Of a stretch of 64,000 bases of DNA, positions 1 to 64,000 are shown one piece after another; within the stretch, counting starts at the first letter, position 1; each line of letters opens with the position of its first letter. Position numbers and translations under genes: made by a program. Location of the stretch: assembly GCA_035627515.1 (NCBI GenBank), contig DASPLQ010000012.1:391269-455268 (forward strand), in the 5' to 3' direction. Below the pieces are notes generated by a model, which was not told where the DNA came from, did not search any database, and saw only the letters and a list, made by a program, of their open reading frames with translations. This DNA comes from Vitreimonas sp. Its GTDB lineage: Bacteria; Patescibacteriota; Microgenomatia; UBA1400; PJMF01.

Positions 1-899
1 TATTCAACGATTTTAAAAACTCCCACTTCATCAGTGGCACCAAAGCGGTTTTTGATAGCACGCAATAAACGAAGCTGTCCGGTGCGTTCACCACTTAATT
101 CTAAAACTGAGTCCACAATGTGTTCAAGAACCTTAGGCCCAGCGATCGTCCCCTCTTTAGTGACATGACCCACCAAAAACAATGGCACCCCTACGTGTTT
201 AGCGACAGTAGTTAAGCGCTCTGTGGACTCACGAATTTGGCCCACTGAACCTTCAGCACCCATTAAATCAGTGGTGCCCATAGTCTGGATACTATCTACA
301 ATAATCATAAATGGCTGGGTTTCACGGATGGCTGTCACTACTTCATCAACGTCAGTTGAAGTCATAAACACCATGTACTCACCCAAGGCCTTACCCAAAT
401 CTTTTCCAAAACTGCCATTTTTTAAATTGTGTTCATTATTAATAAATCGATTGATCCGTAGTGATATTTGATCTGGACTTTCTTCTCCACAAACATATAA
501 AATTGGTTTGACTTGATCACCACTTTTGAGCTGCTCTGATAAAACCCGAAGCACCATTTGCGTCAGCAAAGTACTCTTTCCAATGCCGGGTTCACCACCA
601 ATTAACATCACGGCACCGGGAACGATTCCACCACCTAAAACACGATCCATTTCCCCCATCCCCGTAGAAAAACGCTGTTTTGGCCGTTTAGCGAGATCGA
701 CCTCTGAAAGCTTAATCACACTTTTAGGATTAACTGGTTTAGCTTGCCCTCCCCCGACCTTGCTTTTAGTTTTTGGCTCGACGACTTTGATTTCTTCCAC
801 CAAGGTGTTCCATTGCCCACAGCTGGTACATTGTCCTTGCCATTTAGAATGACTCTCGCCACAGTTTTGGCAGACAAAAATCGTGGTTGGTTTTGGCAT
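1..899 (-). CDS. radA: DNA repair protein RadA/Sms. The C-terminal part runs off the window start; the N-terminal zinc ribbon and RecA-like ATPase are present.
   Basis: The reverse-complement translation starts MPKPTTIFVCQNCGESHSKWQGQCTSCGQWNT (C4 zinc ribbon). Walker A is GGEPGIGKSTLL, followed by KNRFGATDEVGVF. The ATG is at 897-899 on the minus strand. Confidence 0.85.
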   Translation of the reverse strand, partial: MPKPTTIFVCQNCGESHSKWQGQCTSCGQWNTLVEEIKVVEPKTKSKVGGGQAKPVNPKSVIKLSEVDLAKRPKQRFSTGMGEMDRVLGGGIVPGAVMLIGGEPGIGKSTLLTQMVLRVLSEQLKSGDQVKPILYVCGEESPDQISLRINRFINNEHNLKNGSFGKDLGKALGEYMVFMTSTDVDEVVTAIRETQPFMIIVDSIQTMGTTDLMGAEGSVGQIRESTERLTTVAKHVGVPLFLVGHVTKEGTIAGPKVLEHIVDSVLELSGERTGQLRLLRAIKNRFGATDEVGVFKIVE

Positions 900-956
900 G
901 CCAGCAGTATAGCACTGCCATCTTTAGTGAAGCGTTACAAAAAAGTAAAAAAATTA

Positions 957-1778
957 TTAATTACTACTGACCAGCAGCACTTGCCCCACTTGTAAGTAGT
1001 CTGCAGGTCCCAAACCATTGAGGTCTCGAAGCGTGCTCTCGGTGAGAGCATACTTCTGAGCCAAATACCGAACATTTTCACCTTTGCCGACCACATGGAA
1101 TTTAGAACCTAGAAATGTGTCTGCCCATGCAAACAACTCATCAGTGGCGATGCTACCCTGAGGTAAACGCGACCATTCTGGTTTTTTATTCAACAAATAA
1201 GCCATGAAGGCTTGTTGGGCAGCACTATCCATGCCTTTAACTTGAGCAACGGCTAAAATCACTGCACTATGATCTCCCCACGTTTGGCGACCTTGGCTGC
1301 GGGCTAGCTCAATGGCAGCGGTGATATCTAATGATTGTCCGACGCTAATTAAATCAGGATTGGACAACGTGTTGGCTTGAGCAATATCACGGGCAGTAAG
1401 ATTAAATAAAGCCGCAATCTTGGTTAAATTATCTCCAGGCTGAACAACATATATGGTGGATGGCGGTTTTACTTCCGGTTCTGAATCGGCTGCTTGAGCG
1501 GTACTTATTCCTACTCCAAGGGTTTCCAACCACTGGTCAGCTTGCCAGACTGCCGCACTTCCCTGGCGACTCCACCACTCTACTTCTCGCTCTAAATCAA
1601 AACCATGCCGGTGGGCATGAAAAGAGAGCGAGCTACCAACTGCAGATAAAAGTAATAAGTGGAAACAATAGCGAGCAAAATTGAGGTGCCTTTTGCCCCC
1701 AGAAAGTTCTGGCCCTCCTGTGACAGGAGCCAGTCGGGTAGGCAGCACTTCGCGACACCTCAGACTACTTATATTCAT
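957..1778 (-). CDS. LysM domain-containing secreted/membrane protein
   Basis: Two LysM-like modules (YVVQPGDNLTKIAALFNLTARDIAQAN...SVGQSL and VRYLAQKYALTESTLRDLNGL...VGQVLLV). There is an N-terminal hydrophobic segment. The true start may be internal. Confidence 0.6.
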   Translation of the reverse strand: MNISSLRCREVLPTRLAPVTGGPELSGGKRHLNFARYCFHLLLLSAVGSSLSFHAHRHGFDLEREVEWWSRQGSAAVWQADQWLETLGVGISTAQAADSEPEVKPPSTIYVVQPGDNLTKIAALFNLTARDIAQANTLSNPDLISVGQSLDITAAIELARSQGRQTWGDHSAVILAVAQVKGMDSAAQQAFMAYLLNKKPEWSRLPQGSIATDELFAWADTFLGSKFHVVGKGENVRYLAQKYALTESTLRDLNGLGPADYLQVGQVLLVSSN

Positions 1779-1852
1779 TAGTCCGGCTTTTTTGCCGATG
1801 AGGTATTCTACTGCCAGAAATTAATGTATGCAATAGATGAGTAAAAAAAGCC

Positions 1853-3133
1853 TTAATAAATGACTCTGACTTCTTTTTCTTTATCCATGACTTTAGGCGT
1901 CTGCTGATACACTACTGCTAATGCCCCACGGTAAACATAGTTTTCTGGTAAGTTGAGGGTAGAGGGTGTTTTCGTAAAGTACTCAGGTTCATACTTTCCA
2001 AAAAAGGCTACTAATTTTTGCCAGGCTCGGTGTTGATTCAGTTTGGTCGCCTCTACACGTTTCCCATGATAATACTCATACACCTGATAGACTCGGCATA
2101 ATTTAGTTACCTCATGGCGCAGATCTTGGCCCGGACTAAAAAGATACAAAGAAATATTGGCATTCGGAGGTAACGTATCTGTCCTTCTGAATTGATACTG
2201 TTCTACAGCGTGTTTGTGTAAGTCGTGTTTAATAACTTCATCAACTAAGAACTCGAAGAAGTCTCGTGCTGGTGTGTGTTCAACACCCTCGATCTGCACA
2301 TCACTGGGACCAAAATTAGGGCCGCTCAAGTCATTGAAAATGTCTCTCAATGGCGGTGGGAATTTTTCAATATGGTCAGCAGTATGTTCCACTACAAAAT
2401 GAAAAAAATAACTTTCCCAGTGGTCAAATTTTGATTTGACATCACTCCAATCATGATTTCGCAGGTTATCAGGCTTGGGTTTATATTTACCACGTCCCCC
2501 CTCAGTTTTAATCAAGTATTCTTCATCTTTTTCTAAGATATGAAAAACTACCTGCTTGAGTAATTCTGAAAATCTTTTCTCTGAGTTGTTCTGCTGGGAC
2601 TTTTCATAACCACTTCTAAATTCGGTGACGGCATTTTTGGCGGCTCTATTTACCCCTTGGCCAGCGGGTATCTTTTCAAAGGCCACAGAAAGTTCATCGT
2701 CTCCACTTGGTCGAGCATTTGCTTGAGCAGTAAGGACAGCAATGGGGGCGTGAAAGCGAGTTTCACCACCGGTCATTAGTTTAGCGAATTTGTCAGCCAT
2801 AGCAGTGGGCAAGAAACTATATGTTTTTTCAAGAGTGCTCGCAGTCAATGCCCATGCATCATCTACACCCACAACCCCAGTCATCATTTCATTAATCTGG
2901 GCCACTAATAACGCTTCCACTGCGTCACGCTCTGGTTGGTTACCAGGGTCGCCAAAATATAAGTTTGGTAAATAATAACTTATTAGTTCTGCTACCTGAG
3001 AAGTAACTTCGAGTTTGCCCTGGCTGACAGCAAATGACCAAAAAATAGCTTGTGATGTTTCGCGAACTTTTTTCTTGAGTTCTACTGCTGGATCATGGTC
3101 AGGTTGCTCTCCGACTTCATCTTCTTTAAACAT
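1853..3133 (-). CDS. hypothetical protein (426 aa)
   Basis: Long ORF with no family recognised from sequence. Confidence 0.5.
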   Translation of the reverse strand: MFKEDEVGEQPDHDPAVELKKKVRETSQAIFWSFAVSQGKLEVTSQVAELISYYLPNLYFGDPGNQPERDAVEALLVAQINEMMTGVVGVDDAWALTASTLEKTYSFLPTAMADKFAKLMTGGETRFHAPIAVLTAQANARPSGDDELSVAFEKIPAGQGVNRAAKNAVTEFRSGYEKSQQNNSEKRFSELLKQVVFHILEKDEEYLIKTEGGRGKYKPKPDNLRNHDWSDVKSKFDHWESYFFHFVVEHTADHIEKFPPPLRDIFNDLSGPNFGPSDVQIEGVEHTPARDFFEFLVDEVIKHDLHKHAVEQYQFRRTDTLPPNANISLYLFSPGQDLRHEVTKLCRVYQVYEYYHGKRVEATKLNQHRAWQKLVAFFGKYEPEYFTKTPSTLNLPENYVYRGALAVVYQQTPKVMDKEKEVRVIY

Positions 3134-3189
3134 ACTGTTAGTTTATTCCTTTCCTAGTCCGTGTTCAAATCCAAGCTCGTAATCCAGAT

Positions 3190-3230
3190 CACAAAAAACG
3201 CCCATCCGAAAATGAGCGTTTCTTTTTTTA
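3190..3230 (-). terminator. Rho-independent terminator after the 3246..4007 gene
   Basis: Stem AAACGC/GCGTTT with loop CCATCCGAAAATGA. On the minus strand the stem is followed by TTTTTTGT. Confidence 0.5.
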
Positions 3231-3245
3231 CGTGCTGTGTGCAAC

Positions 3246-4007
3246 TTAAATCGTCATCGCCAACGCAACTTCGGGCTCAGTGCCGTCGACATTGACGGTA
3301 TACACATTTTTGCCTTTAGCTAAGAGGTCGAGCGTGACGCCGGTTTGAGCATCGAGTGCAGCTAATAACTCGCCAGGGGTAAGAGCGATGCCTTGAGCCA
3401 TGATGAATTTTTCCAGCTCAGCTACCATTTTTTCATCTCGAGTGCGGTCATAAATAAAGAATTGGCTACTGGGTTCATCGGCATCCCAAGAGTTAACAGT
3501 TTTCTGCGTCCCCATGACTTGTAAAACTCCCACTTCGGCATGATCACCACCCAAGTTGACTAAGTGCGTAGGATGAGCCGCGCCATCTTCAATACTTTTG
3601 CGCAGGAGTGCTACTAATTGTTTGATGTCCTCAGCTTCTACTCCATAGCGATCAGCAAACATCACGGCTTTGGCACAGTGTCCACAACCGACAATTGGCC
3701 CCTCACCAGCGGCGTGGTGATCACTTTCAATCGGATCGACGTGTTGGTCAGTATGCCATGCATACTGGCGACCTTGGGATTGTGCAAAGTCATACACCCA
3801 TTGAAAAGCTTGATCCACACCGATATTTAGCTCTGGTCGATCTTTTTTAATCTTCAACAATGCTTCGCTGTAACCAGCATCCGCACCTGGTCGAGCCACG
3901 GCTCCCTGATCTTGATCGGTGGTGTAACGACCATCAACACACTTAATGACAGAGTTATTGGCAGGTACAGTGTTGCGAGCGATGTGATTTAAAACAGCTT
4001 GATCCAT
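3246..4007 (-). CDS. hypothetical protein (253 aa) with CVDGR and GCGHC motifs
   Basis: Long ORF. It has a CxDxR motif (IKCVDGRYT) and a Cys-His cluster (VGCGHCAKA). No confident family assignment. Confidence 0.5.
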   Translation of the reverse strand: MDQAVLNHIARNTVPANNSVIKCVDGRYTTDQDQGAVARPGADAGYSEALLKIKKDRPELNIGVDQAFQWVYDFAQSQGRQYAWHTDQHVDPIESDHHAAGEGPIVGCGHCAKAVMFADRYGVEAEDIKQLVALLRKSIEDGAAHPTHLVNLGGDHAEVGVLQVMGTQKTVNSWDADEPSSQFFIYDRTRDEKMVAELEKFIMAQGIALTPGELLAALDAQTGVTLDLLAKGKNVYTVNVDGTEPEVALAMTI

Positions 4008-4091
4008 AGAAGAGTTCCTTAGAGAGATATTTTATATTGGCTGAACACCGGCATTTTAACGCGTTCACAGATACAGTTCAATCTTGAGAAA

Positions 4092-4135
4092 CTAAAACCC
4101 CGACCATCCGCCAGCTGGTAGAAAATCGGGGTTCA
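4092..4135 (-). terminator. Rho-independent terminator after the 4151..5329 gene
   Basis: Stem CCCCGA/TCGGGG, followed on the minus strand by TTTTAGTTT. The loop again contains CCATCCG and GAAAAT. Confidence 0.5.
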
Positions 4136-4150
4136 GAAACAAACCAAAAA

Positions 4151-5329
4151 TTAAGCAGCAAAGGGCACAAACTCTGCTTGATTATCAGCCACATTCACTA
4201 GATAGATGCCACCAAAAACACTCAGTGGTTTCATTTCATTTTTAAATTGCGTTGTCTGCATTAGCTCAATAACATCTTGAGCATGCTGAGCATCGTCAAC
4301 GGCTACAATCACTCTTTCGGCACTCTTAAAGTTAGCATTATGAGCATGACCAAAGGTGTCAGGTTCTACGTGCTGAGCATTGTGGCTGATGGCATACCAG
4401 AGTTCACTGAAAGCTGCCATTAATCTGTCTTTACTCACTGCAGCAGCATTAAAATCGTTGTTATATCCCTCTCCCACTGTTCGATTTAAAATGACGCCAT
4501 CAGGATAGGATGCAACCTTGGGACCATATGACAACACAAGCGTAGCTGGATCTTGATGCTCATGTTTCCATTTTTCTATCTTAGGCATCTCGATTGAGGT
4601 AGTAATGGCCCCATCACCATTCTCAGCCAGATGAACCATCTTGGCTTTGTGGTCATAATAGCCACCAACTACGGGAATAGCTCCATAGCCCAACTTCGCC
4701 AGCATTTGTTGAGTTTGGAGTGTAGCTTGAATCTCATTTTCTAAAATGTCAGGCTGTAACTCCGCGACAGTCAAAATGAGCTGACGAGGAAAACCTGTCT
4801 GAGTCGATAACTCTGCTGCGTGCTGAGCTGCTTCTGGATCACCCACTAATCCCTTCAAACCAGGATTTTTGCGAGCGACTGCGCGAGCACCACACGTTTC
4901 GCCAGTTGAGGTGTCTCCCTGATTAACCCGAGCTTCAATTTCCTCTGTTGAGCCATGTTGGGTCACCATCACTACAAACTTATTATGATCAACACCTTCT
5001 TGAAGATAATTTGAAATCACAGCATGAAGCATATCTATAGAAGGTACACCGCCGCCAATGGCTGGAATGAATTGAAAAACAGTTTGTTTACCATCAACCC
5101 CATGGATGCCCGTAGGCACATCAACACGTGAGTCATCACAACCAATAAAAAACACTAACTTATCAGCACTTTTAGCTTGTTCAATATGTTTGCGCATTCT
5201 TTCATTTACTAAAGCAATTTCCCCGAGCAATCCAACTTCTTCTCGAATAACTGCGCCACGCTCATTTGTTCTTTGTGTTACTTGATGAAGATCATACGCA
5301 TCATGACCTGCTTCCGCTTTTGCCACCAT
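4151..5329 (-). CDS. hypothetical protein (392 aa) with a CDDSRVDVP motif. A beta-carbonic-anhydrase-like resemblance is weak.
   Basis: IGCDDSRVDVPTGI resembles the CxDSRVxPE zinc-ligand motif of beta-CA. The canonical HxxCG is absent. Instead there is VMVTQHGS followed 17 residues later by ETCGARAVA. Confidence 0.5.
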   Translation of the reverse strand: MVAKAEAGHDAYDLHQVTQRTNERGAVIREEVGLLGEIALVNERMRKHIEQAKSADKLVFFIGCDDSRVDVPTGIHGVDGKQTVFQFIPAIGGGVPSIDMLHAVISNYLQEGVDHNKFVVMVTQHGSTEEIEARVNQGDTSTGETCGARAVARKNPGLKGLVGDPEAAQHAAELSTQTGFPRQLILTVAELQPDILENEIQATLQTQQMLAKLGYGAIPVVGGYYDHKAKMVHLAENGDGAITTSIEMPKIEKWKHEHQDPATLVLSYGPKVASYPDGVILNRTVGEGYNNDFNAAAVSKDRLMAAFSELWYAISHNAQHVEPDTFGHAHNANFKSAERVIVAVDDAQHAQDVIELMQTTQFKNEMKPLSVFGGIYLVNVADNQAEFVPFAA

Positions 5330-5433
5330 AGTGCCTCCTTAAAAGTTAGTTGTGCGTCCGCATTCTACTTCACGGATACGCCACAAATCAACCCCAGAGC
5401 AGGTAAGAAATAATTCACACTAAAGAGGAAAAA

Positions 5434-6060
5434 TTACCCGGCGATGTAACCAAATTTTTCGAGCACAGCGCGGTTTTTGGCAGCGACTTTTTCACCGAGT
5501 TCGCCGGCTTCTTCAAAACCAATTTTGAGCTTTTCGCCTCGGTTAAGTTTGGTATAAAAATCAACTTGCGTTTTGATAATTTCTTCAGCCAGTTGTGGTT
5601 TGAGACTACTCACCCATTCAGCTGATATTACATAACAACCTAAGTTGTAGGTCTGTTCACCACCAGCTAAGGTAAAGCAAATTTTGTTAGCAATGTGGAT
5701 ACCACGAGGTCGCACCATGTGACCTTTGATACCTTCCACTAATTGTCGGGGATCAGCAAAGGGCAAAAAGCCCGCATAGGTCAATTTTTCTAAATCAGCT
5801 GAAGCTTGGACGTGTTGCTGCGCACTGGCATTGACTTGTTCCCAGTTGGAAAGCTCTAATTGTTCTTTAATCCAATCACTTTCCTCATGAGCAGCAATTG
5901 AAAGATCATCACCCAATAATTTTTTGAGTGCTGACACTATTTCTGAGAAACCTTTGAGACGGAAACCTGCGCCCACCACGCCTAATCGCGTTCCTTCGTT
6001 AATTTGTACACCTTCGTCACCACATGTAATTACGTATTTTTTAGGAGTATCCATAGACAT
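5434..6060 (-). CDS. hypothetical protein (208 aa)
   Basis: Long ORF with no recognised family. Confidence 0.5.
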   Translation of the reverse strand: MSMDTPKKYVITCGDEGVQINEGTRLGVVGAGFRLKGFSEIVSALKKLLGDDLSIAAHEESDWIKEQLELSNWEQVNASAQQHVQASADLEKLTYAGFLPFADPRQLVEGIKGHMVRPRGIHIANKICFTLAGGEQTYNLGCYVISAEWVSSLKPQLAEEIIKTQVDFYTKLNRGEKLKIGFEEAGELGEKVAAKNRAVLEKFGYIAG

Positions 6061-6124
6061 ATTATACCATAAATCAAGCTAATTTTAGCTTTTTTGCCTG
6101 GTAATTTTACGAAAGAAAGCTGTA

Positions 6125-6152
6125 AAAAAGCCCCGCAGAGCAGGGCTTTTTG
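6125..6152 (-). terminator. Rho-independent terminator (bidirectional-looking hairpin)
   Basis: AAAAAGCCCCGCAGAGCAGGGCTTTTT. A GC-rich stem is flanked by an A-run and a T-run, downstream of the small minus-strand ORF. Confidence 0.5.
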
Positions 6153-6172
6153 TCTTCTTCATTTACGAAAAA

Positions 6173-6343
6173 TTACTCGTCTTGACTTGCTAAATCGGTC
6201 ATCCCGCGCACCGAGTCGAGATAAGCACGCATGTCTTGCTCAACTTTTTCCCAATCGCCATTGGCTTCACGGATCGCGTTGAACAATAAATCCATGTCGA
6301 TTAACAATTGATCATCGGTCACAATCATTCTCTGTTTTGCCAT
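6173..6343 (-). CDS. small hypothetical protein (56 aa). It was missed by the 60-aa ORF track.
   Basis: The reverse-complement ORF reads MAKQRMIVTDDQLLIDMDLLFNAIREANGDWEKVEQDMRAYLDSVRGMTDLASQDE. It is followed by a terminator hairpin and fills the gap between flanking genes. Confidence 0.3.
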   Translation of the reverse strand: MAKQRMIVTDDQLLIDMDLLFNAIREANGDWEKVEQDMRAYLDSVRGMTDLASQDE

Positions 6344-6386
6344 GTGGTTCCTTATCTAGTGACTCACTTCTAATTAGTAGTACTGT

Positions 6387-7640
6387 TTATTTATACCCGA
6401 CTGGCAACTCAGTGAGAATCAGACTTAAACTCATCCGGCGTTGATCAGCATCGACACTTTCCACAGTCACGGTGACTTTGTCACTCTTTTGGAATGTCGT
6501 ATCAGGTGTCAATTTGCTGGAGTGAATCAAGCCGTCTACGCCTGGTTCCACATTTACAAATACACCGAAGGGCTCCACACGAGTGACGGTCCCTTCAAAA
6601 GTAGTGCCCACTGGGTAACGATCAGAAATACCTTGCCAAGGATCATTACTCAATTGTTTCATCGATAAGTTGAGCTTGCCAGTTTGGTCATCGACACCCA
6701 AGACTTTGACCTGAATGCGATCGCCAACCTTGTGATAATCTTTAGGATTATTGACTTTTTCCCAACTAATTTCAGAAATGTGGACTAAACCTTCGACTAA
6801 ACCATTGCTATCACTACCTTCGACAGGTACTTCTACGGTCACGAATAAACCGAAGTGCATCACACCCGAGACAGTACCCCAGTATGATTCACCAGATTTA
6901 ACTGATTCTAAAGCTTTAGCGCGTTGAGCCAATTCTTTAGCTTCAGAGACGTGACGTTCAGAAAAGATGAGGCGGTTTTTTTCACGATCAACTTCAATTG
7001 CTTTGACTTTGAGCGTCTCACCTTTAAGTTTATTGATGTTACCCATGAATTGTTTGCCAAATTGGCTGGAAGGCACAAAGCCTCGTACGCCATTGACGAC
7101 CACGATCAAGCCGCCCTTATTGACTTCTACGCCTTTGGCATCGAGGACTTCGTCCTTGGCCATGGCATCTAAGAAGTACTGCCACTTGGCATCCATGGCA
7201 GCTTGTTTGAGTGATAATAAAACTTGACCCTTATCATTTTCGGAAGATAACACGATGGCTTCGACTTTATCACCAGGCTTGAGCTGGTCGATGTAATCAG
7301 CAGCCATTTCGTATTCTTTGTCAGTGACGACACCTTCAGTTTTGGAACCAATGTCCACTAACAAGGTTTTCTTTTGTTTACCAGTCACAGCACCAACGAC
7401 GTTGGTACCTTTTTTGGGGACGATAATTTGGTAATTTGTACTGGCTAGGAGGTCAGCCATGGTTTGCGGCTTTTTGCTTAAGCTCTTGCTTGAATCCGCA
7501 GTCTTTTCAGTTTTTTCAACTTTATCAGCTTTGTCTGCTTTCGCGACTTTGTCGGCTGTAGGAGCCTTATCGGCTTTTTCAGCTTTGACGGTCTTGTCAG
7601 CAGCTTTTTTTGTTACTTTTTTGTCTTGTGCGTCTACCAT
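6387..7640 (-). CDS. rpsA: 30S ribosomal protein S1 with an N-terminal Lys/Ala-rich repeat tail
   Basis: Repeated S1 domains (GTTFEGTVTRVEPFGVFVNV and GESYWGTVSGVMHFGLFVTV). The start is taken at MVDAQDKK (7640) rather than the upstream in-frame ATG at 7685. The N-terminal tail is KKAADKTVKAEKADKAPTADKVAKADKADKVEKTEK. Confidence 0.75.
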   Translation of the reverse strand: MVDAQDKKVTKKAADKTVKAEKADKAPTADKVAKADKADKVEKTEKTADSSKSLSKKPQTMADLLASTNYQIIVPKKGTNVVGAVTGKQKKTLLVDIGSKTEGVVTDKEYEMAADYIDQLKPGDKVEAIVLSSENDKGQVLLSLKQAAMDAKWQYFLDAMAKDEVLDAKGVEVNKGGLIVVVNGVRGFVPSSQFGKQFMGNINKLKGETLKVKAIEVDREKNRLIFSERHVSEAKELAQRAKALESVKSGESYWGTVSGVMHFGLFVTVEVPVEGSDSNGLVEGLVHISEISWEKVNNPKDYHKVGDRIQVKVLGVDDQTGKLNLSMKQLSNDPWQGISDRYPVGTTFEGTVTRVEPFGVFVNVEPGVDGLIHSSKLTPDTTFQKSDKVTVTVESVDADQRRMSLSLILTELPVGYK

Positions 7641-8078
7641 AGGCACGAAATCCCCTTTCTTGAGAGATGGGAGGAAGTATATCACATCTGGTGGAGTTTG
7701 ATGCTGGGAGATTTAAAGCTGTTTCTGATAATCATTTAAGAAGTCTTGATTATTTACTGCGAAAAAATGCTGTAGCTGAACTCAAGCATGTGCACTTCCT
7801 GGAACAGATCTTGCTTCCAGGGGAAATGCTACTGTAAGGACTTTTAGTAATGATACAGTAAGCAACTACCTTGTGTTTATTTGTGTTGTCGCACAGCTAA
7901 ACCTTCAGAAAAAGCGGCTCAAGCTAAAACCCACAATACTGATCATTTTAGATATTCATCAAAGCAATTTAAGCCCTTCTACGCTTTAGTATATGACACC
8001 CCTGAAGTATGGGTGGAAAACATTGATCTAGAGTTCCCCCTATTAGACCCTACACACGAAATATGATAGTCTGAAGCG

Positions 8079-9359
8079 ATGCAACTTCGCCTTCCTCAAC
8101 CTCAAGATGTTCAGGGTAAAACCGTGTTGGTGCGGGTGGATTACAACGTGCCACTCGTCGAAGATCCAGATCACGCTGGACAGCGCCGAGTAGGCGATGA
8201 CCAACGCGTGCAAGCTTCGTTGCGCACCCTGCATTTCCTCCGCGAACACCAAGCCAAAATCATTCTTATATCTCACCTCGGTCGACCCAAAGGCGCACCT
8301 ACCCCAGAGTTTAGTTTGCAACCTGTTGCCCACCACTTAAGCGAGGTATTGACGCAACCAGTGGGTTTTGTGGATGACTGTGTGGGTGAAACAGTGACCA
8401 CTGCTGTGGGCGCGCTTCAACCTGGCCAGATCCTGCTTCTCGAAAACCTCCGCTTTCATGCTGAAGAAAAAGCCAACGACCCCAATTTTGCTCGCCGGCT
8501 TGTCAGTAGCACCGGGGCTGAGATCTATATCAATGAGGCTTTTTCCGCCTGCCACCGGGCGCACGCGTCCACCGAAGGCGTGACTCACTTGCTACCAAGC
8601 TTTGCCGGCTTTGCCCTCCAAGACGAAGTCACTGCACTCAGTACAGTTATCGACAACCCAGCCCGCCCGTTTGTGGTGGTCATTGGCGGTGCCAAAATCT
8701 CTGACAAAGTCGAGGCCGTGGTCAACCTTGCCCATCTGGCAGATGTTGTTCTCCTTGGTGGTGGCGTCGCTAACACCTTCCTCAAAGCTGACGGTCTCGA
8801 AATTCACAAATCATATCTCCAAGATGCTCCCGCTGATCTCAAGAAAAAAGGCATCGATTACGTCCACGTCGCTCAAGATTTACTCTCCGAAACCAAACTT
8901 GAAAAAGTCTGGTTGGATGGCTTTATTCCCCTGCCTAAAATTTTGTATCCGCTCGATTTAGTGGCCGCGCCAGCGCTCGACTCAACCACCACACAAACTG
9001 TCGATCTCACCCACGACGCCGCCGACACACCCAACGATCAAGAATTAATGTATTTGGATATTGGCCCTAAAACCATTCACCTCTACGAAGCGCTCCTCAA
9101 AGACGCTCAAACTATTTTTTGGAATGGCCCCATGGGGGTCTTTGAACAACCTCAGTTTGCAACTGGCACCAAAGCCATTGCGACCGCGATTGCCAACAAT
9201 CCTCACACCACTGTCTTGGGTGGAGGAGATACTTTGGCGGCCGTCGCTGCCACTGGGGTAGAAAGCAAGTTTAAATACATTTCTACCGCCGGCGGCGCCT
9301 CACTCGAGTTCTTAGCTGGTAAGCAGCTCCCTGGTTTGGCGCCCCTGCAAATCCAGTAA
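8079..9359 (+). CDS. pgk: phosphoglycerate kinase
   Basis: N-terminus GKTVLVRVDYNVPL, then ISHLGRPKG, and full-length collinearity with PGK (426 aa). Confidence 0.9.
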   Translation: MQLRLPQPQDVQGKTVLVRVDYNVPLVEDPDHAGQRRVGDDQRVQASLRTLHFLREHQAKIILISHLGRPKGAPTPEFSLQPVAHHLSEVLTQPVGFVDDCVGETVTTAVGALQPGQILLLENLRFHAEEKANDPNFARRLVSSTGAEIYINEAFSACHRAHASTEGVTHLLPSFAGFALQDEVTALSTVIDNPARPFVVVIGGAKISDKVEAVVNLAHLADVVLLGGGVANTFLKADGLEIHKSYLQDAPADLKKKGIDYVHVAQDLLSETKLEKVWLDGFIPLPKILYPLDLVAAPALDSTTTQTVDLTHDAADTPNDQELMYLDIGPKTIHLYEALLKDAQTIFWNGPMGVFEQPQFATGTKAIATAIANNPHTTVLGGGDTLAAVAATGVESKFKYISTAGGASLEFLAGKQLPGLAPLQIQ

Positions 9360-9406
9360 CCTGATTTCAAATTGCTCTCCACTCTCAAACCAGTCATAAT
9401 GATTAC

Positions 9407-10648
9407 ATGAGTACTATTGATCATTTAATTCACAAAGTTCATTTTGGTAGTGATAACGAAAGCCGCAGCGCAGCTCAAGAAATTCGCCAGCTCGCTGAAG
9501 CTCAAGGGGCTCGACCAGCTTCCATTCATGAACTTTATTTAGCCCGCGGCCGGGGTGAAATTCCATCTATTTTTACAGTGCCGGCTATGAATTTGCGCGG
9601 CTTATCGTATCTTACCGCTCAGGCAGCCTTCATCGCTGCCGAGCATACCAACACCGGACTCCTGATCTTTGAACTCGCCCGCTCAGAAATGAAGTACACG
9701 GCCCAGCCACCACATGTTTTTGCGAGTTCGATTTTGGCAGCGGCAGTCAAAACAGGTTGGCAGTTACCCGTCTTTATTCAAGGCGATCACGTTCAACCCA
9801 AGGCTGCTGCCCCAGGTCAAATCAAAGAGGGTGAACAAGCTGCTCTAGAAAATTTAATTAGAGAAGAAATTGCCGCTGGGTTTTATAACATTGATTTGGA
9901 TGGTTCCACGTTGGTTGATTCAAGCCAAACCTCACATTACGACCAGCAACGCCCCAACTACACCTATACTGCCAACATGGCTAAATTAGTCAGGTCACTG
10001 CAACCAAGTGGCGTGATAATTTCGCTCGGATGTGAGATTGCTGAAGTCGGCACTCACCTTTCCTCAGCTGAACAATTTGAAGGCTTTATGACTGGCTTTA
10101 CTGAATTGTTTGGTATCACCGATGGGCTCGCCAAAGTGGCCATTCAAACAGGCACCAGCCACGGTGGCTCAGTTAATCCGGATGGGACACCCGGACCGAT
10201 GAAAGTGGATTTTGAGACCATTAGAACCCTATCGCGCATGGCTCGCGAACGCTATGGTATGGCTGGTGGTGTGCAGCATGGGGCGAGCACATTGTCCGAT
10301 GAAATGTTTGCCAAGTTTCCTCAACATGAAGCTGCCGAAATTCATCTCTCTACCGGTTTTCAAAATGCAATTATGGATCATCCAGCCTTCCCAGCTGAGT
10401 TAAAACAACAAATGTATCGTTGGTGTGACGAGCACTGCGCTGATGAGCGTAAACCTGAGTGGACTGACGCTCAGTTTTACATCAAAACGCGTAAAAAAGC
10501 CTGGCAACCTTTTAAAGAAGCTACCTGGAATTTACCAGAAGCGACGTTGAGTGCTTTTCAGCAATCACTCATTGAAGAGTGTGCTCACTACTATCACCAG
10601 CTTAACGTCATCAATAGTCAGAAAACTGTCAGTCATTACTTGAGATAG
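9407..10648 (+). CDS. class II aldolase family protein, probably fructose/tagatose-bisphosphate aldolase
   Basis: IQGDHV and HGGS/GGVQHGAS motifs sit in positions analogous to the class II FBA metal ligands. It is adjacent to pgk. The assignment is tentative. Confidence 0.5.
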   Translation: MSTIDHLIHKVHFGSDNESRSAAQEIRQLAEAQGARPASIHELYLARGRGEIPSIFTVPAMNLRGLSYLTAQAAFIAAEHTNTGLLIFELARSEMKYTAQPPHVFASSILAAAVKTGWQLPVFIQGDHVQPKAAAPGQIKEGEQAALENLIREEIAAGFYNIDLDGSTLVDSSQTSHYDQQRPNYTYTANMAKLVRSLQPSGVIISLGCEIAEVGTHLSSAEQFEGFMTGFTELFGITDGLAKVAIQTGTSHGGSVNPDGTPGPMKVDFETIRTLSRMARERYGMAGGVQHGASTLSDEMFAKFPQHEAAEIHLSTGFQNAIMDHPAFPAELKQQMYRWCDEHCADERKPEWTDAQFYIKTRKKAWQPFKEATWNLPEATLSAFQQSLIEECAHYYHQLNVINSQKTVSHYLR

Positions 10649-10666
10649 AGCTGTTACAATAGGCCA

Positions 10667-11011
10667 ATGCATAAGCCTAAGTTACAGCAAGACCTGTCAG
10701 CCTGCCCTGTGGCCAAAGCTGCTCAACTGATTGGTGATATTTGGGTGATTTTAATCGTCAAAGAGTTACTAAATGGTCCTCGCCGCTTCAGTCAACTCGA
10801 ATCTGCCATCAACGGCACCGAACCCATTGGTGATATCAGCACTCGCACACTCTCTCAGCGCTTAAAAATGTTGGAAGAAATTGGCATTTTGAGTCGCATA
10901 ACCTACAAGGTCACTCCACCCCATTCTGAGTACTCACTGACGGACAAAGGCCAAGCGCTCTCTCCTGTCATCGATTCTATTCGGCAGTATGGACAAATGT
11001 TTTTAAGTTAA
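10667..11011 (+). CDS. HxlR-family winged-helix transcriptional regulator
   Basis: CPVAKAAQLIGDIWVILIVKELLNGPRRFSQLESAI...STRTLSQRLKMLEEIGIL is a typical HxlR/MarR-like wHTH. Length 114 aa. Confidence 0.7.
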   Translation: MHKPKLQQDLSACPVAKAAQLIGDIWVILIVKELLNGPRRFSQLESAINGTEPIGDISTRTLSQRLKMLEEIGILSRITYKVTPPHSEYSLTDKGQALSPVIDSIRQYGQMFLS

Positions 11012-11016
11012 TTTAC

Positions 11017-11445
11017 GTGCTCAATATGGCAAACCATTCACCTACCACTTACAAGTACATTGTTGTGCAAAAAGATCGGCCTTTTTCTGCCGCTCGCGGC
11101 TTGGCTTTACTCATTTCGGGACTGAGCATTTATGGTATGGTCATTCCCATTGCCTTTCTCGATCTATGCTTGTATTTTTATCAAGAAATTTACTTTACTT
11201 TAAACGGAATTCCCAAAATTCCTCGGAGCCGCTATGTGGTTATTCAACGTCATCGCTTAGGAAAACTCACTTTGCGTCAAAAAATTGGTTGCGCTTACTG
11301 TGAGTATGGAAATGGTGTCTTTGCCTGGGCAAAAGCAGTAGGAAACCAGACAGAAATTTATTCATGCGCGATTAAATACTCACATGACTATCCGGGACAA
11401 GAGTACCAAAAACAGTTTTATGATTCTGAGGTATTTAAGAAGTAA
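11017..11445 (+). CDS. hypothetical membrane protein (142 aa)
   Basis: ORF with hydrophobic segments (LALLISGLSIYGMVIPIAFLDLCLYF). No family recognised. Confidence 0.45.
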   Translation: MLNMANHSPTTYKYIVVQKDRPFSAARGLALLISGLSIYGMVIPIAFLDLCLYFYQEIYFTLNGIPKIPRSRYVVIQRHRLGKLTLRQKIGCAYCEYGNGVFAWAKAVGNQTEIYSCAIKYSHDYPGQEYQKQFYDSEVFKK

Positions 11446-11476
11446 TCTCTTAATTTAAGTACAAAAAAAGCGCTCT

Positions 11477-11597
11477 GTACTGGCCTCGAGCTATCTTCAC
11501 ACCCAGTTGCCCAGGCATTATTGTCACCGCTGAGGCGTTTCAAGACTCTGTTCGGGAAGGGAAGAGTTGGTTCCACCTCGCTCCAGAGACCAGTACA
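11477..11597 (-). rRNA. rrf: 5S ribosomal RNA
   Basis: The minus-strand sequence is TGTACTGGTC...CCCGAACAGAGTCTTGAAACGCCTCAGCGGTGA...GGCCAGTACA. The terminal helix pairs the two ends, and a T-run follows. Confidence 0.7.
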
Positions 11598-11699
11598 AAA
11601 CGCTTTTAATTAAGTAACTAAATTATTAACTAACTCAATTACTTGAGAATTACTCCTCAAAAAGTGAAGAAAATAAGTCATGAGCCAAAAGACTGGCTA

Positions 11700-14668
<2,969 letters not shown>

Positions 14669-14894
14669 ATATTTGTTTGAAATATTTGTTGTTGGATGCT
14701 ACCTACTTTGACAAAAATCAAAATAGGAATACGTCAGCCAATTGCTTTTGGCTGACATGACAATTTTCTTCACTTTTTAAAGAGCAATGCTTGGATAAAA
14801 TCCAAGTTTCAAAACTCAAATTTCACATTTGAAGTCTGGAACTCGGTTTCTAACCTTGTGGACCAAGCTGAGCTTGGTGTCACCCCAGCTAAGC

Positions 14895-14972
14895 TGGTGG
14901 ACCCTAAGGGGCTCGAACCCTTGACCTCCTCATTGCAAATGAGGCGCTCTAAGCCAACTGAGCTAAGGGCCC
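14895..14972 (-). tRNA. tRNA-Ala (anticodon UGC) with encoded CCA
   Basis: The minus strand reads GGGCCCTTAGCTCAGTTGGTTAGAGCGCCTCATTTGCAATGAGGAGGTCAAGGGTTCGAGCCCCTTAGGGTCCACCA. It has cloverleaf arms and a TGC anticodon in a 7-nt loop. Confidence 0.85.
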
Positions 14973-15203
14973 GCAAAAACCCACGGTCCTAACGGTTTTA
15001 TCTTTACTTGTGAATCAACTATGAAAATTACGGAGGGATTCTTCTGCCTGTTGGCGGAGAGAATGTCTCGATACTGTTATTTGACGCGCTTGATACGCAT
15101 CAGTCCCGAACAGAAACTATATTTTAAAGCGCAAACTCTCAAATTGCAAGCCGCAATTAGCGATCAATTTAAAGAGAGAATGCTATGCAATTAAATTTAA
15201 AAT

Positions 15204-15617
15204 TTACTCTTCTCTTTTCACTCGTCGAAACACCACCGGAGCATGTAAAGCAAAAACTGGTCCACCAGTTAAAATCAAAGCAATTGCCCAAGCGTAGTCA
15301 CGTTTTCGCTGTTGGGCTTGATAATCAAAGTTCTTTTGTTCTTCTTCCCAGCGTTTGTACTCCGCTTGCCACAGCGCCAATGATTCTTTTTGTTCAGCAG
15401 TGACATCGCGACCTTTCTCAAACTGGGTGGTATCAAAATAAGGTTGGGGCGGCATCGAGTAGCGAGGTTCTTCAACTTTGAAAAAACTCGACAGTAACCA
15501 CGTGTTCACCAGTGAGGAAATACCGATCACTAGGCAAATTAAACCAATCAGGGTCGCCAACACAAAATAGAGTTGGTTCCAGAGAGAAAGTTTGGGAGCA
15601 GAAGTTTTAGTGGCCAT
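15204..15617 (-). CDS. hypothetical membrane protein (137 aa)
   Basis: ORF with TM segments (LYFVLATLIGLICLVIGISSL and AIALILTGGPVFAL). Confidence 0.5.
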   Translation of the reverse strand: MATKTSAPKLSLWNQLYFVLATLIGLICLVIGISSLVNTWLLSSFFKVEEPRYSMPPQPYFDTTQFEKGRDVTAEQKESLALWQAEYKRWEEEQKNFDYQAQQRKRDYAWAIALILTGGPVFALHAPVVFRRVKREE

Positions 15618-15680
15618 ATCCTCCCATTCTACACTAAAAGACTTGCTTAGTACCAGCTTAACAGAAATAGATTTTAAGGC

Positions 15681-16889
15681 CTAAAGATCTTCAACTTGAA
15701 TGCCGTACTCTTTGAGTAATTGCTCTTCTTCTGGTGTGAGTTGAGTAGAACCTGATGGTCGAGTACCAGCTGGCATCTTGGGAGCAGGCACATCATCTTC
15801 ATCGGTCATCATAGTGGGCATGGTGCCGCTTGCGCCCATAGCTCCACCAAAGATACCTGAGAAGGCTTCTTGGAAGTCTCGAGCATCACTAGGAGCTTGG
15901 AAGGTAACTGGTTCATTAAATTTATCCATGTCCAGGCTAAACATGGCTTTGAGAGTTTGTACTTCTTCCAAAGCTGCCATCGCCGTGGCATTGGAACTAG
16001 ACTCAGCTTCAGCATTAGCACTCGCCATCAGCTGTTTCACATTCACTTGCAGTGGCAACGTCATTCTTCGAGTGTAGAAACTACTGCGATCAATATATAA
16101 CGTCGATTTCAGCTCGTCGGTAGCAGCCAAGAAGTCATTCAGTTGTTGAGCTTGTTGTTGCATTTCTTCGGCTGGGGTTTTTTGAATTTCAGCCATTTTC
16201 TTGACGTAGGCTGCGACAGCGGCGTCAGGTAAAGTCACATCAACTACGAAAACGCTGTGCTGATTGAGGTTCTCTTTGCGGGCATCACTGACTGTGGCTG
16301 CTTTCATTAATTCTTCAGTAGCTACCTTAGCTTCGGCTTTTTGCTCATCAGTCATAGCTGGCGTCTCTGCATCAGCCATCTCACTGGGGTCTAACTTCAG
16401 CCATTGGCCTTGTAATTGGGTCAAGTCCATAAATGGCATCGCTGGCAACTCATTGAACTTCAGGTAACTTGTTTTACCATCAATCTTCATATCCACATTG
16501 CCGCGCATGGTAGTGCCTTGCATCGTGAACTCACCGGCTAAATTCAAATCTTGTTGGGTAGCGGCTGGATCATACACATCGCTGGTTTTGACAGGACCGG
16601 CAAACTTGATGTTGCCACCAAACATTTTTTGGTCAGTGCTGCTTAACACTTCGCCATCTAACTTCATGTCCATATGAAATGACGTCACGCCTTCCATAGC
16701 TGTGGCTGACTGCATCAACACTGTTTGACCATCTTTAGTGCCGGGCAACATTAAGTACAAGCGATCAAAGCGTTGTTTAACGCCCTGGCGAAAGTTAGCA
16801 AACATACCGCCCTCGGCTGCTTGCGCTGGCGTGGCCATTGTTAAAGCCACCAGACCAATCATGCTAAAAGTCAGTAAGGTTTTTTTCAT
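15681..16889 (-). CDS. secreted hypothetical protein (402 aa) with an N-terminal signal peptide
   Basis: MKKTLLTFSMIGLVALTMATPAQAAEG is a signal peptide. No family recognised. Confidence 0.55.
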   Translation of the reverse strand: MKKTLLTFSMIGLVALTMATPAQAAEGGMFANFRQGVKQRFDRLYLMLPGTKDGQTVLMQSATAMEGVTSFHMDMKLDGEVLSSTDQKMFGGNIKFAGPVKTSDVYDPAATQQDLNLAGEFTMQGTTMRGNVDMKIDGKTSYLKFNELPAMPFMDLTQLQGQWLKLDPSEMADAETPAMTDEQKAEAKVATEELMKAATVSDARKENLNQHSVFVVDVTLPDAAVAAYVKKMAEIQKTPAEEMQQQAQQLNDFLAATDELKSTLYIDRSSFYTRRMTLPLQVNVKQLMASANAEAESSSNATAMAALEEVQTLKAMFSLDMDKFNEPVTFQAPSDARDFQEAFSGIFGGAMGASGTMPTMMTDEDDVPAPKMPAGTRPSGSTQLTPEEEQLLKEYGIQVEDL

Positions 16890-16989
16890 ATGTCAGCTCC
16901 CGGTGTTTGATATAAAAGTTATTTCTTAGCCCGTATCATACTCTACGACTAGAGAATCTAAAATAAGAAATTAGTAAGATCGGTGGAGC

Positions 16990-17292
16990 CTACTCGATTT
17001 TACCCACAAACAAGGTTTCACCACTATATTGACCAGTGATGGTAACTGTTTGTCCCACGTACTGTGATAAATCGACGCCATAACTATCGATATCCTCAGG
17101 TTGTTGGCCTGTAGCTTGAATAAAGTACTGCGTGCCAACTTGGGTAATTTTGCCGGTAATAATGGTGTCACCACTTTTTTGGGCGGCTTCACTGGGGACA
17201 GTAGGCGATGTGCTGTCGCTCTTGGTGCCAGTACACGCTGAGAAAACTAAACTGCTCATTACCATCAGTCCCAGCACAAAAGATTTTTTCAT
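16990..17292 (-). CDS. small lipoprotein (100 aa)
   Basis: MKKSFVLGLMVMSSLVFSAC has a signal peptide and a lipobox-like FSAC. Confidence 0.5.
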   Translation of the reverse strand: MKKSFVLGLMVMSSLVFSACTGTKSDSTSPTVPSEAAQKSGDTIITGKITQVGTQYFIQATGQQPEDIDSYGVDLSQYVGQTVTITGQYSGETLFVGKIE

Positions 17293-17323
17293 ACTTTATC
17301 CTAACGCAGATGCCCAGCCTACC

Positions 17324-17758
17324 TCAAGCCTTGGTTTGTTGTTGGAGCAGTTGGGTGGTAGAAACTGCGGGATTATGGTCATGAACCACCACTACCTGTC
17401 CCCCATACTTGGCTAACAAAGCTTGCTTCTTATCTAGGTGAGCAGTGTGGGAAGACACTGCTAAAAAATCAGGGTGATACTGCGCGATCAAGGCTTCATG
17501 GTGTTCTGGTTTATCAAAAGCTTCAGGCAATATAAAAACCTCATCTGCTAAGCCTAAATTTTCCAAATTTGTTTTTCTGATCGCGGCAGTGTTAATTGGC
17601 CGGCCTGGACCTTTGATAGCGGCCACGCGAACATCAGATTCAATGCCCACTACTAATTCATCACCCAACGCTTTCGCCTTCTGCAAAAATTCCACATGCT
17701 CATGGTGCAAAATATCAAACACACCGGTCACTAATACGGTTTTTTTAGCTTCAGACAT
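17324..17758 (-). CDS. cytidylyltransferase-like nucleotidyltransferase (HldE domain II / RfaE / TagD-like)
   Basis: KTVLVTGVFDILHHEHVEFLQKAKALGDELVVGIESD matches the G-x-FD-x-x-H-x-G-H and sD signature of the cytidylyltransferase superfamily. The start is taken at MSEAKK, 8 nt into the upstream gene. Confidence 0.6.
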   Translation of the reverse strand: MSEAKKTVLVTGVFDILHHEHVEFLQKAKALGDELVVGIESDVRVAAIKGPGRPINTAAIRKTNLENLGLADEVFILPEAFDKPEHHEALIAQYHPDFLAVSSHTAHLDKKQALLAKYGGQVVVVHDHNPAVSTTQLLQQQTKA

Positions 17759-18638
17759 GAGATTTCCTTTTCGATCGAGTATTTTGCGTTTGGGTCCACC
17801 GCTCTTCAATTAACCGCCGTGTATCACGCGGATGAAAAAAAGCTTCACCTTTTCCTACCTGCTCACGAGTCATGTGTGATTTCATGTACCAATGTTGAAA
17901 TTGGAATGCTGCGGTTTCTAACCAATCAATTAAAATATTGCCGCTGGTGGTTGAGGCCTTAACTTTTTCGTCAATTCGCAGCTCAGCATTAGGCAACCAA
18001 GTTGCCACCCATCTATTGATAGTGTGAAACTGAGTGGCAATGTTTTTTTTATCCAATACAAATTTGGCTTGGGTTACTTCGTAGGCCGTGTAGAGATTCT
18101 GCCGCGCGCGAGGCATCGCCAAATGATCCTCATCTAACCACAAATTAAAACACCAACTATCTTGTTCTTCCCCATGCCAAGTGCGGCGCTTGCCATACAA
18201 AACAGCAATCAGCGTCACGAGCAGCCTGGTTAACCACAACCGCCGAGGCTGCGTGATCATCATAAAGTCCACATCATCTTTCCCTACCGCGTTATTCATC
18301 GCCAGCGAACCCGTCACCGCCACTGCTGATAACCATGGAATGTACCTCGCCCAACGCAGAAAAGTTGTGACTTCCTTCCACTTCGGCTGGGACCACTTCT
18401 CCCGCTGCTGCCGAATCACAAAAAACGTTTCACCATTTTTAAGTGCATACGATTTGGTCGCTTTATGAAAAACAACGTTCTTACTCTCAATTAACTTTGC
18501 CAAAGCTGCTTTAAACTCAGCTTTTGTATATTTCTCTCCACTACCAATCAACCGCTGCCACAACTCAGTCTCGGTCAACGGATACTGAAATTGATGGGTA
18601 TAGGCCAAAGTCTGGACAATTGCGTCACGAATCGTCAT
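17751..18638 (-). CDS. nucleotidyltransferase-domain protein (minimal NTase fold), function unknown
   Basis: TGSLAMNNAVGKDDVDFMMI fits the GS-x(9-13)-D-x-D NTase motif. The rest is unassigned. Confidence 0.45.
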   Translation of the reverse strand: MTIRDAIVQTLAYTHQFQYPLTETELWQRLIGSGEKYTKAEFKAALAKLIESKNVVFHKATKSYALKNGETFFVIRQQREKWSQPKWKEVTTFLRWARYIPWLSAVAVTGSLAMNNAVGKDDVDFMMITQPRRLWLTRLLVTLIAVLYGKRRTWHGEEQDSWCFNLWLDEDHLAMPRARQNLYTAYEVTQAKFVLDKKNIATQFHTINRWVATWLPNAELRIDEKVKASTTSGNILIDWLETAAFQFQHWYMKSHMTREQVGKGEAFFHPRDTRRLIEERWTQTQNTRSKRKSHV

Positions 18639-18670
18639 CGGCTCTATTGTAATAAGTTTTAGCCAAAGGG

Positions 18671-19858
18671 CTAGCGAGAATTAAAAACTCGATCGATTTG
18701 GAAGTAGAGTTGCCGTTGACCCTCTAAATCAATATTCTGGGCACCTGTAAACACAATTCTGTGTCCTCTTCCTACGTAAATGGTGTGTTGTGAATCTAAT
18801 CGGTCAAGATAAGGCCCTTCATGAAAAGCAACCGCACTAGCGAATGGGGTATCTAAATACAAAGTAACTCTTACTGCTCGTTGACTAAGACCTTTATTGA
18901 ATGATTCCAAAACATATGTCACCTGAGGAAAATGGGCCGAATGATACTCAAACGTCCGAGTTACTACTAGATCTTCCGGCAAAATATCTTTCAGTAATTG
19001 ACCATCTAAGCTCATGTCAGCAATGCCTAACTCAGTTAAAGTGAATCTTTGCTGTGTTGAAGGTTCACTAGCTACCAGATCCAACTTTCCCAGCTGCCAA
19101 TTGCCCCCATCTAAAAGTGCTTGCCACAATACCGCGGCTCGGTCTTCATTTTCTACCGGGACTCCACCAACATCGAGAGGCGGCTCACCTGACTCAGCAT
19201 CTAACGTACCCCACCGATAATAAATTGCATAATACGGGAAGTCATCGTCATCAGATTGCTGACCCTTTTTGACTATCTCTGTTATGATCTGAAAATGAGT
19301 GTAGTTTTCCTCAATATATTTTCTAAACTCTGTGGAATGTTGAATAACATTCACAAAGTTAATAATTTCAATTGACAACTCCCGGCTGTCTCTCAAAATA
19401 GAAACCGCCACAAACAACTTGGGTAATAGTTCAACTAGCTGGGGAATAGTAATATTCCCCTCGCACCAATTTTCACTTAAGGTCTGCAAAATAGCTTCAA
19501 GTTGGCGCTGGGTGCTTTCAGAATCAAAAGATGGAAAGGAGTCTAATCGCTTTCGAAGCGCGATATATTCAACTGGATAACGAGACGTTTCTGAGTGCGT
19601 AACGGGAAGTGAATGATTATCTCGTCCTTCACCAACCACTCGTGCTCCAGCGGTTATAAAGGTTGTGAAGGCTAAAATTGCCGTCAAAAATCTCAATGAG
19701 CGATGAGTTCTTTTTCTCTGGGATAAAATTTGATGCTTTTCAATAGCTTCATGCCGCAATTTAAGCTTGGCAAGCGCTTGACTTAGAAATTCTGAGTCAC
19801 CTAAGCGACTATTATGCAACCTAGTTGCAACCACCACATTACTTTCAAGATTTTTCAT
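18671..19858 (-). CDS. hypothetical membrane-anchored protein (395 aa)
   Basis: ORF with a single TM near residue 60 (FLTAILAFTTFITAGARVVG). Confidence 0.45.
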   Translation of the reverse strand: MKNLESNVVVATRLHNSRLGDSEFLSQALAKLKLRHEAIEKHQILSQRKRTHRSLRFLTAILAFTTFITAGARVVGEGRDNHSLPVTHSETSRYPVEYIALRKRLDSFPSFDSESTQRQLEAILQTLSENWCEGNITIPQLVELLPKLFVAVSILRDSRELSIEIINFVNVIQHSTEFRKYIEENYTHFQIITEIVKKGQQSDDDDFPYYAIYYRWGTLDAESGEPPLDVGGVPVENEDRAAVLWQALLDGGNWQLGKLDLVASEPSTQQRFTLTELGIADMSLDGQLLKDILPEDLVVTRTFEYHSAHFPQVTYVLESFNKGLSQRAVRVTLYLDTPFASAVAFHEGPYLDRLDSQHTIYVGRGHRIVFTGAQNIDLEGQRQLYFQIDRVFNSR

Positions 19859-19924
19859 AGATGGGGTGTATTATAACTCCGCGTGTAAACAGGGCTTTGG
19901 GGAAATCAATTTTAGAAAGACCTC

Positions 19925-20908
19925 TCAGTTCCCAAAAAAGCGTTGTGAAATGTGGTCAACACCACCGGGGCTGCTTTGAAATTGCAACTGTGCAGACGTC
20001 CAGTGATGATCAGCAAATAGCTGCTCAATTGTCTCCCAGTCATAGCGTCCAAACACACGTAAATCAATGGCTTCACCAAAATTAGGTAAGCCTGATGAGG
20101 GAATACTAATAGAGTTCTCAGAGTTTTCACTCTCATTATTAGCCTCTAGGTTCTGCGCGTCAGCTTCAGCAGTTTCACTCACAGGGCGAGTAATCGCATC
20201 TTTCATAAACTGACTCCGCGAACTCACTCCCCACGACAAAATCATTTCATAACCTTGTCCGTCTTTTTCACCATTAAAAACAAAGCGGAAATTAATATAC
20301 CGTTCAGGATGTGCTTTAATAAATTGTTTGATTTGAGGTGAGGCTTCCAAAAACTTAAAAATATTAAAAAGATCATTAATAAATTGCTGGTTTCCCTCAG
20401 CAAACTGTGCCTGTTCAGGAAATTTTTCTATTAACGATATAAACTCATCTGGCGAGTGAGTACGACCATAGTCTTGAATAGCTTGAAATAACTCAGGATA
20501 TTTTTCTTTATTTCTAATCAGAAATCTGAAAATGATTAAATCGGCTTCGTTATCCCATTGCCCTGGATTGTAGTACACCTGTTCAGCATCACCACCTCGC
20601 TGCACTATCACATCTTCATGGTGACGAGTAGCAATAGTGGTCACCGCTACCGCCCCCAACATAACTCTCAAGACATTGCGCACAAAGCGGTGTTTAATAG
20701 GAAAGCTTTTTAAGCCATTTTCCAAAAAATCAAGCAGAGTGGTAAACTCGGCTTTGGCCTGATCTTGTTCTGGAGAAAAAGTGTTTGAGACTGAGTCCAT
20801 TCCAGCTAATCGGGCTTGCAATGCTTTGGCCTTTTCAGCAATATACTCTGGGTCACTTAATTGACTGAGGTGTGGCTCAGCTGGGGCAACTTGGTCTTTG
20901 TTAACCAT
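19925..20908 (-). CDS. hypothetical protein (327 aa)
   Basis: Long ORF with no family recognised. Confidence 0.45.
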   Translation of the reverse strand: MVNKDQVAPAEPHLSQLSDPEYIAEKAKALQARLAGMDSVSNTFSPEQDQAKAEFTTLLDFLENGLKSFPIKHRFVRNVLRVMLGAVAVTTIATRHHEDVIVQRGGDAEQVYYNPGQWDNEADLIIFRFLIRNKEKYPELFQAIQDYGRTHSPDEFISLIEKFPEQAQFAEGNQQFINDLFNIFKFLEASPQIKQFIKAHPERYINFRFVFNGEKDGQGYEMILSWGVSSRSQFMKDAITRPVSETAEADAQNLEANNESENSENSISIPSSGLPNFGEAIDLRVFGRYDWETIEQLFADHHWTSAQLQFQSSPGGVDHISQRFFGN

Positions 20909-20914
20909 ATCATC

Positions 20915-22855
20915 TTACCGCGCTGTAGTACCAGTGACCCCATACTGTCGCAACACCTGCGAAGTACCTTGATCCACAGTGGTTAAGGCCTCATCCGGGG
21001 CTTTACCAGCGACGACAGCGTTAATAGCATCTTCATAGTATTTAATGATTTGATCATTAATACCATTATCGTGAGTGGCGGAATTGAGGTACCAGCTGTC
21101 AGCATTAGGAGCGTCTTTAAGGTAGGGTGACACCAACGGATCACTGGCTAGTTCACTGGCTAAATCTACGCGTGAGTACGGTTCGCCAAAGGCACGGACT
21201 TTACTCTGTTCACTGTACATTTTTTTCATCACATCTTTAGAACTCATGTATTCCAATAACTTCCAGGCCACGTCTTTGTTTTTACTTTTGTTATTAACGC
21301 CTTCAGCCCAGTAGCTTGCCCAAGACGTCTTGCTACTTCCCAACTTTGGCAATGACGTAATACCGAACTGTAATGAGGGATTGAGAGCTTTCACTTCATG
21401 GGCTCTCCAAGATGGGGCAAACATCATGGCCACTTCACCGCGAGCAAACGCCACCGTCGAAGCTGGTAACGTGCTATCCCACACCTTGTCTGTCTTAGCA
21501 AAGTTAGTATAAAAGGTGAGCGCATCACGTGCTTCACTGGAAGTGGGCTTGGTTAAATCAGCGCCATTTTGGAGCATTAATAAACCTAAAATATCGGAAA
21601 AGTGCTCCACATTACTAGTGGTACCAATGGCTAATCCGCCCCGCTCAATTTTACCCGCACTTGAACGAACGGTTAATTGCGATGCCAATGTCCGCAACTC
21701 AGCCCAAGTGGTAGGCGGTTGGACGCCAGCCGTTTTGAAAATTTCTTGATTGTAATACAAAGCTAAGCCGTCATACATCAAGGGAATACCCACAATTTGA
21801 CCATTTACCTGTAATTGTTTGGTAGTCACTGGGTAGAACGTTTGTTGGTACTCGGTGGCACTCATCACTGAACTAGGCATTGGCGCTAGTTCATTAGCCA
21901 ACATTGGTACCCAACTGGCGTGGTAGCGGAAAACATCTGGCCCATTGGTAGAAGCAATGCCATTTTGTAAGCGGTCTCGGAAGTCTTTGTGAGATTGTTT
22001 GACGTAATTAACTTTAACGCCGGGATTAGCAGCCTCAAAATCTTGGAACACAGTTGCCAAGACTTCATTGGGTTCCCACAGCCCCCAGTACGTGAGGGTG
22101 GTTTGTGTGGATGGAACGGATGTCCGGCCAGCTTGAGAAGTATTGGTGTTGGGAGCGACACTAGCAGCTGGTTGATTAGGAGTAGTTGGGGTAGAAGTAA
22201 TCGGCGTCGCAGATCCACCACCTAAAAAGCGCGACAATATAAAACCAATCACACCCACAATCACTAATGCTCCTAATACAAATGGCAAAAAGCGTAACGG
22301 GGTTTTCTTAATACTGGCAAATTGAGGCGCAGCTTTGCCAGCTGGCGTGCTTGCCGCAGCAGGTGTTCCGGCCGGAGGTGCAGGGGGAGCTCCACCTGGA
22401 GGAGTAACTCCGGGCGGGGTACCGGCTGGCGGTGCGGCGGGTGGCAAACCTGCCATACCTGGTGGTCGAGGTGGCATTTGCGGAATGGTTGATGGAGCTG
22501 TTCCAGGTTTCCCGGGAATAGGCGCAGTCAAAGGAGCCATCGGCGCGGCGGGCTTAGGAATGGGGTTACTACCTCCGGGAGAAGCTACTGAAGGAGTCGG
22601 TGCTGCAGACAAAGCCGGCGGCGTAGCAGGCGCACTGGGTTTAGGTAACCCTGGTGCTGCAGATACTACTGGAGATGTGGCTGCCACTGGCATGGATGGG
22701 GTGGCCGGCGGCGTGTTAGGCTTGGGCAAACCAGTGGGTGGTGTTGAAGAAGGCACAGGTTGAGCTACCACTGGGGTAGCAGGTGCCACAGGTGGAGCCT
22801 TATGCGGCACGGCAGTTGGTGGTGGAGTGGGAGTGGGCAGTGGCTGATTTGGCAT
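20915..22855 (-). CDS. extracellular solute-binding protein (ABC transporter SBP family 1-like). It has a ~180-aa Pro-rich N-terminal extension and a TM anchor.
   Basis: After the TM segment (LRFLPFVLGALVIVGVIGFIL), TLTYWGLWEP...NGPDVF...the SBP_bac_1-like region runs to the end. No permease or ATPase genes are adjacent. Confidence 0.6.
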   Translation of the reverse strand: MPNQPLPTPTPPPTAVPHKAPPVAPATPVVAQPVPSSTPPTGLPKPNTPPATPSMPVAATSPVVSAAPGLPKPSAPATPPALSAAPTPSVASPGGSNPIPKPAAPMAPLTAPIPGKPGTAPSTIPQMPPRPPGMAGLPPAAPPAGTPPGVTPPGGAPPAPPAGTPAAASTPAGKAAPQFASIKKTPLRFLPFVLGALVIVGVIGFILSRFLGGGSATPITSTPTTPNQPAASVAPNTNTSQAGRTSVPSTQTTLTYWGLWEPNEVLATVFQDFEAANPGVKVNYVKQSHKDFRDRLQNGIASTNGPDVFRYHASWVPMLANELAPMPSSVMSATEYQQTFYPVTTKQLQVNGQIVGIPLMYDGLALYYNQEIFKTAGVQPPTTWAELRTLASQLTVRSSAGKIERGGLAIGTTSNVEHFSDILGLLMLQNGADLTKPTSSEARDALTFYTNFAKTDKVWDSTLPASTVAFARGEVAMMFAPSWRAHEVKALNPSLQFGITSLPKLGSSKTSWASYWAEGVNNKSKNKDVAWKLLEYMSSKDVMKKMYSEQSKVRAFGEPYSRVDLASELASDPLVSPYLKDAPNADSWYLNSATHDNGINDQIIKYYEDAINAVVAGKAPDEALTTVDQGTSQVLRQYGVTGTTAR

Positions 22856-22964
22856 GAAAAAAGTGAACCCTACAATTATGAGCTACAATCACTAGGTTTG
22901 TCTAGAAATGAATCAGGTAAACCCCTCATGACTAAACACAATACTATATAGTACCATAGACCCC

Positions 22965-24782
22965 ATGTCGTTTTCTGCTCCAGACTCCGCCGTTTCCACC
23001 CCTCGTCACCGTCTAACTCTGGTAGCGCTTGCTTTTGTAGTCAGTGTCATGTTGCTGGGTGTTGCCTATGCAGCTTTCTTATGGTCATATCAAGACCGTT
23101 TTTATCCGGGCATTTATATTGACTCACTTTACGTAGAAGGCTTGAAGCCCGCTGAAACGCTCACTGCCCTCCAAACAGCCAGCTCTCCCCTCCCCTTGAG
23201 TGAAATCACACTCTACTCCGAGGAACATACTTTGGCCTCTTCGGCTGCGGAGTTGGCCCTTCATCGCGAGCATGATCAAGCTGTCACTCAAGCTTTTGCC
23301 CTGGGTCGGAGTGAAAATTGGCTTACCCGCCTTACTACTCCCTTTAAATTACTTCTCCAGCCACAGCGCTTCACTTCGCAGCTCGCCTTTGATGAAACAG
23401 CCGTCAAAAACTTTGTGGCGGAGTTTGCCACCCTGGCTGATGAACCTGGAGTAGAACCTAGTGCTACCCTCCGGGTCGCTGGGGCGCCTGCCAGCTTAAC
23501 TATTAACAAAGGTGAAACTGGCATGATCGTTAACCAACCCGCTACTGTCCAAACAGTGCTAGGGTCACTTCATACCCAAACTGCGAGCTTATCGGCTTTA
23601 TTAACTACCAATACTCGCGCTCTCACTGAAGAAGAACTGCCCGCTGCTCAAGAACGTGCCGCTCGGCTCGTTAATCAAAAAGTGACACTCAAAAATGCTG
23701 AAGGCAGTATTAAACTCTCAGATCAAGATCTGGTGAATTTATTAGCCTTTCCGGTGGGTATTTCCGAAACCAAACTCAATGCTTTATTTGAAGAGTGGCG
23801 CCAGCGGCTGGAGCGAGCTCCTCAGGATGCAGAGTTCAGCTACGATCCTCAAACATTGGTCGTCACTAGCTTTAAACCTCACAAACCTGGGTTGACGATC
23901 GATCGTGTCCAAACCCAGCAAACCCTCCTCGAGTTATTTGAAAAAATTGATCGCGAAGTAAGCGCAGCACAAGCCGAAAATAAAACTCACGAACCCACCA
24001 CGTATGAAGCTGAACTGGCTCTAGAAATCACCCAACCTGAAAAAACCTTGGCCGGCACTAATCAGCTGGGGATTGAAGAGCGGATTGGGTTTGGGGAAAG
24101 TGAGTATGCACACTCGATCCCTAGCCGGATTCATAACGTAGCTCATGCTGCCAAAAAAATTAACAATTTTATTATCAAACCCGGTGAGGAGTTTTCATTT
24201 AATCGCGCTTTAGGCGAAGTTTCGCGCGCCACGGGCTATCAACCAGCGTATGTGATTAAGAGTGGCCAAACTGTGCTGGGCGACGGCGGTGGCGTTTGCC
24301 AAGTGAGCACCACTCTTTTCCGCTCTGTCCTCAACGCCGGTCTCCCAGTCACTAAACGTAAGCCACACAGTTATCGCGTCAGTTACTACGAACTTGATAC
24401 TAAGCCCGGCATTGATGCCACTGTGTATGCTGGTGACGTGGATCTGCGTTTCAAAAATGATACCGGCCACCACGTTTTAATCCATGCTAATACGGATAGT
24501 GAACACCTCTACATGACGGTCGAGCTCTACGGCACTTCTGATGGCCGCAGCACCCAAATTGTAGATCACAAAACGTGGGACTACCGCTCTCCCCCAGCTG
24601 CGGTGTACATCCCCACTGATACCCTTCCGTCTGGCCGGCTTAAACAAATCGACTGGGCTGCTAGTGGCATCAAAGCCAGCTTCAAAAACATTGTCAAAGA
24701 TAAAGATGGCAACCTGATTCGCGAAGAAGAATACTATTCCAATTACGTGCCCTGGAGCGCTAAGTATTTGCGGGGAATATAA
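22965..24782 (+). CDS. VanW-family protein with an N-terminal TM anchor
   Basis: IKPGEEFSFNRALGEVSRATGYQPAYVIKSGQTVLGDGGGVCQVSTTLFRSVLNAGLP is a VanW-domain signature. There is an N-terminal TM (LTLVALAFVVSVMLLGVAYAAFLW). Confidence 0.75.
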   Translation: MSFSAPDSAVSTPRHRLTLVALAFVVSVMLLGVAYAAFLWSYQDRFYPGIYIDSLYVEGLKPAETLTALQTASSPLPLSEITLYSEEHTLASSAAELALHREHDQAVTQAFALGRSENWLTRLTTPFKLLLQPQRFTSQLAFDETAVKNFVAEFATLADEPGVEPSATLRVAGAPASLTINKGETGMIVNQPATVQTVLGSLHTQTASLSALLTTNTRALTEEELPAAQERAARLVNQKVTLKNAEGSIKLSDQDLVNLLAFPVGISETKLNALFEEWRQRLERAPQDAEFSYDPQTLVVTSFKPHKPGLTIDRVQTQQTLLELFEKIDREVSAAQAENKTHEPTTYEAELALEITQPEKTLAGTNQLGIEERIGFGESEYAHSIPSRIHNVAHAAKKINNFIIKPGEEFSFNRALGEVSRATGYQPAYVIKSGQTVLGDGGGVCQVSTTLFRSVLNAGLPVTKRKPHSYRVSYYELDTKPGIDATVYAGDVDLRFKNDTGHHVLIHANTDSEHLYMTVELYGTSDGRSTQIVDHKTWDYRSPPAAVYIPTDTLPSGRLKQIDWAASGIKASFKNIVKDKDGNLIREEEYYSNYVPWSAKYLRGI

Positions 24783-24788
24783 ACCCTA

Positions 24789-25445
24789 CTATTTAGATAA
24801 TTGTTGTAGCGTCAAAGCCACATAGAACAAACGTTTTATACGCTCAAAAGTTGTATCGCCAATTCCTCTTCCTAAATCTGGTCTGTGCCCCTGATGCCCT
24901 TGTCGCGCTAACTCCTTTAATTCTTCGATGCCTTCAACTTCAATAATTATTTTAACTATTTCTTCAGTCAAAAATTCCACCTCAGCTCCCTCGTAACTCA
25001 TAAACAATCTCGAAACTTTGTTAAATGTATCAATACCCCCATACAACTCTTTGGAAAGTGTTTCTAAAAATGATTGGGAAATTCGTTGAGAAAGATAAGT
25101 ATTTAACCGCTGCTGAACAACTTCAATGGGAAGCTCGAGACCCTCTTTCAATACCTCTTGATATTCAGTGTGGCTTAACTCTGCTGTAAAACTATGATTA
25201 TCCTCAGACTTCACTTTAGCGATACTTACTTTCTTTGCCATTTCTAAAAGTCCCTTGATTTCCAACAAGGCTATGACCTTGCTCTCATCCAAAGCCAGAC
25301 TTAAAGTCATCATCCTGTGATCATCAACGGTAGTTTCTTCAGCAACAATGCTCTCAAATAAAGTGCGTTCGGTTAATAAGCCTTCCATGATCTTGAAAAG
25401 CTCCATAGGGAACGTAAGTGTGTGGGTAATCTCTCGTGATGACAT
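24789..25445 (-). CDS. hypothetical protein (218 aa)
   Basis: ORF with no confident family. Confidence 0.45.
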   Translation of the reverse strand: MSSREITHTLTFPMELFKIMEGLLTERTLFESIVAEETTVDDHRMMTLSLALDESKVIALLEIKGLLEMAKKVSIAKVKSEDNHSFTAELSHTEYQEVLKEGLELPIEVVQQRLNTYLSQRISQSFLETLSKELYGGIDTFNKVSRLFMSYEGAEVEFLTEEIVKIIIEVEGIEELKELARQGHQGHRPDLGRGIGDTTFERIKRLFYVALTLQQLSK

Positions 25446-25497
25446 AGTGGGGAGATTCTAACATGAGAATCCTCATAAAAATTGGTTTTTGTGTGGC

Positions 25498-25526
25498 TTG
25501 TATGATTTTTGCCAATATTCATACAA
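25498..25526. repeat. palindromic motif P, copy 1
   Basis: TTGTATGA-tttttgccaatat-TCATACAA has 8-bp inverted arms and a 13-nt spacer. A second copy at 41988-42016 has identical arms and the spacer inverted. Confidence 0.6.
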
Positions 25527-25580
25527 ACAAAAAAAATGATGCAAAATTCTAACCCACCGCGGAGCAGGTTTTGTCAGCAC

Positions 25581-25611
25581 TGTGCCAATATTAACAAAAA
25601 TCGCACAATCG
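25581..25611. repeat. motif M, copy 1
   Basis: TGTGCCAATATTAACAAAAATCGCACAATCG. It matches 63686-63717 (reverse orientation) at 27/28 positions and shares its first 17 nt with 41867-41883. TGTGC and GCACA form imperfect inverted half-sites 17 nt apart. Confidence 0.6.
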
Positions 25612-25701
25612 AAAAGAAACGTTGGCAAACTCTCACACCTCTCCCCCTCGTTTAACAAAATCATAATTTGCATACTCAACAATTATGTATTATGATAAGT
25701 A

Positions 25702-26097
25702 TTGAATATGTCGAAATACACAATAGAAAACGTTTTAGAACATCTTAATTCTTTTGAAAAACAATCTGAGCGAAATTGGTATCACACTTTTTTGATGGAA
25801 TTATCATTCAAGATCGCTTATCTGCGGCCGTTAACAACCACCAAATCAGATGAGTATCTTGAGCGTGAGGAAGAGTTAAAGCAGGATCTGGTGAAACGAG
25901 TAGAGTATTTTTCAAGTAACACTAAAGCTTATGAGTTTGCTAAAAGCCTGGTGGAGTGTTTAGGAACAAATGACCCCGAGCTAAGAATATTCCAGGCTAC
26001 CATGACGAAATTAATTCCACAGTTTCGCACCACTCTGGGTTTGACACTTTTAACCCAAGCCGAGGCCGAAGCCAAAGCTGCTCAAATCAAAGCTTAA
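25702..26097 (+). CDS. hypothetical protein (131 aa)
   Basis: ORF with no family recognised. Confidence 0.45.
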   Translation: MNMSKYTIENVLEHLNSFEKQSERNWYHTFLMELSFKIAYLRPLTTTKSDEYLEREEELKQDLVKRVEYFSSNTKAYEFAKSLVECLGTNDPELRIFQATMTKLIPQFRTTLGLTLLTQAEAEAKAAQIKA

Positions 26098-26127
26098 AAA
26101 GCGGGCTGATTTGCCTAAAACACTTCC

Positions 26128-26904
26128 CTACGCCGCCTTGCGTCGAGAGCTAGCTTGAGCAGCCATGAACTCATTCATGCCTTCCACAGCTCGCAGGATT
26201 TCCAATGGCACCGCAAAGACTACGGTGTTCGATTGATCTGAGGAAATATCATTGATGGAGTTGAGTGTTCTGAGGTGTAACGCACCTGGTGTACGAGCCA
26301 TCATCTCAGCAGCCTTGGCCAAGTTTTCAGCCGAAGCAACTTCACCTTCAGAGGCAATAATCGTGGCTTTCTTTTCCCGCTCTGCCTCGGCTTGCTTAGC
26401 CATCGTCCGGACCATAGATTCGGGCAACTCGATGTCTTTCAGCTCCACACTCTGGACATCTACTCCCCAACTGGTGGTGGCTTCTTCCACGTGCCTGAGA
26501 ATGTCTTTGGCAATCTTTTCACGGTTGGAAAGCAACTCATCTAACGTCGCTTCACCGGCAATACGCCGCATCGTCGTTTGAGCCAGCTGTGAGACCGCCC
26601 AGAACACGTTTTCGACTTCATTGATGGCTTTAGCGGCATCAGTGACTTTATAGTAAATAACGGCGTTCATTTTGCACGAGACGTTGTCACGAGTAATGAC
26701 TTCTTGTTTAGGAACATCGACGGCCTTAGTACGGATGTCAACTTTGGTAAAACTTTGAAAAATAGGGATCACAAACCGCCAGCCGGCCCCCACCACACCA
26801 CTAAACCGACCCATGGTGTAAATGACTCCCCGCTCATACTCATTAACTTGACGTAAGATCATGGGTAATAACACGACGGCAACGATTAAAAGGAAAATCC
26901 ACAT
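26128..26904 (-). CDS. SPFH/band-7 (stomatin/prohibitin-like) membrane protein
   Basis: An N-terminal TM is followed by YERGVIYTMGRF...VDIRTKAVDVPKQEVITRDNV...IYYKVTDAAKA and a coiled AEAEREKKA tail. This is a typical SPFH domain. Confidence 0.75.
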   Translation of the reverse strand: MWIFLLIVAVVLLPMILRQVNEYERGVIYTMGRFSGVVGAGWRFVIPIFQSFTKVDIRTKAVDVPKQEVITRDNVSCKMNAVIYYKVTDAAKAINEVENVFWAVSQLAQTTMRRIAGEATLDELLSNREKIAKDILRHVEEATTSWGVDVQSVELKDIELPESMVRTMAKQAEAEREKKATIIASEGEVASAENLAKAAEMMARTPGALHLRTLNSINDISSDQSNTVVFAVPLEILRAVEGMNEFMAAQASSRRKAA

Positions 26905-27013
26905 AAGCTCCTTGAGATGAATTTGTGACTAATGGTGATTGTATCACTCGGCTAAAATAACACCAGTGACTTCTGGTCTAGAGAAAACCTTGGCCTAGCA
27001 GTATAATTTCGGC

Positions 27014-29260
27014 ATGGATTCTCGCTATAACCACCTCGACCACGAAGATACTATTTATCAACAATGGCAAACTGCTGAAGCCTTCAACCCTGATAAGAAC
27101 AGCCGCTCAGTTGCTAAACCTTCTTCCAAAACTGATCAAAAGACATCGTTTAGTATCATGATGCCCCCGCCCAATGCCAACGATCCGTTGCACATTGGCC
27201 ATGCCATCTTTACCACCATTGAAGACGTTTTAATTCGCTACCACCGCATGTTGGGTGACGACACCTTGTGGCTACCCGGTACCGATCACGCCGGCATTGA
27301 AACCCAGTTTGTGTTTGAAAAGAAACTCAAAAAAGAAGGCAAATCTCGCTTTCAATTCGATCGTAAGACGCTCTACCAAATGATTTGGGAGTACGTTCAA
27401 GAAAACTCGGATATCGCTGTCAACCAACTCAAAAAAATCGGTGCTAGCGCTGATTGGTCACGCTTTAAATTTATGCTGGATCCCAGTATCGTTGAAGTGG
27501 CGCTAGCTACGTTTAATAAACTCCACACAGCAGGTTTGGTCTATCGCAATCAACAATTAGTGAACTTTTGCACGAGTTGTGGCACGAGTTACTCAGAGCT
27601 AGAAGTTAATTATGTTGATAAGGTGGACCCACTTTATTATGTGAAGTATCCTCTCGTCGGCCAACCAGGCGAGTTCATCGTGGTAGCCACGGTCCGTCCA
27701 GAGCCGATTTTTGTAGACACTCACTTGGCAGTTCATCCCACTAACCCCAAAACCAAACACTTAATTGGCAAAAAAGTTTTGAATCCCCTTACCGATGTAG
27801 AAATGGAAATTATTGCCGACGAGTTTGTCGATCCGGAGTTTGGCACCGGTATTGTAAAGTTGACACCCGCTCATGATCCCCATGACTATGAAGTCGCTAA
27901 AAAACATGGCTTGCCTTTGGTGTCAGCCGTGGACTTCAGTGGTAAAATCACTGCCGCTGGAGGCAAGTATGCCGGGCTCAAGGTCGAAGCCGCCCGCCAA
28001 CAAGTGGTGGCTGATTTGGAAGCCAAAGGCTTACTTGAAAAAGTTGATAGTAAGTATAACCACCGGATTGGAACGTGTTATCGGTGTGGGCGGGTGATTG
28101 AACCACTGCTGCGTCCCCAATTTTTTATTAAAGTTAAAGAATTGACTCAGCCTGTCTTAACCGCTCTCGATAATGGTGACGTCACCATTCACGGCGCTGG
28201 CCACGACAAAATCCTTCGCCATTGGTTAGAAAACTTGCGTGACTGGAACATCAGTCGTCAAATTGTATGGGGAATTCGGATTCCAGTTTGGTATCCAGTA
28301 GCCGGCAATGAAGATAAGTTAGTTGTCAGTTTTATCGATAACAACAAAACCTTCCACCAAGGTCCTTTATCTGAGTGGCTACCAACCTTTTCGCTATCAG
28401 AAATTGAGAGTGGTCTCCAGCAACTACTCGCGCTAGAGTCTCTCCCCTACTCTGTTTCACAAGACAAACCTCAAGACGGTCAAGAGTACTTGCCGGAAAC
28501 TGACACTTTTGACACTTGGTTTAGCTCCGGCCAATGGCCCTTTGCTACCCTCCAAACCACCCAACCCGGCGACTTTGACCGCTTCTACCCTACTTCAGTG
28601 ATGGAAACCGGCTATGATATCTTGCCCTTTTGGGTGATGCGAATGTTAATGCTCGGCACATTTGCTACTGGCCAAGTTCCTTTCAAAAACGTCTATTTAC
28701 ATGGCCTTGTCCGCGACCAAAAAGGTCAAAAAATGAGCAAAAGCAAAGGCAACGTCATTAATCCGTTGGAAATTATCGAGAAGTATGGTGCCGATGCTCT
28801 GCGAATGGCATTGGTAATTCGCTCTAGTGCCGGACTTGATAAGTCTGTGGGCGAGCCTGATTTCAAAGCCATGCGCAATTTGACTAACAAGCTCTGGAAT
28901 GCTGCTCGTTTTATTCACCAAAATCCAGATAAAGTTGCTGCTGCTGACCCGAAGTCAGGAGATGCAGCATTCATGGAGAGATTAGAAACTGTCACCACCT
29001 CAGTCACTCAACAATTAAATGATTTCAAGATTGGTCTGGCCGCTGAGACGCTTTATAACGAATTTTGGCATTGGTTTTGTGATGAAGCTATCGAACAAGC
29101 CAAGGCCGGCGAGTTGTCATATCAGACCTTAAACACAGGTTTAATTCGCTTTCTAAAGCTCTTCCACCCCTTTATCCCGTTTGTCACCGAGACCATTTGG
29201 CAAGCCTTTGAAAATCCCACTTTGCTTATCTTGGAGAGTTGGCCTACTATAGATGAGTAA
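27014..29260 (+). CDS. valS: valine--tRNA ligase (compact form without a C-terminal coiled coil)
   Basis: Class Ia HIGH region PPPNANDPLHIGHA. Also DTWFSSGQWPF, FYPTSVMETGYDILPFWVMRM and KMSKSKGN. Length 748 aa. Confidence 0.7.
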   Translation: MDSRYNHLDHEDTIYQQWQTAEAFNPDKNSRSVAKPSSKTDQKTSFSIMMPPPNANDPLHIGHAIFTTIEDVLIRYHRMLGDDTLWLPGTDHAGIETQFVFEKKLKKEGKSRFQFDRKTLYQMIWEYVQENSDIAVNQLKKIGASADWSRFKFMLDPSIVEVALATFNKLHTAGLVYRNQQLVNFCTSCGTSYSELEVNYVDKVDPLYYVKYPLVGQPGEFIVVATVRPEPIFVDTHLAVHPTNPKTKHLIGKKVLNPLTDVEMEIIADEFVDPEFGTGIVKLTPAHDPHDYEVAKKHGLPLVSAVDFSGKITAAGGKYAGLKVEAARQQVVADLEAKGLLEKVDSKYNHRIGTCYRCGRVIEPLLRPQFFIKVKELTQPVLTALDNGDVTIHGAGHDKILRHWLENLRDWNISRQIVWGIRIPVWYPVAGNEDKLVVSFIDNNKTFHQGPLSEWLPTFSLSEIESGLQQLLALESLPYSVSQDKPQDGQEYLPETDTFDTWFSSGQWPFATLQTTQPGDFDRFYPTSVMETGYDILPFWVMRMLMLGTFATGQVPFKNVYLHGLVRDQKGQKMSKSKGNVINPLEIIEKYGADALRMALVIRSSAGLDKSVGEPDFKAMRNLTNKLWNAARFIHQNPDKVAAADPKSGDAAFMERLETVTTSVTQQLNDFKIGLAAETLYNEFWHWFCDEAIEQAKAGELSYQTLNTGLIRFLKLFHPFIPFVTETIWQAFENPTLLILESWPTIDE

Positions 29261-29736
29261 TGACTCGTCTATTGCTGTTACCTTTTTTCCTACTCAATTT
29301 AGTAACTCGCGTCAGTCTCGATCTCTTAGGCTGGTCCCTCCAGTTGTTTCCTTTTTATAGTCTGGTGGGCTCAGCTTTCTTTTTAGTAGTGATTGTCTTT
29401 TCTTGGTGGCAAATGGCAACCACACTCGTGGTTACCTCTCCCCCACCCTCGCTAGCGGCTGAGGTCAGTGCTGCCTTAAATACCGCTCAAGTCCCAACGC
29501 TGACCCTTGCTACCGACGCCGATTATGAGGGCGTTATTAAAGAAATTAAGATCTGGGAAGAATACGCTGCTCTCCAACCAACTCACCGGGACGTCTTGAT
29601 CAATTTAGCTTTGTTGCACTTTTACTTAAATAACCAAGCTGGTGCTCAATGGTTCTGGAAACAAGCCGCCCAGATTGATCCCAACGCACCCATTTTCACC
29701 TCTCCCCTCCCCGCCTTTCAACCTGAGACCAAGTAA
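29260..29736 (+). CDS. hypothetical membrane protein (158 aa)
   Basis: The ORF's start overlaps the valS stop. It has hydrophobic N-terminal segments. Confidence 0.45.
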   Translation: MTRLLLLPFFLLNLVTRVSLDLLGWSLQLFPFYSLVGSAFFLVVIVFSWWQMATTLVVTSPPPSLAAEVSAALNTAQVPTLTLATDADYEGVIKEIKIWEEYAALQPTHRDVLINLALLHFYLNNQAGAQWFWKQAAQIDPNAPIFTSPLPAFQPETK

Positions 29737-29776
29737 CAAAAAACCCGCCGGTGGTGATCACGCGGCGGGTTGTTAA
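29737..29776. terminator. bidirectional Rho-independent terminator between convergent genes
   Basis: AAAAAACCCGCCG-gtggtgatcacg-CGGCGGGTTGTTAATTT. A 7-bp GC stem has a T-rich tail on the plus strand and TTTTTTGTT on the minus strand. Confidence 0.65.
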
Positions 29777-29791
29777 TTTAAAAAAGAGTTT

Positions 29792-30463
29792 TTACTCGGC
29801 TTTTTCTTCAGTCTTTTCTTCAGTTCCTTCAGTAGCAGGAGCTGCAGCTTCACCCTCTGTGCCTTCGGCTACTGGAGCTTCTTCAACTGGCTCGGCTTGT
29901 TCTTTGAACTCTTGGAGCATCACCACTGGAGATTCTTCTGTTTCTTCACCTAATACCAGGGTAACTTTGGTTTTGTCATACTTCAAATCAGCATAGGTAA
30001 TGGTCTGGCCAATTGCCGTCAAAGTACTAGCATCGATCTCGAATTTTTCTGGTAAATCAGTGGGTAAGGCCTCGACTTCGATGACGTCGTGTAAGGTCAA
30101 GAGCACTGATTCGGGCACTTCACTTTGACCAATGACTTCGACTGGGATCTCAGCTTTAAGCTTTTCTTTTAAGTTCACTTGGCGGAAAACAACGTGAATG
30201 GGGTGATTTTTGACTACATCAACCTGCAGATCTTCCACTAAGACTGGACGAGCAGTTTTTTCACCTTCAATTGTCAAATAAATTAAACCGTTATCCCCTG
30301 CTTTTTCATACAGCTTTAAAAAAGCTGCTTGGGGTAAAGCTAACATAATTGAGTTTTCGCCAGGAACGGAAACGTTGGCGGGAATCAAGCGTTGAGCCCG
30401 GACCGTTTTGACGGCTTTACCAGCAATAGTTCTGAGTTGTGCAGAGAAAGTAAGTTTTTCCAT
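29792..30463 (-). CDS. rplY: 50S ribosomal protein L25 / general stress protein Ctc, with a Glu/Ala/Thr-rich C-terminal tail
   Basis: MEKLTFSAQLRTIAGKAVKTVRAQRLIPANV... is an L25/Ctc N-domain followed by the Ctc C-domain. The acidic tail is EAPVAEGTEGEAAAPATEGTEEKTEEKAE. Confidence 0.7.
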   Translation of the reverse strand: MEKLTFSAQLRTIAGKAVKTVRAQRLIPANVSVPGENSIMLALPQAAFLKLYEKAGDNGLIYLTIEGEKTARPVLVEDLQVDVVKNHPIHVVFRQVNLKEKLKAEIPVEVIGQSEVPESVLLTLHDVIEVEALPTDLPEKFEIDASTLTAIGQTITYADLKYDKTKVTLVLGEETEESPVVMLQEFKEQAEPVEEAPVAEGTEGEAAAPATEGTEEKTEEKAE

Positions 30464-30648
30464 AAGTGCTTAAATGATTAATAGCTAAGAGCCGGATTAT
30501 AGAGGTTTTTGCCTCAGGAAGCAAGTTTAGACCAAACTTCACGTGATATAGGATATAATCGCCAAAAAGTAGAATTTTATCTCTGGAAAGTAGATTCTTT
30601 TCGGTGTATCAAATATGTGTTCAAAATTTATTTCTGTATAAATCTAGA

Positions 30649-33600
30649 TTAGCGAGACTTTTTAATTTCTACCCCTACAAAAGCGTGATTGTTAAAATCT
30701 CCTTTAAAAAGAATTTGGTTGTTTTGAACTTGTGCTTGAGGAGCAATTACCATGGGTTGTAAACCAGGGGAGAGAGCAAAAGTAATGGTTTTAGTGTCAC
30801 CACTGGTACCAGGTTGCTTTTGATCAAGGAAAGTATAAGCAAAGGCGTTTTCCGCGAGCAAAGGCTTGGTGTAGATTACTTCGATTTTAGTTTCTTGTTG
30901 AATTGGCGTCTCAGTTAAAAAGCCAATACTTTTTTTATCCTGCTCAGTTCCTACAATTAGCTGGTCGGGGGAGAGGGGAGTGCCATTGACGCTCACGGCT
31001 TGGACTTGGGTGTCAGTGGGTAAATAAAAACGCGTGTAGGTTTTATATGGTCCTTTGGGCCAGGCATTAGAGCTCGAAGTGTTTTTATAGACAATTGTAC
31101 GAACATGGCGAGCAGTTGTTGGCTCCAGCGTGACAGTATGAGCAATGCTCCGTTCTAAATGGTAGTTAGCTTTATTGACCCCCACATTGGCCTCCACTTG
31201 ATAAACTGAATCAACCACACACGGAACCCCAGAAAATTGGGTCGGGCACAACGGGGAAAGGACGCTTCCTGTCCAACCTAAAGTATTGAGTGTTTCATTT
31301 TGAGTAGGATCACTCATCGACAGTAACGCTTGATGTTCACCTAAAGACTGATTGAAGGCGGCCAAAACCGGCCCGACTTTTTCAGGGGGTAACGTGGTGA
31401 GTCTGACTAGGACACGATTGAGCAAGACTTCTGAATACTCTTGACGAGTGGGATCAGGAGTTAATTGAATTTCGGAGTGAAACTCCATCCGTTCAAACAG
31501 GTTGCGATCAGTAATCACTTCGTTGTACTCCGGTAACTCAACTGGTCCCAACGCTTTGATTAGCGTTTGCAAACTGTATAAGTTTATCCCGATTACACCG
31601 TCAGCTTTTTTGCCGGTCGCGCGCTCTATAAAATGAGCCACCTGAGCCGCTGTAGTGGGGAAATCCGGGTTCCAATTACTATCTCTCACGAACCATTGCT
31701 GTTCACCTAAAAACTGTTTAATTTCGTCGGGTGGTTTAATCGATCCACCTAGTTTTTGATCAAGCTCGTAAATATCAAAAACTTGGGTGTTGATGAGAGT
31801 TCCTTTATCGAAGGTCATTAAAGCTACGGCCTGAATAAAGCCACCAGTAGGGCGTAGCTCTTGGTTGTTTTGTAATAACACGGCATACGTTTTTTGTTGT
31901 TGATAGCCTAGCCATTCCAACAAATGAGGGGAGAGTTGTTGAAAACTGGCTAAATTGCGACGATTTTGCAGTAGTTGAGCTTGGTAATTTTTTATCACAT
32001 CCTCATCACTACTAGAGGTTGTCACGCTTTCTAGTTCTTTTAACTCAGCTTGGAGTTGTGAAAGATGATCGTAGAGTGCTTGCGTCTGTTGTTGGGATTG
32101 GGTATGAAGTGATGCCACTTCTTGCTCTCGTGCACCCAAGATACTTAAAACTAAGTTTTGCATATCTTGTTGCCAAGCAGAGTAGAGAGTCGCACTCGTC
32201 GTGACTTTTTGGGCCACGGTACTTACTAATTGGGCTTGATCTAGATACTGGTGAGTAAAAAGCGCTCCATACGCTTGAGTTTGGGTCGCTAGCCACTGAC
32301 CAGCCCATCCGGTTTGAGGGGCTTGGATGCTATTGGCGTCTTGGCGAGCTAGACTTGCGATTAAGGCTGCTTGAGTTCGGGAAAAACTGGCCCAAAACAC
32401 CACGCCTAAGACACCCATCGCTAATACGGCGCCAAAAACTCCGATGCCGCCATAAAAAATAGCTGTTTTTTTCTTTGATTTATGCGTAATTTTAAGAGTA
32501 TTCTTGGCAATGTCTTTGACCCGTTCCACTTTGTATTCTGAACGATTGACAGTAAATAATTGTGAAACAGCTTGATCAAGCTGAGACTCTGTCGAAGCTA
32601 CACGCTCCGGATGGTTATGCTTGGTGACAGATAGCTGGTGAGTCTGTGTTTTTTCTTCTGGCTGTGGTTTGGGCTGAGTGGCTGTTTTTGGTAGGGGAGA
32701 ACTCAGTTGCTCCACACTCGTTTTGACTACGGGCACCGACTTAATGGGAATTTTGATGTTTTTAGCTTCCCCATGGTGAGACTGGGGGGTTGGGCGAGGG
32801 CGGGCCTGTTTACTAGGAGTAGGCAAACTTTCTTTGAGAGCTTGTTCTGCTGCCGCTGCTTGAGTTTGTTGGTGCAGCTGGGTGGCGTTTATGAGTGGCA
32901 AGCTCCGTACGGCATTCTCCAGTTCAGCATCGACAGATTTTTCAGCTTTAACCTGAATTTCCAAAAAACCAACTGCACTGTGTAGTTGTGCCGCTAGGGG
33001 GACAATCTGCAGTTCCTGATCAAAGTATTGACGATATAAAAACTGCAGCGTTTGGGCAACACCGCTGGTGGCTTGTTGTTGACCCCTCAATAACAAACGT
33101 GGGTGGGGCCGCGGATGAAAAAGATGTTGCCGGACTTCACTCACAAATGAAGCCGTATTAAGCCAAGGTAGTACGAGTTGAGGGTCACGAATTTGTCCCT
33201 GATTAAAGTTGGCTAACATCAATCCCAACAGCGCAGACTCAGGCAGCGATTGTCCATGAATCAAGTTTTCGCCTATGATCCAGGTAGAGGCGGAGGCTTC
33301 TTGTTGCAGTTGTTCAAACCACTGGGCTTGGTGGTTTTGTGCTGATTGCCACGGTTGTTCAGTTGTGGTCAGAAAAGAAAGCGTGGAACCGATAATGACA
33401 CTCGGTTCAGTGCGCGTCTTCAACCAACTTAACAGCTGTTTATCACTGGCTGAAAAAGCCGTGGTAGATTCGACAACCCAGATAATTTTATAAAATTCAG
33501 GTAAAGTTGCCGGTTGTGTGCGGAGGATTTCACTAACTGTGGCAGTTTGCACTGCAAAGTGAGTGGCGCACTCTTTTTCCAGAGCCATGCGTAAAAAAGT

Positions 33601-33666
33601 CGGCGAACCAATCACTAAAACGCTGGGAGCCTCTTGATCGAGTTGCGTGATAAATAAATCTGACAT
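30649..33666 (-). CDS. large membrane-anchored protein (1005 aa). The C-terminal extracytoplasmic region resembles a DUF4012-type domain.
   Basis: Central TM (IFYGGIGVFGAVLAMGVLGVVFW), then NNQELRPTGGFIQAVALMTFDKG...VIGINLYSLQTLIKALGPVELP. The DUF4012 assignment is from memory and tentative. Confidence 0.5.
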   Translation of the reverse strand: MSDLFITQLDQEAPSVLVIGSPTFLRMALEKECATHFAVQTATVSEILRTQPATLPEFYKIIWVVESTTAFSASDKQLLSWLKTRTEPSVIIGSTLSFLTTTEQPWQSAQNHQAQWFEQLQQEASASTWIIGENLIHGQSLPESALLGLMLANFNQGQIRDPQLVLPWLNTASFVSEVRQHLFHPRPHPRLLLRGQQQATSGVAQTLQFLYRQYFDQELQIVPLAAQLHSAVGFLEIQVKAEKSVDAELENAVRSLPLINATQLHQQTQAAAAEQALKESLPTPSKQARPRPTPQSHHGEAKNIKIPIKSVPVVKTSVEQLSSPLPKTATQPKPQPEEKTQTHQLSVTKHNHPERVASTESQLDQAVSQLFTVNRSEYKVERVKDIAKNTLKITHKSKKKTAIFYGGIGVFGAVLAMGVLGVVFWASFSRTQAALIASLARQDANSIQAPQTGWAGQWLATQTQAYGALFTHQYLDQAQLVSTVAQKVTTSATLYSAWQQDMQNLVLSILGAREQEVASLHTQSQQQTQALYDHLSQLQAELKELESVTTSSSDEDVIKNYQAQLLQNRRNLASFQQLSPHLLEWLGYQQQKTYAVLLQNNQELRPTGGFIQAVALMTFDKGTLINTQVFDIYELDQKLGGSIKPPDEIKQFLGEQQWFVRDSNWNPDFPTTAAQVAHFIERATGKKADGVIGINLYSLQTLIKALGPVELPEYNEVITDRNLFERMEFHSEIQLTPDPTRQEYSEVLLNRVLVRLTTLPPEKVGPVLAAFNQSLGEHQALLSMSDPTQNETLNTLGWTGSVLSPLCPTQFSGVPCVVDSVYQVEANVGVNKANYHLERSIAHTVTLEPTTARHVRTIVYKNTSSSNAWPKGPYKTYTRFYLPTDTQVQAVSVNGTPLSPDQLIVGTEQDKKSIGFLTETPIQQETKIEVIYTKPLLAENAFAYTFLDQKQPGTSGDTKTITFALSPGLQPMVIAPQAQVQNNQILFKGDFNNHAFVGVEIKKSR

Positions 33667-33782
33667 AGGCAGGTCAAAACAACTGTCTTATTGTAGGAAA
33701 CAGCCGAAATGAAGTATAGCCCAATCTTGCAGGCAGGTTTAGAGTGAGATCAATACTAGAAGATGTAGAGAAGCGGCGTGAG

Positions 33783-34208
33783 TTAAACTTCTTGACCAAG
33801 ATCCAGCGCGCGATTGACCAAAGCATCAGCCACTTTATTTTCAGCCCGAGGGATATGAACGATATCCCAGTCACATGATAATTGTTGAAGTGATGCCCAA
33901 GCTTGCTGAGCGAGCGCTAACATCCGCGGTTCTTTAATTTGCCAATGCTTGAGAAGTTGTTCTACCACCAGTTTGGAATCAAGTTTCCAAATTACTTTTT
34001 GCGTTTGAGCTAACTGTTCAGAAGCTAATAACCAGCCTACTGATGTCACAAAAGCTTGATACTCGGCTTCGTTATTAGTACCAACTCCTAAAGGTTTCCC
34101 TAAGGAAAACACCGTTTGGCCGTGATCGTCTATGACGTGTACGCCCAACGCCGCCGGTCCCGGATTTCCGCGTGAACCACCATCGGTAAAAATAGTCAGA
34201 GTGGACAT
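33783..34208 (-). CDS. rnhA: ribonuclease HI
   Basis: TIFTDGGSRGNPGPAALGVHV...GTNNEAEYQA...VHIPRAENKVADALVN is the RNase H catalytic signature. Confidence 0.8.
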   Translation of the reverse strand: MSTLTIFTDGGSRGNPGPAALGVHVIDDHGQTVFSLGKPLGVGTNNEAEYQAFVTSVGWLLASEQLAQTQKVIWKLDSKLVVEQLLKHWQIKEPRMLALAQQAWASLQQLSCDWDIVHIPRAENKVADALVNRALDLGQEV

Positions 34209-34672
34209 TAATTACTATCCTTCAATCGAATCATCAGATAGCGATGAGCGCCTTCACCTTGAGAAACACTCTCCAAACTAGCAAAGTCAGGGTTTTCGGA
34301 AATGGTGGTGTGAATGACGAAGCGTTCGTTGGGTGGCAAGTACGCAAAGGTGTACGGTCGGCCACTTTCCAGCACTCGGCGGGCTACGTTTTCAGCCATT
34401 TCTTGTAATTTTTCCACGCGCTGTTCGCGATAGTTATTAATATTTAACACAATTTTTTTGTCGCCATGTTCTTTTTGAAAAATGATGCGGATCAAGCGCT
34501 GCAAGCTACTGAGGGTTTCGCCATGAAAACCAATAAATAAACCCGATTCTTCCTGGGGTAAATTAATATTTACCGTCACTTGATCTTCGGCTTCATCGAC
34601 GGAAACTTCGACTTGGCTTTGATCGATACCACTGTGTTTGCATAAGTTAGTGACGTAGCTTTGGATAGTCAT
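34208..34672 (-). CDS. jag: Jag/KhpB RNA-binding protein (Jag_N, KH and R3H domains)
   Basis: The R3H/KH region is KIVLNINNYREQRVEKLQEMAENVARRVLESGRPYTFAYLPPNERFVIH. It lies downstream of yidC. The start is taken at MTIQSY. Confidence 0.7.
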   Translation of the reverse strand: MTIQSYVTNLCKHSGIDQSQVEVSVDEAEDQVTVNINLPQEESGLFIGFHGETLSSLQRLIRIIFQKEHGDKKIVLNINNYREQRVEKLQEMAENVARRVLESGRPYTFAYLPPNERFVIHTTISENPDFASLESVSQGEGAHRYLMIRLKDSN

Positions 34673-34688
34673 AAAATAATCTCCTTTT

Positions 34689-35459
34689 TCAGTTGCGGGT
34701 GGTTTTGCCATCGAGGACGTTGAGAGCGCGTTGAGCATACAGCGTCAAGCCACCAGGTCCTGATAATACATATTGCTGAACAATACTAAAAACGGTGCTC
34801 ACCACCCAATATAAACCGAGCCCAGATGGGAACGAGAGCGCCGAAATACCAATTGTGATCGGCATGAGAAACACCATTTGTTGCTGCATGGTTTGAGCCA
34901 TTTCTGCCATGTCTTCTTCTTTTTTATTGGCTTCTTTGATTTCTTTAGGTAACGTTTTATTCGGGACAATGTCAGGAGTTTCAGTGGCGGGCAAGATCAT
35001 CAACGACAAAATGAATTGGGTCACAGCTGCTAACACCGGAATCACAAACCGCGGATCTGGTTGACTTAAGTTCATCCACAAAAAAGTGGGGTCAATGGTG
35101 ACGCCATTAACATCAGCTTGGTGTAAAAAGCGCATTAAAGCTCGATAGAGAATTAATAACACCGCGATTTGCAACAATTGAGGCAAGCAGCCACCGAGGG
35201 GATTAACGTTATATTTTTTGTAGAGCTCTAGCTGAGCTAATTGTAAAGCTTGTTTATCAGAACCATGTTTGGCTTTGAGTTTTTTGAGTTCCGGTTGGAG
35301 TTCTTTAAGTTGTTTTTGGGCTTTCAAAGAGGGGATAGTCAAAGGCACCAAAATTGATTTAATCAAAATGGTAAATACTATCAACGCTAAACCTAAGTCG
35401 CCAGTTAGTTTATATAACTCAACTAAAAAAGTAGAAAAAAGGTGAATAATACTATCCAT
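34689..35459 (-). CDS. yidC: membrane protein insertase YidC/Oxa1 (short Gram-positive-type)
   Basis: GGCLPQLLQIAVLLILYRAL and MFLMPITIGISALSFPSGLGLYWVVSTVFSIVQQYV. Five-TM YidC core. Confidence 0.8.
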   Translation of the reverse strand: MDSIIHLFSTFLVELYKLTGDLGLALIVFTILIKSILVPLTIPSLKAQKQLKELQPELKKLKAKHGSDKQALQLAQLELYKKYNVNPLGGCLPQLLQIAVLLILYRALMRFLHQADVNGVTIDPTFLWMNLSQPDPRFVIPVLAAVTQFILSLMILPATETPDIVPNKTLPKEIKEANKKEEDMAEMAQTMQQQMVFLMPITIGISALSFPSGLGLYWVVSTVFSIVQQYVLSGPGGLTLYAQRALNVLDGKTTRN

Positions 35460-35465
35460 ATTTTA

Positions 35466-35678
35466 TTACCAGCACTGGGCCACCCGCTTGAGTCCACGAA
35501 GGAACCCAGTGATTGTACCATGTTGCTGCATTTGCTGAAGAGTATATTGCGTACACGTCGGGCGATGTTTACAAGTAAATGAATAACCAAAGGCCGTGAG
35601 CAAGATTTGATGCTTGGCTTTTTCGTAAAAAAGAAAGAGCCAGATAAGGCTTTTTTTTAAGGCTCGGGAGACGGTCAT
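35466..35678 (-). CDS. yidD: membrane protein insertion efficiency factor YidD-like
   Basis: A small ORF between rnpA and yidC with FGYSFTCKHRPTCTQYTLQQMQQHG...LKRVAQCW (conserved Cys pattern). The start is taken at MTVSRALKK. Confidence 0.5.
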   Translation of the reverse strand: MTVSRALKKSLIWLFLFYEKAKHQILLTAFGYSFTCKHRPTCTQYTLQQMQQHGTITGFLRGLKRVAQCW

Positions 35679-36001
35679 TTTTTTATCTTGGCTAGACTTT
35701 TTAATAACTCTGATTTGAGCGTAGCACCATCTACCTTGGTGGCTGCGGGCTTTAGTGAGATCACCACTTGGCAATTTACTAGATCAGCTTGTAGTAAATC
35801 TGTCCAAATTTGTGCTAATCGCCGTTTGAGCGTATTGCGCTCCACTTGTGTCTGGGTGTTTTTGCGCGGCACGATGGTGGCCACAGCTGGGCGATCTGCC
35901 GGCACATAAAACAAGGTAAACAAGCTCGAAAAAACTCGCTGAGAGCGATTAAAAAAGTCTGGTTGTTGGCGAAGTTGCAACCGGTACTGGCGAGGCACCA
36001 T
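35675..36001 (-). CDS. rnpA: ribonuclease P protein component
   Basis: Basic 108-aa protein (VPRQYRLQLRQQ...TIVPRKNTQTQVERNTLKRRL) immediately downstream of rpmH. Confidence 0.8.
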   Translation of the reverse strand: MVPRQYRLQLRQQPDFFNRSQRVFSSLFTLFYVPADRPAVATIVPRKNTQTQVERNTLKRRLAQIWTDLLQADLVNCQVVISLKPAATKVDGATLKSELLKSLAKIKK

Positions 36002-36012
36002 ATGTGTTAAGA

Positions 36013-36165
36013 CTAGCGACCTTTACGGACTACTGTCAATTGCTTGCGACCTTTAGCGCGACGACGTTTTAAAACTTGTCGGCCAAAATAGGAAGCCATT
36101 CTCTTGAGGAAACCATGTTTGCGCATGCGTTTGTGTTTTTTTGGTTGCCAGGTGCGTTTCGTCAT
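36013..36165 (-). CDS. rpmH: 50S ribosomal protein L34 (50 aa; missed by the ORF track)
   Basis: The reverse-complement ORF reads [50 protein letters not shown], a near-consensus L34. Confidence 0.85.
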
Positions 36166-36279
36166 AAATTGTTTGTAAACCTTTTTCCAAGGTCGTAATT
36201 ATAACATAAGAGTAGAGTAAAATAAGTAACTGAAGTAATTGAATAATTAAAAAAGCGTGTCGGCTAATTACTCAATTAC

Positions 36280-37386
36280 TTAATTACTAACCCGGAACGG
36301 CATCACTACATAGCTATAGCCTAGTTGGCCTTCTGGCCGCAACAAGGCTGGCTTTAAGCTCTCAGTCATCCCTAGCCAAATTTTCTCGCCTTTGCTGGCA
36401 TTTAAAAAATCTTGCAGATACTTAGCGTTAAAAGCAATTTTCCCACCCTCGCCCTGAAAAGAATCGAGCATCATCTCACTTTCATGCTTACCTAAAGCGG
36501 GAGAAGTCGCCGAAATACTCGCCTTTCCATCACTTAAACTCAAATGAACAATGTTCGAAGCATCTCGAGCAAAGATAATGGCTCGCTTAAGGTGATGAGT
36601 CATTTCTTGGCTATCGAATAACACCTCAGTAGTGAAGCTACTGGGCATAATTTTTTGATACGGAGGAAACTCTCCATCCATCAACCGCACAAAAATCTTA
36701 GTCGATTCAAATTGAAATAAGAGTTGTTTCAGTTCTGGTGATAATGTCAGTGCTACTTGAGTTGCTTTAGTCTGAGCGCCAATTCTAGCCACTTCTTGGA
36801 GTGATTTGGCGGGAATCAAAAAGTTCTGAGTAAAAGCAAATGAAGACGGCATGTTCCAGACAGCGAGACGAAAGCCATCGGTGCACACAACATTGACGTT
36901 TTCTTGATTAAACTCAAACAGTACCGAGGTCAACACTGGCCGAGTGGTATCAAGTGAGGCAGCAAAGAGCACATGGCTGGTAATTTCTTCCAAAAAGGTA
37001 CTGGGCAACTCTTGAGTGTCACCGCTGACCTCAGGAAATGAGGGGAAGTCTTCAGCTGACTGGCATTGAAATGAAGTGCTACTGTCTTGAGAGGTAATAG
37101 TTAAGGTGGACTCTACCAGCTCCAACGTGACCTTGCCTGGTTTCAGGCTAGCAATGGTTTCATAAAAGACTTTACCAGGAATAGCAACTACTCCTGGAGT
37201 ATCGATGGTGCCTTCGACTCCAGTTTGAATACCTAAATAGAGATCTGTGGCTGATAAGCGGATTTCACCACTTTGAGTGTCAATGAGGATCGAACTTAAA
37301 ATAGGTAACGATGGTTTACTGGGAACAGCTTTTTGAACAATCCCAACCGCTGTTAACAGATTTTCTTGTAAAACAGTTATTTTCAT
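36280..37386 (-). CDS. dnaN: DNA polymerase III beta sliding clamp
   Basis: MKITVLQENLLTAVGIVQKAV..., a three-domain 368-aa protein downstream of dnaA. Confidence 0.85.
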   Translation of the reverse strand: MKITVLQENLLTAVGIVQKAVPSKPSLPILSSILIDTQSGEIRLSATDLYLGIQTGVEGTIDTPGVVAIPGKVFYETIASLKPGKVTLELVESTLTITSQDSSTSFQCQSAEDFPSFPEVSGDTQELPSTFLEEITSHVLFAASLDTTRPVLTSVLFEFNQENVNVVCTDGFRLAVWNMPSSFAFTQNFLIPAKSLQEVARIGAQTKATQVALTLSPELKQLLFQFESTKIFVRLMDGEFPPYQKIMPSSFTTEVLFDSQEMTHHLKRAIIFARDASNIVHLSLSDGKASISATSPALGKHESEMMLDSFQGEGGKIAFNAKYLQDFLNASKGEKIWLGMTESLKPALLRPEGQLGYSYVVMPFRVSN

Positions 37387-37662
37387 AGGTACGTAGTTAC
37401 CATACTAAATTATTAATATTAAATATAGTTGTAGTTAGTAATAGGCTTGTGAATAGGTGAACAACGAGCCAGTTCTAATCTGAAAACGCCAGCGCTTTTT
37501 TCTGTGTGTACCTGGTGTCTAACTCTGTCTAAAAATGGTGTGCATTTGTTCACAAAAAAGTCTTAGATTCACAAAACAAAAAAGTTATTCAGTTGAGTTC
37601 ACAGACTTTCCCGGGGCTTTTACACAAAGTTATTCACAATTGTGTAAAACTTCACCTCATTA
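37387..37662. promoter_or_regulatory. oriC: candidate chromosomal origin (oriC): DnaA-box cluster and AT-rich unwinding element between dnaN and dnaA
   Basis: TTATTCACA at 37629. Near matches to TTATCCACA are at 37448 (reverse complement), 37546 (TTGTTCACA), 37567, 37586 and 37597. The AT-rich stretch ATACTAAATTATTAATATTAAATATAG is at 37411-37437. Confidence 0.6.
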
Positions 37663-39327
37663 TCATCGTGAGACCGCTGTTAACGACATTCGCAAAGCGG
37701 AAATATCGCGACGCATCAATTCATCTTCAGCTAAAGATAGCGAGATTTTTTTAACAGCATGGATGACACTAGTGTGGTCACGATTGGAAAACCAACGGGC
37801 GGTTTCAGTTAGTGGCAACTTGAGGTCTTCGCGGAGTAAAAACATGGCTACATGCCGGGCTTTGACGAGGTGTTGAACGCGTTGCGAACCTTTGAGTGCG
37901 GCTTGTTTAACATGATAATGGTTGGCTACAGCACGCAAAACATCATTTGGCGATACTTTAAGAGCGGGTCGTTTCTTTTCACCCTCTGTTTTGAGAATTT
38001 CGTCAATCAACTCTAGAGTAATTGGGCGTTTTTTGAGCTCTACTTCTGATTTGATACTGGTAATAAAGCCCTCGATCTTGCGGGCACTATCGACTCGTGA
38101 GGCTACCACTTGAGCTAGTTCCATCGGGATAGAGATGTTGTGGGCTTGAGCCTTAATCAATAAAATAGCCGTTCGTAACTCAAAAGAGGGCTGCTGAATA
38201 TCGATCATTAAGCCAGCTTCAAACCGAGAACGCAAGCGATCCTCAAGTAAATTAATTTCATGCGGCGGCCGATCCGAGGTTAAAACAATTTGACTAGCTT
38301 GTTTAGTGAGGGCGTTAAACGTATGAAAAAACTCTTCCTGAACGGCATTTTTGCCCGCAATGAACTGGATATCATCAATCAACATCACTTGAGCAGTGCG
38401 ATATTTTTCTTTAAACTTAATGGCTTTTTTGTTTTGAATGGCGCTGACAATTTCATTGGTGAACTCTTCGCCTGTACAGTATAAAACTCGAGTATCGGGA
38501 TTATTTTTTAAAATATTATTCCCAATCGCATGCATCAAGTGAGTTTTGCCCACACCCACCCCACCATATAAAAAGAGGGGATTATAGGTATGTCCAGGGC
38601 GATTGGAGACAGCAGTCGCAGCGGCATGCGCCATTTCATTGGTAGTCGAGACAGCAAAAGTCTCAAAAGTGTAGTCAGTCCTCAAGCCCACTTGGCGAGC
38701 GACCACCACAGCTCTGTCTAAGGCCACCGAGTACATCGTTTGAGGAGAGAAAAGATCTTCGACTCGTGGTGATGAAGAACTCATTCGCGGTGAAGGCTGA
38801 GAAGGGAAGTGTGGTGAGGAAGCAGACGGAAAAGCGTTATCAAGTGAGTGTGAAGCACCGATGCCAGGGCTTTGTAAACGCGAAGACGGGGAAAAGGTAG
38901 TACTGGTAGGCTGAGGGGGGTGATGTCCAGCCTGTTCAGCGGAATGAAGAGAAGAACCGAGTGGAGCTGAAGAAGGCTGACCAAGGTGAGCACCAAGACT
39001 GGTAAAAGAACTCGCTTGTGGTTCATGCTGTCGTGGCACTTGCGGCGTACCGATCTTAAAATCAATCAGCGTATCTTTCTCTAAAATTTTATCTAAGGTT
39101 TGTTTGAGTTGAGTTCCTAGCAGCTTGCGAATATTGTTGACGTGGAAGGCTGTAGGGCTAGTAAAAATAGCTAACACTTTATCGTCACCTTCCAAGACCA
39201 GCTCGCTGAGAGGATTAGAAAGTATCCAGGTATTAAAGACCGCTTTCGTTAATTGAGGTTGTAACTCAGCACACATCTGTTGCCAAATGGCTTGAACTTC
39301 AGCTGGTGAGAGGGCGTAGGTACTCAT
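37663..39327 (-). CDS. dnaA: chromosomal replication initiator DnaA with a Ser/Pro-rich inter-domain linker
   Basis: AAA+ Walker A GGVGVGKTHLMHAIGN, a C-terminal DnaA-box-binding domain (RDHTSVIHAVKKI) and an N-terminal domain I. Length 554 aa. Confidence 0.9.
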   Translation of the reverse strand: MSTYALSPAEVQAIWQQMCAELQPQLTKAVFNTWILSNPLSELVLEGDDKVLAIFTSPTAFHVNNIRKLLGTQLKQTLDKILEKDTLIDFKIGTPQVPRQHEPQASSFTSLGAHLGQPSSAPLGSSLHSAEQAGHHPPQPTSTTFSPSSRLQSPGIGASHSLDNAFPSASSPHFPSQPSPRMSSSSPRVEDLFSPQTMYSVALDRAVVVARQVGLRTDYTFETFAVSTTNEMAHAAATAVSNRPGHTYNPLFLYGGVGVGKTHLMHAIGNNILKNNPDTRVLYCTGEEFTNEIVSAIQNKKAIKFKEKYRTAQVMLIDDIQFIAGKNAVQEEFFHTFNALTKQASQIVLTSDRPPHEINLLEDRLRSRFEAGLMIDIQQPSFELRTAILLIKAQAHNISIPMELAQVVASRVDSARKIEGFITSIKSEVELKKRPITLELIDEILKTEGEKKRPALKVSPNDVLRAVANHYHVKQAALKGSQRVQHLVKARHVAMFLLREDLKLPLTETARWFSNRDHTSVIHAVKKISLSLAEDELMRRDISALRMSLTAVSR

Positions 39328-39399
39328 ATAAAAACATCACAAGATAAACCAGGTGGCTACACACTGGTCTAGGCAAATACAAGCTCTTCGGCAGGAAAG

Positions 39400-39432
39400 A
39401 ACACTTAGTTATACACAGAATTTTCCACAGAA
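39400..39432. promoter_or_regulatory. two DnaA-box-like sites upstream of dnaA
   Basis: TTATACACA (39409) and TTTTCCACA (39421) lie in the 147-bp spacer between the virB4 stop and the dnaA start. Confidence 0.4.
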
Positions 39433-39474
39433 GACAAGGGGAAGAAAAGCTGGATCAATAGAGATGCTCTTGGA

Positions 39475-41508
39475 CTAAGAACCCGGAGGTTGATAGCTGT
39501 CGATTGAGTAAGGATCAAGTGGTGAGCCAGTTGCGGCTGGAGCTTTAGTACTGATTGGGGCAGGTGAGGATGTTGCTGCAGTATTTGAGCCAAGCGAGGC
39601 GTTAGGTGTCGGAGCGGCACCACGCAAAGCCCCATTAACCGTGGCCGGAGCTGGACCGGCTGCAGCGGCCGTGCGTGCTAATTGTTGCGCCACGCCGGCT
39701 TGGCGTTTTTTGAGGAGCTCTTCAGGGTTGGTAGTGATGACTTGATGTTCTACGTCACTAGCCACCACGCGCAAAGCCACGTGATTTTGGCCAGCGAAGA
39801 AAATGCCTTCACCGACATCAGCTGACACCAGCAACTGTCGTTCACCTTCGGATAAGTAAAACGTTTCTGCGAGCATCGGAATCGCAGCTGTAGATTGTTT
39901 CATCAAAAATTGAATCGAGGCGTTAGTGACAATAGCTTTGCCGTAGTCGCTGTGCAAGAAGTCTTCCACGTCTTGGGTGATGGTGGTAATACCTAAATAG
40001 TATTTCCGCGCGCGCTTGGCCATGGAGTGGATGAAAGAAGCCGAATCAGGATGCTTCATGAAGTACCACGCCTCATCAATAATTAACAACCGCTTTTTAA
40101 GCGTTTTTTTGATGCGGGTCCAAATGAAGTCTAAAATGATAAACATCGCAATCGGCCGCAGTTCTTCTTCCATTTCTCGGACGGAGAAGACAGTGAACTG
40201 ATTTTTGATGTCGAAGTTTGAAGGTTGGTCAAAAATCCCTCGGAAAGAACCGGTGATGTATTTTTCTAACCGGACTGCAATGTCATTAGCTTCAGCATTT
40301 TCCATACCAATTAACGCTTTGTAGAGGTCTTCCATTAGCGGGGGTTGATTGGTTTGCGTAGCTGGATCAGGAGTAATCCCTTTGGCTTTATAAGCAGCCA
40401 CCAAGGCTCGGTCGAGCATAGCTTCTTGAGAAGACGTCATGTTGCCCAACATCACTTTTAATAATGAATGGAGGGAAATGATCTTTTGACCAAGTTCATT
40501 TTCACCTTCTTCATATAGATTGGATAAATCAAAGGGATTAATTTTTTTATCAGAGTTAAAGGTAAAGTTAATGTACTCACCACCAACTGATTTGGCTAAG
40601 TCTTCATACTCATGTTCGGGGTCGAGCGCAATCACATCGATGCCAAACATTAATTGACGGAGAATTTCTAGCTTCACGGTGTATGATTTTCCGGCACCAG
40701 ATTTGGCGAACACGACCATGTTGGCGTTTTCCATCTTGAAGCGGTCGAAGATGACCAACGAGTCGTTGTGTTCATTGATACCGTAGACAATGCCAGTTTC
40801 CATAGTTAACTCGGACGAAGTGAACGGAAAAGTAGTCGCCAACGAAGTGGTGTCCATGTTACGGGTGACGAGTAATTTATCAACGCCCATCGGCAAGGTG
40901 GTTTTGAAGCCTTCATCCATTTGTAGCGTGGCTTTTTTAGAGACGATTAATAGAGAACCTAAAGTGGATTGAAGATTTTTAGTAACACGATCGAGCTCAT
41001 TTTTATCTTGAGCTTGAATGGTGACGTACAAACCGAATTGATAAAAGCGCTCGGCGCCTTTAGCGAGTTGCTCACGAATTATGCGGGCGTCTTCTAACTT
41101 AACTTCAGTGTTAATATTACTGATTTTTCCGGCCCGGATGTCAGACTGGATTTCAGCTTCCATTTCAGTGATCTTGCGCTTTAAGTTATCCAACACCTCT
41201 TTAACGTCGACTGGAAAAATAAACATCGAGATGTTGAGTTGGTGAGGAAAGTTGATCAAGGGTGACAACCAGTTAGCGGGCACCGTCCGAGGATAACCAG
41301 CCACAAATAAGGTCCGGGTGTAGGTGGAGTTAATTTTCTGATAGGTGAAATCAACCTCAATTGCTTCTGGAGCAATAATATCCTGAATCGTGACTAGACC
41401 CCGCGAAAATTCTTTCAGCTTCTCAACTTCTTGAGCTTCGGCATCTTGTTGTGGATCAGGTTGAGTTTTCTTATTGAAAAACGGCAACGGCAAATTAAAA
41501 CTGGGCAT
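39475..41508 (-). CDS. virB4: VirB4/TrbE/CagE-family T4SS ATPase. The core lacks the extreme N-terminal VirB4 segment and has an Ala/Pro-rich C-terminal tail.
   Basis: Walker A FAKSGAGKS. VirB4-specific Walker B LLIIDEAWYFM (DEAW). The Gram-positive VirB4 N-domain pattern YQKINSTYTRTLFVAGYPRTVPANWLSPLINFP...ISMFIFPVD is present. Confidence 0.75.
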   Translation of the reverse strand: MPSFNLPLPFFNKKTQPDPQQDAEAQEVEKLKEFSRGLVTIQDIIAPEAIEVDFTYQKINSTYTRTLFVAGYPRTVPANWLSPLINFPHQLNISMFIFPVDVKEVLDNLKRKITEMEAEIQSDIRAGKISNINTEVKLEDARIIREQLAKGAERFYQFGLYVTIQAQDKNELDRVTKNLQSTLGSLLIVSKKATLQMDEGFKTTLPMGVDKLLVTRNMDTTSLATTFPFTSSELTMETGIVYGINEHNDSLVIFDRFKMENANMVVFAKSGAGKSYTVKLEILRQLMFGIDVIALDPEHEYEDLAKSVGGEYINFTFNSDKKINPFDLSNLYEEGENELGQKIISLHSLLKVMLGNMTSSQEAMLDRALVAAYKAKGITPDPATQTNQPPLMEDLYKALIGMENAEANDIAVRLEKYITGSFRGIFDQPSNFDIKNQFTVFSVREMEEELRPIAMFIILDFIWTRIKKTLKKRLLIIDEAWYFMKHPDSASFIHSMAKRARKYYLGITTITQDVEDFLHSDYGKAIVTNASIQFLMKQSTAAIPMLAETFYLSEGERQLLVSADVGEGIFFAGQNHVALRVVASDVEHQVITTNPEELLKKRQAGVAQQLARTAAAAGPAPATVNGALRGAAPTPNASLGSNTAATSSPAPISTKAPAATGSPLDPYSIDSYQPPGS

Positions 41509-41590
41509 TGCTCCTTATTGTACGGTACTTTAGGGAGGAAAAGAAAGGGGTGGTGGAGTAAGAAGGGTATATAATGCCGACAAATAAAAG
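41509..41590. promoter_or_regulatory. divergent promoter region between virB4 and the small ORF
   Basis: A -10-like GGTATATAAT at 41560-41570. The RBS AAAGGTGA sits 8 nt upstream of the ATG at 41591. Confidence 0.35.
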
Positions 41591-41824
41591 GTGAAATATA
41601 TGGCAGAAAATGAACGAGAATTAGGGAAAAATGATGAAGCAGAATCAAGGACAGTGGGGCTGTTAAATTGGGAAGAGTTAACTCATGAATCTATCCTCAA
41701 CTTTTTAAGGCTTCAAGGAGGGGTAGAACTGGAAAATCTGTTAGCTCGCCGAACTGTATCTGAAAGACTCCAGATTAATGAGCGGGTAGTGCGACAGGCA
41801 CTTGAAAATGGAAGAAAAAGGTAG
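41591..41824 (+). CDS. small putative DNA-binding protein (77 aa) with a sigma-70 region-4-like HTH
   Basis: ILNFLRLQGG...RTVSERLQINERVVRQALENGRK resembles region 4.2 (LRFGL...TRERVRQIE). It has a good RBS and a -10. Confidence 0.4.
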   Translation: MKYMAENERELGKNDEAESRTVGLLNWEELTHESILNFLRLQGGVELENLLARRTVSERLQINERVVRQALENGRKR

Positions 41825-41866
41825 GTTTAGCGGAAAGGTTTGTTGAAAACACAATTTTTTCTATGC

Positions 41867-41883
41867 TGTGCCAATATTAACAA
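41867..41883. repeat. motif M, copy 2 (first 17 nt conserved)
   Basis: CTGTGCCAATATTAACAA is identical to the start of 25581-25611. Confidence 0.55.
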
Positions 41884-41987
41884 TTTTGAAACAATAAAAC
41901 AGACAATAATTGACAGCTTAAGAAAACAAGGCTTAGAGTTTTCATTGTTTTAAAGATGGTCTTCTTGTTGAGCACAGTTTTTCAGGC

Positions 41988-42016
41988 TTGTATGAATATT
42001 GGCAAAAATCATACAA
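41988..42016. repeat. palindromic motif P, copy 2
   Basis: TTGTATGA-atattggcaaaaa-TCATACAA. The arms match copy 1 and the spacer is the reverse complement of the copy-1 spacer. Confidence 0.6.
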
Positions 42017-42068
42017 ACTACACAAAAACCACTTTTTGAAGAAGAAATGATGAATCACAAACAAAAAC

Positions 42069-43409
42069 CTACAACTCCGCAATCGGCGGTAAATTGCTGG
42101 TTGGCCCAGGTGGGGTGATATCAGTGATAGCTGTTTTGGGATCGGTAGGGTGAGCTGGTTCACCCGGTGGAGTAGAGGATGCTGGTGGTGTGGGAGGCGC
42201 CTCTGCAGCTGGTAATTCACTAATCGTACTGGGTCCGGCTGGAGTGGGAGTAGGAACCGCTGGATCTGGCGCCAATGGTTCAACACTGGCTACAGAAGCA
42301 GTGGGTTGAGGCATGGCAGGCAGAGTGGGGGAGACAGGAGCTTCAACCGACATAACAGTTGTAGGAGCTACCGGAGTGGATGTCATGGCGGGCTGAGTTG
42401 GCGCCGGGGCCTGAAACACAACTTGGTTTTGCACTGGGGTAGCTGGTGGAGCTAGAGGAGTAGGGGAGACCGCTGGAGCAGGGGCAATCACTTCTACCGG
42501 CTGAGCAACAGGAACTTCTGGAACTGGAGTTGGCGCTGTTTCGGTTACAGGCGTAGTGGGAGCTGGCTCAGGTTGAGGTGCCACTGGTTGAGCGACGGCT
42601 TGAGGTTGTTGATAAGCCATAGGATCAGTCGCCGCCGCTTCAGGAGCATACGCTGGTTGAGGCAGTGGTTCCGGGGCTGGCGTAGGAGCTGCGGCCGCTG
42701 TTTGTCCTGTCACCAAGTTTTGCAACTGCATCCGCGCTGAAACTACAGGGGTGGTGTAACTGCGCGTATCAGTGACTTGTTGACCATCTGAAGCTTCAGG
42801 ATTGTAACTTAAGTAGAACAGCTGAATGATATCTTGGGTAGTGAGTTGTTTGGCAAATAAGCCGATGCGACCAAGTTGCGCCATTAAGTGATCGCGCTTA
42901 GGCTCTAAAATGTTACGAGCCTTCTCGATAATCAAACTACGTTCCACGGTACTGACATCAGTTTTTTTGACACCTGGAATCACTGAAGAAGGTGGTAACA
43001 AACCCATTTCCAAAGCACTGGCGGGAATGACCACATAGAATTTTTTATCTAAGACATTACGTTCACGAATTAAATCCGAGACAAAAGCGCGATATTGAGC
43101 AATTTGTTGTTTGCGCAAAGGCGATCCTGCTTGATCCTCCTGGTCTTTGAGGAGTTGTAAATATGAGGTGATATCTTTAGTTTGGGACCGAACCACGATT
43201 TGAATGGGATAGTTCAAAGAGTTAATTAAACCGGCATAAGCGTAAATGACTGCATCTTGTTCTTCCTCAGCAAACAATCCAAAGTTGATGGCGCTGACGT
43301 TGAGAACGAGCGCCACTGCACCATCCTTCATGATCAATAAATCATTGGTTATATCGTAAATATCGAGAAATTGTTGGGTAGTGGAGTGAATTTGGGCAGG
43401 AGTAGGCAT
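42069..43409 (-). CDS. VirB4 N-terminal-domain-like protein fused to a ~220-aa Pro/Ala/Thr-rich disordered tail
   Basis: LIMKDGAVALVLNVSAINFGLFAEEEQDAVIYAYAGLINSLNYPIQIVVRSQTKDITSYL follows the pattern of the first ~90 residues of Gram-positive VirB4 ATPases (dG.y..ilev.pINF.L.s.eEQ...i..y..fln.l....QI...s...d). That pattern is missing from the 39475..41508 ORF. Confidence 0.5.
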   Translation of the reverse strand: MPTPAQIHSTTQQFLDIYDITNDLLIMKDGAVALVLNVSAINFGLFAEEEQDAVIYAYAGLINSLNYPIQIVVRSQTKDITSYLQLLKDQEDQAGSPLRKQQIAQYRAFVSDLIRERNVLDKKFYVVIPASALEMGLLPPSSVIPGVKKTDVSTVERSLIIEKARNILEPKRDHLMAQLGRIGLFAKQLTTQDIIQLFYLSYNPEASDGQQVTDTRSYTTPVVSARMQLQNLVTGQTAAAAPTPAPEPLPQPAYAPEAAATDPMAYQQPQAVAQPVAPQPEPAPTTPVTETAPTPVPEVPVAQPVEVIAPAPAVSPTPLAPPATPVQNQVVFQAPAPTQPAMTSTPVAPTTVMSVEAPVSPTLPAMPQPTASVASVEPLAPDPAVPTPTPAGPSTISELPAAEAPPTPPASSTPPGEPAHPTDPKTAITDITPPGPTSNLPPIAEL

Positions 43410-43440
43410 GGTTTAAGTAACTGTGTAATGATATCAAATC

Positions 43441-44583
43441 TTAATTTAAACTCCTAATCTCTAATGGCTCGACCACGTTCCCACTTAAGACCAACTGCAG
43501 CGGCGTAAACTGCCAGCCGTCTTTATCGATCACCAGCGAGTACGTCCCGTTAGCCAACGGTGTCGTGATGAAAAATTGACCTAAGGCATTGGTTTTGACA
43601 GCCCGTGCGACCATTCCTGAAGCATCTTGAATTTCCACGATGGCATCATTGATTAAGTCATTTTTTGTCGAGAGCACCATGCCCACCAATTTATTTGGTT
43701 CGGTGGGTTTGAGAGGGAAGGGTAAGTTGGCATTCATAGCCGCCGCTTGAGTTTGGTTTAAGTTAAGCGCTTGCGTGGGGGCAGTGACAGTACTATAGAC
43801 TGCCTGACCCACGGTATGCACATACCCTTCTTGTGTCGCTTCTTCTTCAGCGATGCCTTTTTTAACATCGACGGTTTGCAGTTCAGGCACCTCGATGTTA
43901 TGGGCCACTTGATCTGTTTCTAAGACTTGTTTATTGACTGCTTCAGAGACGTGATGAGTTGCAGCCACTTCCATCGTGAAAACCGGTGTATAGGTAGCAT
44001 CGGTAGTGACAGCATCGAGTTGAGCTTCAGGCTCTTTCAAGCTGTGGGGCCGGACGACTAAAGAAGGACGATGAGCTTGTTGGACTGAATCAACTTGGGT
44101 GACGATGACTTCGCCAAAGCTGGCTAAAATGGCGGCCATGCGTTGGCGCTCATACGCTTCGTCGGGATCGACATAGCCCACCGATAACGAACCCAAATAC
44201 TCTTTGATGCGTTGGCGACGAGCGGGAGTCAAGTCGATTTCAACAGTATTATTGGTTTCACCTTGAGGTTTATATAAAAAAGGATCAGGAATTTTAGGAT
44301 CTTTGCGCCAAAAAAACTTGGTTGGTTTATAAAGGACACTGAAAAAAGTCACGATCCAGTGATCGAGAGGACGCTCCTCAAATGGCACAAAGGCAGCCAT
44401 CGCTCCCACAGCCACCGCCAAACCAATGAAGGGCCACTTGATTACATTTGGCAAATTGGTGGTGTGAATCATGAAACCCACCACACAGCCCGCTCCAACT
44501 TCGAGGAACTGTTTGAGGGTCATGTTACCGATAATATGAAACCGGTAACCAACCACGTCTTGAGGAATGGCGTGTTCACGCAT
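43441..44583 (-). CDS. VirB3/PrgI-like two-TM membrane protein with a C-terminal beta-sandwich (carboxypeptidase-regulatory-like) domain
   Basis: The N-terminus IPQDVVGYRFHIIGNMTLKQFLEVGAGCVVGFMI...WPFIGLAVAVGAMAAFVPF has two TM helices. It resembles the PrgI family and sits immediately upstream of the VirB4-N ORF. The C-terminal part is MVLSTKNDLINDAIVEIQD...GQFFITTPLANGTYSLVI. Confidence 0.4.
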   Translation of the reverse strand: MREHAIPQDVVGYRFHIIGNMTLKQFLEVGAGCVVGFMIHTTNLPNVIKWPFIGLAVAVGAMAAFVPFEERPLDHWIVTFFSVLYKPTKFFWRKDPKIPDPFLYKPQGETNNTVEIDLTPARRQRIKEYLGSLSVGYVDPDEAYERQRMAAILASFGEVIVTQVDSVQQAHRPSLVVRPHSLKEPEAQLDAVTTDATYTPVFTMEVAATHHVSEAVNKQVLETDQVAHNIEVPELQTVDVKKGIAEEEATQEGYVHTVGQAVYSTVTAPTQALNLNQTQAAAMNANLPFPLKPTEPNKLVGMVLSTKNDLINDAIVEIQDASGMVARAVKTNALGQFFITTPLANGTYSLVIDKDGWQFTPLQLVLSGNVVEPLEIRSLN

Positions 44584-44620
44584 ACTACTATGGTAGCAAA
44601 TTTCAGGCAGGAAAAGAAGT

Positions 44621-45643
44621 TTACAATGGTAAACCGGTGCGGACAGCTGGGGTTAAGACCTCAATCGTGAAACTGTCTTGAGTGGTGTTTTTGGCAGTGC
44701 CGGTAAAATGATAAAACGGATACGCCAAGTTACTCTTACTATCAGTTCTGTACTCCAAACTCACACTGGTCATTTCGCCATCGGCAACATCACGGATATC
44801 GAGTGGCAAAGCGGTGTCATCATAGGCAGCGATGATGGAGCCTTGGTTGCGGTTGGTTAAGTTTTCCAGGGCTTCATTAACGGAAATTAACTCCACATTT
44901 TGATTGGCACGAGTCAGTGAGTAACTAGGTGTGAATGTGGCGCTTTGGACTTGTTGCCGAGCATTGACTATTATTACCACTGGCGGATTAGCTTGATAAT
45001 TAAAGAATACCGGAATGTCCTCAAATACATAACTAAACGGCACCCGGGCCATTTGGGCTTGAGAGGAATCAACTTCTTCACTTTCCACCGCCGCTGCGTA
45101 ATAGGTGATTTGGTTTTCCAGCGCTTTCAGCTCGAGAGCGCTCAAATATTCATCTACGAAGCCCTGGGAAATATCTAAAGCTTCGGTTTTGGTAATAATA
45201 CCGGCGCTGTCGGTGGCGACCACGTCTTGAGTGAGGCTTAACTCACCAGTGTTTACGTCTTTGCTTAAACTATAGCGGTCGCCAACCCACAAACCTTTTG
45301 AACTTGGGTGGGGTTGGAGTTGGAAATCATTCACGATCTCGCTTTCGATCTCTGCGGTGGCAAACGGCGTAGCTGACAATAAGGGCAAAGTTGCCGGCTG
45401 AGTAAATGGCTCACCCACGTACCGAAAACCGGCAAAGTTAGTAGTGCTGCCGTCGGCATTGGCGGTAGTAAACTCAGTCGTGGGAACTTCGGAAATCGGA
45501 GGAGTCAATAACCGTAAGGTCAACGCAATGACGATGCCGACAAGCGCAAACGCCAGCAAATACCATAGCCAACGGCTACTGAACGGGTTCGGTGTAACAG
45601 GTTCGGACGGGATCGTAAAGTTTGACATCTTTATCAGGCACAA
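44621..45643 (-). CDS. bitopic membrane protein (340 aa). It could be the VirB8/TcpC-like component by position and topology.
   Basis: A single N-terminal TM (WLWYLLAFALVGIVIALTL) with the rest extracytoplasmic. No motif-level support. Confidence 0.35.
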   Translation of the reverse strand: MCLIKMSNFTIPSEPVTPNPFSSRWLWYLLAFALVGIVIALTLRLLTPPISEVPTTEFTTANADGSTTNFAGFRYVGEPFTQPATLPLLSATPFATAEIESEIVNDFQLQPHPSSKGLWVGDRYSLSKDVNTGELSLTQDVVATDSAGIITKTEALDISQGFVDEYLSALELKALENQITYYAAAVESEEVDSSQAQMARVPFSYVFEDIPVFFNYQANPPVVIIVNARQQVQSATFTPSYSLTRANQNVELISVNEALENLTNRNQGSIIAAYDDTALPLDIRDVADGEMTSVSLEYRTDSKSNLAYPFYHFTGTAKNTTQDSFTIEVLTPAVRTGLPL

Positions 45644-48600
45644 AGTTGCGAATGCGACTGCTGGAAGTATTATAGAACTGTCCGCTAGTATTAGAAACCT
45701 CGTAATGAAGGTGTGGTCCCGTAATCACAACCTTCGCTGAGCCACCGGTAGAACCAACTTCACCAATGGGATGTCCAGCGGGAATCTCTTTATCATTTGA
45801 TAAGCGCGAATCGATTTTACTTAAATGAGCAAACACGAATCGTTCACTACCGGTATCAAGCACGACATACTTGCCAAAAGAACCAAAACCACCCCCCAAA
45901 CTGTTAATCTTAACAGTTCCAGCAAACGGTGTATAAACAGGTACACCACGGTTGGCACCAATGTCAAAGGAGTCAGATTTGCCATGCGAGTGAGAGCCAA
46001 ACGGTAATTGCGTAATCCGACCATCAACTGGCCAGCAGCCGTTTTGATTTTGTGGACACTCACCAATACAAATCACCTCTGCGCCACTGGCATTCAAGTT
46101 CTCACCAGATTTGTTTTCTTCTCCTCGTTCTAACAGTTCCGGAGTAGCCTGAGCTGAGAATAAAATTTCTACTTTATTAGAAACGTTACTGTCTCTAAAT
46201 GCCGAGTCAAAGGTTTGAGAATACGGATTGAGCGTGATTTCTTCACCACTATTAAGAATAATTTCACCATCGACCAGCCGCTCAGCCGGCACGAGCTCGG
46301 CGGTAGTCCGGGTGGGAAGGGTCGGTGTGGGGTCAGAGCCGCGGGTCTCAGTGTTAAGTTTGACCGTCATTACGTCCACGACGTTGCGAATTTTTAAGTC
46401 ATAACCTTTGTTGGCTTTGATGGTAATCGAGTAATCTGCCGTGGCAGGCAGCTCAGCATTTTCGAATTTAATTTTTGGTGAGACGCGTTTTTCGATGGTC
46501 ACATAAGGAGAGAGTTCACCACTCGAATCAGTGGTTGGCAGAGGTTGCAAGGTGGTGGAAACAGTGGCGGCAGCAGTCATGAACGTAGTCACCCCAATGA
46601 TGCCAGCGCCCGCTACCGAAGCTCCCACTACACCAAAGCCACCCCCCCCGGCTGCAGCTCCAGCACCGCCACTACCCAAGATGCCCCCACCGCCACCTCC
46701 TGAAGCAGCACCGCTGCCAAAAGGGTTAGTCAGGATATTACCAGCGCCACCACCTCCCGTAAGAGAAGAGAAGGCGCCACTAATTGAATTTAAGCCATTT
46801 TGAATGAAGGAACCAATGCCGTAGCCGACTCCAGCTCCACCGATGGCACCACCTAGCGCGCCAAACGGACCTCCTACTGAACCTAAAAACGCCCCTACGC
46901 CAGCTCCCACCCCGGTGGTCAGCGCAATGATGGGTGATTTGTTCATCAACATCAAGAAGGCAGTAGTCAAACCTGTAGCACCTGCCGCCAGCCCCATCAG
47001 GATTTTTTCACGATTATTAAGGACCTTTTGGGCGATGCGCTCTACAGCGGCTCCTCCTACAGGAGTCATGTATGCCGAGGCCAATGTCCCCAGGGCTTTG
47101 GCAGCGACAGCGTCAGTAGCAGCGCGCAAACGATCATTGGCTGCCATGCCTTCTGGTTTACCACCCATTACGTATTGGCGAAGTTTGTCCACAGCACTGA
47201 GGCCTTTGGTGGCTGGGCCGCCCTCTCCGGCACCGGCAGCTCCTGGGCTTGTTTGGGCGCCACCTCCTAGAGTCCGGATGGTGTTCATTACCGAGTGCGG
47301 CACGAAGCCGTTGCCAGGGTTGCCACCCACTTGTTCGACTTCGACAGTGTTCAGGTGGAGCTCAGTAAAAATTTCATACCGGATTTCATAGGAAATCAGC
47401 AAATGAGCCGGAACTTCTTGACCACTTTTTTGTGCAGGGAGCGTATACGCATTGACTAGATCTTCAGCTGTGATGTGAGTTTGAAGTAACTTAGCTGGAG
47501 CCTGAGTCCGAGCTGCAGCTTGGTGAAACCACTGGGTGTGTTGCTGGGAGTCTTGAGTTTCGGCCGGAAAAATATGTTGAAACTGGGCTAAGCCCTTTTC
47601 ACCTTTAGGATCAAATTCTGCAAATAACTGTTGATAATACGTCGTTAGTTCTGGTCGGAGTTGGTCGAGCTCAGCTGGTTTAATCTCAAAGCCAAACAGC
47701 GTCTGAAAGTCTTTTGGTGACAAAAATTGAATCCAGTCATCAGAATGACCTGTAATCGCCAAGGCTTCTAATCGTGCTTTGGTGCTCCGTAGTTTACCTA
47801 AATCATTGGGATTGCCTGAAGCATCAAGCGTAATCAGGCCAGCTTCAGCCAGCTTTTGTTTCAGGTAAGAGGCTGATTTAGGTTCTTGGCCAATATTGGC
47901 TCCTACAGCCGGTGTCACTTCTGTGAACTGTGTTTGTGGTTGTGTAGTCTGGGGGAGTTGATAGCGAATGGCTACGTCGCTGACATTAAAGTAGGTATGC
48001 AGGTGTTGAAGTTCCCGCACCAGGCCGCTCATGTTGTTTTTGGTGAGCAATTTTTCCAGATCCGCTGGGTTAGTTTCTTGGAGACGACTCAAGTGGATAT
48101 CTACGTAGCCCGAGACTAAGCTCTCGAGGTCAGCCATCGGCATGGTGTTAATATCGAAGCCTTCATTGACCAGCTGCGCCTTCATGCTGGCCAGCAAGCC
48201 ATATTGGAGGGTCGTTTTGACGCGGGCTAGTTGTTTAGCGGCTTCTTCGGGAGCCATGGTGCCGGCTGCAATCTCGGCTGCAATTTCCGCAGCTCCCAGA
48301 GGTTTAGCAAGCTGGTTTTTGGTAATTTCTTCAGGTTTTTGTTCAGTCTGAGGTTCCTGGGTGGTTTTCGTCTCAGGTTTTTGGTCGTCATCGAGATCGT
48401 CCTCGGTCACCAGTTTCTCGTCGGCATCTTTTTCTTTTTGTGGTTGAGCTAATTTTTGCTCAGCCTCTACAAAGGCAGGGAGATTAGTAGCTAAAACCTG
48501 CAGCGCACTCGACAAACGCCCCAGATTAACGGGCGTCAAAAACGCGGCTTCATTAAAGCGTTCTGCAGATTGAGGATCTTGGCCCAAGCTCAAGAGTTCT

Positions 48601-49004
48601 TTTTCTGAAATGGATCCGAGGATTTGACTAGCTAATTGTTGGAGTTGGTGTTGCTTGCCAAACTGGTAGTTATATAAGCGCGAAATAAGGTCCGTGCAGA
48701 AAGCTGCCACGTCAGAGTAATACAGCGTCGTCCGATCAAAATTTGGACTGCGGCGACTGCGATGCGGTCGTTGAGGGAAAACTGAGCGTAACGTGCTGTT
48801 GCTATGGGTGTTGGCAAAGGGAACATTATGAAATTCTTTGTCAACATCTAAGCCAATGTCTTGGCGAAAAGCTTGGTTGAGTTCGGTTAAAAACGGCAGA
48901 ACTTGAGCCAAAGGAATATCGGAAGGAATTCGTTTGAGTTCGTCAAAACGCGTCAAAGTTTGAGCGTCCACGACAATTGGGGCAGGCATGACGGCGTCGA
49001 CCAT
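45576..49004 (-). CDS. giant membrane protein (1142 aa) with a polyglycine-rich TM region and a C-terminal M23 (LytM) metallopeptidase domain. Candidate T4SS-associated cell-wall hydrolase.
   Basis: The C-terminus HSHGKSDSFDIGANRGVPVYTPFAGTV...FGKYVVLDTGSERFVFAHLS...GEVGSTGGSAKVVITGPHLHYEV carries the M23 zinc-ligand motifs HxxxD and HxH. The Gly-rich hydrophobic block is GGGAGNILTNPFGSGAASGGGGGGILGSGGAGAAAGGGGFGVVGASVAGAGIIGV. Confidence 0.7.
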   Translation of the reverse strand: MVDAVMPAPIVVDAQTLTRFDELKRIPSDIPLAQVLPFLTELNQAFRQDIGLDVDKEFHNVPFANTHSNSTLRSVFPQRPHRSRRSPNFDRTTLYYSDVAAFCTDLISRLYNYQFGKQHQLQQLASQILGSISEKELLSLGQDPQSAERFNEAAFLTPVNLGRLSSALQVLATNLPAFVEAEQKLAQPQKEKDADEKLVTEDDLDDDQKPETKTTQEPQTEQKPEEITKNQLAKPLGAAEIAAEIAAGTMAPEEAAKQLARVKTTLQYGLLASMKAQLVNEGFDINTMPMADLESLVSGYVDIHLSRLQETNPADLEKLLTKNNMSGLVRELQHLHTYFNVSDVAIRYQLPQTTQPQTQFTEVTPAVGANIGQEPKSASYLKQKLAEAGLITLDASGNPNDLGKLRSTKARLEALAITGHSDDWIQFLSPKDFQTLFGFEIKPAELDQLRPELTTYYQQLFAEFDPKGEKGLAQFQHIFPAETQDSQQHTQWFHQAAARTQAPAKLLQTHITAEDLVNAYTLPAQKSGQEVPAHLLISYEIRYEIFTELHLNTVEVEQVGGNPGNGFVPHSVMNTIRTLGGGAQTSPGAAGAGEGGPATKGLSAVDKLRQYVMGGKPEGMAANDRLRAATDAVAAKALGTLASAYMTPVGGAAVERIAQKVLNNREKILMGLAAGATGLTTAFLMLMNKSPIIALTTGVGAGVGAFLGSVGGPFGALGGAIGGAGVGYGIGSFIQNGLNSISGAFSSLTGGGGAGNILTNPFGSGAASGGGGGGILGSGGAGAAAGGGGFGVVGASVAGAGIIGVTTFMTAAATVSTTLQPLPTTDSSGELSPYVTIEKRVSPKIKFENAELPATADYSITIKANKGYDLKIRNVVDVMTVKLNTETRGSDPTPTLPTRTTAELVPAERLVDGEIILNSGEEITLNPYSQTFDSAFRDSNVSNKVEILFSAQATPELLERGEENKSGENLNASGAEVICIGECPQNQNGCWPVDGRITQLPFGSHSHGKSDSFDIGANRGVPVYTPFAGTVKINSLGGGFGSFGKYVVLDTGSERFVFAHLSKIDSRLSNDKEIPAGHPIGEVGSTGGSAKVVITGPHLHYEVSNTSGQFYNTSSSRIRNFVPDKDVKLYDPVRTCYTEPVQ

Positions 49005-49060
49005 AGCCTACTATTATAACTCGAAAAGAGAGGGGCGCGGTCGGCAGTTAGATTTGGGTA

Positions 49061-50695
49061 TTATGCAGCGGCTGTATGGGCGTCGGAAGCTTGATAAAGA
49101 TCAACGATCGCATGGTCTTGACCGCTGAGCACTTGGCCTAAACCAACCGATAGTTTTGGTTGTGCGTTGTGTATGTTTTTTTTGTTTGATTGATCAACCT
49201 TTGTTTTAGACAAAGAACCCTTTTTGTCAGAGCTTGCTGAACTGTTCCATTGTTTATTAACCGATGTCCCAGGTACCCAACTACATACATGGCAAGAGGT
49301 ATCACTCAGACCGATCTTTGTGTTGCCACATTGTCGACAGCGTTTGACGGGACACAGCTCGCCGTTCGGCAAGCGTTCAAACAAGCCACTCGAGCCTTTG
49401 CCCATACCATGTTCTACAAAGCCACCAAAGTCAAAGTCGCCGCAGGGGATGACACCCATAATACGTTTGCCAATTGTGGGCAAAGCACCAGATAACGCGC
49501 GGTAGTAAGTATCAGCACTGCCGCCTTTCGTCAAAATATCGTATTTATCAGCTATTTCTTTACCAGGAACCGTCACTTGCCAACCGATGGCATTGCCGAT
49601 GGCGCCAAAGGCTTTTTGCAACCGTTCGGCTCTCCCAAAAGGGGTAGCCAGCAACTCTTTCACAAAAATAGCGAGGATGGCTTGGCGGGCAGTCAATAAA
49701 TCTTGGTTTTGTTTGGCTTGGCGATGGTCGGCTTTAGCGACGCGGGCAAATAACTCAGTATCACCAGCCAGCGCGCCCAACCCAAACAACACATCTCGAG
49801 GATCACTAGCTTTGAGATTATTTTTGCGATCTCGGCTCCAGTCTTCGCCTAAGGTCAGAATGCGCATCATAAACGCCATCTCATTCGTCGGAGAAAAATG
49901 ATCCGTTTGGTCTAAATTTAAAAATGTGTCTACCTGCGTTTGCCAATCTAAAGAATGTAGGTATCCCTTCGTTTCAATCACATAGCGCCAGCCGTCGTGC
50001 GAGTATTTATCTTTGACTGTTGATGGCACTGCAATTACCCGGTAAATATTTAAAAACGAGTCTTTGCCACCGTGAACCTGGTGGGGGGGCATTGCTAAGG
50101 CGTGCCAGTTACCCACCACCCCGGTGGTTTTCTGACCATCTGGCAAAGTCATATCGATGACGGGTAAGTTTTCAGCCAGGCTAGCCAATAGCGGCGGCGC
50201 TAACACTGGATCCGTGGGCAGCACTTCTGCAATGAGTTTTTTGATCTGCTCATACTCCAATCTATATCGCTCGATAGTTGAGTCAGGTGCGCCAATCTTG
50301 ATCGCATTTTCCCAACCGTATTTAGCACGACCAACTACATCTGGGCGCAGTGGATAATCAGGATCTTCCACGGTGAAGCTCCCGGCAGCATCCCAGATCA
50401 CATCATAGTAATCGGTGATCGTAAAAGGATGAACGATAAATTCTTGATGGAACGTCCGCAGTTGTTTTTCCAGTTGGGGACCCAGCGCCACTTTGGCAGC
50501 CTCAACTCCGTGTTTCTTCACCAATGTCTCGAACTCATCAAAGAGATGGGACATGTTGAAGGCTTGCTGAGAGGACTTTTCAGCTGATTTTTGGGATTTG
50601 CTCTCTTTGGAATTTGGAATTTTCCGCGACAAATCAGGCCGTTTCCACAACCACGGTTTAAACCAACGACTCGTTTCTTTGCGTAAAGCTCCCAT
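49061..50695 (-). CDS. hypothetical protein (544 aa; possibly 497 aa from MSHLFDE) with a C-terminal CxxC...CxxC zinc ribbon
   Basis: CPVKRCRQCGNTKIGLSDTSCHVCSW. No other family recognised. It contains a G7 tract at 50083-50089. Confidence 0.45.
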   Translation of the reverse strand: MGALRKETSRWFKPWLWKRPDLSRKIPNSKESKSQKSAEKSSQQAFNMSHLFDEFETLVKKHGVEAAKVALGPQLEKQLRTFHQEFIVHPFTITDYYDVIWDAAGSFTVEDPDYPLRPDVVGRAKYGWENAIKIGAPDSTIERYRLEYEQIKKLIAEVLPTDPVLAPPLLASLAENLPVIDMTLPDGQKTTGVVGNWHALAMPPHQVHGGKDSFLNIYRVIAVPSTVKDKYSHDGWRYVIETKGYLHSLDWQTQVDTFLNLDQTDHFSPTNEMAFMMRILTLGEDWSRDRKNNLKASDPRDVLFGLGALAGDTELFARVAKADHRQAKQNQDLLTARQAILAIFVKELLATPFGRAERLQKAFGAIGNAIGWQVTVPGKEIADKYDILTKGGSADTYYRALSGALPTIGKRIMGVIPCGDFDFGGFVEHGMGKGSSGLFERLPNGELCPVKRCRQCGNTKIGLSDTSCHVCSWVPGTSVNKQWNSSASSDKKGSLSKTKVDQSNKKNIHNAQPKLSVGLGQVLSGQDHAIVDLYQASDAHTAAA

Positions 50696-50723
50696 ATGCT
50701 CGTCGGTGCGAGCACTGGACGGT

Positions 50724-50845
50724 AAAATAAAAAAGGTCCGATGCTCGCGGTACTCCCAGCGCTAGTGTGTGAACACGAGACAGGCTGGGCCTCCTTGAAG
50801 ATCGGACTTACTGGTAGGTGGCACTCACTCAACACGAGCCCATTT
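50724..50845 (-). ncRNA. candidate structured leader or small RNA ending in an intrinsic terminator. It has a weak resemblance to the SRP RNA apical region.
   Basis: The minus-strand RNA is GGGCUCGUGUUGAGUGAGUGCCACCUACCAGUAAGUCCGAUCUUCAAGGAGGCCCAGCC...GCUGGGAGUACCGCGAGCAUCGGACCUUUUUUAUUUU. Nested complementary segments are GUCCGAU/AUCGGAC and CCCAGC/GCUGGG. The T-run ends about 25 nt before the ATG at 50695. Confidence 0.3.
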
Positions 50846-50925
50846 TTTCTACCAGATCACCGTTGCGGCACAGTTCCGGGTTTTCACCGGATTCCACAAG
50901 TAGGATTTGTCGGATACACTCATAG

Positions 50926-53900
50926 TTGTATCACTATAGTAGTAATAACACACCCTTGCGTAAAAGGCCAGTGGATCACTACAATGGATTTATTATGGCT
51001 GAAACTGCATTAATGATTACTGGTCAAGTTGTTGAAAATAAAGATAAAAAACGCTTTGAAATACCTAAATGGAGTGATCTTTTACAAAGAAAGGGAATTC
51101 TGGGTTCAGTAGCACGGTTAACAGAAAAAGTCAGAACTTTCTTTTCTCGAGAACGCAAAGACAAAGAACTGCCCAAAGCTACTCCCACAACTGAAGCTCG
51201 AGCAAAGTTAAATAATGCTGGCTACTGGGCAATTTTGGTAGAAGCACAAAAAGCTCGTAATGAAGACAAACCTGTCACTAAAGACCTTCCTATTTTAGAT
51301 GGTCAAAATCCAAATCCTGATTTAGTGGCCGCTCATATCATTCAACAAATTTGTGAGGCAGCTTATAAAGGTAATAATATAAATTTCGAAGACACCTTTG
51401 CGGCACAAACAATTAAAGAGTATTTAACAGCCAATAATAAAACAATCTACGAATATTTAGCTGAAAATGGTTATCCAATTACTAAGCTTGCGGATACTAT
51501 TGCGGCTTTGGCTAGCGAAGCAGCTGGAAATGAAGTTCCGGAAAACCAACAAGAAACTACAACCCCTGCTCCGGAGGTAATTGATGCTAATGTGGCTGCC
51601 GAGCGCGAAAAGTTTAAAGCTAAAATCTTTAATAACACACCTACACCAACTTCATATTGGAACTTGTTCAAGCGAGCCCACAACACACATCTCATAGGCA
51701 AAATTGACTGGGTTTATACCCCAGCTATTAACACAGACAACCCCGACATGGCTGATGTAGCAGCACGGTTAATTTTAGCTAAGTTAACAAACAATGATGC
51801 TCTGAAGAAGACTGCTTATGATGAATTAGCAAACTATTTGAAATTTACCGTTAACAAAGATAAAACAGTTCAAGAAAGAGCTCAAATCACCATTTCTGAT
51901 ACTGACATCGACGCCTTTATCGAACAAGGTGGTTATAAAGATGAGCTTATTAACCAAATCGTCGAGCAAGTTAAAAAAGAGGCTGAGGTTAAATCTGAAC
52001 AAATTCGCTTCAAGATTGAAAACTCTTCACATTGGCCAAAAATTCAAGCCAATATTGATACCAACAAACCACTCAATGAGGGTTTGGCTATGGATGCAGA
52101 TCCTACTGCGACGTCACTCGATGACGCAGTCGTGATGGCCATGAGTTACATCGAGGGTAGTAATCCCAGTTATGGCACGATCAAAGAGGGGTTGAAGTTG
52201 CATGACATGGATGATGAAGCGACATTGCGTCGTCTAGCAGCGGAGTGGAAGAAAGAGCGTCAAGAAAAATACATCAAAGCCAGATTAGAAGTTGCTCGCG
52301 CTCGGTTAAGTGACTTGGGTTACTGGAAATTAATTGATCAACGCAGAGCTTTTAAGACTCCAAGTGAGGAACAAAAGAATTCCGACGAATACAAAGCATA
52401 TGCCAAAGAACTTCAGGATTTGAAAACAGCGTTCGCAGAAAAGAAAGCCACTCCTGAGCAAGTCTTAATTTTAGTCTTGTTAGGCGAAGTCCCCTATCGC
52501 AAACGCGAAGTGAAACAAGCCTTGGATGCCGCTGATTATCCTGAGGATGTCATCATCTTGTTGGGTAAAGAAGCTGGAGTGACGATTGATCGCCAACCTC
52601 TGTGGAAAGCCGCCATTAATGGTACTTCAGTTGAAGACTTAGCTGATAAATATGGTATGGATCCTGAGGAAGTAAGAAGGCATTTACGGAGTAAGGTACC
52701 TGCTAACGGTTTGTTGATGTTTGGTGGCAGTTTGGCCTTCAGAGCTGGTTTGACTGGAGCGGCTGGTCTTAATCCTTTGGTGTCTGGAGCTGCCGCTGGA
52801 ATAGCAGTTGATGCTTATCGCGTTGCAGCTGGTGGAGCAGATGTTTTCTTCGATAATGCAGCTCAAAATACCAGTGCAGCTTTATTTGGTGGTAAGGATG
52901 AATCGTTAACTGAGCGCATTCGTAATGAGCGCCGATCGGGCATTGGTGGTGCAGCGATGTGGGCACTACGCAAGCTTGGTATTTTATTCAACGCCCCAGG
53001 TAGTGCTTTGACTCAGGTGGTAATTGGTGTAACACGCCACCGAGCTGAAGCTTCAAACTTAATAGATAAGATGGGCATTTCAGTTGATCAACAAACAAAA
53101 GATATTGACTCAATTCAATTAGAAACCATTGTTAAAGAAGCCATTAATAGCGGCAATTTCCGTCAGGTGCAAAAGCTGGCTAATGAACTTGCTACTTTGG
53201 CCCGCTATCAATATGGAGCATCAGACGTTTATGGTGAGACAGGCAGTCGGCCGAACAAAGAAGCTAATGGTCTTTTAGATCGGTTTAGACATTATGTGAA
53301 CCCTGAGCATGGTGCAGAGCAATTAGCCCAGCTTCATGAAAAATTAGTTGCCACAGTGGACAAACTTCTGGATGAAAGTCCCAAAATTCAGACGATGCGC
53401 GAACATCGAGCAGCCAACACACTGACTGCAGAAGATATGCCACGCTTGGCTTTAGAAAATGAGTGGAAACGCACTAAAGATCGTGCCAAGACTATAGGTG
53501 TGTTAGCCTTGGGAACCGCAGTTGTCTTCAGAACAGTCACCAACGTAGCTAGTGGAATGGCATTTGTAGAAGCTGGTAAAGTTGCAGTAGATTTAGGTCG
53601 TGATGTGGTTCGAGGTATTGGCTATGTGGCAGAGCGAGGCATTGATGCTTTGCGAGGTCGTAATGAAGCTGAAGCCTTCAATCCCGCTTTAGATGGTATG
53701 AGAGTCCAAACCGGTGTTCGCCAAGGCGTGGAAGCAGCTCGTAACCAACCACCAGCCCCTGGTAGTTGGGCCGCTGCGCGTGAAATTTTGAATAATGCTC
53801 GTCCAGGTCGCAGCATAATCGAGGACGCAAACATCAAACCTGATGGCGGCATGTTGTGGACACACTATCAAAATATGGGGCTTCCCGGCCGAGGTGTGAA

Positions 53901-54234
53901 TGTGGCCAATGATGTTACTCAAGCAGTTAACAAAGTTATTAACCCTGACTGGAGTGCAAATGCAATTGGCCCACGTCAAACCTTTGATTTCTTAAACCGT
54001 GTACCATCTTCACAAGAACTGCAAGGTATGTCTGGTCAATTCTTATTGAAGCCTGAACAAGCCCAACGCTTAAGTGAAGCTGTCCAAAACTATAATAACT
54101 ATAGTGGTGAAACCAGGACTTTATTGGAAGGTTTATATAAAGGGACCGTGGACACCGACAACTTAGTTAATAACCCAGATGACTTGCAAAAGTTATTAAG
54201 AATCGCAGTAGAAACCAATGGCGCTCAAGTTTAA
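50926..54234 (+). CDS. giant hypothetical protein (1102 aa; alternative start MAETAL at 50995)
   Basis: An uninterrupted 3.3-kb ORF. It has internal Gly/Ala-rich hydrophobic segments (LLMFGGSLAFRAGLTGAAGLNPLVSGAAAGIAV and IGVLALGTAVVF). No known domain recognised. Confidence 0.5.
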   Translation: MYHYSSNNTPLRKRPVDHYNGFIMAETALMITGQVVENKDKKRFEIPKWSDLLQRKGILGSVARLTEKVRTFFSRERKDKELPKATPTTEARAKLNNAGYWAILVEAQKARNEDKPVTKDLPILDGQNPNPDLVAAHIIQQICEAAYKGNNINFEDTFAAQTIKEYLTANNKTIYEYLAENGYPITKLADTIAALASEAAGNEVPENQQETTTPAPEVIDANVAAEREKFKAKIFNNTPTPTSYWNLFKRAHNTHLIGKIDWVYTPAINTDNPDMADVAARLILAKLTNNDALKKTAYDELANYLKFTVNKDKTVQERAQITISDTDIDAFIEQGGYKDELINQIVEQVKKEAEVKSEQIRFKIENSSHWPKIQANIDTNKPLNEGLAMDADPTATSLDDAVVMAMSYIEGSNPSYGTIKEGLKLHDMDDEATLRRLAAEWKKERQEKYIKARLEVARARLSDLGYWKLIDQRRAFKTPSEEQKNSDEYKAYAKELQDLKTAFAEKKATPEQVLILVLLGEVPYRKREVKQALDAADYPEDVIILLGKEAGVTIDRQPLWKAAINGTSVEDLADKYGMDPEEVRRHLRSKVPANGLLMFGGSLAFRAGLTGAAGLNPLVSGAAAGIAVDAYRVAAGGADVFFDNAAQNTSAALFGGKDESLTERIRNERRSGIGGAAMWALRKLGILFNAPGSALTQVVIGVTRHRAEASNLIDKMGISVDQQTKDIDSIQLETIVKEAINSGNFRQVQKLANELATLARYQYGASDVYGETGSRPNKEANGLLDRFRHYVNPEHGAEQLAQLHEKLVATVDKLLDESPKIQTMREHRAANTLTAEDMPRLALENEWKRTKDRAKTIGVLALGTAVVFRTVTNVASGMAFVEAGKVAVDLGRDVVRGIGYVAERGIDALRGRNEAEAFNPALDGMRVQTGVRQGVEAARNQPPAPGSWAAAREILNNARPGRSIIEDANIKPDGGMLWTHYQNMGLPGRGVNVANDVTQAVNKVINPDWSANAIGPRQTFDFLNRVPSSQELQGMSGQFLLKPEQAQRLSEAVQNYNNYSGETRTLLEGLYKGTVDTDNLVNNPDDLQKLLRIAVETNGAQV

Positions 54235-54245
54235 GGAGTTAATAC

Positions 54246-54683
54246 ATGTCTACACCTGTCTCTGATCAGTTACTCAAAGTGAATATTAAAACTATTTATG
54301 GTCCAGATCTCAGCAATGAAGGTTTCGAAGTCAATCTGGAAAACATGACAGAAATTAACTTCATGGATTTCCTCGATGAAGAAACTGATGCTCTCAATGA
54401 AGAGCAAATGCAAACTTTGTCAGATCTGTTCTCTCGTGAAGATGCCAAACCTGAGGATTTAGCGCGCATTTTTCGTCTCGCCATCCCAGATTTAGATAAC
54501 AAGTTCAAAACCAAGATGCTTGCTGTCAAAGAAGAACTCATTCGGGCTCGTATCGAGCAACTGGCCGACGAGCTCAAAGAGCCAGAGTTTGCTACCAAAA
54601 TTACAGCCGCTCGCCAGGCTGCAGATGTAGGTCAGTGGTCACAAGTTGAGCAAATTATTGCTGAGTTGAATCAAGAGTTGTAG
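54246..54683 (+). CDS. small acidic protein (145 aa)
   Basis: Starts 12 nt after the giant ORF. Highly acidic and helical (EETDALNEEQMQTLSDLF...). Shaped like a chaperone or immunity protein, but unsupported. Confidence 0.45.
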   Translation: MSTPVSDQLLKVNIKTIYGPDLSNEGFEVNLENMTEINFMDFLDEETDALNEEQMQTLSDLFSREDAKPEDLARIFRLAIPDLDNKFKTKMLAVKEELIRARIEQLADELKEPEFATKITAARQAADVGQWSQVEQIIAELNQEL

Positions 54684-54746
54684 GTTTTCTTACCAACAAA
54701 AAATTCAAAGTTAATCTCAAAAGAATAGTTTTCAAACCTGTCAGTT

Positions 54747-56201
54747 CTAAGCTGCAGCTGGTTGAGGCTGAAGGGGTTGTTGCTGCTGCTGAGCCAACTC
54801 TGCTTGTTGTGCAGCTACATCACGTTGCTGACGAGTTAACTCTTGTTGCTGATGGCGACGTTTTTCTTCTTCATCCATGTAGCGGTCATACCCTAAGAAC
54901 CATTCGCGATTACGGGGTCCATATCCACCATGCATACCATTCATATATGACATGCCTCGAGGATCGCCTTTGAAAGCTAGGTACTGGTAGTAAACTTGTT
55001 CGCCAGTATGAGAAATTTCTACTAGGCTACTTAACAAAGATTGTTGACCCGACATCTTAGCAATCATCGAATCACTCATTAAAAAGAGGAGAGCCATACA
55101 ACCAAATAAGGTGGCTTTACCTTTGAGAATATTACCATCTTGGTCACGAAGACCTAAGAAGTTTAAAACATCAAAGCCAGTTTCTTGATCAGTTTCCACT
55201 TTTAAATCAGGCTGCTTGTTTAACTCCACCGCCATTTGTTCACCTTTTTTAGTCGGATCAAAATCTTCGATGCCTAGGGCCTTTGCTTGCTCCATCAGGC
55301 GAGCTACTGCTTGAGAGTCTTCAGGATTAGTTTTTTCTGCTAATTCCTGTAACCACAGCTTGCCTTGCATCTGAGCTTCTTGTTTGGTTTTGTCTGAAAT
55401 AGCAGGGTCACTAAATGTCTCGACTGCAAATGAGACACCTTTTCTGCGTGAATCCATGAAAGCCTCGAGCTTAATGGTTTCAAGTTCTTGTTGGTAGGCA
55501 GCAAAGGCTTCTGGGTTTTGGGTTTTAAGTTGAGCCACTTGTTCAGGAGGTAATAAATTGGGAGCATCGTGATATTGAGCATGATATTCACGAACCGCTT
55601 TTTGAATATTTTCCGTACCCATGTTAGCAACGTTAGTTTGGAACGCTTCGATAGCGCCTTTTTGTTTGACACGATCTTGATAGATTTCATCAACTACAGC
55701 TTTCACAACGTCATTATTGGGGAATTTTTCAGCAATGGCACCCAAATTTCCGTCCTGATCGGCATAGGCAATGATGGTTTTGCGGAGATCATCAGGACCA
55801 GCATTTGCGACTACTTTTTCTCCTAACCGAGTCATTAAATTTTGTTGTTTATCTTGTTTGTCGAGGAACTCAGCATATTGATCAGCTCGCTCTTTGCCAG
55901 ACTTAGGATCAACGATTTGCCCCTGTGTTTCTTGCAAAGGAGCTGGTGTTTGAAGGGCGGCATCAATAGCTTTGTCGATATTGGGATTGGCACTGGGTTC
56001 GGTGGCACGATCCGCACTGGGCTGAGGAGGGCGCAGCAGAGAACGATGGTCAGCCAGGGGAATTGCTCCTACTGTTTTCAAAATGGGGACTTCTGCAGCT
56101 TTATTTTCTTGAGGTTTAAGAGGTAGAGTGCCGATAGGACTTAAGCCATCGGGCTGGCTATTAGGGTTCATTGTAGATATTTGGGGATTTTCAGTAATCA
56201 T
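54747..56201 (-). CDS. hypothetical protein (484 aa) with a Gln-rich C-terminal tail
   Basis: Long ORF with a possible TM (LFGCMALLFLMSDSMIA). The tail is RRHQQQELTRQQRDVAAQQAELAQQQQQPLQPQPAAA. Confidence 0.45.
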   Translation of the reverse strand: MITENPQISTMNPNSQPDGLSPIGTLPLKPQENKAAEVPILKTVGAIPLADHRSLLRPPQPSADRATEPSANPNIDKAIDAALQTPAPLQETQGQIVDPKSGKERADQYAEFLDKQDKQQNLMTRLGEKVVANAGPDDLRKTIIAYADQDGNLGAIAEKFPNNDVVKAVVDEIYQDRVKQKGAIEAFQTNVANMGTENIQKAVREYHAQYHDAPNLLPPEQVAQLKTQNPEAFAAYQQELETIKLEAFMDSRRKGVSFAVETFSDPAISDKTKQEAQMQGKLWLQELAEKTNPEDSQAVARLMEQAKALGIEDFDPTKKGEQMAVELNKQPDLKVETDQETGFDVLNFLGLRDQDGNILKGKATLFGCMALLFLMSDSMIAKMSGQQSLLSSLVEISHTGEQVYYQYLAFKGDPRGMSYMNGMHGGYGPRNREWFLGYDRYMDEEEKRRHQQQELTRQQRDVAAQQAELAQQQQQPLQPQPAAA

Positions 56202-56230
56202 TATAGTGTCACTCTACACTACTTCTCGAC

Positions 56231-59200
56231 GTGATTTCAAGGGAAAAATGGTATAATATGGTCACTGTGTCAAAAGGCCATGAACAAGAACAAGTTAATA
56301 TCAGCGAAATCTCGCAAAGGCAGCGTGATGTAATTGATATTTCTAAGTACTTAGATACAGCTCCTCAATCTCAAGTTAAACCCGTCATGGCAACACTTCG
56401 TGAAGTCATGAAAGGCGATGGGATTTCGTATGCTGAAAAGTTGAGATTAATGGTTCGAGAACTATCTGGAGTGTTAAAAAGAACTGATGCTAAGAAGCGT
56501 GAAGCCTTGCTTAAAATTGAAAATGATATTTTACATGAGCTAGGCACCATTGCTTTTGACATTGATCTTGAGGATGATCAAGATAAACAACTGGTGTTAC
56601 TTCAACAATACGCGGAGTACGTTTACGTGATGGAAGAAGTAATTGTTCCTGCCTTAAAGCAAGAAACAGCTGTTGATAATGCCTTATTGGCTCAGAAAAA
56701 AACCGGTGAGACAGACCTTTTAACAACAGTAGCTGAGAATCCACCAGAGGCTACTGATGACCCTGCGATATGGAATGCAGCTATTACTCAAGTCACCGAA
56801 AGAATTACTAAATTCCATGAGACCTTGCAAAAGGTATTAAATGCCCCCGATAGAAGAGTTGCTTTGGAAGAGCATTCAGATGCCTTGATTGAGTTACAGT
56901 ATGAAGCACAGAACGCCATTAGTTTTATTTTGTTGTCTAATGTCATCCAATCTACTCCAGACAGAGATAAACAAATAAATAATTTAAACAAGGCCTTTGA
57001 GGGGTTAAAACAAAGCTTTGAAAAGTTAAGAAGTGAAAGAGTCACTGCTGAACAAGCAGTTACTGGTCGAGACAAATCAAGTGTGGAAGACTGGGAAAAA
57101 AATCCAGAATTACATCCTGATGCGGCTAAAAATGTAAGACGAGCAATTGTTGCTGCTCAACCTAATCTTGAAAGCTTAGTAACTAAAAAACCTCAGGCAA
57201 AATGGTCCCCCAAACAGTTTGATGAACGAATCGATCTAATTGATCAAGTTGAGGCCCAGCTTCAGAGACCAGCTCAAAGATTGTTGGTTACCATTGAAGC
57301 ATATCAAACGGCTCCAGAGCCCCACCCTGATAAAAAGGCCAGCAACACTGAAAAAGCTAATTTCTTACAATGGCATTATTATGATAATCCCGCCTCTGGA
57401 GAAAAAGGTAAACCCAAATTTGAAGAAATGGGTGTAGGAGTAATTCTTAAGTTTTTGAGTGAAATGCGTCAATACACGTGGGAAATGAAAGCTGAAAAAC
57501 GTTTCCCTGAATTAATGAAAGATATTAGTCGATTTGTAGATCGTGAAAAAGAGCCGAAGCCACCTAAGAATGTGGCTGAAGTAGGTGGTTATTATCTTCA
57601 GTTACAAAAAGATATCACTGACCTGAGACAACTTTTAGATGCAGCTATTACTGTAGTTCAAGAAGACGATAAAATCCAACCTGAAGAAAAAGAGTTCTTA
57701 TTGAAAAACCTTTTTGAAAAATATGATCAAGAGCTTAATCGTCGGATTGAAAAAATTTATGCCTTTTGGACGGGAAAAACCGGCGAAGAGTTTAATATTG
57801 AAATCTTGTATCCTGAACTTACTGAGCTAAGAAAAAACGCTAAAAAATGGAAGAGTGAACATGGTCATGAAAGTAAAAATGCTAAGTTATTGGCTGATCT
57901 GATCCCCCGAGCAAGGCATGCCGTCCTCGCTAATCCCACGTATACTTACCCTGGTGATGACGGTCGTTATGGAGCTTTCTTAGATGAGCGCTATTTTGGG
58001 CCAGCAACCGAAGCGTATAAACATATTCACGAAAATATACACCATCCTCATGGTTATGAAAAATTAATTATCGATTTCTTTGAACAGCAGTCTGGCAAAC
58101 ACCATCATCCTGAACTAATAAACGAAGGCTGGCGTGATGCTGCGCCCGAAGTGTTAGCTGATGCTTTGTGGCAATATATTCGTGTGTTTTTGTTTGATAT
58201 TGTGGCCAGTCGGGCTCAAAACAACTTTTTTCCGGTCAAGATTCATCACTTTGAAGTCCCCTTGCATGACCATGATCATAGTCATATGTCGCAAGTCATT
58301 GGTTCTCTGGGCGCATTAGGATCATATTTTAAGTTGCATGGTGAAGCAGAAAAAGGACAAAAGTTGATTGAGGCTGAAGGTCGGATGTTCTTGGACTGTA
58401 GTCAAATTGAGTTTGTGATGAATTTTGGTCATGATCTCTTTAGCAAATCTAAAGACATGGAAGGCATTAAAAAGTTACTGGGTAGTAATGCCTATGATAA
58501 AGATGATTTAGAGCGGATGTTTATTATTGGGAGAGACTTTGAAACCGGAGTCTACACAGGAACCAGAATAGGTAGAGCTTGGCAAGCAGTTTATGCCATG
58601 AATGAACCAGTTATTCATGAAATTGCGTTAAGATCTGGGGAACTTAAGAACGTAGGAGATCCTACAACTCACTTGCGTTTTGTACGAAATGTTAAAGAAA
58701 AGAATGCATTAGCCTTTTTCCCATGGGAAGATGTTAATAAAAATCCTGAAAAAACTCAGTTAGCATATGTAAAAAGCGTTTTAATTCAAATTATTGCCGG
58801 TTCTGAAGAAGAACCCCCTTGGATGATTAGCAAGAACTATGAAGAAAGAATGAAGTTTTCGCAAAATTATTTGCAATGGCGATTGTTTGGTGACTATGAT
58901 TCCAGTAAACCTCTAAATGAACAAGGCAAAGACATAAGAGGAATTATGGATGGCAGTGTCCCTCGAGGTGGAGATCAGAAAAAGCCACACGAACGAAGTT
59001 TGTGGGCGCGTTTTCTAGCAGCCGGCGGTAAAGTGGGCACAAAAACTACAGATAGAAATATTTCACTAGGAGATGGGGCACCGTCTGAATTTTTAACGGC
59101 TGAAGAAGACACATTAAGAGACAAAGGTTTCTTAGCCCAGAAAGTGGCTACTAACTTCTATTACATTAGTATGGATCATGCTCGAGCTTCTGGGGGTGGC

Positions 59201-60571
59201 ATGGTCAAAGGTGAGAAAGCCGATGAGTATGTTAGAGCTATCAGTGCTGCTCGCGGCATAAATGGGCGTAACTATGAAGCACGCAAAGATTCTAAAGGAT
59301 ATCTAGAAGTTAAAGTTGGTAATAACTGGTATAAAGTCCATGATACTTCTATGGGAACACTTGGAGAAAATATGGGTGATCGGCCTGCCAACGCCGGGAC
59401 CTATCGTTCCAAGCTCAAGAGTGGCACCGGAGCTGATGGTGCAATTGGTCCTTTTATCAGTATTGATTATTTCTACGAAACCCTACCTTCTGCCACCGCT
59501 ACATATGCATCGATGACGGCAGAAAAATCTTACTTTGGTAAAACATTAGCACAAGAGTTATTCTTAGCTAACGATGGCCAATTTGATAAGATTCCGTTCC
59601 AAAATTATATTGCTGGAGAAGATAGAGCGGTCCGTTATAAAGATACTGGCAGTCTAGGTGTAGAAATGTACGAAAAGATTGTCGGTGGACTTGGTATCAA
59701 CTGGGCCTCAATTGCAACCGCAATGAAAGGGGCTGCTACTTCGCCGATCTTTAACTTTAGAGAGTTAGAAAAAGTGCAAAAGCTTTCTCGAAATGTTTAT
59801 TATTTACTCACACGAGATTATGGTGGTGAGCTGCACAAATGGCCTACTAAAGAGCAATATTGGCGCTATCGTATTATTGAACAATATTGGCAAAATAATG
59901 ATCGCGACTTTGCTAAGATTCCTGTCGGAGCAAAAGTCACTTCCGCTCCAGGGGGATTACCAGCCCGTTATAACGGTTTAGTAGTGGAGGTAACAGATGA
60001 AGACCGCAAAACCATCCTCAAAGCCAATCGCCGATATGATAAGACGTATGAGCTATTCGACGCTCGACCCACAAAAGATGAATCAGAGATGTCTCCTGAT
60101 GAAGTAAATGATTTCGATGACAGTGATGGCGGTTATTCTCGATATATTTCTAATGTTCACAACGCCTATCGAATTGCGAAGTTTTTGCCTGATGAAGCAC
60201 CTAAAAATGAATTCGAGAGAACAGTGATACGCAATGAGACAGATGGCTACATGATGCGCAAAAAATTGATTTTAGGACTATTACTTATCAATGACATTTC
60301 AGTTTCATCATTAACAGGTATTAGCTGGGATGACATTGTGGTAATTGTTGAGTTCTTAAGTAATGAATATTGGCAAGCACGGAATGCCAATGAATTTAAT
60401 ACTTTTATTGGAGATCTCTTCGGTAGACCGAAACGAATTTACAACGGTTTGGGACTCTTTTCTCGCGAAGAAGCTTTTGCGCTGTTGCGTAGCGCGGGTG
60501 TTGATACTAGTGTTCTCTCACGCATTACTGCGATGTCAGAACGCTTATCCCGTGTGCCGGGTGTGAAGTAA
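56231..60571 (+). CDS. giant hypothetical protein (1446 aa), with no signal peptide or domain recognised
   Basis: An uninterrupted 4.3-kb ORF, preceded by TGGTATAAT. It has repeated E(Q)YWQ(N/A) motifs and a His-rich stretch, HHPHGYEKLIIDFFEQQSGKHHHPE. Confidence 0.5.
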   Translation: MISREKWYNMVTVSKGHEQEQVNISEISQRQRDVIDISKYLDTAPQSQVKPVMATLREVMKGDGISYAEKLRLMVRELSGVLKRTDAKKREALLKIENDILHELGTIAFDIDLEDDQDKQLVLLQQYAEYVYVMEEVIVPALKQETAVDNALLAQKKTGETDLLTTVAENPPEATDDPAIWNAAITQVTERITKFHETLQKVLNAPDRRVALEEHSDALIELQYEAQNAISFILLSNVIQSTPDRDKQINNLNKAFEGLKQSFEKLRSERVTAEQAVTGRDKSSVEDWEKNPELHPDAAKNVRRAIVAAQPNLESLVTKKPQAKWSPKQFDERIDLIDQVEAQLQRPAQRLLVTIEAYQTAPEPHPDKKASNTEKANFLQWHYYDNPASGEKGKPKFEEMGVGVILKFLSEMRQYTWEMKAEKRFPELMKDISRFVDREKEPKPPKNVAEVGGYYLQLQKDITDLRQLLDAAITVVQEDDKIQPEEKEFLLKNLFEKYDQELNRRIEKIYAFWTGKTGEEFNIEILYPELTELRKNAKKWKSEHGHESKNAKLLADLIPRARHAVLANPTYTYPGDDGRYGAFLDERYFGPATEAYKHIHENIHHPHGYEKLIIDFFEQQSGKHHHPELINEGWRDAAPEVLADALWQYIRVFLFDIVASRAQNNFFPVKIHHFEVPLHDHDHSHMSQVIGSLGALGSYFKLHGEAEKGQKLIEAEGRMFLDCSQIEFVMNFGHDLFSKSKDMEGIKKLLGSNAYDKDDLERMFIIGRDFETGVYTGTRIGRAWQAVYAMNEPVIHEIALRSGELKNVGDPTTHLRFVRNVKEKNALAFFPWEDVNKNPEKTQLAYVKSVLIQIIAGSEEEPPWMISKNYEERMKFSQNYLQWRLFGDYDSSKPLNEQGKDIRGIMDGSVPRGGDQKKPHERSLWARFLAAGGKVGTKTTDRNISLGDGAPSEFLTAEEDTLRDKGFLAQKVATNFYYISMDHARASGGGMVKGEKADEYVRAISAARGINGRNYEARKDSKGYLEVKVGNNWYKVHDTSMGTLGENMGDRPANAGTYRSKLKSGTGADGAIGPFISIDYFYETLPSATATYASMTAEKSYFGKTLAQELFLANDGQFDKIPFQNYIAGEDRAVRYKDTGSLGVEMYEKIVGGLGINWASIATAMKGAATSPIFNFRELEKVQKLSRNVYYLLTRDYGGELHKWPTKEQYWRYRIIEQYWQNNDRDFAKIPVGAKVTSAPGGLPARYNGLVVEVTDEDRKTILKANRRYDKTYELFDARPTKDESEMSPDEVNDFDDSDGGYSRYISNVHNAYRIAKFLPDEAPKNEFERTVIRNETDGYMMRKKLILGLLLINDISVSSLTGISWDDIVVIVEFLSNEYWQARNANEFNTFIGDLFGRPKRIYNGLGLFSREEAFALLRSAGVDTSVLSRITAMSERLSRVPGVK

Positions 60572-60724
60572 CTAGGTTTCTGAAATCCCTGAGAAAAAAA
60601 ACGCTATAAATATCCTCTACCAGGATAGTAAAACTATTGCACAACAATTATTGTGATAGGTGAATAACAATTTGTAATTGCCATTTTAATTTGAGTATAT
60701 AAGGGAAGTACTGCTTGAGTTACC

Positions 60725-62503
60725 TTAAGCATCAGGGAAATTTTTAGGAGTGCTTTCGTCAGATCTTGGAACATGTCCATGGTTATCTGGTGTATCTCCC
60801 ACAGTTTCTTGACCCGGTGTAGTTGGGCCTGTGGAATCTCCGGGCTCAGTACCCACCGCAGTTGTCCCAGGGCGACGACGAGCGCCATTACCCCAATTAC
60901 GAATGTTGTTAAGTGTTTGAGAAGCTGTAGCACCAATGTCACCGGTATCTTTTCCAAATGCATCTGCAAAGGCTGCCCAGTTACGAACAAAGTTTCCAGT
61001 ATTATTGACCACACGAGCTCCTCTTCTAACTATAGGTATAGCTAATGGTAACGCAGCCCCAACTGCAGCACCAGTGCCAGCATAGCTGAAATTACTGCTC
61101 CGAGGCACGGCATCTTCACCTTGTGCTCGTCTTCTACGTTGAGCTAATAGATATCCTGCCCCTGCACCAAGAGCAGCTCCACCCACACCAAGAGCGGCAC
61201 CGCCGACCATGGCGGTAGCAATACCACGTCTATCTGCTACCTTCTTATACGCAGCTCCCATCAACTCTCCAAACACGCCACCATCGCCAGCGCCTAAAGC
61301 CTTCTTCACTTTATCAACTACCTCTGGTAAAGCTAAGACTAAACCTAAACCGATCAAGACTGTGAGGGCGTCACCAGTGCCAGAACCGAACAAGTATGGT
61401 GGTAAGAAGCCAGTGCCTTCAGCGCCAATGGAGTCGCCGGTGCGGGCATCGATTAAGTGGGAGTAAACGATCAAAACCATCAAGACAGCGGGGAAGACAG
61501 CTAAGTTACCAACTAACGATTTGATCCAACCAGTAAAAGTACTGCCTCGACCAGGAATGGCCGTGGTCATGAGTAATAATGGTGACAAGGTAATAGTCAT
61601 GATGATGGTGATATACGTTTTGAGCAGTGAGAAGAAGAGTTTCATCATCGAGAAAATGATGACGACTAAAATGATGATTAAAAGAGTGATTTCTGATAAC
61701 CAACTGACAGCATTGGAAACCACACCACCAAAACCATTGAGGCTACCATCAATAAAGTCGCCAATGGCATCGACACTGGAGAGCGTGCCGTGGGTGAGAA
61801 TATATATGGTCAACTGGACGATGTTTTTATCAATTAAGTTAGTTTCTTGGCCAAAAACGCCGACGAGTAAGAACATGACTACATACATTAAGTCGATCAA
61901 TAAGCCTGCAATAGCATACGAAAAAGTGACAGCAAATAAAGCTAAAATGACGTTAGGGATGGCTTGCTGAGCAGTGACAGCGCTGGAGCCCATTTTTTGA
62001 CGGAACATAATCAAGAAACCGATAGCTAACATCACTAAAATTAAGAACAAATAGGCGAGGTTGCGGAATAATTTCCAGGCTTGAAGCACAGGTGATAGTG
62101 AGGCAAAACCTAAACCTTGGGCATAAGCTTGAGGAACGATATGCGCGGAGTTGAGGACATCAGCGACGTAGGTAGCGGTATCAGCCGGTGGGTTTTCATA
62201 CATGGCGACGACAGCACGGTTAATCCCGCCGATTGCGCCACCGCCATAAGCGACGCCAATTGAGTTACTTTTACACTCAGGACTAGCCATAGTGCCGCCG
62301 AGCAAACAAACCGTGGTACCGAGAAAACTGGTTTCGAGGAGATAACTGCCCGTGTGAGCTAGGTTGGCACGGACTTCGTTGTTGGCAAGGTCATTGCCTT
62401 CGTTGGTTTCTCTAATGATGTCATTAGCAGTGTTAGCATAAGCTGGCACAACCACTAATAACACTAAGACTAAACCGGCGAGCAGCTTTTTGAGCATATG
62501 CAC
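60725..62503 (-). CDS. VirB6/TrbL-like polytopic membrane protein (592 aa) with a signal peptide, at least six TM helices and a Gly/Ala-rich C-terminal tail
   Basis: MHMLKKLLAGLVLVLLVVVPAYA is a signal peptide. An extracytoplasmic domain of about 130 aa is followed by TM clusters (LAYLFLILVMLAIGFLIMF, LALFAVTFSYAIAGLLIDLMYVVMFLLVGVFG, LLIIILVVIIFSMMKLFFSLLKTYITIIMTITLSPLLLMTTAI, LAVFPAVLMVLIVY). The assignment rests on topology only. Confidence 0.45.
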   Translation of the reverse strand: MHMLKKLLAGLVLVLLVVVPAYANTANDIIRETNEGNDLANNEVRANLAHTGSYLLETSFLGTTVCLLGGTMASPECKSNSIGVAYGGGAIGGINRAVVAMYENPPADTATYVADVLNSAHIVPQAYAQGLGFASLSPVLQAWKLFRNLAYLFLILVMLAIGFLIMFRQKMGSSAVTAQQAIPNVILALFAVTFSYAIAGLLIDLMYVVMFLLVGVFGQETNLIDKNIVQLTIYILTHGTLSSVDAIGDFIDGSLNGFGGVVSNAVSWLSEITLLIIILVVIIFSMMKLFFSLLKTYITIIMTITLSPLLLMTTAIPGRGSTFTGWIKSLVGNLAVFPAVLMVLIVYSHLIDARTGDSIGAEGTGFLPPYLFGSGTGDALTVLIGLGLVLALPEVVDKVKKALGAGDGGVFGELMGAAYKKVADRRGIATAMVGGAALGVGGAALGAGAGYLLAQRRRRAQGEDAVPRSSNFSYAGTGAAVGAALPLAIPIVRRGARVVNNTGNFVRNWAAFADAFGKDTGDIGATASQTLNNIRNWGNGARRRPGTTAVGTEPGDSTGPTTPGQETVGDTPDNHGHVPRSDESTPKNFPDA

Positions 62504-62582
62504 CTGTTATTGTACCTGATTCAGGCTCGAGGTCAAAGGAGGAGTTTTTTTATATGTATTACTCAGTTACCACGCTACTTAC

Positions 62583-63626
62583 TTGTTGACTCTTGCGGAA
62601 ACAGCCACCTTTTTGGTATACATTTGGGTAATGATAACCAGTGAACAACAGCAACAATTGAAAGATTTATTAGCCGCCGCTCACCAAGTGACAGTCGTGA
62701 TTGGCGCTGAGCCCACGTACGATCAGGTAGCAACAGGCTTGGCTTTGAGTCAAGCTTTAGTGCAGGCAGGTAAGGAAGTCTTGACTGTGGCGCCCCGAGC
62801 TTTGGGTGAGAGTTTTGAAACCTTGACTGGTTTGGAGTTGGTGCGTCACGAACTCGGTCACCAGAATTTGAGTATTAGTTTTGCCTATCAAGAAACAGCA
62901 GTGGATAAAGTTAGTTACCATATCGATGATCAAAACCAGCGGTTTTATTTGGTAATCAAACCTCAACAGGGAGCTCAACCGTTGGATGCCAATTCAGTTG
63001 AGTTTTCGTATACCGGTGCGGGGGCTGATTTGGTGTTTTTGGTGGGCATTCATGCCTTGGAATCATTGGAACAACTTTATTTTGGCTATGAGGATTTTTA
63101 TCAAACCACGACCGTGGTGACTTTCCATACCTTTGATGCTGCGATTGGTAATATTAAACTGAACGTGGGTGAGAAGAGTAGTTTGAGTGAGGGGATGTGG
63201 GAGTTGTTGCAGGGAGTGGAGTTGCCTATCGATGGTAACATGGCCACTAATTTATTGGCGGGGATTGAAGAGGCAACTGATGGTTTTAGGTCATTGGCGG
63301 TGACTGCTGAGACATTTGAGAGTGTGTCACAGTTGATGAGAATGGGGGCGCGCCGCGTGCGGCGCGCACAAAAAGAAGCCAGTCCTGTGTATGGCAATGG
63401 GATGAGTAAAGGAGCATCAGCAGTCAGTCCTAAATTCATTCAAGCCTTTAGCAAAAAAGCTCAGTCCGCTCCAGCGGATGCAGAAAACAGTGACTTGCCC
63501 ACTGCGGCTGATGGTCTCGAGGGGGAAGTCTCGGTGAGTAAGCCTCCTAAGCGAGGCAAAAAAACTCCTCAGCCTGGTGATTTAGATTACCAACCAGGTG
63601 TTTTTGGACCTGGTGGGAGCGGTTAG
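62583..63626 (+). CDS. hypothetical protein with a degenerate DHH-phosphoesterase-like N-terminal region
   Basis: VTVVIGAEPTYDQVATGLALSQALVQAGKEV parallels the NrnA-type ITIxxHxNPDGDAxGSxLAL motif, but the catalytic Asp/His residues are replaced. GADLVFLVGIHAL sits at the DHH position. Low confidence. Confidence 0.35.
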   Translation: MLTLAETATFLVYIWVMITSEQQQQLKDLLAAAHQVTVVIGAEPTYDQVATGLALSQALVQAGKEVLTVAPRALGESFETLTGLELVRHELGHQNLSISFAYQETAVDKVSYHIDDQNQRFYLVIKPQQGAQPLDANSVEFSYTGAGADLVFLVGIHALESLEQLYFGYEDFYQTTTVVTFHTFDAAIGNIKLNVGEKSSLSEGMWELLQGVELPIDGNMATNLLAGIEEATDGFRSLAVTAETFESVSQLMRMGARRVRRAQKEASPVYGNGMSKGASAVSPKFIQAFSKKAQSAPADAENSDLPTAADGLEGEVSVSKPPKRGKKTPQPGDLDYQPGVFGPGGSG

Positions 63627-63685
63627 TTTTAAATTCTTTTTTATATAGTAATTGTCTCAGTCTCCCAAAGTGTATTTTCTGTGCG

Positions 63686-63717
63686 TTGTGCGGTTTTTGT
63701 TAATATTGGCACAATCG
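63686..63717. repeat. motif M, copy 3 (reverse orientation)
   Basis: TTGTGCGGTTTTTGTTAATATTGGCACAATCG. Its reverse complement matches 25581-25611 at 27/28 positions. Confidence 0.6.
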
Positions 63718-64000
63718 AGAGAGAGGTGCTTCACTGTGGTTGGTGGTATGTGTACAAAAGCTAGCCTGGATGATGTGCAAAATGTACGTTTTGACTGCAA
63801 TGACTTCTGTCCAGGGGAACTTCTGCAGTGATGGTGATTAAGAGTGCTTATCGTCACCTTATAAGAAGGATAATTCTGAAGCGTTAAAGCGACGTCTTCA
63901 TTTTAGCTCCCACCTCACCGTCGGTACCTTTCCTTCAAACACTCATTTTTACAGTGACATAAATAGTGCATGATCGTGGCACAAATATGCCACTCGATTT

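What the first reader, a model, noticed from the sequence alone, without database searches (positions are those of the whole stretch)
25456..25611. A family of conserved intergenic motifs sharing a GCCAATATT core recurs at three loci
Two element types recur in intergenic DNA.

Motif M is TGTGCCAATATTAACAAAAA(T/C)CGCACAA. It occurs at 25581 and, reverse-complemented, at 63686 with 27/28 identity; its first 17 nt also occur at 41867. It contains imperfect inverted half-sites TGTGC...GCACA 17 nt apart, reminiscent of a dimeric transcription-factor operator.

Motif P is TTGTATGA-N13-TCATACAA, at 25498 and 41988, with perfect 8-bp inverted arms. Its 13-nt spacer (tttttgccaatat) is inverted between the two copies while the immediate flanks (ggc...ac) keep the same orientation. 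An invertible or hairpin-extruding element could produce this pattern.

M and P share the core GCCAATATT-(A/C)A-(A/T)ACAA. Five copies in 64 kb, all intergenic and two of them inside the T4SS-like cluster, argue for a regulon operator or a miniature mobile or invertible element.
Basis: seen in the sequence. Interest (0 to 1): 0.6.

Follow-up and report, generated by a model that had tools for sequence, protein, structure and literature searches.

The report
Solitary toxin–antitoxin operator-promoter palindromes
The recurring intergenic motifs are five copies of one 29-bp palindromic element that matches the promoter/operator of a toxin–antitoxin operon found in related ultra-small bacteria, but here it stands alone without those genes, so this is an interesting but fairly ordinary regulatory relic or re-used control site.

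Summary
The motifs are real and non-random, but "M" and "P" are not two element types. Reverse-complemented M aligns with P over its whole length. This gives one 29-bp dyad-symmetric element, E = TTGTRYGATTTTTGYYAATATTSRYACAA, with two arm variants: P (TGTAT/ATACA) and M (TGTGC/GCACA).

The "inverted spacer" of P is an illusion. The second P is a reverse-complement copy of a 60-nt unit (88% identical).

P is 26/27 identical to a palindrome that sits directly upstream of ribbon-helix-helix antitoxin + YafQ/RelE-type toxin operons in other contigs; at least part of this antitoxin family is labelled Patescibacteria. In those operons it lies between a TTGACA -35 and the start codon and contains an extended -10 (TGnTAATAT) 8 nt before the ATG. 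That is a classic autoregulated toxin–antitoxin (TA) promoter-operator.

In this window no TA genes or remnants follow any copy. The site-2 copies lie in a 560-nt insertion that 64 relatives lack. The neighbouring small genes are ORFans. No copies occur in 1.4 Mb of relatives' DNA.

The cores are intact while the flanks have decayed, which suggests the cores are still bound or used. Best reading: solitary TA-type operator/extended -10 promoter modules.

The window comes from a Patescibacteria (CPR) genome. Interest is modest.

The parts
25498..25526 (+). E copy P1: TTGTATGATTTTTGCCAATATTCATACAA. It has 8-bp arms and an extended -10-like TGcCAATAT, and points toward the 129-aa ORFan (25708-26097, +).
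   Evidence: Model R1 gives 36 bits, E=9e-9. The nhmmer TA-operon profile hits it at E=5e-4. It is 26/27 identical to the TA operators of L082/L084/L086.
25477..25536 (+). Extended 60-nt repeat unit around P1, paired in inverted orientation with 41978-42037.
   Evidence: I1: 60 nt, 88% complementary; all 7 mismatches fall outside the 29-nt core (p about 0.007).
25580..25608 (-). E copy M1. On the minus strand it reads TTGTGCGATTTTTGTTAATATTGGCACAG. It is the arm variant TGTGC/GCACA with an extended -10 TGtTAATAT, and points toward the 218-aa gene (24789-25445, -).
   Evidence: R1 gives 29.2 bits, E=1e-6. It matches P at 20/27 and the TA operator at 21/27 in this orientation (counted by eye on the sequences).
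41866..41894 (-). E copy M2', degenerate. On the minus strand it reads TTGTTTCAAAATTGTTAATATTGGCACAG. The left arm has decayed. The extended -10 and right arm are identical to M1/M3 over 17 nt (41867-41883).
   Evidence: R1 gives a partial hit of 12.7 bits.
41988..42016 (-). E copy P2. Its minus-strand sequence is identical to P1. It points toward the virB4-like gene (39475-41508, -), which is followed by the 554-aa ORF at 37663-39327 (presumed dnaA) and by dnaN.
   Evidence: R1 gives 35.9 bits. nhmmer E=6.5e-4. Similarity to the L086 TA 5' region extends over 43 nt, up to the position of the antitoxin start codon.
41509..42068 (.). A 560-nt spacer between the Pro-rich T4SS-cluster gene and the virB4-like gene. 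It is a lineage-specific insertion carrying P2, a 22-32-aa hydrophobic ORF, M2' and an antisense 74/77-aa HTH-like ORFan (41591-41824, +).
   Evidence: The equivalent gap in 64 relatives has a median of about 20 nt and a maximum of 312 nt. The ORFan has no homologue.
63686..63714 (+). E copy M3: TTGTGCGGTTTTTGTTAATATTGGCACAA. It lies 60 nt after the stop of the 347-aa gene at the end of the T4SS-like cluster and is co-oriented with that gene. No ORF follows it within the window.
   Evidence: R1 gives 27.6 bits, E=4e-6. Its upstream flank resembles the P upstream flank at 14-15/24, against a null of 6 +/- 2.2.

Best explanation
The five intergenic motif copies are one family of about 29-bp dyad-symmetric elements, E = TTGTRYGATTTTTGYYAATATTSRYACAA. 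The family has two arm variants, 'P' and 'M'. It descends from the autoregulated promoter-operator of a type II toxin-antitoxin (TA) operon: a ribbon-helix-helix ParD/RelB-like antitoxin plus a YafQ/RelE/ParE-superfamily toxin. The antitoxin family includes Patescibacteria-labelled members.

In intact operons the palindrome starts 3 nt after a TTGAC(A/G/T) -35. It contains an extended -10 (TGnTAATAT) and usually ends 1 nt before the antitoxin ATG, which is leaderless geometry. The antitoxin dimer pair would therefore bind the two TTGTAT-type hexads and shut off its own promoter.

In this genome the element occurs alone, with no TA genes after any copy. I infer that the copies still work as protein-binding palindromes overlapping a -35-independent extended -10 promoter. 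By orientation they fire toward the 129-aa ORFan (P1), the 218-aa gene (M1), the virB4-like gene and the genes after it, including dnaN (P2, M2'), and an unidentified target (M3).

Shown: the family relationship, the homology to TA promoter-operators, the absence of TA genes, the insertion status of site 2, and core conservation against flank decay.

Inferred: present-day binding and promoter activity, and the identity of the binder.
For: 1. Reverse-complemented M aligns with P in one register across all 27-29 nt (20/27, against 16/27 for forward M; counted by eye on the sequences).
2. Dyad symmetry is kept through paired arm changes. 96.8% of cells are paired, and 3 of 7 pairs changed on both sides.
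3. A metagenome scan with the arm positions left free returned three different contigs. Each carries TGTATGATTTTTGCTAATATTCATACA (26/27 to P) directly upstream of an RHH antitoxin gene followed by a YafQ/RelE/ParE-family toxin gene.
4. Further antitoxin homologues fetched independently of the motif carry the same palindrome at the same place: L087, L091 and L118. L087 is a perfect 12+3+12 palindrome. L091 has covarying arms TGTATAA/TTATACA. L116 has a degenerate version.
5. In L082, L084, L087, L091 and L118 the geometry is TTGAC(A/G/T), a 17-nt spacer, TGn + TAATAT/TATTAT, 8 nt, then ATG. In L086 the -35 is TTGAAA and the ATG lies 20 nt after the -10, behind an AAGGAG leader.
6. A DNA profile of the whole TA operon hits the window only at P1 (+) and P2 (-), and only over the operator part (E about 5e-4).
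7. P2 and P1 also resemble the L086 5'UTR up to the start-codon position (38-43 nt at 86-89%).
8. All five copies keep TGn + YAATAT.
9. The cores are conserved while the flanks decay. P1/P2 match 29/29 in the core with all 7 mismatches in the flanks (p about 0.007). M1/M3 match 27/29 with unrelated flanks. Different copies keep different flank remnants.
10. The arms TTGTAT/ATACAA resemble the RelB hexad [A/T]TGT[A/C]A, which lies in a palindromic operator overlapping the relBE promoter (PMC2812701, read).
Against: - No TA gene or remnant lies near any copy.
- None of the 120 best antitoxin-family clusters lies on this genome's 1.41-Mb contig. A cognate RHH binder may therefore not exist here.
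- None of the five copies has a credible -35, and a simple sigma-70 scan does not call them as promoters.
- No start codon sits at the leaderless position after any copy.
- Two arm variants in one genome would need either a tolerant binder or two binders.
- Function is untested. The copies could be inert.
Confidence: 0.55

Rival explanations
1. Inert relics. The copies are decaying leftovers of TA cassettes (promoter, 5'UTR and start codon) whose coding parts were deleted. They have no present function.
For: - No TA genes or remnants are present.
- No close antitoxin homologue lies on this contig among the top 120 clusters.
- The -35 is lost in all copies.
- M2' has lost its left arm.
- Site 2 is an insertion next to ORFan sequence.
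- P1 and P2 keep similarity to a TA 5'UTR.
Against: - The cores stay intact where the flanks have diverged. P1/P2 match 29/29 with 7 flank mismatches (p about 0.007). M1/M3 match 27/29 with flanks at background identity.
- Arm changes between P and M are symmetric. Neutral decay would not produce that.
Confidence: 0.18
2. Miniature mobile palindromic repeat of REP/REPIN or MITE type. A roughly 30-75-nt palindrome-centred unit is copied around the genome by a trans-acting transposase or recombinase.
For: - The copies are short imperfect palindromes in intergenic DNA, in both orientations, with arm covariation.
- At site 1 there is a convergent P/M pair 54 nt apart.
- Near-identical M cores sit in unrelated flanks.
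- Site 2 is an insertion.
- A Logan assembly contig breaks exactly at the two P copies.
Against: - There are only five copies at three loci in about 72 kb. None lies in the extra 8 kb to the left of the window, and none in 1.4 Mb of relatives.
- I noticed no terminal inverted repeats or target duplications when reading the flanks, but this was not searched for systematically.
- No transposase was recognised among the 10 ORFs adjacent to the three sites that were scanned. The rest of the window was not scanned.
- P is homologous, with fixed promoter geometry, to a TA operon control region.
Confidence: 0.15
3. Structured nucleic acid. The element acts as an RNA or single-stranded-DNA hairpin with an 8-bp stem and 13-nt loop. 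Examples would be an RNA stability or processing signal, or a recombinase or relaxase hairpin tied to the T4SS-like cluster.
For: - Compensatory AT to GC changes occur at two stem pairs between P and M, and another in L091.
- The P2 hairpin folds better than its shuffles (z = -4.6).
- Two of the three loci lie in or at the edge of the T4SS-like cluster.
Against: - The hairpins are weak (-7 to -10.6 kcal/mol). Three of the four intact copies have z of only -1.1 to -1.4, and M2' does not fold.
- No Rfam match was found.
- In TA loci the predicted transcription start lies in or just after the right arm or at the ATG, so the left arm would not be in the mRNA.
- In L087 the symmetry extends through the 'loop' as a 12+3+12 palindrome. 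That is typical of a DNA operator, not of a loop.
Confidence: 0.07
4. Invertible DNA switch. The 13-nt P spacer, or the 16.4-kb segment between the inverted P copies, is flipped by a site-specific recombinase.
For: - The two P copies are inverted relative to each other and bound the segment 25.5-42.0 kb, which carries dnaN, rpmH, rnpA and yidC.
- One short-read assembly breaks exactly at both copies.
Against: - The 'spacer inversion' is fully explained by a whole-element reverse-complement copy.
- Gene order across P2 (Pro-rich gene, then virB4) is the same as in the relatives examined, so there is no sign of an inversion.
- Contig breaks at repeats are expected in de Bruijn assemblies.
Confidence: 0.03

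Closest known systems
relO, the operator of the E. coli relBE toxin-antitoxin operon (RHH antitoxin RelB; PMC2812701)
   Same: - The TA family found next to the element elsewhere has an RHH antitoxin and a RelE/YafQ-type toxin.
- The operator is palindromic and overlaps the promoter.
- The element's arm hexad TTGTAT/ATACAA fits the RelB hexad [A/T]TGT[A/C]A at 5 of 6 positions. The sixth is reported as the least critical.
   Different: - In relO the inverted hexads are adjacent (TTGTAATTACAA) and form two 12-bp half-sites. Here the outer hexads are 17 bp apart and enclose the -10.
- The window copies have no TA genes next to them.
- No binding data exist for this family.
mqsRA-like palindromes outside the mqsRA operon (antitoxin MqsA at rpoS/csgD promoters; PMC4894380)
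   Same: Copies of a TA operator palindrome sit at other promoters, so an antitoxin could act as a wider regulator.
   Different: - MqsA is an HTH/zinc-ribbon antitoxin and its TA operon is present in the same genome.
- Here no cognate antitoxin gene was found among the top hits for this genome.
- Here the copies carry their own -10.
REP/REPIN repetitive extragenic palindromes
   Same: Short imperfect palindromes confined to intergenic DNA, in either orientation, sometimes in inverted pairs, with variant classes that differ by paired stem changes.
   Different: - REPs occur in tens to hundreds of copies and are tied to a RAYT transposase (my own knowledge, not tested here).
- Here there are five copies at three loci, none in relatives, and clear homology to a promoter-operator.

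Membership tests
Type II TA operon promoter-operator (RHH antitoxin, autoregulated) | Sequence homology to palindromes that sit at the promoters of bona fide antitoxin-toxin operons. | tested here: met
   P is 26/27 identical to the palindrome of L082/L084/L086. The same element lies upstream of independently fetched homologues L087, L091 and L118. The nhmmer operon profile hits P1 and P2 at E about 5e-4. M is a more distant variant (21/27).
Type II TA operon promoter-operator (RHH antitoxin, autoregulated) | Located immediately upstream of an antitoxin-toxin gene pair. | tested here: not met
   tblastn, an antitoxin HMM on the six-frame translation, and a DNA operon profile find no TA genes or remnants anywhere in the window. 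The window copies are therefore not filed as a TA operon, only as derived from its control region.
Type II TA operon promoter-operator (RHH antitoxin, autoregulated) | Dyad symmetry overlapping a complete sigma-70-type promoter (-35 and -10). | tested here: inconclusive
   Dyad symmetry and TGn+YAATAT are present in all copies. The -35 seen in the TA loci (TTGAC[A/G/T]; TTGAAA in L086) is absent, and the consensus scan does not call these sites.
Type II TA operon promoter-operator (RHH antitoxin, autoregulated) | Bound by the cognate antitoxin or the TA complex. | not testable with these tools
   This needs EMSA, DAP-seq or footprinting. No antitoxin-family cluster among the top 120 lies on this genome's contig.
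REP/REPIN or MITE-type mobile repeat | High copy number dispersed through the genome. | tested here: inconclusive
   Five copies at three loci in 64 kb. None in a further 8 kb and none in 1.4 Mb of relatives. The rest of the 1.41-Mb genome could not be read.
REP/REPIN or MITE-type mobile repeat | An associated transposase (RAYT/IS200-type), or terminal inverted repeats with target-site duplication. | not tested
   Only 10 ORFs flanking the three sites were scanned against Pfam, and none is a transposase. No systematic search for TIRs or target duplications was run. The whole genome was not available.
Site-specific invertible DNA switch | The same locus exists in two orientations between fixed flanks, with inverted repeats at the borders. 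| tested here: not met
   The two 'orientations' are at two different loci. They are explained by a reverse-complement copy whose flanks also match in reverse-complement orientation: 29/29 core and 29/48 flank, against 24/29 and 19/48 in direct orientation.
Structured RNA family | A match to a described family, or a stable conserved fold. | tested here: not met
   No Rfam match at E<=1 apart from a meaningless miRNA hit. The hairpins are weak, with z between -1.1 and -1.4 for three of the four intact copies.

The most novel reading that the evidence does not exclude
A toxin-antitoxin promoter-operator has escaped its operon. It has been dispersed in a reduced CPR genome as a tiny portable control cassette: an RHH-binding palindrome plus a -35-independent promoter. 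It now ties the virB4-like operon and the replication genes behind it, together with lineage-specific ORFan genes, to a repressor encoded elsewhere. The two arm variants P and M would form two specificity classes. On this reading TA control regions would be a source of new regulatory wiring, or a new kind of very small mobile promoter.
Probability: 0.2. Interest if true: 0.55.

Novelty: new variant of a known kind. Interest (0 to 1): 0.3.

Why it matters
If the solitary copies are functional, this would be an example from a CPR/Patescibacteria genome of TA-operon control DNA re-used away from its operon. One copy pair sits in front of the T4SS-like ATPase gene and the replication genes behind it (dnaN). 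The palindrome described here also gives a testable operator for a widespread, uncharacterised Patescibacteria RHH–YafQ/RelE TA family. For the genome scan itself, the finding shows that the 'two motif types with an invertible spacer' are one palindromic element seen in both orientations.

Tried and rejected
- Sigma-54 promoter and PmrA-box readings of the TGGCAC/TTAATATT strings. Rejected by eye: wrong spacing and no second half-site.
- Relatives via the DUF4012 protein in species genomes. Nothing found.
- Core 9-mer enrichment in relatives. Absent: 35 hits in 1.4 Mb.
- Viral contigs, searched with a relaxed pattern and with the antitoxin alignment. Only chance, non-palindromic matches, and no TA relatives.
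- Plasmid and phage collections. Only an insignificant Acinetobacter match (E=0.2, not palindromic), and nothing in phages.
- TA remnants in the window. None.
- A cognate antitoxin on this genome's contig. Not among the top 120 clusters.
- Homologues of the neighbouring 129-aa and 74/77-aa ORFs, to test conservation of the motif beside them. Both are ORFans.
- Extending the window to the right, to see what M3 faces. Five look-ups failed or were off-target.
- The left extension succeeded and holds no copies.
- Rfam on the three spacers. Nothing.
- L038 model hit. It lies inside a coding region and is partial, so it was treated as chance.
- L083/L085 (TGTGCGATTTTTGCCAATATTTTTACA). The right arm is non-complementary and no gene context is clear. 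Left unexplained.

Full report
OBSERVATION

- M (TGTGCCAATATTAACAAAAATCGCACAA) is at 25581-25608.
- Its reverse complement is at 63686-63713 with one mismatch (I2).
- Its first 17 nt recur exactly at 41867-41883 (3 exact hits plus 1 three-mismatch hit, 0.24 expected).
- P (TTGTATGA-N13-TCATACAA) is at 25498-25526 and 41988-42016 (2 hits, 0.02 expected).
- GCCAATATT occurs 12 times against 0.54 expected and is the most over-represented 9-mer in the window.
- Seven of those 12 hits are in coding DNA. Three arise from a repeated (E/Q)YW(Q/R) peptide in one 1437-aa ORF. That residual excess is no larger than for many other 9-mers.
- A mismatch-tolerant scan finds only the five intergenic copies.

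ONE ELEMENT, NOT TWO, AND NO INVERTED SPACER

The two P copies are a plain inverted repeat of 60 nt at 88% identity (25477-25536 against 41978-42037, I1).
- In reverse-complement orientation the core matches 29/29 and the flanks 29/48.
- In direct orientation the core matches 24/29 and the flanks 19/48.

The arms are palindromic, so a reverse-complement copy looks like 'same arms, flipped spacer'.

Reverse-complemented M aligns with P in a single register over the whole element.
- P reads TGTAT-GATTTTTG-CC-AATATT-CATACA.
- Reverse-complemented M reads TGTGC-GATTTTTG-TT-AATATT-GGCACA.
- This alignment gives 20/27. Forward M gives 16/27.

I call the common element E = TTGTRYGATTTTTGYYAATATTSRYACAA. 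The P/M differences in the arms are symmetric (TGTAT/ATACA against TGTGC/GCACA). On a 10-sequence alignment 96.8% of arm positions stay complementary, and 3 of 7 pairs change on both sides.

The GCCAATATT 'core' falls in the centre of P but straddles the arm of M, so it is partly a coincidence of the AATATT palindrome.

Orientation of E:
- 25498 (+)
- 25580 (-)
- 41866 (-, left arm decayed)
- 41988 (-)
- 63686 (+)

At sites 2 and 3, E is co-oriented with the flanking genes.

GENOME CONTEXT

The window carries dnaN, rpmH, rnpA, yidC, a DUF4012 gene, L25, LeuRS, a 23S-5S pair and a T4SS-like cluster with a VirB4-like ATPase and a PrgI-like protein.

The VirB4-like protein is 100% identical to a protein on a 1,409,795-bp contig labelled 'Vitreimonas sp.'. 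All close relatives (72-85% identity) are Patescibacteria/CPR MAGs.

Upstream of virB4, 64 relatives have a gap of median about 20 nt (maximum 312), containing a TACAAT-N8-ATG promoter. The window has 560 nt. Site 2 is therefore a lineage-specific insertion. It carries P2, a 22-32-aa hydrophobic ORF, M2' and an antisense 74/77-aa HTH-like ORF. That ORF has no homologue among 1.84 billion representatives.

The 129-aa gene next to site 1 is also an ORFan.

No E copy occurs in 1.4 Mb around virB4 in 80 related species genomes, by mismatch scan or by a sequence model. None occurs in a further 8 kb of this genome to the left of the window.

WHAT E IS HOMOLOGOUS TO

I scanned JGI metagenome contigs with the arm positions left free (TGTNNGATTTTTGYYAATATTNNNACA). 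The scan gave five contigs.

Three different contigs (L082, L084, L086) carry the identical 27-mer TGTATGATTTTTGCTAATATTCATACA, which is 26/27 to P. In each it lies directly upstream of two genes:
- a gene of about 80 aa for a ribbon-helix-helix protein (MTTINISLP...; RHH_8, ParD and RelB/DinJ models);
- a gene of about 85 aa for a toxin (YafQ, ParE and RelE/StbE models).

In L082 and L084 the layout is TTGACA, a 17-nt spacer, TGcTAATAT, 8 nt, then ATG. In L086 the -35 is TTGAAA and an AAGGAG leader precedes the ATG.

I then fetched further antitoxin homologues (46-81% identical) by protein, independently of the motif. They carry the same element in the same place.
- L087 reads TTGACActt-TGTATGAATATTGCTAATATTCATACA-tATG, a perfect 12+3+12 palindrome.
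- L118 reads TGTATGATTATTGCTATTATTCATACA.
- L091 reads TGTATAATTATTGCTATTATTTATACA, with the arms covarying.
- L116 carries a degenerate version.

This is the usual anatomy of an autoregulated type II TA promoter-operator.

The arm hexad TTGTAT fits the RelB hexad [A/T]TGT[A/C]A of the palindromic relBE operator at 5 of 6 positions. The sixth position is reported as least critical (PMC2812701).

WHAT IS AND IS NOT IN THE WINDOW

A DNA profile of the whole TA operon hits the window only at P1 (+) and P2 (-), and only over the operator (E about 5e-4). tblastn and an antitoxin HMM find no TA genes or remnants.

P2 and P1 also resemble the L086 5'UTR up to the start-codon position (38-43 nt at 86-89%).

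None of the 120 best antitoxin clusters lies on this genome's contig.

All five copies keep TGn+YAATAT. None has a credible -35, none is followed by a start codon at the leaderless distance, and the simple sigma-70 scan does not call them.

M and P are homologous beyond the core.
- M3's upstream flank matches the P upstream flank at 14-15/24.
- M1's downstream flank matches P2's at 13/24.
- The null expectation is 6 +/- 2.2.

Yet M1 and M3 share 27/29 in the core with flanks at background level. P1 and P2 have all 7 of their mismatches outside the 29-nt core (p about 0.007). So a unit of about 75 nt was copied, the flanks decayed differently, and the cores were kept.

INTERPRETATION

Shown:
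- There is one element family.
- It is homologous to a TA operon promoter-operator.
- The copies are solitary.
- Site 2 is an insertion.
- The family is absent from the relatives sampled.
- The core is preserved relative to the flanks.

Inferred: the copies still act as binding sites for an RHH-type repressor, overlapping a -35-independent extended -10 promoter. By orientation this promoter fires toward:
- the 129-aa ORFan (P1);
- the 218-aa gene (M1);
- virB4 and the genes after it, namely the 554-aa ORF taken to be dnaA (inferred from its position before dnaN; not scanned) and dnaN (P2, M2');
- an unknown target (M3).

M2' keeps only the -10 and the right arm. That speaks for promoter use as much as for operator use.

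Precedent exists for operator-like palindromes of antitoxins at other promoters (MqsA; PMC4894380).

Rivals:
- Inert relics. This reading is weakened by core conservation and symmetric arm change.
- A REP/MITE-like mobile palindrome. It has low copy number and promoter homology against it, but the rest of the genome could not be read.
- An RNA or ssDNA hairpin. The hairpins are weak (z about -1 for three of the four intact copies), Rfam gives nothing, and L087's symmetry runs through the 'loop'.
- An invertible switch. The spacer flip is explained away, and gene order across P2 is the same as in the relatives examined.

VERDICT

The 'invertible spacer', the 'GCCAATATT core' and the 'conserved regulon' are not supported.

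This is a new variant of a known kind: TA control DNA found solitary in a CPR genome. Interest is modest (0.3). It would be higher only if the copies prove to be a functioning dispersed control cassette.

Noticed in passing
window 41509-42068: The spacer upstream of the virB4-like gene is 560 nt here. In 64 related genomes it has a median of about 20 nt and a maximum of 312 nt. The extra DNA carries an antisense 74/77-aa HTH-like ORF (41591-41824) with no homologue in 1.84 billion protein representatives. It also carries a 22-32-aa hydrophobic ORF (41877-41975, minus strand).
   Followed up: partly
window 25507-42016 (L001 / Logan SRR7003767_559): A 16,509-bp short-read contig from another sample runs exactly from P1 to P2, so that assembly breaks at the inverted P copies. 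The 16.4-kb segment between them holds the presumed dnaA, dnaN, rpmH, rnpA and yidC. Whether it ever inverts was not tested.
   Followed up: no
window, many gene starts (e.g. 41508, 49004, 18638, 11011); relatives L003, L004, L010: A TACAAT/TATAAT-like hexamer lies 6-11 nt before many start codons, including virB4 in the window and in relatives. Leaderless or very short-leader mRNAs therefore look common in this lineage.
   Followed up: partly
window 11478-14972 (minus strand): 23S and 5S rRNA genes lie with a tRNA-Ala upstream, but there is no 16S gene anywhere in the 64-kb window, so the rRNA operon is unlinked. One public assembly of this genome (ENA k141_237778, 1,409,690 bp) ends at a point corresponding to window position about 13844, inside the 23S gene.
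   Followed up: no
whole window; loci L002-L081: The public taxonomic labels look wrong. This genome is named 'Vitreimonas sp.' and many relatives are named 'uncultured Pseudomonadales bacterium'. Gene content and all close homologues are Patescibacteria/CPR.
   Followed up: partly
window 28000-32000: GC skew changes sign near 30 kb, between the L25 and DUF4012 genes. This is 7-9 kb from the 554-aa ORF at 37663-39327 taken to be dnaA (not scanned), which lies directly downstream of the virB4-like ATPase gene on the same strand.
   Followed up: no
window 59856, 59883, 60366 (ORF 56258-60571): Three of the GCCAATATT hits are the antisense of a repeated peptide motif, (E/Q)YW(Q/R), in one 1437-aa hypothetical protein of the T4SS-like cluster.
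   Followed up: partly
L083 746-772 (= L085 505-531): A metagenome contig carries TGTGCGATTTTTGCCAATATTTTTACA. It has an M-type left arm, a P-type centre and a non-complementary right arm. It has no TA genes and no clear gene context, and it follows a high-GC stretch. It remains unexplained.
   Followed up: partly
L119 14238-16442 (about 1-3 kb left of the window): A VirD4/TrwB-like coupling-protein gene, a sortase gene and rho lie just outside the window. The T4SS-like genes are therefore split between two places about 40 kb apart.
   Followed up: no

What the first reader, a model, noticed from the sequence alone, without database searches (positions are those of the whole stretch)
39475..62503. 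A Gram-positive-type T4SS-like gene set sits immediately next to dnaA/oriC, with no relaxase, coupling protein or integrase in view
Directly downstream of dnaA on the minus strand lie several T4SS-type components:
- a VirB4-family ATPase (Walker A GAGKS and the diagnostic DEAW Walker B);
- a PrgI/VirB3-like two-TM protein;
- a bitopic membrane protein;
- an 1142-aa membrane protein ending in an M23 peptidase, functionally analogous to the VirB1/PrgK/TcpG cell-wall hydrolases of Gram-positive T4SSs;
- about 20 kb further on, a VirB6/TrbL-like polytopic protein.
Between them are two giant ORFs (1102 and 1446 aa) with no known domains.

Nothing resembling a relaxase, VirD4 coupling ATPase, integrase or att repeats is seen. 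The cluster is embedded in the most conserved part of the chromosome, the rpmH-dnaA-dnaN region. It therefore looks like a resident machine rather than an integrative conjugative element (ICE). In a small-genome, possibly epibiotic bacterium, such a machine could serve host interaction or effector delivery, or DNA uptake in a ComB-like role.
Basis: partly seen in the sequence, partly recalled or inferred. Interest (0 to 1): 0.8.

Follow-up and report, generated by a model that had tools for sequence, protein, structure and literature searches.

The report
Patescibacterial type IV secretion locus beside dnaA
This is a real chromosomal type IV secretion gene cluster sitting right next to the replication-origin genes of an ultra-small (CPR/Patescibacteria) bacterium, but this kind of cluster, its position beside dnaA and its lack of conjugation genes were already described in 2023-2025 papers.

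Summary
On the minus strand, immediately 5' of dnaA, lie five genes:
- a VirB4 ATPase (NCBIfam CD1110 family, above cutoff);
- a PrgI/VirB3-like gene;
- a conserved bitopic protein;
- a 1142-aa membrane protein ending in an M23 peptidase.

No relaxase, coupling protein, integrase or att/tRNA site occurs in the 64 kb. None was found within 10 kb of virB4 in 80 related species.

In most of those 80 species the order is M23 giant-bitopic-PrgI-TrsD-VirB4-dnaA-dnaN-rpmH-rnpA-yidC-jag. VirB4 similarity tracks that of the housekeeping neighbours. It is therefore a resident, vertically inherited machine, not an ICE.

This is the Patescibacteria-clade T4SS described by Quinonero-Coronel et al. 2025, Wang et al. 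2023 and McLean et al. 2020. Those papers already note the dnaA proximity and the missing relaxase.

Three modest additions:
- fold evidence for a divergent VirB6, if this lineage is Microgenomatia (class not tested), where VirB6 was reported scarce;
- a hypervariable slot holding near-orphan giant genes, one of which (1102 aa, with a 145-aa partner) is a cassette also found away from any visible T4SS gene;
- a predicted pilin array just beyond the window.

Interest is low to moderate.

The parts
39475..41508 (-). VirB4-family ATPase (677 aa). It lacks the usual N-terminal ~175 residues. Walker A is GAGKS and Walker B is DEAW. The C-terminal tail is Ala/Pro-rich.
   Evidence: NCBIfam NF045971 (CD1110 family): 385 bits against a cutoff of 325, matching model positions 178-733 of 752. 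Pfam P-loop_TraG and AAA_10. PDB 4AG5 at E 4e-49. Identity to 80 species-level relatives is 72-85%.
41509..42068 (.). Genome-specific 560-nt spacer between the TrsD-like gene and virB4. It carries intergenic repeat motifs and an opposite-strand 77-aa ORF (41591-41824, +).
   Evidence: Two relatives examined (L003, L004) have only 24-45 nt at this position. The 17-mer TTGTTAATATTGGCACA occurs three times in the window, always in intergenic DNA. A 50-nt block is 94% identical to 25477-25526. A Logan contig ends inside this spacer.
42069..43409 (-). TrsD-like protein (446 aa). Its N-terminal ~130 aa are homologous to the N-terminal domain of VirB4, followed by a long Pro/Ala-rich tail.
   Evidence: NCBIfam TrsD/TraD at E 1e-6 (protein residues 12-128) and VirB4_plasma model positions 105-236 at E 4e-7. 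Adjacent to virB4 in 74 of 81 loci. Matches the TrsD component described in PMC12102498.
43441..44583 (-). PrgI/VirB3-like membrane protein (380 aa) with a C-terminal CarboxypepD_reg-like beta-sandwich domain.
   Evidence: Pfam PrgI 27.7 bits (cutoff 27) and CarboxypepD_reg at E 9.5e-6. The same two domains appear in the relatives L087 and L088. Found in 71 of 81 loci.
44621..45643 (-). Conserved bitopic membrane protein (340 aa, one N-terminal TM). It sits where a VirB8/TcpC-type component would be expected. Its fold is unresolved.
   Evidence: TM at residues 29-47. 48 homologues in the same position among the relatives. No Pfam or PDB sequence hit. hhalign against pCW3 TcpC was negative. The single-sequence AF2 model has pLDDT 41 and is unusable.
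45576..49004 (-). 1142-aa membrane protein with a C-terminal M23 (LytM-type) peptidase. It is the probable cell-wall-remodelling (VirB1-analogous) component.
   Evidence: Pfam Peptidase_M23 at E 2e-14, residues 1011-1106. TMs at 668-808. Counterparts of 1087-1681 aa occupy the same position in 44 or more loci.
49061..50695 (-). 544-aa protein of unknown function, restricted to a narrow lineage. It is the first gene of the variable slot.
   Evidence: No Pfam or NCBIfam hit. A homologue occurs only in L004 (E 2e-54), again just upstream of the M23 gene.
50926..54683 (+). Two-gene cassette on the opposite strand: a 1102-aa protein (annotated start gives 1079 aa) with a Gly/Ala-rich hydrophobic core, followed by an acidic 145-aa partner (54246-54683).
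   Evidence: Only 10 weak relatives among 1.84 billion representatives, all matching within roughly residues 580-870. In two of them the big gene is again followed by a 148-aa gene; one was compared and is 28% identical to the 145-aa partner (E 6e-12). Those pairs lie next to tsaD, tsaE and yidC, with no T4SS gene visible on the short contigs. GC3 is 0.34 against 0.41-0.48 for the core genes.
54747..56201 (-). 484-aa protein of unknown function in the variable slot.
   Evidence: No significant family hit. A homologue occurs only in L004 (E 3e-11).
56231..60571 (+). 1446-aa orphan ORF on the opposite strand, with no Sec-type signal peptide evident by eye (not tested with a predictor). It is real coding sequence but has no detectable relatives.
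   Evidence: The only hit in the 5.8-billion-protein collection is itself. No family hit. GC1 0.53 against GC3 0.32 is the periodicity expected of a real gene.
60725..62503 (-). VirB6-like polytopic membrane protein (590-592 aa) with a Gly/Ala-rich C-terminal tail.
62583..63626 (+). Weakly DHH/NrnA-like protein, the conserved divergent neighbour of the VirB6-like gene. Probably not part of the machine.
   Evidence: PDB 4LS9 (DHH family) at E 5e-6 and NrnA at E 1e-4, over the N-terminal region only. Homologues lie next to the VirB6-like gene in L083, L084, L087 and L088.
36013..39327 (-). The dnaA (37663-39327), dnaN (36280-37386) and rpmH (36013-36165) genes, with a probable oriC in the dnaA-dnaN spacer (37387-37662).
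   Evidence: Pfam Bac_DnaA and DNA_pol3_beta. L34 is called in the Logan contig. 3 of the 5 window-wide TGTGAAYA matches fall in this 276-nt spacer, next to an AT-rich stretch. Two further box-like sites lie upstream of dnaA.

Best explanation
The region is the chromosomal, vertically inherited type IV secretion system typical of Patescibacteria (CPR). It derives from the monoderm MPF-FATA conjugation machinery but has lost, or been separated from, the DNA-processing functions.

**Shown**
- A core operon reads into dnaA on the minus strand: M23 cell-wall peptidase giant, bitopic protein, PrgI/VirB3-like, TrsD-like, VirB4.
- A VirB6-like channel subunit lies 19 kb upstream.
- The two are separated by a slot of fast-evolving or orphan genes that differs between lineages.

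**Inferred from relatives**
- An array of VirB2-like pilin genes should lie just beyond the right edge of the window.

**Inferred mechanism**
- The split VirB4 (TrsD-like N-domain plus ATPase), docked on PrgI/VirB3, powers assembly of a VirB6-based membrane channel.
- The M23 protein opens the cell's own wall locally.
- A pilus-like tube contacts or penetrates the bacterial host on which the cell lives. It serves the exchange of macromolecules with the host, either export of proteins or import of host material, rather than conjugation.
- The origin-proximal position gives high, replication-linked gene dosage.

The giant opposite-strand ORFs are most likely unrelated cargo inserted in the variable slot, not machine parts.
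For: **Component identities.** (VirB4, TrsD, PrgI, M23; VirB6-like fold).

**Lineage.** The closest VirB4 homologues, at 72-85% identity, come from Patescibacteria, Pacebacteria, Woesebacteria and Microgenomates MAGs.

**Resident, not mobile**
- dnaA follows virB4 in 77 of 81 loci. TrsD is present in 74, PrgI in 71, and dnaN, yidC, jag and RNaseH in 65-70.
- VirB4 bit scores correlate with DnaA (rho 0.67) and DUF4012 (rho 0.68), while housekeeping genes correlate with each other at 0.39-0.58.
- Median identity is VirB4 79%, DnaA 54%, DnaN 44%, indicating strong purifying selection.
- No relaxase, T4CP or integrase in the window, nor in 41 cluster representatives of 94 unassigned ORFs around virB4 in the relatives.

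**Locus layout in relatives.** Pilin array (PF18895, 7-8 genes), a ~1050-aa protein, then the DHH-like gene, VirB6-like, opposite-strand large ORFs, M23 giant, bitopic, PrgI.

**Origin proximity.** A DnaA-box cluster lies in the dnaA-dnaN spacer.

**Literature**
- PMC12102498: VirB4 found in 2,417 of 3,035 genomes; relaxases rare; proximity to dnaA, dnaN, rnpA and rpmH; gene-dosage idea.
- PMC10633639: T4SS genes essential for epibiotic growth of S. epibionticum, with no recognisable relaxase or coupling protein.
- bioRxiv 10.64898/2026.06.21.733656: a cultured Microgenomatia parasite shows tubular structures, possibly T4SS pili, at the host interface and takes up host RNA.
Against: - No function was tested here. 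Direction of transport and substrate are unknown.
- The pilin array was not seen because it would lie outside the window.
- No VirB8-like component could be demonstrated.
- The VirB6 assignment rests on a predicted fold with moderate scores (TM-score on the target 0.40-0.47; Foldseek E about 7e-3). It has almost no sequence support (TrbL in 1 of 52 members; hhalign against TcpH negative).
- A coupling protein or relaxase elsewhere on the 1.41-Mb contig cannot be excluded. PMC12102498 reports VirD4-like genes in many Patescibacteria, far from virB4.
- The 80 relatives were chosen by VirB4 similarity, which biases the conservation comparison somewhat.
- The GC-skew sign change lies at about 30 kb, roughly 7 kb from the proposed oriC.
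Confidence: 0.85

Rival explanations
1. It is an integrative conjugative element, or the decayed remnant of one, that happened to insert next to dnaA.
For: VirB4 scores best against a conjugation-type model, the CD1110 family of clostridial conjugative transposons. The region from 50 to 60 kb has lower GC and GC3. A genome-specific 560-nt insertion carrying repeat motifs lies inside the operon.
Against: No relaxase, T4CP, integrase, tRNA target or flanking repeats were found. The same gene order next to dnaA occurs in 77 of 81 loci from different species. VirB4 co-diverges with its housekeeping neighbours. No mobility genes occur around virB4 in the relatives. Published phylogeny shows a monophyletic, class-congruent Patescibacteria clade (PMC12102498).
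Confidence: 0.03
2. It is a ComB-like DNA-uptake (competence) machine that imports DNA as a nucleotide source or for transformation.
For: T4SS-derived DNA importers exist (H. pylori ComB, archaeal Ced). VirB4 gives weak sub-threshold hits to the CedB and CedD models. Relaxase and coupling protein are absent. The organism probably lacks nucleotide synthesis (general knowledge of CPR biology; bioRxiv 10.64898/2026.06.21.733656).
Against: The Ced hits are far below cutoff (51 bits against 700). In S. epibionticum competence depends on type IV pili and ComEC; deleting comEC abolishes competence but not viability, while the T4SS genes scored as essential in Tn-seq (PMC12857230 on Wang 2023). No competence genes lie in this locus, whereas the published comF/recG/radA association is specific to class ABY1 (PMC12102498).
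Confidence: 0.1
3. The giant opposite-strand ORFs (1446 aa; 1102 aa plus 145 aa) and their neighbours are dedicated substrates (effectors, one with a chaperone-like partner) or host-range determinants of this T4SS. On this view the 'slot' is a functional cargo bay.
For: Large domain-less ORFs occupy the same slot between the VirB6-like gene and the M23 gene in several lineages, always unrelated to each other. The giants show no Sec-type signal peptide by eye (translations; no predictor run). The 1102-aa gene is followed by a small acidic helical protein. Their evolution is rapid or they are orphans.
Against: The cassette of the 1102-aa gene and its 145-aa partner occurs in two other genomes beside tsaD, tsaE and yidC, with no T4SS gene visible on those short contigs. 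No secretion signal or toxin domain is detectable. Orphan genes with low GC3 also occur elsewhere in the window. Co-location alone is weak evidence.
Confidence: 0.15
4. The ATPase is a HerA/FtsK-type translocase and the cluster is not a T4SS at all.
For: Pfam DUF87 (HerA central domain) also matches, at E 8e-8.
Against: The VirB4 equivalog model is passed above its curated cutoff. The closest solved structure is a VirB4. PrgI, TrsD-like and VirB6-like partners are co-located.
Confidence: 0.01

Closest known systems
Patescibacteria-clade T4SS (Quinonero-Coronel et al. 2025, Microb Genom, PMC12102498)
   Same: VirB4 with an adjacent TrsD and PrgI/VirB3. An M23-containing cell-wall hydrolase takes the place of a classical VirB1. 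No relaxase or T4CP lies nearby. The location is chromosomal, next to dnaA, dnaN, rnpA and rpmH. Relatives carry VirB2-like pilin arrays.
   Different: Nothing essential differs. That paper reports VirB6 homologues as scarce in Microgenomatia and VirB8 as almost undetected. Here a divergent family with a VirB6-like fold is linked to the locus, and a conserved bitopic protein occupies a VirB8/TcpC-like position with its fold unresolved. The class of this genome was not tested.
T4SS of Southlakia epibionticum ML1 (SEML1_0006-0019; Wang et al. 2023, Cell, PMC10633639) and of Nanosynbacter lyticus TM7x (McLean et al. 2020, PMC7427843)
   Same: A monoderm-type T4SS near the start of the chromosome, with no recognisable relaxase or coupling protein, pilin genes in the cluster, and peptidase or lysozyme genes next to virB4. 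It is essential for epibiotic growth in ML1.
   Different: Those organisms belong to a different class (Saccharimonadia) and have a different gene order. Essentiality has not been tested for this lineage. Here the pilin array, if present, lies outside the window, and an 11.5-kb variable slot splits the locus.
MPF-FATA conjugation systems of Gram-positive bacteria (C. difficile CTn2/CD1110 type, pCW3 Tcp, pCF10 Prg, pGO1 Trs)
   Same: VirB4 of the CD1110 family, PrgI/VirB3, TrsD, a VirB6-like polytopic protein and a large membrane-anchored peptidoglycan hydrolase. From my own knowledge, PrgK of pCF10 also carries a LytM/M23-type domain.
   Different: No relaxase, no FtsK/VirD4-type coupling protein, no oriT or integrase. 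VirB4 lacks its N-terminal domain, whose homologue is encoded separately as TrsD. The locus is fixed in the chromosome beside oriC and inherited vertically.
R388 TrwI/VirB6 (PDB 7O3V, 8RT9, 8RTD)
   Different: Sequence identity is 13-15%. The protein is twice as long, with an N-terminal extracellular region and a Gly/Ala-rich tail. There is no VirB5 partner, and the organism is a monoderm.

Membership tests
VirB4/TraC-type T4SS ATPase (CD1110 subgroup) | Passes the curated family model | tested here: met
   NF045971 scores 385.1 bits against a cutoff of 325. PDB VirB4 4AG5 matches at E 4e-49.
VirB4/TraC-type T4SS ATPase (CD1110 subgroup) | Walker A and Walker B motifs | tested here: met
   GAGKS and LLIIDEAW are read directly in the translation.
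VirB4/TraC-type T4SS ATPase (CD1110 subgroup) | Full-length architecture including the N-terminal domain | tested here: not met
   The match starts at model position 178 of 752. An N-domain homologue is encoded separately as the TrsD-like gene. This split is typical of the Patescibacteria and pGO1 types (PMC12102498).
Patescibacteria-clade T4SS | VirB4 belongs to the monophyletic Patescibacteria clade | tested here: inconclusive
   No tree was built. Most of the 80 closest loci (72-85% identity) carry Patescibacteria or CPR-lineage record titles; many others carry evidently wrong labels such as 'Pseudomonadales', 'Limisphaerales' or 'TM6'. This fits the clade but is not a phylogenetic test.
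Patescibacteria-clade T4SS | TrsD and PrgI/VirB3 encoded next to virB4 | tested here: met
   Conserved in 74 and 71 of 81 loci respectively.
Patescibacteria-clade T4SS | VirB6-type polytopic channel subunit | tested here: met
Patescibacteria-clade T4SS | VirB2-like pilin genes in the cluster | not testable with these tools
   There are none in the window. In the relatives L083, L086 and L088 the array lies upstream of the VirB6-like gene (beyond the DHH-like gene in L083 and L088), which here falls past position 64000. The flanking sequence could not be fetched.
Patescibacteria-clade T4SS | No relaxase or coupling protein near virB4; chromosomal location near dnaA/dnaN | tested here: met
   for the absence of mobility genes, and for the location.
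Integrative conjugative element | Relaxase plus T4CP | tested here: not met
   No such domain occurs in any ORF of 120 aa or more in the 64 kb, nor around virB4 in the 80 relatives. The rest of the genome was not seen.
Integrative conjugative element | Integrase or recombinase and att repeats, often at a tRNA gene | tested here: not met
   No integrase domain was found. The only tRNA sits next to the 23S rRNA gene at 14.9 kb. Only short, chance-level repeats were found.
Integrative conjugative element | Variable presence and position among related genomes | tested here: not met
   The position beside dnaA is the same in 77 of 81 loci.
VirB8/TcpC-like (NTF2-like) component, tested on the 340-aa bitopic protein | Bitopic topology with NTF2-like extracellular domain(s) | tested here: inconclusive
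   Topology and size fit. There is no Pfam or PDB sequence hit. hhalign against TcpC gives probability 0.1. The AF2 single-sequence model has pLDDT 41.
ComB/Ced-type DNA import T4SS | Passes the CedB/CedD or ComB family models; linked to competence genes | tested here: not met
   CedB scores 50.7 bits against a cutoff of 700 and CedD 28.4 against 600. No competence genes occur in the window.

The most novel reading that the evidence does not exclude
The roughly 11.5-kb stretch between the VirB6-like gene and the M23 gene may be a lineage-specific 'cargo bay' of the Patescibacterial T4SS. Its giant, domain-less, near-orphan proteins, which show no Sec-type signal peptide by eye (1446 aa; 1102 aa with a small acidic partner; 544 aa and 484 aa), would be secreted substrates or host-specificity determinants. 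They would turn over as the epibiont adapts to different hosts. In addition, the 592-aa family would be the 'missing' VirB6 of the Microgenomatia-type systems, if this lineage is indeed Microgenomatia.
Probability: 0.15. Interest if true: 0.6.

Novelty: already known. Interest (0 to 1): 0.25.

Why it matters
The Patescibacterial T4SS matters in itself. It is the first T4SS shown to be essential for the growth of its bearer, and it may be the conduit through which these ultra-small parasites exchange material with their hosts. That significance has already been recognised in print.

This locus adds three things:
- a clean, well-conserved example from a relative with a comparatively large (about 1.4 Mb) contig, probably of the Microgenomatia (class not tested);
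- fold-level evidence for a divergent VirB6 that profile searches miss;
- a pointer to a hypervariable slot of giant orphan genes inside the locus, a reasonable place to look for substrates or host-range factors once a cultured relative can be manipulated.

Tried and rejected
**Seeing beyond the window.** Exact-product look-ups for the 347-aa and 592-aa proteins found nothing. The VirB4 look-up returned only a 16.5-kb Logan contig that ends inside the TrsD-virB4 spacer. The metagenome scan did not recover the source contig, and the source genome was not among the 80 genome-collection loci kept. The flanks therefore remain unseen.

**VirB8/TcpC test of the bitopic protein.**
- The profile search against PDB sequences and the Pfam scan of 42 family members were both negative.
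- The single-sequence model was too poor to search with.
- hhalign against pCW3 TcpC was negative.

**Sequence-level VirB6 tests of the 592-aa family.**
- The PDB profile search was negative.
- Pfam TrbL matched 1 of 52 members.
- hhalign against pCW3 TcpH was negative.
- Only the fold searches were informative.

**Promoter and terminator scan of 37-51.5 kb.** Counts equalled the shuffled expectation, so nothing can be said about operon boundaries.

**Repeats flanking the cluster or the variable slot.** Only short matches were found, apart from the 17-mer intergenic motif.

**Similarity between giants.** None between the 1102-aa and 1142-aa proteins.

**Class assignment.** The supplement of PMC12102498 held none of the relatives' accessions. 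'Microgenomatia' therefore rests on the names of the related MAGs and on my own knowledge.

Full report
**What is there**

The window is a chromosomal segment of a Patescibacteria (CPR, phylum Minisyncoccota) genome.
- The VirB4-like protein is 100% identical to a protein on a 1.41-Mb contig. That record carries the evidently wrong label 'Vitreimonas sp.'.
- Its closest relatives, at 72-85% identity, are MAGs named Patescibacteria, Pacebacteria/Paceibacterota, Woesebacteria or Microgenomates.

The gene order, read 5' to 3' on the minus strand, is listed below.

| Coordinates | Product |
|---|---|
| 60725-62503 | polytopic 592-aa protein |
| 49061-60571 | five ORFs: 1446 aa (+), 484 aa (-), 145 aa and 1102 aa (+), 544 aa (-) |
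| 45576-49004 | 1142-aa M23 protein |
| 44621-45643 | 340-aa bitopic protein |
| 43441-44583 | 380-aa PrgI-like protein |
| 42069-43409 | 446-aa TrsD-like protein |
| 41509-42068 | 560-nt spacer |
| 39475-41508 | VirB4 |
| 37663-39327 | dnaA |
| 36280-37386 | dnaN |
| 36013-36165 | rpmH |
| downstream | rnpA, yidD, yidC, jag, RNase H, a 1005-aa DUF4012 protein, L25 |

The T4SS genes therefore lie upstream of dnaA and read into it.

**Component identities**

- **VirB4.** It passes the curated NCBIfam model for the CD1110 family of VirB4-like conjugal ATPases (385 bits, cutoff 325). It matches only model positions 178-733. Pfam gives P-loop_TraG and AAA_10. The best solved-structure match is the Thermoanaerobacter VirB4 domain 4AG5 at E 4e-49. 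GAGKS and DEAW are present.
- **TrsD-like protein.** The gene just upstream of virB4 matches TrsD/TraD and the N-terminal part of a VirB4 model. This is the TrsD component reported as the commonest T4SS partner in Patescibacteria (PMC12102498).
- **PrgI-like protein.** It just passes Pfam PrgI and carries a CarboxypepD_reg-like domain. The same pair of domains is seen in relatives.
- **M23 giant.** The 1142-aa protein has central TM helices and a C-terminal M23 peptidase.
- **VirB6-like protein.**
  - The 592-aa protein belongs to a family of more than 580 proteins; none of the 120 listed has a precomputed Pfam domain.
  - Its MSA-based AlphaFold model is confident over the TM core, with pLDDT 80-95.
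  - That model finds chains of R388 stalk (TrwJ/VirB5-TrwI/VirB6) entries as the top seven Foldseek PDB hits, with E from 7e-3 to 0.12 and probability 0.9-1.0.
  - Sequence-level tests were essentially negative, so this assignment is by fold only.
- **Bitopic protein.** It is conserved in position (48 homologues), but its fold could not be resolved.

**Not an ICE**

- No ORF of 120 aa or more in the 64 kb carries a relaxase, coupling-protein or integrase domain.
- The only tRNA (Ala) sits next to the 23S rRNA gene.
- No meaningful flanking repeats exist.
- A scan of species-representative genomes returned 80 loci. tblastn shows one conserved block: M23 giant-bitopic-PrgI-TrsD-VirB4-dnaA-dnaN-(rpmH)-rnpA-yidC-jag-RNaseH-DUF4012-L25.
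- In those loci, dnaA follows virB4 in 77 of 81. TrsD is present in 74 and PrgI in 71. Many of the misses are short or truncated contigs.
- VirB4 similarity to the window co-varies with that of DnaA (rho 0.67) and DUF4012 (rho 0.68). That is at least as strong as the co-variation among housekeeping genes, 0.39-0.58.
- VirB4 is much better conserved (median 79%) than DnaA (54%), DnaN (44%) or YidC (56%) in the same genomes. The loci were ranked by VirB4 similarity, which biases this comparison somewhat.
- 94 otherwise unassigned ORFs of 220 aa or more lie within 10 kb of virB4 in those genomes. They collapse to 41 clusters, and none has a relaxase, T4CP or recombinase domain.

**Full layout, from relatives**

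Two relatives with longer context (L087, L088) show the following order:
1. a sigma factor (L088 only; the L087 locus starts at the DHH-like gene);
2. seven or eight PF18895 T4SS pilin genes (L088 only);
3. a ~1050-aa protein (L088 only);
4. a 184-aa protein (L088 only);
5. the homologue of the window's 347-aa gene, on the opposite strand;
6. the VirB6-like gene;
7. opposite-strand ORFs of 844-950 aa and 237-250 aa;
8. the M23 giant;
9. the bitopic protein;
10. PrgI.

L083 and L086 show the pilin array and a large protein upstream of the VirB6-like gene too. Several contigs of 25-55 kb carry both a VirB4 and a VirB6-like family member (compare contig lengths).

By synteny, the window is therefore cut just before a probable pilin array. 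This is inference; the flank could not be fetched.

**The variable slot and the giant ORFs**

- The genes between the VirB6-like gene and the M23 gene differ completely between lineages. Slot ORFs from the window, L068, L086 and L087/L088 share no detectable similarity except between close relatives. None has a Pfam domain.
- The 1446-aa ORF has no homologue other than itself in the 5.8-billion-protein collection.
- The 1102-aa ORF has ten weak relatives in 1.84 billion representatives, all matching within roughly residues 580-870, a Gly/Ala-rich hydrophobic module.
- In two of those relatives the large gene is again followed by a 148-aa gene. The one compared is homologous to the window's 145-aa ORF (28% identity, E 6e-12). 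The pair lies beside tsaD, tsaE and yidC, with no T4SS gene on those short contigs.
- The slot genes show the codon-position GC pattern of real genes but a lower GC3 (0.32-0.34) than the core genes (0.41-0.48).
- I therefore read them as fast-evolving or inserted cargo rather than machine parts. A role as substrates or host-range factors is possible but unsupported.

**Origin proximity**

- The 276-nt dnaA-dnaN spacer holds 3 of the window's 5 TGTGAAYA sites, further near-matches and an AT-rich stretch.
- Two box-like sites precede dnaA.
- virB4 thus ends about 2 kb from the likely oriC.
- The GC-skew sign change, however, lies at about 30.0-30.5 kb. This roughly 7-kb offset is unexplained.

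**Comparison with what is known**

- Quinonero-Coronel et al. 2025 (PMC12102498) surveyed 3,035 Patescibacteria genomes.
  - They found VirB4 in 2,417 of them, mostly in one clade nested in MPF-FATA.
  - They found adjacent TrsD and PrgI/VirB3, M23- or LysM-containing hydrolases and VirB2-like pilin arrays, and almost no relaxases.
  - T4CP genes were rarely near virB4, and in Paceibacteria and Microgenomatia dnaA, dnaN, rnpA and rpmH were frequent neighbours. They suggested a gene-dosage effect.
- Wang et al. 2023 (PMC10633639) showed by Tn-seq that the T4SS genes of S. epibionticum are essential for epibiotic growth and lack recognisable relaxase and coupling proteins. A 2025 review repeats this (PMC12857230).
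- A 2026 preprint on the first cultured Microgenomatia reports tubular structures, possibly T4SS pili, penetrating the host, together with uptake of host RNA.
- The finding is therefore correct but already known. The modest additions are the fold-based VirB6 assignment (the 2025 survey reports VirB6 as scarce in Microgenomatia, which is the probable but untested class of this genome) and the description of the variable slot.

**Mechanism**

The steps below are inferred, not shown.
1. The TrsD-like N-domain homologue and the VirB4 ATPase dock on PrgI/VirB3 at the membrane.
2. They energise assembly of a VirB6-like channel and a pilin tube.
3. The M23 protein opens the cell's own peptidoglycan.
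4. The structure contacts the host bacterium and mediates transfer of macromolecules. Direction and substrate are unknown.
5. The position beside the origin and read-through towards dnaA would tie expression to replication.

Confidence is about 0.85 that this is the resident Patescibacterial T4SS. Confidence in any particular substrate is much lower.

Noticed in passing
window 25581-25597 (-), 41867-41883 (-), 63697-63713 (+); also 25477-25526 vs 41988-42037: A 17-mer, TTGTTAATATTGGCACA, occurs three times perfectly, always in intergenic DNA. Only 0.32 matches are expected even when 3 mismatches are allowed. A 50-nt palindromic block is 94% identical between the 25.5-kb spacer and the TrsD-virB4 spacer, and 25581-25619 matches 63676-63713 at 90%. 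This could be a regulatory site or a small repeat element.
   Followed up: partly
window 41509-42068: The 560-nt gap between the TrsD-like gene and virB4 appears specific to this genome; the two relatives examined (L003, L004) have 24-45 nt there. It contains the repeat motifs and an opposite-strand 77-aa ORF (41591-41824) with no family hit. A Logan assembly of the same organism breaks inside it.
   Followed up: partly
window ~30000-30500 vs 37387-37662: The GC-skew sign change (minus to plus) lies between the L25 and DUF4012 genes. That is about 7 kb from the DnaA-box cluster in the dnaA-dnaN spacer. All genes from 30 to 49 kb are on the minus strand although the plus strand is G-rich there.
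   Followed up: partly
window 39475-50695 (-) and the related loci: virB4 and the T4SS core are transcribed towards dnaA and the putative oriC. They would therefore run head-on to the rightward replication fork. The virB4-to-dnaA arrangement recurs in 77 of 81 loci. No terminator is evident in the 147-nt virB4-dnaA spacer, though the scan was uninformative.
   Followed up: no
VirB4 vs neighbours, loci L002-L081: VirB4 (median 79% identity) is far more conserved than DnaA (54%), DnaN (44%), YidC (56%) or L25 (45%) across the same genomes. This degree of constraint is unusual for a secretion ATPase. The loci were selected by VirB4 similarity, which biases the comparison.
   Followed up: partly
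window 50926-54683 (+); L089 734-3737; L090 952-4343: The 1102-aa gene and its acidic 145-aa partner form a two-gene cassette. It recurs in two other genomes (whose neighbouring genes are typical CPR housekeeping genes) beside tsaD, tsaE and yidC. The family is very sparse, with 10 relatives in 1.84 billion representatives.
   Followed up: partly
window 62583-63626 (+); L083, L084, L087, L088: A weakly DHH/NrnA-like protein (E 5e-6 to a DHH family protein, over the N-terminal region only) is the conserved divergent neighbour of the VirB6-like gene. By eye, the DHH catalytic motifs look degenerate. This is intriguing given the reported RNA-feeding lifestyle, but it was not examined further.
   Followed up: partly
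window 11478-14972 (-): The order is tRNA-Ala, 23S, 5S, with no 16S rRNA gene anywhere in the 64 kb. The position upstream of tRNA-Ala is occupied by protein-coding ORFs. The rRNA operon therefore appears to be unlinked.
   Followed up: no
window 37663-39327 (-): DnaA is long (554 aa). A Ser/Pro-rich low-complexity linker of about 110 residues sits between the N-terminal domain and the AAA+ domain. VirB4, the TrsD-like protein and the VirB6-like protein also carry long Pro/Ala/Gly-rich tails.
   Followed up: no
source records: The public records are taxonomically mislabelled. The source contig is called 'Vitreimonas sp.'. Many close relatives are labelled 'uncultured Pseudomonadales', 'Limisphaerales' or 'TM6', although their gene content and homologues are patescibacterial.
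   Followed up: no
window 1853-6060 and 15681-20908 (-): Two runs of four consecutive ORFs each (208-426 aa) have no Pfam or NCBIfam hit. Several have a GC3 as low as that of the slot genes.
   Followed up: no

What the first reader, a model, noticed from the sequence alone, without database searches (positions are those of the whole stretch)
41509..43409. VirB4 appears split: its N-terminal domain is a separate ORF with a 220-aa Pro-rich tail, separated from the ATPase core by a 560-bp insert
ORF 42069..43409 begins with the characteristic first segment of Gram-positive VirB4 proteins (KDGAVALVLNVSAINFGLFAEEEQDAVIYAYAGLINSLNYPIQIVVRSQTKD). ORF 39475..41508 begins with the next conserved segment (YTRTLFVAGYPRTVPANWLSPLINFP) and carries Walker A and DEAW. 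In canonical VirB4 these are contiguous.

Here the N-fragment has acquired a long disordered PAPTPV-rich tail and a stop codon. A 560-bp spacer follows, containing an oppositely oriented small ORF and two conserved motifs (M2, P2). The whole arrangement suggests an ancient insertion that split the gene, with both halves retained as a two-subunit VirB4.
Basis: partly seen in the sequence, partly recalled or inferred. Interest (0 to 1): 0.65.

Follow-up and report, generated by a model that had tools for sequence, protein, structure and literature searches.

The report
Two-gene VirB4 ATPase in Patescibacteria
The motor ATPase (VirB4) of this ultra-small bacterium's type IV secretion system really is encoded as two genes, but this split is old, widespread and already described as the TrsD + VirB4 pair, and the 560-bp gap between the genes is a late, genome-specific addition rather than the cause of the split.

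Summary
ORF 42069..43409 (-, 446 aa) is the first ~200 residues of a VirB4 plus a 218-aa tail (27% Pro). ORF 39475..41508 (-, 677 aa) is the rest of VirB4. They are 560 bp apart.

A fused Patescibacteria VirB4 (P0212, 787 aa) aligns collinearly with both pieces: residues 6-199 with the N-fragment and 213-771 with the core.

The causal story is not supported. All 80 nearest species representatives are split. The core follows on the same strand in 74 of them, with a median gap of 19 nt, sometimes overlapping. The closest relative has a 54-bp gap.

The same break point occurs in TraD/TraE of a pSK41-like staphylococcal plasmid and in a Streptomyces locus.

The spacer is AT-rich. It holds an ORF with no homologue in 5.8 billion proteins and two copies of a genome-specific motif. 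It has no transposon-like ends.

TrsD homologues next to virB4 near dnaA in Patescibacteria were published in 2025, so this is a member of a known arrangement.

Three smaller things may be new:
- split and fused forms interconvert between close relatives;
- the variable tail ends in a conserved LPPLPEI-like peptide;
- a conserved TACAAT box lies 8 nt before the core ATG.

The parts
42720..43409 (-). N-terminal subdomain of VirB4 encoded as a separate protein (TrsD/TraD-like; Pfam PF26593 'TraC-like'), residues 1-230 of the 446-aa ORF
   Evidence: 53% identity to residues 6-199 of fused VirB4 P0212. NCBIfam VirB4_plasma 105-236/894 at E 4e-7 and TrsD 16-142/201 at E 1e-6. PF26593 on record. AF2 model pLDDT 78, and 9 of the top 10 Foldseek PDB hits are TrwK/VirB4. 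1243 and 1886 homologues in two searches.
42069..42719 (-). Pro/Ala/Thr-rich, probably disordered tail (~218 aa) ending in the conserved C-terminal peptide LPPIAEL
   Evidence: Composition. Tail length is 0-315 aa among orthologues. The motif [LM]PP[LVI][PA]E[IL] sits at the extreme C-terminus in 28 of 60 tailed orthologues, against 9 internal matches in 8579 tail residues.
41509..42068 (.). 560-bp AT-rich spacer specific to this genome; a secondary insertion between the two already separate genes
   Evidence: GC 0.364. No similarity in 84 related loci. Relatives have a median gap of 19 nt. No Rfam family, tRNA or intrinsic terminator. No terminal inverted or direct repeats.
41591..41824 (+). 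Orphan ORF (77 aa from GTG; 74 aa from ATG 41600) on the opposite strand; coding status unproven
   Evidence: Its only match among 5.8 billion proteins is itself. No PHROG match, and only a sub-threshold Pfam CggR_N hit at E 0.0098.
41988..42037 (-). 50-bp repeat ('M2') with an internal hairpin TTGTATGA-N13-TCATACAA; a second, inverted copy lies at 25477-25526
   Evidence: 94% identity over 50 bp. Exact 29-mer present twice, 0 expected. Two independent Logan contigs end inside it.
41867..41883 (+). 17-mer TGTGCCAATATTAACAA ('P2'); shares the 10-mer TGCCAATATT with M2
   Evidence: 3 exact copies in the window against 0.01 expected. The 10-mer occurs 8 times against 0.28 expected.
41517..41522 (-). 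-10-like TACAAT box 8 nt upstream of the core ATG; likely the core gene's own promoter (inferred)
   Evidence: TAnAAT sits at the same position in 29 of 72 related loci.
39475..41508 (-). VirB4 core: rest of the N-terminal domain plus the ATPase domain, with a 44-aa N-terminal extension (MPSFNLPLPFFNKK...) and a 75-aa Ala/Pro-rich C-terminal tail
   Evidence: conju_CD1110 at 385 bits (cut-off 325), profile 178-733/752. Pfam P-loop_TraG, AAA_10 and DUF87. PDB 4AG5 VirB4 C-terminal domain at E 4e-49. 66% identity to P0212 213-771.
43441..44583 (-). PrgI/VirB3-like membrane protein with a C-terminal CarboxypepD_reg-like domain, immediately upstream of the N-fragment
   Evidence: Pfam PrgI 27.7 bits (cut-off 27.0); CarboxypepD_reg 26.3 bits (below cut-off). 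Same gene order in relatives L003 and L088.
45576..49004 (-). 1142-aa protein with a C-terminal M23 peptidase domain; likely the cell-wall hydrolase of the secretion locus
   Evidence: Pfam Peptidase_M23 at E 2e-14. Conserved next to VirB4 in L003/L004.
37663..39327 (-). dnaA, directly downstream of the VirB4 core (followed by dnaN, rpmH, rnpA)
   Evidence: Pfam Bac_DnaA at E 1e-67. ORFs. Same synteny in L002 and reported for Microgenomatia/Paceibacteria in PMC12102498.

Best explanation
This is the chromosomal, origin-proximal type IV secretion locus of a Patescibacteria (Microgenomatia/Pacebacteria-like) genome. In it, VirB4 is made as two polypeptides.

The first gene product is the first ~200-residue subdomain of the VirB4 N-terminal domain, the counterpart of TrsD/TraD of pGO1/pSK41. 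It is followed by a variable, disordered Pro-rich tether that ends in a conserved LPPIAEL-type peptide. The second gene product is the remainder of the N-terminal domain plus the RecA-like ATPase domain.

Inferred: the two proteins associate non-covalently at the cytoplasmic face of the membrane, together with the PrgI/VirB3-like protein encoded just upstream, and rebuild a canonical VirB4 that powers the secretion machine. The gene order VirB3-like, N-subdomain, core mirrors the N-to-C order of a fused VirB4.

Shown: the break lies in a short linker (between ...YN and IAPxxIxVDF...) that can be opened or closed by a small change. A relative whose core is 88% identical to a fused VirB4 has the two genes overlapping by ATGA.

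Shown: the 560-bp spacer is a later, genome-specific insertion into the intergenic linker of an already split pair. It carries an orphan ORF on the other strand and two copies of a genome-specific TGCCAATATT motif.

Inferred: the insert is tolerated because the core gene has its own -10-like TACAAT box 8 nt before its ATG, as in many relatives.
For: Complementary profile coverage.

Collinear, non-overlapping BLASTP of both pieces onto fused P0212: 6-199 and 213-771. P0212 covers conju_CD1110 3-735/752. Its AF2 model aligns over its full length to R388 TrwK/VirB4 (E 8e-23, TM 0.60).

The N-fragment model has TrwK/VirB4 chains as 9 of its top 10 PDB hits.

80 of 80 nearest species are split. 74 have the core directly downstream, with a median gap of 19 nt. 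The closest relative has a 54-bp gap.

The break point is the same in S. aureus traD (227 aa) + TraE (670 aa, starting at CD1110 position 183) and in Streptomyces (319 aa + 621 aa, starting at position 189, 4-nt overlap).

Fused and split forms are interleaved in one lineage, and L088 has an ATGA overlap.

The spacer has no relatives, and its ORF is an orphan.

The -10-like box is conserved.

Literature: TrsD homologues with remote homology to the VirB4 N-terminus are the most abundant T4SS component in Patescibacteria, 1,664 of them are associated with VirB4 (i.e. encoded near it), the loci lie near dnaA, and the TrsD homologue is listed as essential in Ca. S. epibionticum ML1 (PMC12102498).
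Against: No direct evidence that the two proteins bind each other, or that the N-fragment works as part of VirB4; no multimer prediction could be run.

The N-fragment scores far below the curated cut-off of the NCBIfam TrsD model (28.7 against 200 bits). The local Pfam copy does not contain PF26593, so that hit rests on the precomputed annotation alone.

Foldseek E-values for the N-fragment alone are weak (8e-3 and worse).

The fused-protein model has only moderate confidence (pLDDT 66).

The neighbour-joining tree that nests the fused form among split ones has no support values.

The promoter inference rests on a consensus hexamer only. The sigma-70 scan found no full promoter on the minus strand.
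Confidence: 0.85

Rival explanations
1. One reading: an ancient insertion of the 560-bp segment into an intact virB4 split the gene, and both halves were then retained.
For: The two halves are separated by an unusually long spacer carrying an opposite-strand ORF and repeats.
Against: The split exists with 0-50-nt gaps or overlaps in 49 of 71 related species. The closest relative has a 54-bp gap. The spacer sequence and its ORF are found in no other locus or protein database entry. The same break point occurs in Staphylococcus and Streptomyces systems. Both sides of the junction carry lineage-wide conserved terminal extensions.
Confidence: 0.03
2. The upstream ORF is an independent accessory protein. 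On this view it is a diverged paralogue of the VirB4 N-terminal subdomain that arose by duplication, not half of VirB4, and the 677-aa protein is a self-sufficient short VirB4.
For: TrsD has no assigned function (PMC12102498). The N-fragment evolves faster than the core (60-75% against 80-90% identity). Six of 80 loci have no core downstream on the same strand within the retrieved flank: two end at a contig edge, one has the core upstream on the opposite strand, and three show no core. In Gracilibacteria, TrsD homologues are reported not to be associated with VirB4. The predicted secondary structures of the first and second subdomains have the same order of elements.
Against: The core lacks profile positions 1-177 that fused relatives have. 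Fused proteins contain one copy of each part, in the same order as the genes. Fused and split forms differ only at the linker in near relatives. hhalign between the two subdomains is not significant (probability 1.2%).
Confidence: 0.09
3. The long spacer is an assembly artefact or one state of an invertible segment. The join across the 50-bp M2 repeat may be wrong or variable, so the two genes may not lie 560 bp apart in all cells.
For: Two independent Logan contigs from SRR7003767 both end inside M2. One of them (16,509 bp) spans almost exactly the distance between the two inverted M2 copies at 25.5 kb and 42.0 kb.
Against: The assembled orientation gives the synteny seen in relatives: N-fragment, core, dnaA, dnaN, rpmH, rnpA. 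The sequence on each side of M2 is confirmed independently. The repeat copies differ at 3 of 50 positions, so reads can resolve them. Either way the split itself is unaffected.
Confidence: 0.06
4. virB4 is a decaying pseudogene in this genome and the two ORFs are remnants.
For: The interruption by a non-coding-looking AT-rich segment.
Against: Both ORFs are full length relative to orthologues. The catalytic motifs are intact. The core is 90% identical to the nearest relative's. The arrangement is conserved across 80 species.
Confidence: 0.02

Closest known systems
TrsD/TraD + TrsE/TraE of staphylococcal conjugative plasmids pGO1/pSK41 (MPF-FATA, pGO1 subclass)
   Same: Same gene order: small VirB3-like gene, then a ~200-aa N-subdomain protein, then a ~670-aa VirB4 core. 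Same break point: TraE starts at conju_CD1110 position 183, the window core at 178. The window N-fragment hits the TrsD model (E 1e-6) and S. aureus TraD (BLASTP E 9e-8).
   Different: Only 23% identity to TraD, and the score is far below the TrsD model's cut-off. The staphylococcal protein has no Pro-rich tail. Its genes are 20 bp apart on a conjugative plasmid with a relaxase, whereas this locus is chromosomal, next to dnaA, with a 560-bp spacer.
Patescibacteria T4SS as described by Quinonero-Coronel et al. 2025 (PMC12102498)
   Same: TrsD homologue next to virB4, a PrgI/VirB3 homologue, location beside dnaA/dnaN/rpmH/rnpA, and a VirB4 allied to MPF-FATA. The window matches all of these.
   Different: A term search of the paper found no occurrence of 'split', 'truncated' or 'two genes', so it does not appear to describe the pair as a split gene. 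The passages read do not mention fused and split forms interconverting, the variable tail with its terminal motif, or spacers between the genes. This genome's 560-bp orphan-bearing spacer is unusual among 71 compared loci.
Full-length (fused) VirB4 of the CD1110 family and fused Patescibacteria VirB4 (e.g. P0212, Amesbacteria-like)
   Same: Collinear with the two window ORFs joined end to end: 53% and 66% identity. Same neighbours (PrgI, M23 peptidase, dnaN, dnaA).
   Different: One polypeptide with a 13-residue linker. It lacks the 218-aa tail and the 44-aa N-terminal extension of the core.
TrwK/VirB4 of plasmid R388 (PDB 7O41, 8RTD and others)
   Same: Best structural match for the N-fragment model (prob 0.96-1.0) and a full-length match for the fused relative (E 8e-23, TM 0.60).
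   Different: A Gram-negative, single-chain VirB4 with ~11-14% sequence identity. Residue-level correspondence of the break point was not obtained.

Membership tests
VirB4 ATPase (core ORF 39475..41508) | Walker A and Walker B motifs of the RecA-like ATPase domain | tested here: met
   SGAGKS at ~268-274 and LLIIDEAW at 474-481. PDB 4AG5 VirB4 C-terminal domain at E 4e-49.
VirB4 ATPase (core ORF 39475..41508) | Score above the curated cut-off of a VirB4 family model | tested here: met
   NF045971 conju_CD1110: 385.1 bits against a cut-off of 325.
VirB4 ATPase (core ORF 39475..41508) | Complete N-terminal domain within the same polypeptide | tested here: not met
   The match starts at profile position 178/752 (CD1110), 282/894 (VirB4_plasma), 167/800 (TraC-F) and 236/792 (TIGR00929). 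The missing part is in the upstream ORF.
TrsD/TraD family (N-fragment ORF 42069..43409) | Score above the curated cut-off of NCBIfam NF041427 | tested here: not met
   28.7 bits against a cut-off of 200, E 1.1e-6, profile 16-142/201. It is a remote homologue, not a member at the curated level.
TrsD/TraD family (N-fragment ORF 42069..43409) | Homology to the N-terminal portion of full-length VirB4 | tested here: met
   53% identity to P0212 residues 6-199. VirB4_plasma 105-236/894. Foldseek top hits are TrwK/VirB4.
TrsD/TraD family (N-fragment ORF 42069..43409) | Encoded between the VirB3-like gene and an N-terminally short VirB4 | tested here: met
   Order PrgI-like, N-fragment, core. Same in S. 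aureus L085 and in 74 of 80 related loci.
Pfam PF26593 TraC-like | Match to the Pfam model | tested here: inconclusive
   The precomputed annotation lists PF26593 for this exact protein and for most homologues. The model is absent from the local Pfam copy, so no score could be obtained.
Two-subunit (split) VirB4 | Physical association of the two gene products into one functional ATPase | not testable with these tools
   No multimer prediction was possible.
Patescibacteria MPF-FATA-like T4SS locus | PrgI/VirB3 homologue and a cell-wall hydrolase next to virB4, near dnaA | tested here: met
   PrgI 27.7 bits (cut-off 27.0); Peptidase_M23 at E 2e-14; dnaA directly downstream.
Patescibacteria MPF-FATA-like T4SS locus | VirB6-like channel protein, VirB2-like pilins, VirD4 coupling protein | not tested
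   The neighbouring ORFs 49061..50695, 50926..54234 and 54747..56201 gave no Pfam hit. They were not examined further.

The most novel reading that the evidence does not exclude
The split is not neutral. On this reading, the variable Pro-rich tether with its conserved C-terminal LPPLPEI-type peptide, and the conserved MPxxxLPLPFFKKK N-terminus of the core, are docking elements. They would let the N-subdomain be recruited, exchanged or regulated separately from the ATPase, supported by independent transcription from a leaderless-type promoter. That would be a regulated assembly step for the secretion system that Patescibacteria need for their epibiotic life. Repeated fission and fusion in close relatives would then mark a functional switch between two modes.
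Probability: 0.15. Interest if true: 0.6.

Novelty: new member of a known kind. Interest (0 to 1): 0.3.

Why it matters
The T4SS is reported as essential for the epibiotic growth of the one Patescibacteria strain tested (PMC12102498, citing Wang et al. 2023), and its TrsD homologue has no assigned function. Showing that TrsD-like proteins are literally the missing first subdomain of a short VirB4 gives TrsD a concrete predicted role. The supporting points are the shared break point in Staphylococcus, Streptomyces and Patescibacteria, and the interconversion of fused and split forms among close relatives. For this window specifically the result is mostly corrective: the eye-catching 560-bp insert is incidental.

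Tried and rejected
- The Pfam scan of the N-fragment gave only sub-threshold hits (Hobbit, TraC_F_IV), because PF26593 is absent from the local copy.
- A sequence search of the PDB with the N-fragment found nothing.
- PHROGs gave only a weak terminase-like hit for the N-fragment, treated as P-loop-neighbour noise, and nothing for the small ORF.
- The spacer has no Rfam family, tRNA or intrinsic terminator, and its RNA fold is no better than shuffles (z -0.8).
- The spacer has no terminal inverted or direct repeats that would mark a transposon or MITE.
- The spacer has no DNA similarity in 84 related loci.
- I tested whether the VirB4 N-terminal domain is a tandem duplication, with the N-fragment as repeat 1. 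The order of secondary-structure elements is similar, but hhalign probability is 1.2%, so the idea is not supported.
The fused homologue was modelled instead, at moderate confidence.
- The window holds no second copy of either half.
Full report
**Observation**

On the minus strand there is a 446-aa ORF (42069..43409) and a 677-aa ORF (39475..41508), separated by 560 bp (41509..42068). The spacer contains a 77-aa ORF on the plus strand at 41591..41824.

The minus-strand gene order is:
- a 1142-aa M23-peptidase protein;
- a 340-aa protein;
- a PrgI/VirB3-like protein;
- the N-fragment;
- the spacer;
- the ATPase;
- dnaA, dnaN, rpmH and rnpA.

The 677-aa protein passes the curated cut-off of the CD1110 VirB4 family: 385 bits against 325. 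However, it matches only profile positions 178-733 of 752. It likewise starts at 282/894, 167/800 and 236/792 of three other VirB4 models. It carries Walker A and LLIIDEAW and matches the solved VirB4 C-terminal domain 4AG5 at E 4e-49.

The 446-aa protein matches positions 105-236/894 of the mycoplasma VirB4 model and 16-142/201 of the TrsD/TraD model. Its precomputed Pfam annotation is PF26593 'TraC-like'. Residues 229-446 are 27% Pro, 18% Ala and 13% Thr.

**Is it really a split VirB4?**

A search of 1.8 billion representative proteins with the first 230 residues found 1886 relatives. Nearly all of the best 150 were stand-alone proteins of 200-700 aa. One was a 787-aa protein, P0212, from a groundwater Patescibacteria contig.

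P0212 covers the whole CD1110 profile, 3-735/752. The window N-fragment (residues 7-203) aligns to P0212 6-199 at 53% identity. The window core (45-602) aligns to P0212 213-771 at 66% identity. The two pieces are therefore adjacent and non-overlapping, with a 13-residue linker between them.

P0212 sits in the same kind of locus: PrgI, VirB4, M23 peptidase, dnaN, dnaA. Its AF2 model (pLDDT 66) aligns over its full length to R388 TrwK/VirB4 (E 8e-23, TM 0.60). An AF2 model of the window N-domain (pLDDT 78) has TrwK/VirB4 chains as 9 of its 10 best PDB matches, although the E-values are weak.

The N-fragment does match the VirB4 N-terminus, and the core does not contain that part. There is no second copy of either half in the window.

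**Did the 560-bp insert cause the split?**

No. I fetched the 80 best loci from one-genome-per-species bacterial assemblies. All are Patescibacteria, titled Pacebacteria, Paceibacterota, Microgenomates, Woesebacteria or Chisholmbacteria; some carry evident mislabels such as 'Pseudomonadales'.

None has a fused gene. In 74 the core follows on the same strand. In the 71 loci without masked bases the gap has a median of 19 nt. Nine gaps are zero or overlapping, 40 are 1-50 nt, and only one exceeds 500 nt.

The nearest relative (N-domain 78% identical, core 90%) has a 54-bp gap. The window's spacer matches nothing in those loci.

The same architecture and break point are present outside Patescibacteria:
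- On a pSK41-like S. aureus plasmid, traD (227 aa, a full TrsD match) is followed after 20 bp by a 670-aa TraE that begins at CD1110 position 183.
- On a Streptomyces replicon, a 319-aa ORF is followed, with a 4-nt overlap, by a 621-aa core starting at position 189. That ORF hits the window N-domain at E 2e-10.

So the split long predates the spacer.

**Fission and fusion are labile**

Searching with P0212 showed roughly 45 fused proteins (783-882 aa) among the best 120. These are interleaved with cores of 573-667 aa that are 76-88% identical to P0212's core part. Both forms carry Amesbacteria names.

One such core (P0294, 88% identical) is preceded by a 198-aa TraC-like gene overlapping it by ATGA. 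The break falls in the linker that reads YHRSQIETKATSVPTIAP in the fused protein. A neighbour-joining tree, without support values, nests the fused form among split ones, with split outgroups.

**What is the spacer?**

The spacer is AT-rich: 36% GC, against 58% for the tail-coding DNA just upstream.
- Its plus-strand ORF has no homologue other than itself among 5.8 billion proteins. It is annotated as a hypothetical protein on a 1.41-Mb contig.
- There is no Rfam family, tRNA or terminator, no unusually stable fold, and no transposon-like terminal repeats.
- It carries a 50-bp repeat whose inverted copy lies at 25477-25526. It also carries a 17-mer found three times in the window. Both contain TGCCAATATT, which occurs 8 times against 0.28 expected.

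Two independent short-read contigs end inside the 50-bp repeat. One of them spans the 16.5 kb between the two inverted copies. The join is therefore the one point that rests on the original assembly, and an invertible segment cannot be excluded. The assembled orientation does give the conserved synteny.

Other lineages also carry insertions between the halves: a small membrane ORF in L030 and a 1097-aa membrane protein in L069.

**How it probably works**

Shown: the two genes jointly encode one VirB4-equivalent. They are co-conserved, and in most relatives they are arranged for translational coupling.

Inferred: the products assemble non-covalently with the VirB3-like protein at the membrane to form the T4SS motor.

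Two features suggest the halves are adapted to being separate:
- The tail varies from 0 to 315 aa. In 28 of 60 tailed orthologues it ends in [LM]PP[LVI][PA]E[IL], and the window ends LPPIAEL. The same pattern occurs only 9 times within 8579 internal tail residues.
- The core begins with a conserved MPxxxLPLPFFKKK peptide. A TAnAAT box lies 7-8 nt before its ATG in 29 of 72 loci, including the window's TACAAT. This suggests an own promoter of the leaderless type, which would explain why a 560-bp insert with an opposite-strand ORF is tolerated.

**Comparison with what is known**

Quinonero-Coronel et al. 2025 (PMC12102498) report the following:
- TrsD is the most abundant T4SS component in Patescibacteria: 2,272 homologues, 1,664 of them associated with VirB4.
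- The TrsD homologue is listed as essential in Ca. S. epibionticum ML1.
- The locus lies beside dnaA, dnaN, rpmH and rnpA in Microgenomatia and Paceibacteria.

The window is therefore a member of a described arrangement. A term search of that paper found no occurrence of 'split', 'truncated' or 'two genes'. What I did not find there:
- explicit complementary coverage of the profile by the two genes;
- the shared break point across three phyla;
- fusion/fission among near relatives;
- the terminal motif of the tail.

**Verdict**

The insertion hypothesis is rejected. Novelty is low for the main claim, so interest is modest.

Noticed in passing
window 42069-42092 (C-terminus of the N-fragment); loci L005-L063: The variable Pro-rich tails end in a conserved peptide [LM]PP[LVI][PA]E[IL] in 28 of 60 tailed orthologues. 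The same pattern occurs only 9 times in 8579 internal tail residues. The binding partner is unknown.
   Followed up: partly
window 41517-41522 and 41467-41508; 72 related loci: A TAnAAT box (mostly TACAAT) lies 7-8 nt upstream of the VirB4-core ATG in 29 of 72 loci. The core N-terminus MPxxxLPLPFFKKK is conserved. Together these suggest an own, leaderless-type promoter for the second half.
   Followed up: partly
window 25477-25526 and 41988-42037 (inverted); 10-mer at 2153, 25510, 25583, 41869, 41995, 59883, 60366, 63702: TGCCAATATT occurs 8 times against 0.28 expected. Two inverted 50-bp copies bracket a 16.5-kb segment that contains dnaA, dnaN, rpmH, rnpA and the VirB4 core. That segment is a separate contig in an independent assembly, so it may be invertible or an assembly ambiguity.
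   Followed up: partly
window 25581-25610 and 63684-63713: Two of the three 17-mer sites share about 30 nt, TGTGCCAATATTAACAAAAAyCGCACAAy. The ends form an inverted pair, TGTGC...GCACA, which looks like a regulator-binding site.
   Followed up: no
proteins P0307, P0308, P0311, P0317, P0318, P0359, P0361, P0370, P0386: Several Patescibacteria VirB4 cores are 1158-1215 aa and carry intein and LAGLIDADG homing-endonuclease domains (PF14890, PF14528).
   Followed up: no
L088 3408-5755; L003 6001-8364: A split pair overlapping by ATGA has a core 88% identical to that of a fused 787-aa VirB4. Fused and split forms coexist in one Amesbacteria-like lineage.
   Followed up: yes
L069 4406-7699; L030 6368-6812: Other genomes also carry insertions between the two halves: a 1097-aa multi-pass membrane protein gene in L069 and a small membrane ORF in L030, both on the same strand as virB4.
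   Followed up: partly
window 43441-44583: The PrgI/VirB3-like protein is 380 aa and carries a C-terminal CarboxypepD_reg-like beta-sandwich (below the Pfam cut-off). The same combination is on record in relative L088.
   Followed up: no
window 37663-39327: DnaA has a Pro/Ser-rich low-complexity stretch of about 110 aa between its N-terminal domain and its ATPase domain. The VirB4 core also ends in a 75-aa Ala/Pro-rich tail. Such linkers seem to be a habit of this genome.
   Followed up: no
window ~29000-31000: GC skew changes sign near 30 kb, about 8 kb away from dnaA (37.7-39.3 kb).
   Followed up: no
record titles: Many of these Patescibacteria MAGs are labelled 'Pseudomonadales', 'Vitreimonas sp.' or 'Limisphaerales' in public records. 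These are evident taxonomic mislabels.
   Followed up: no
P0212 model, residues 16-198 and 218-371: The two halves of the VirB4 N-terminal domain show the same order of secondary-structure elements, hinting at an ancient tandem duplication with the gene split between the repeats. The profile-profile comparison was not significant (probability 1.2%).
   Followed up: yes
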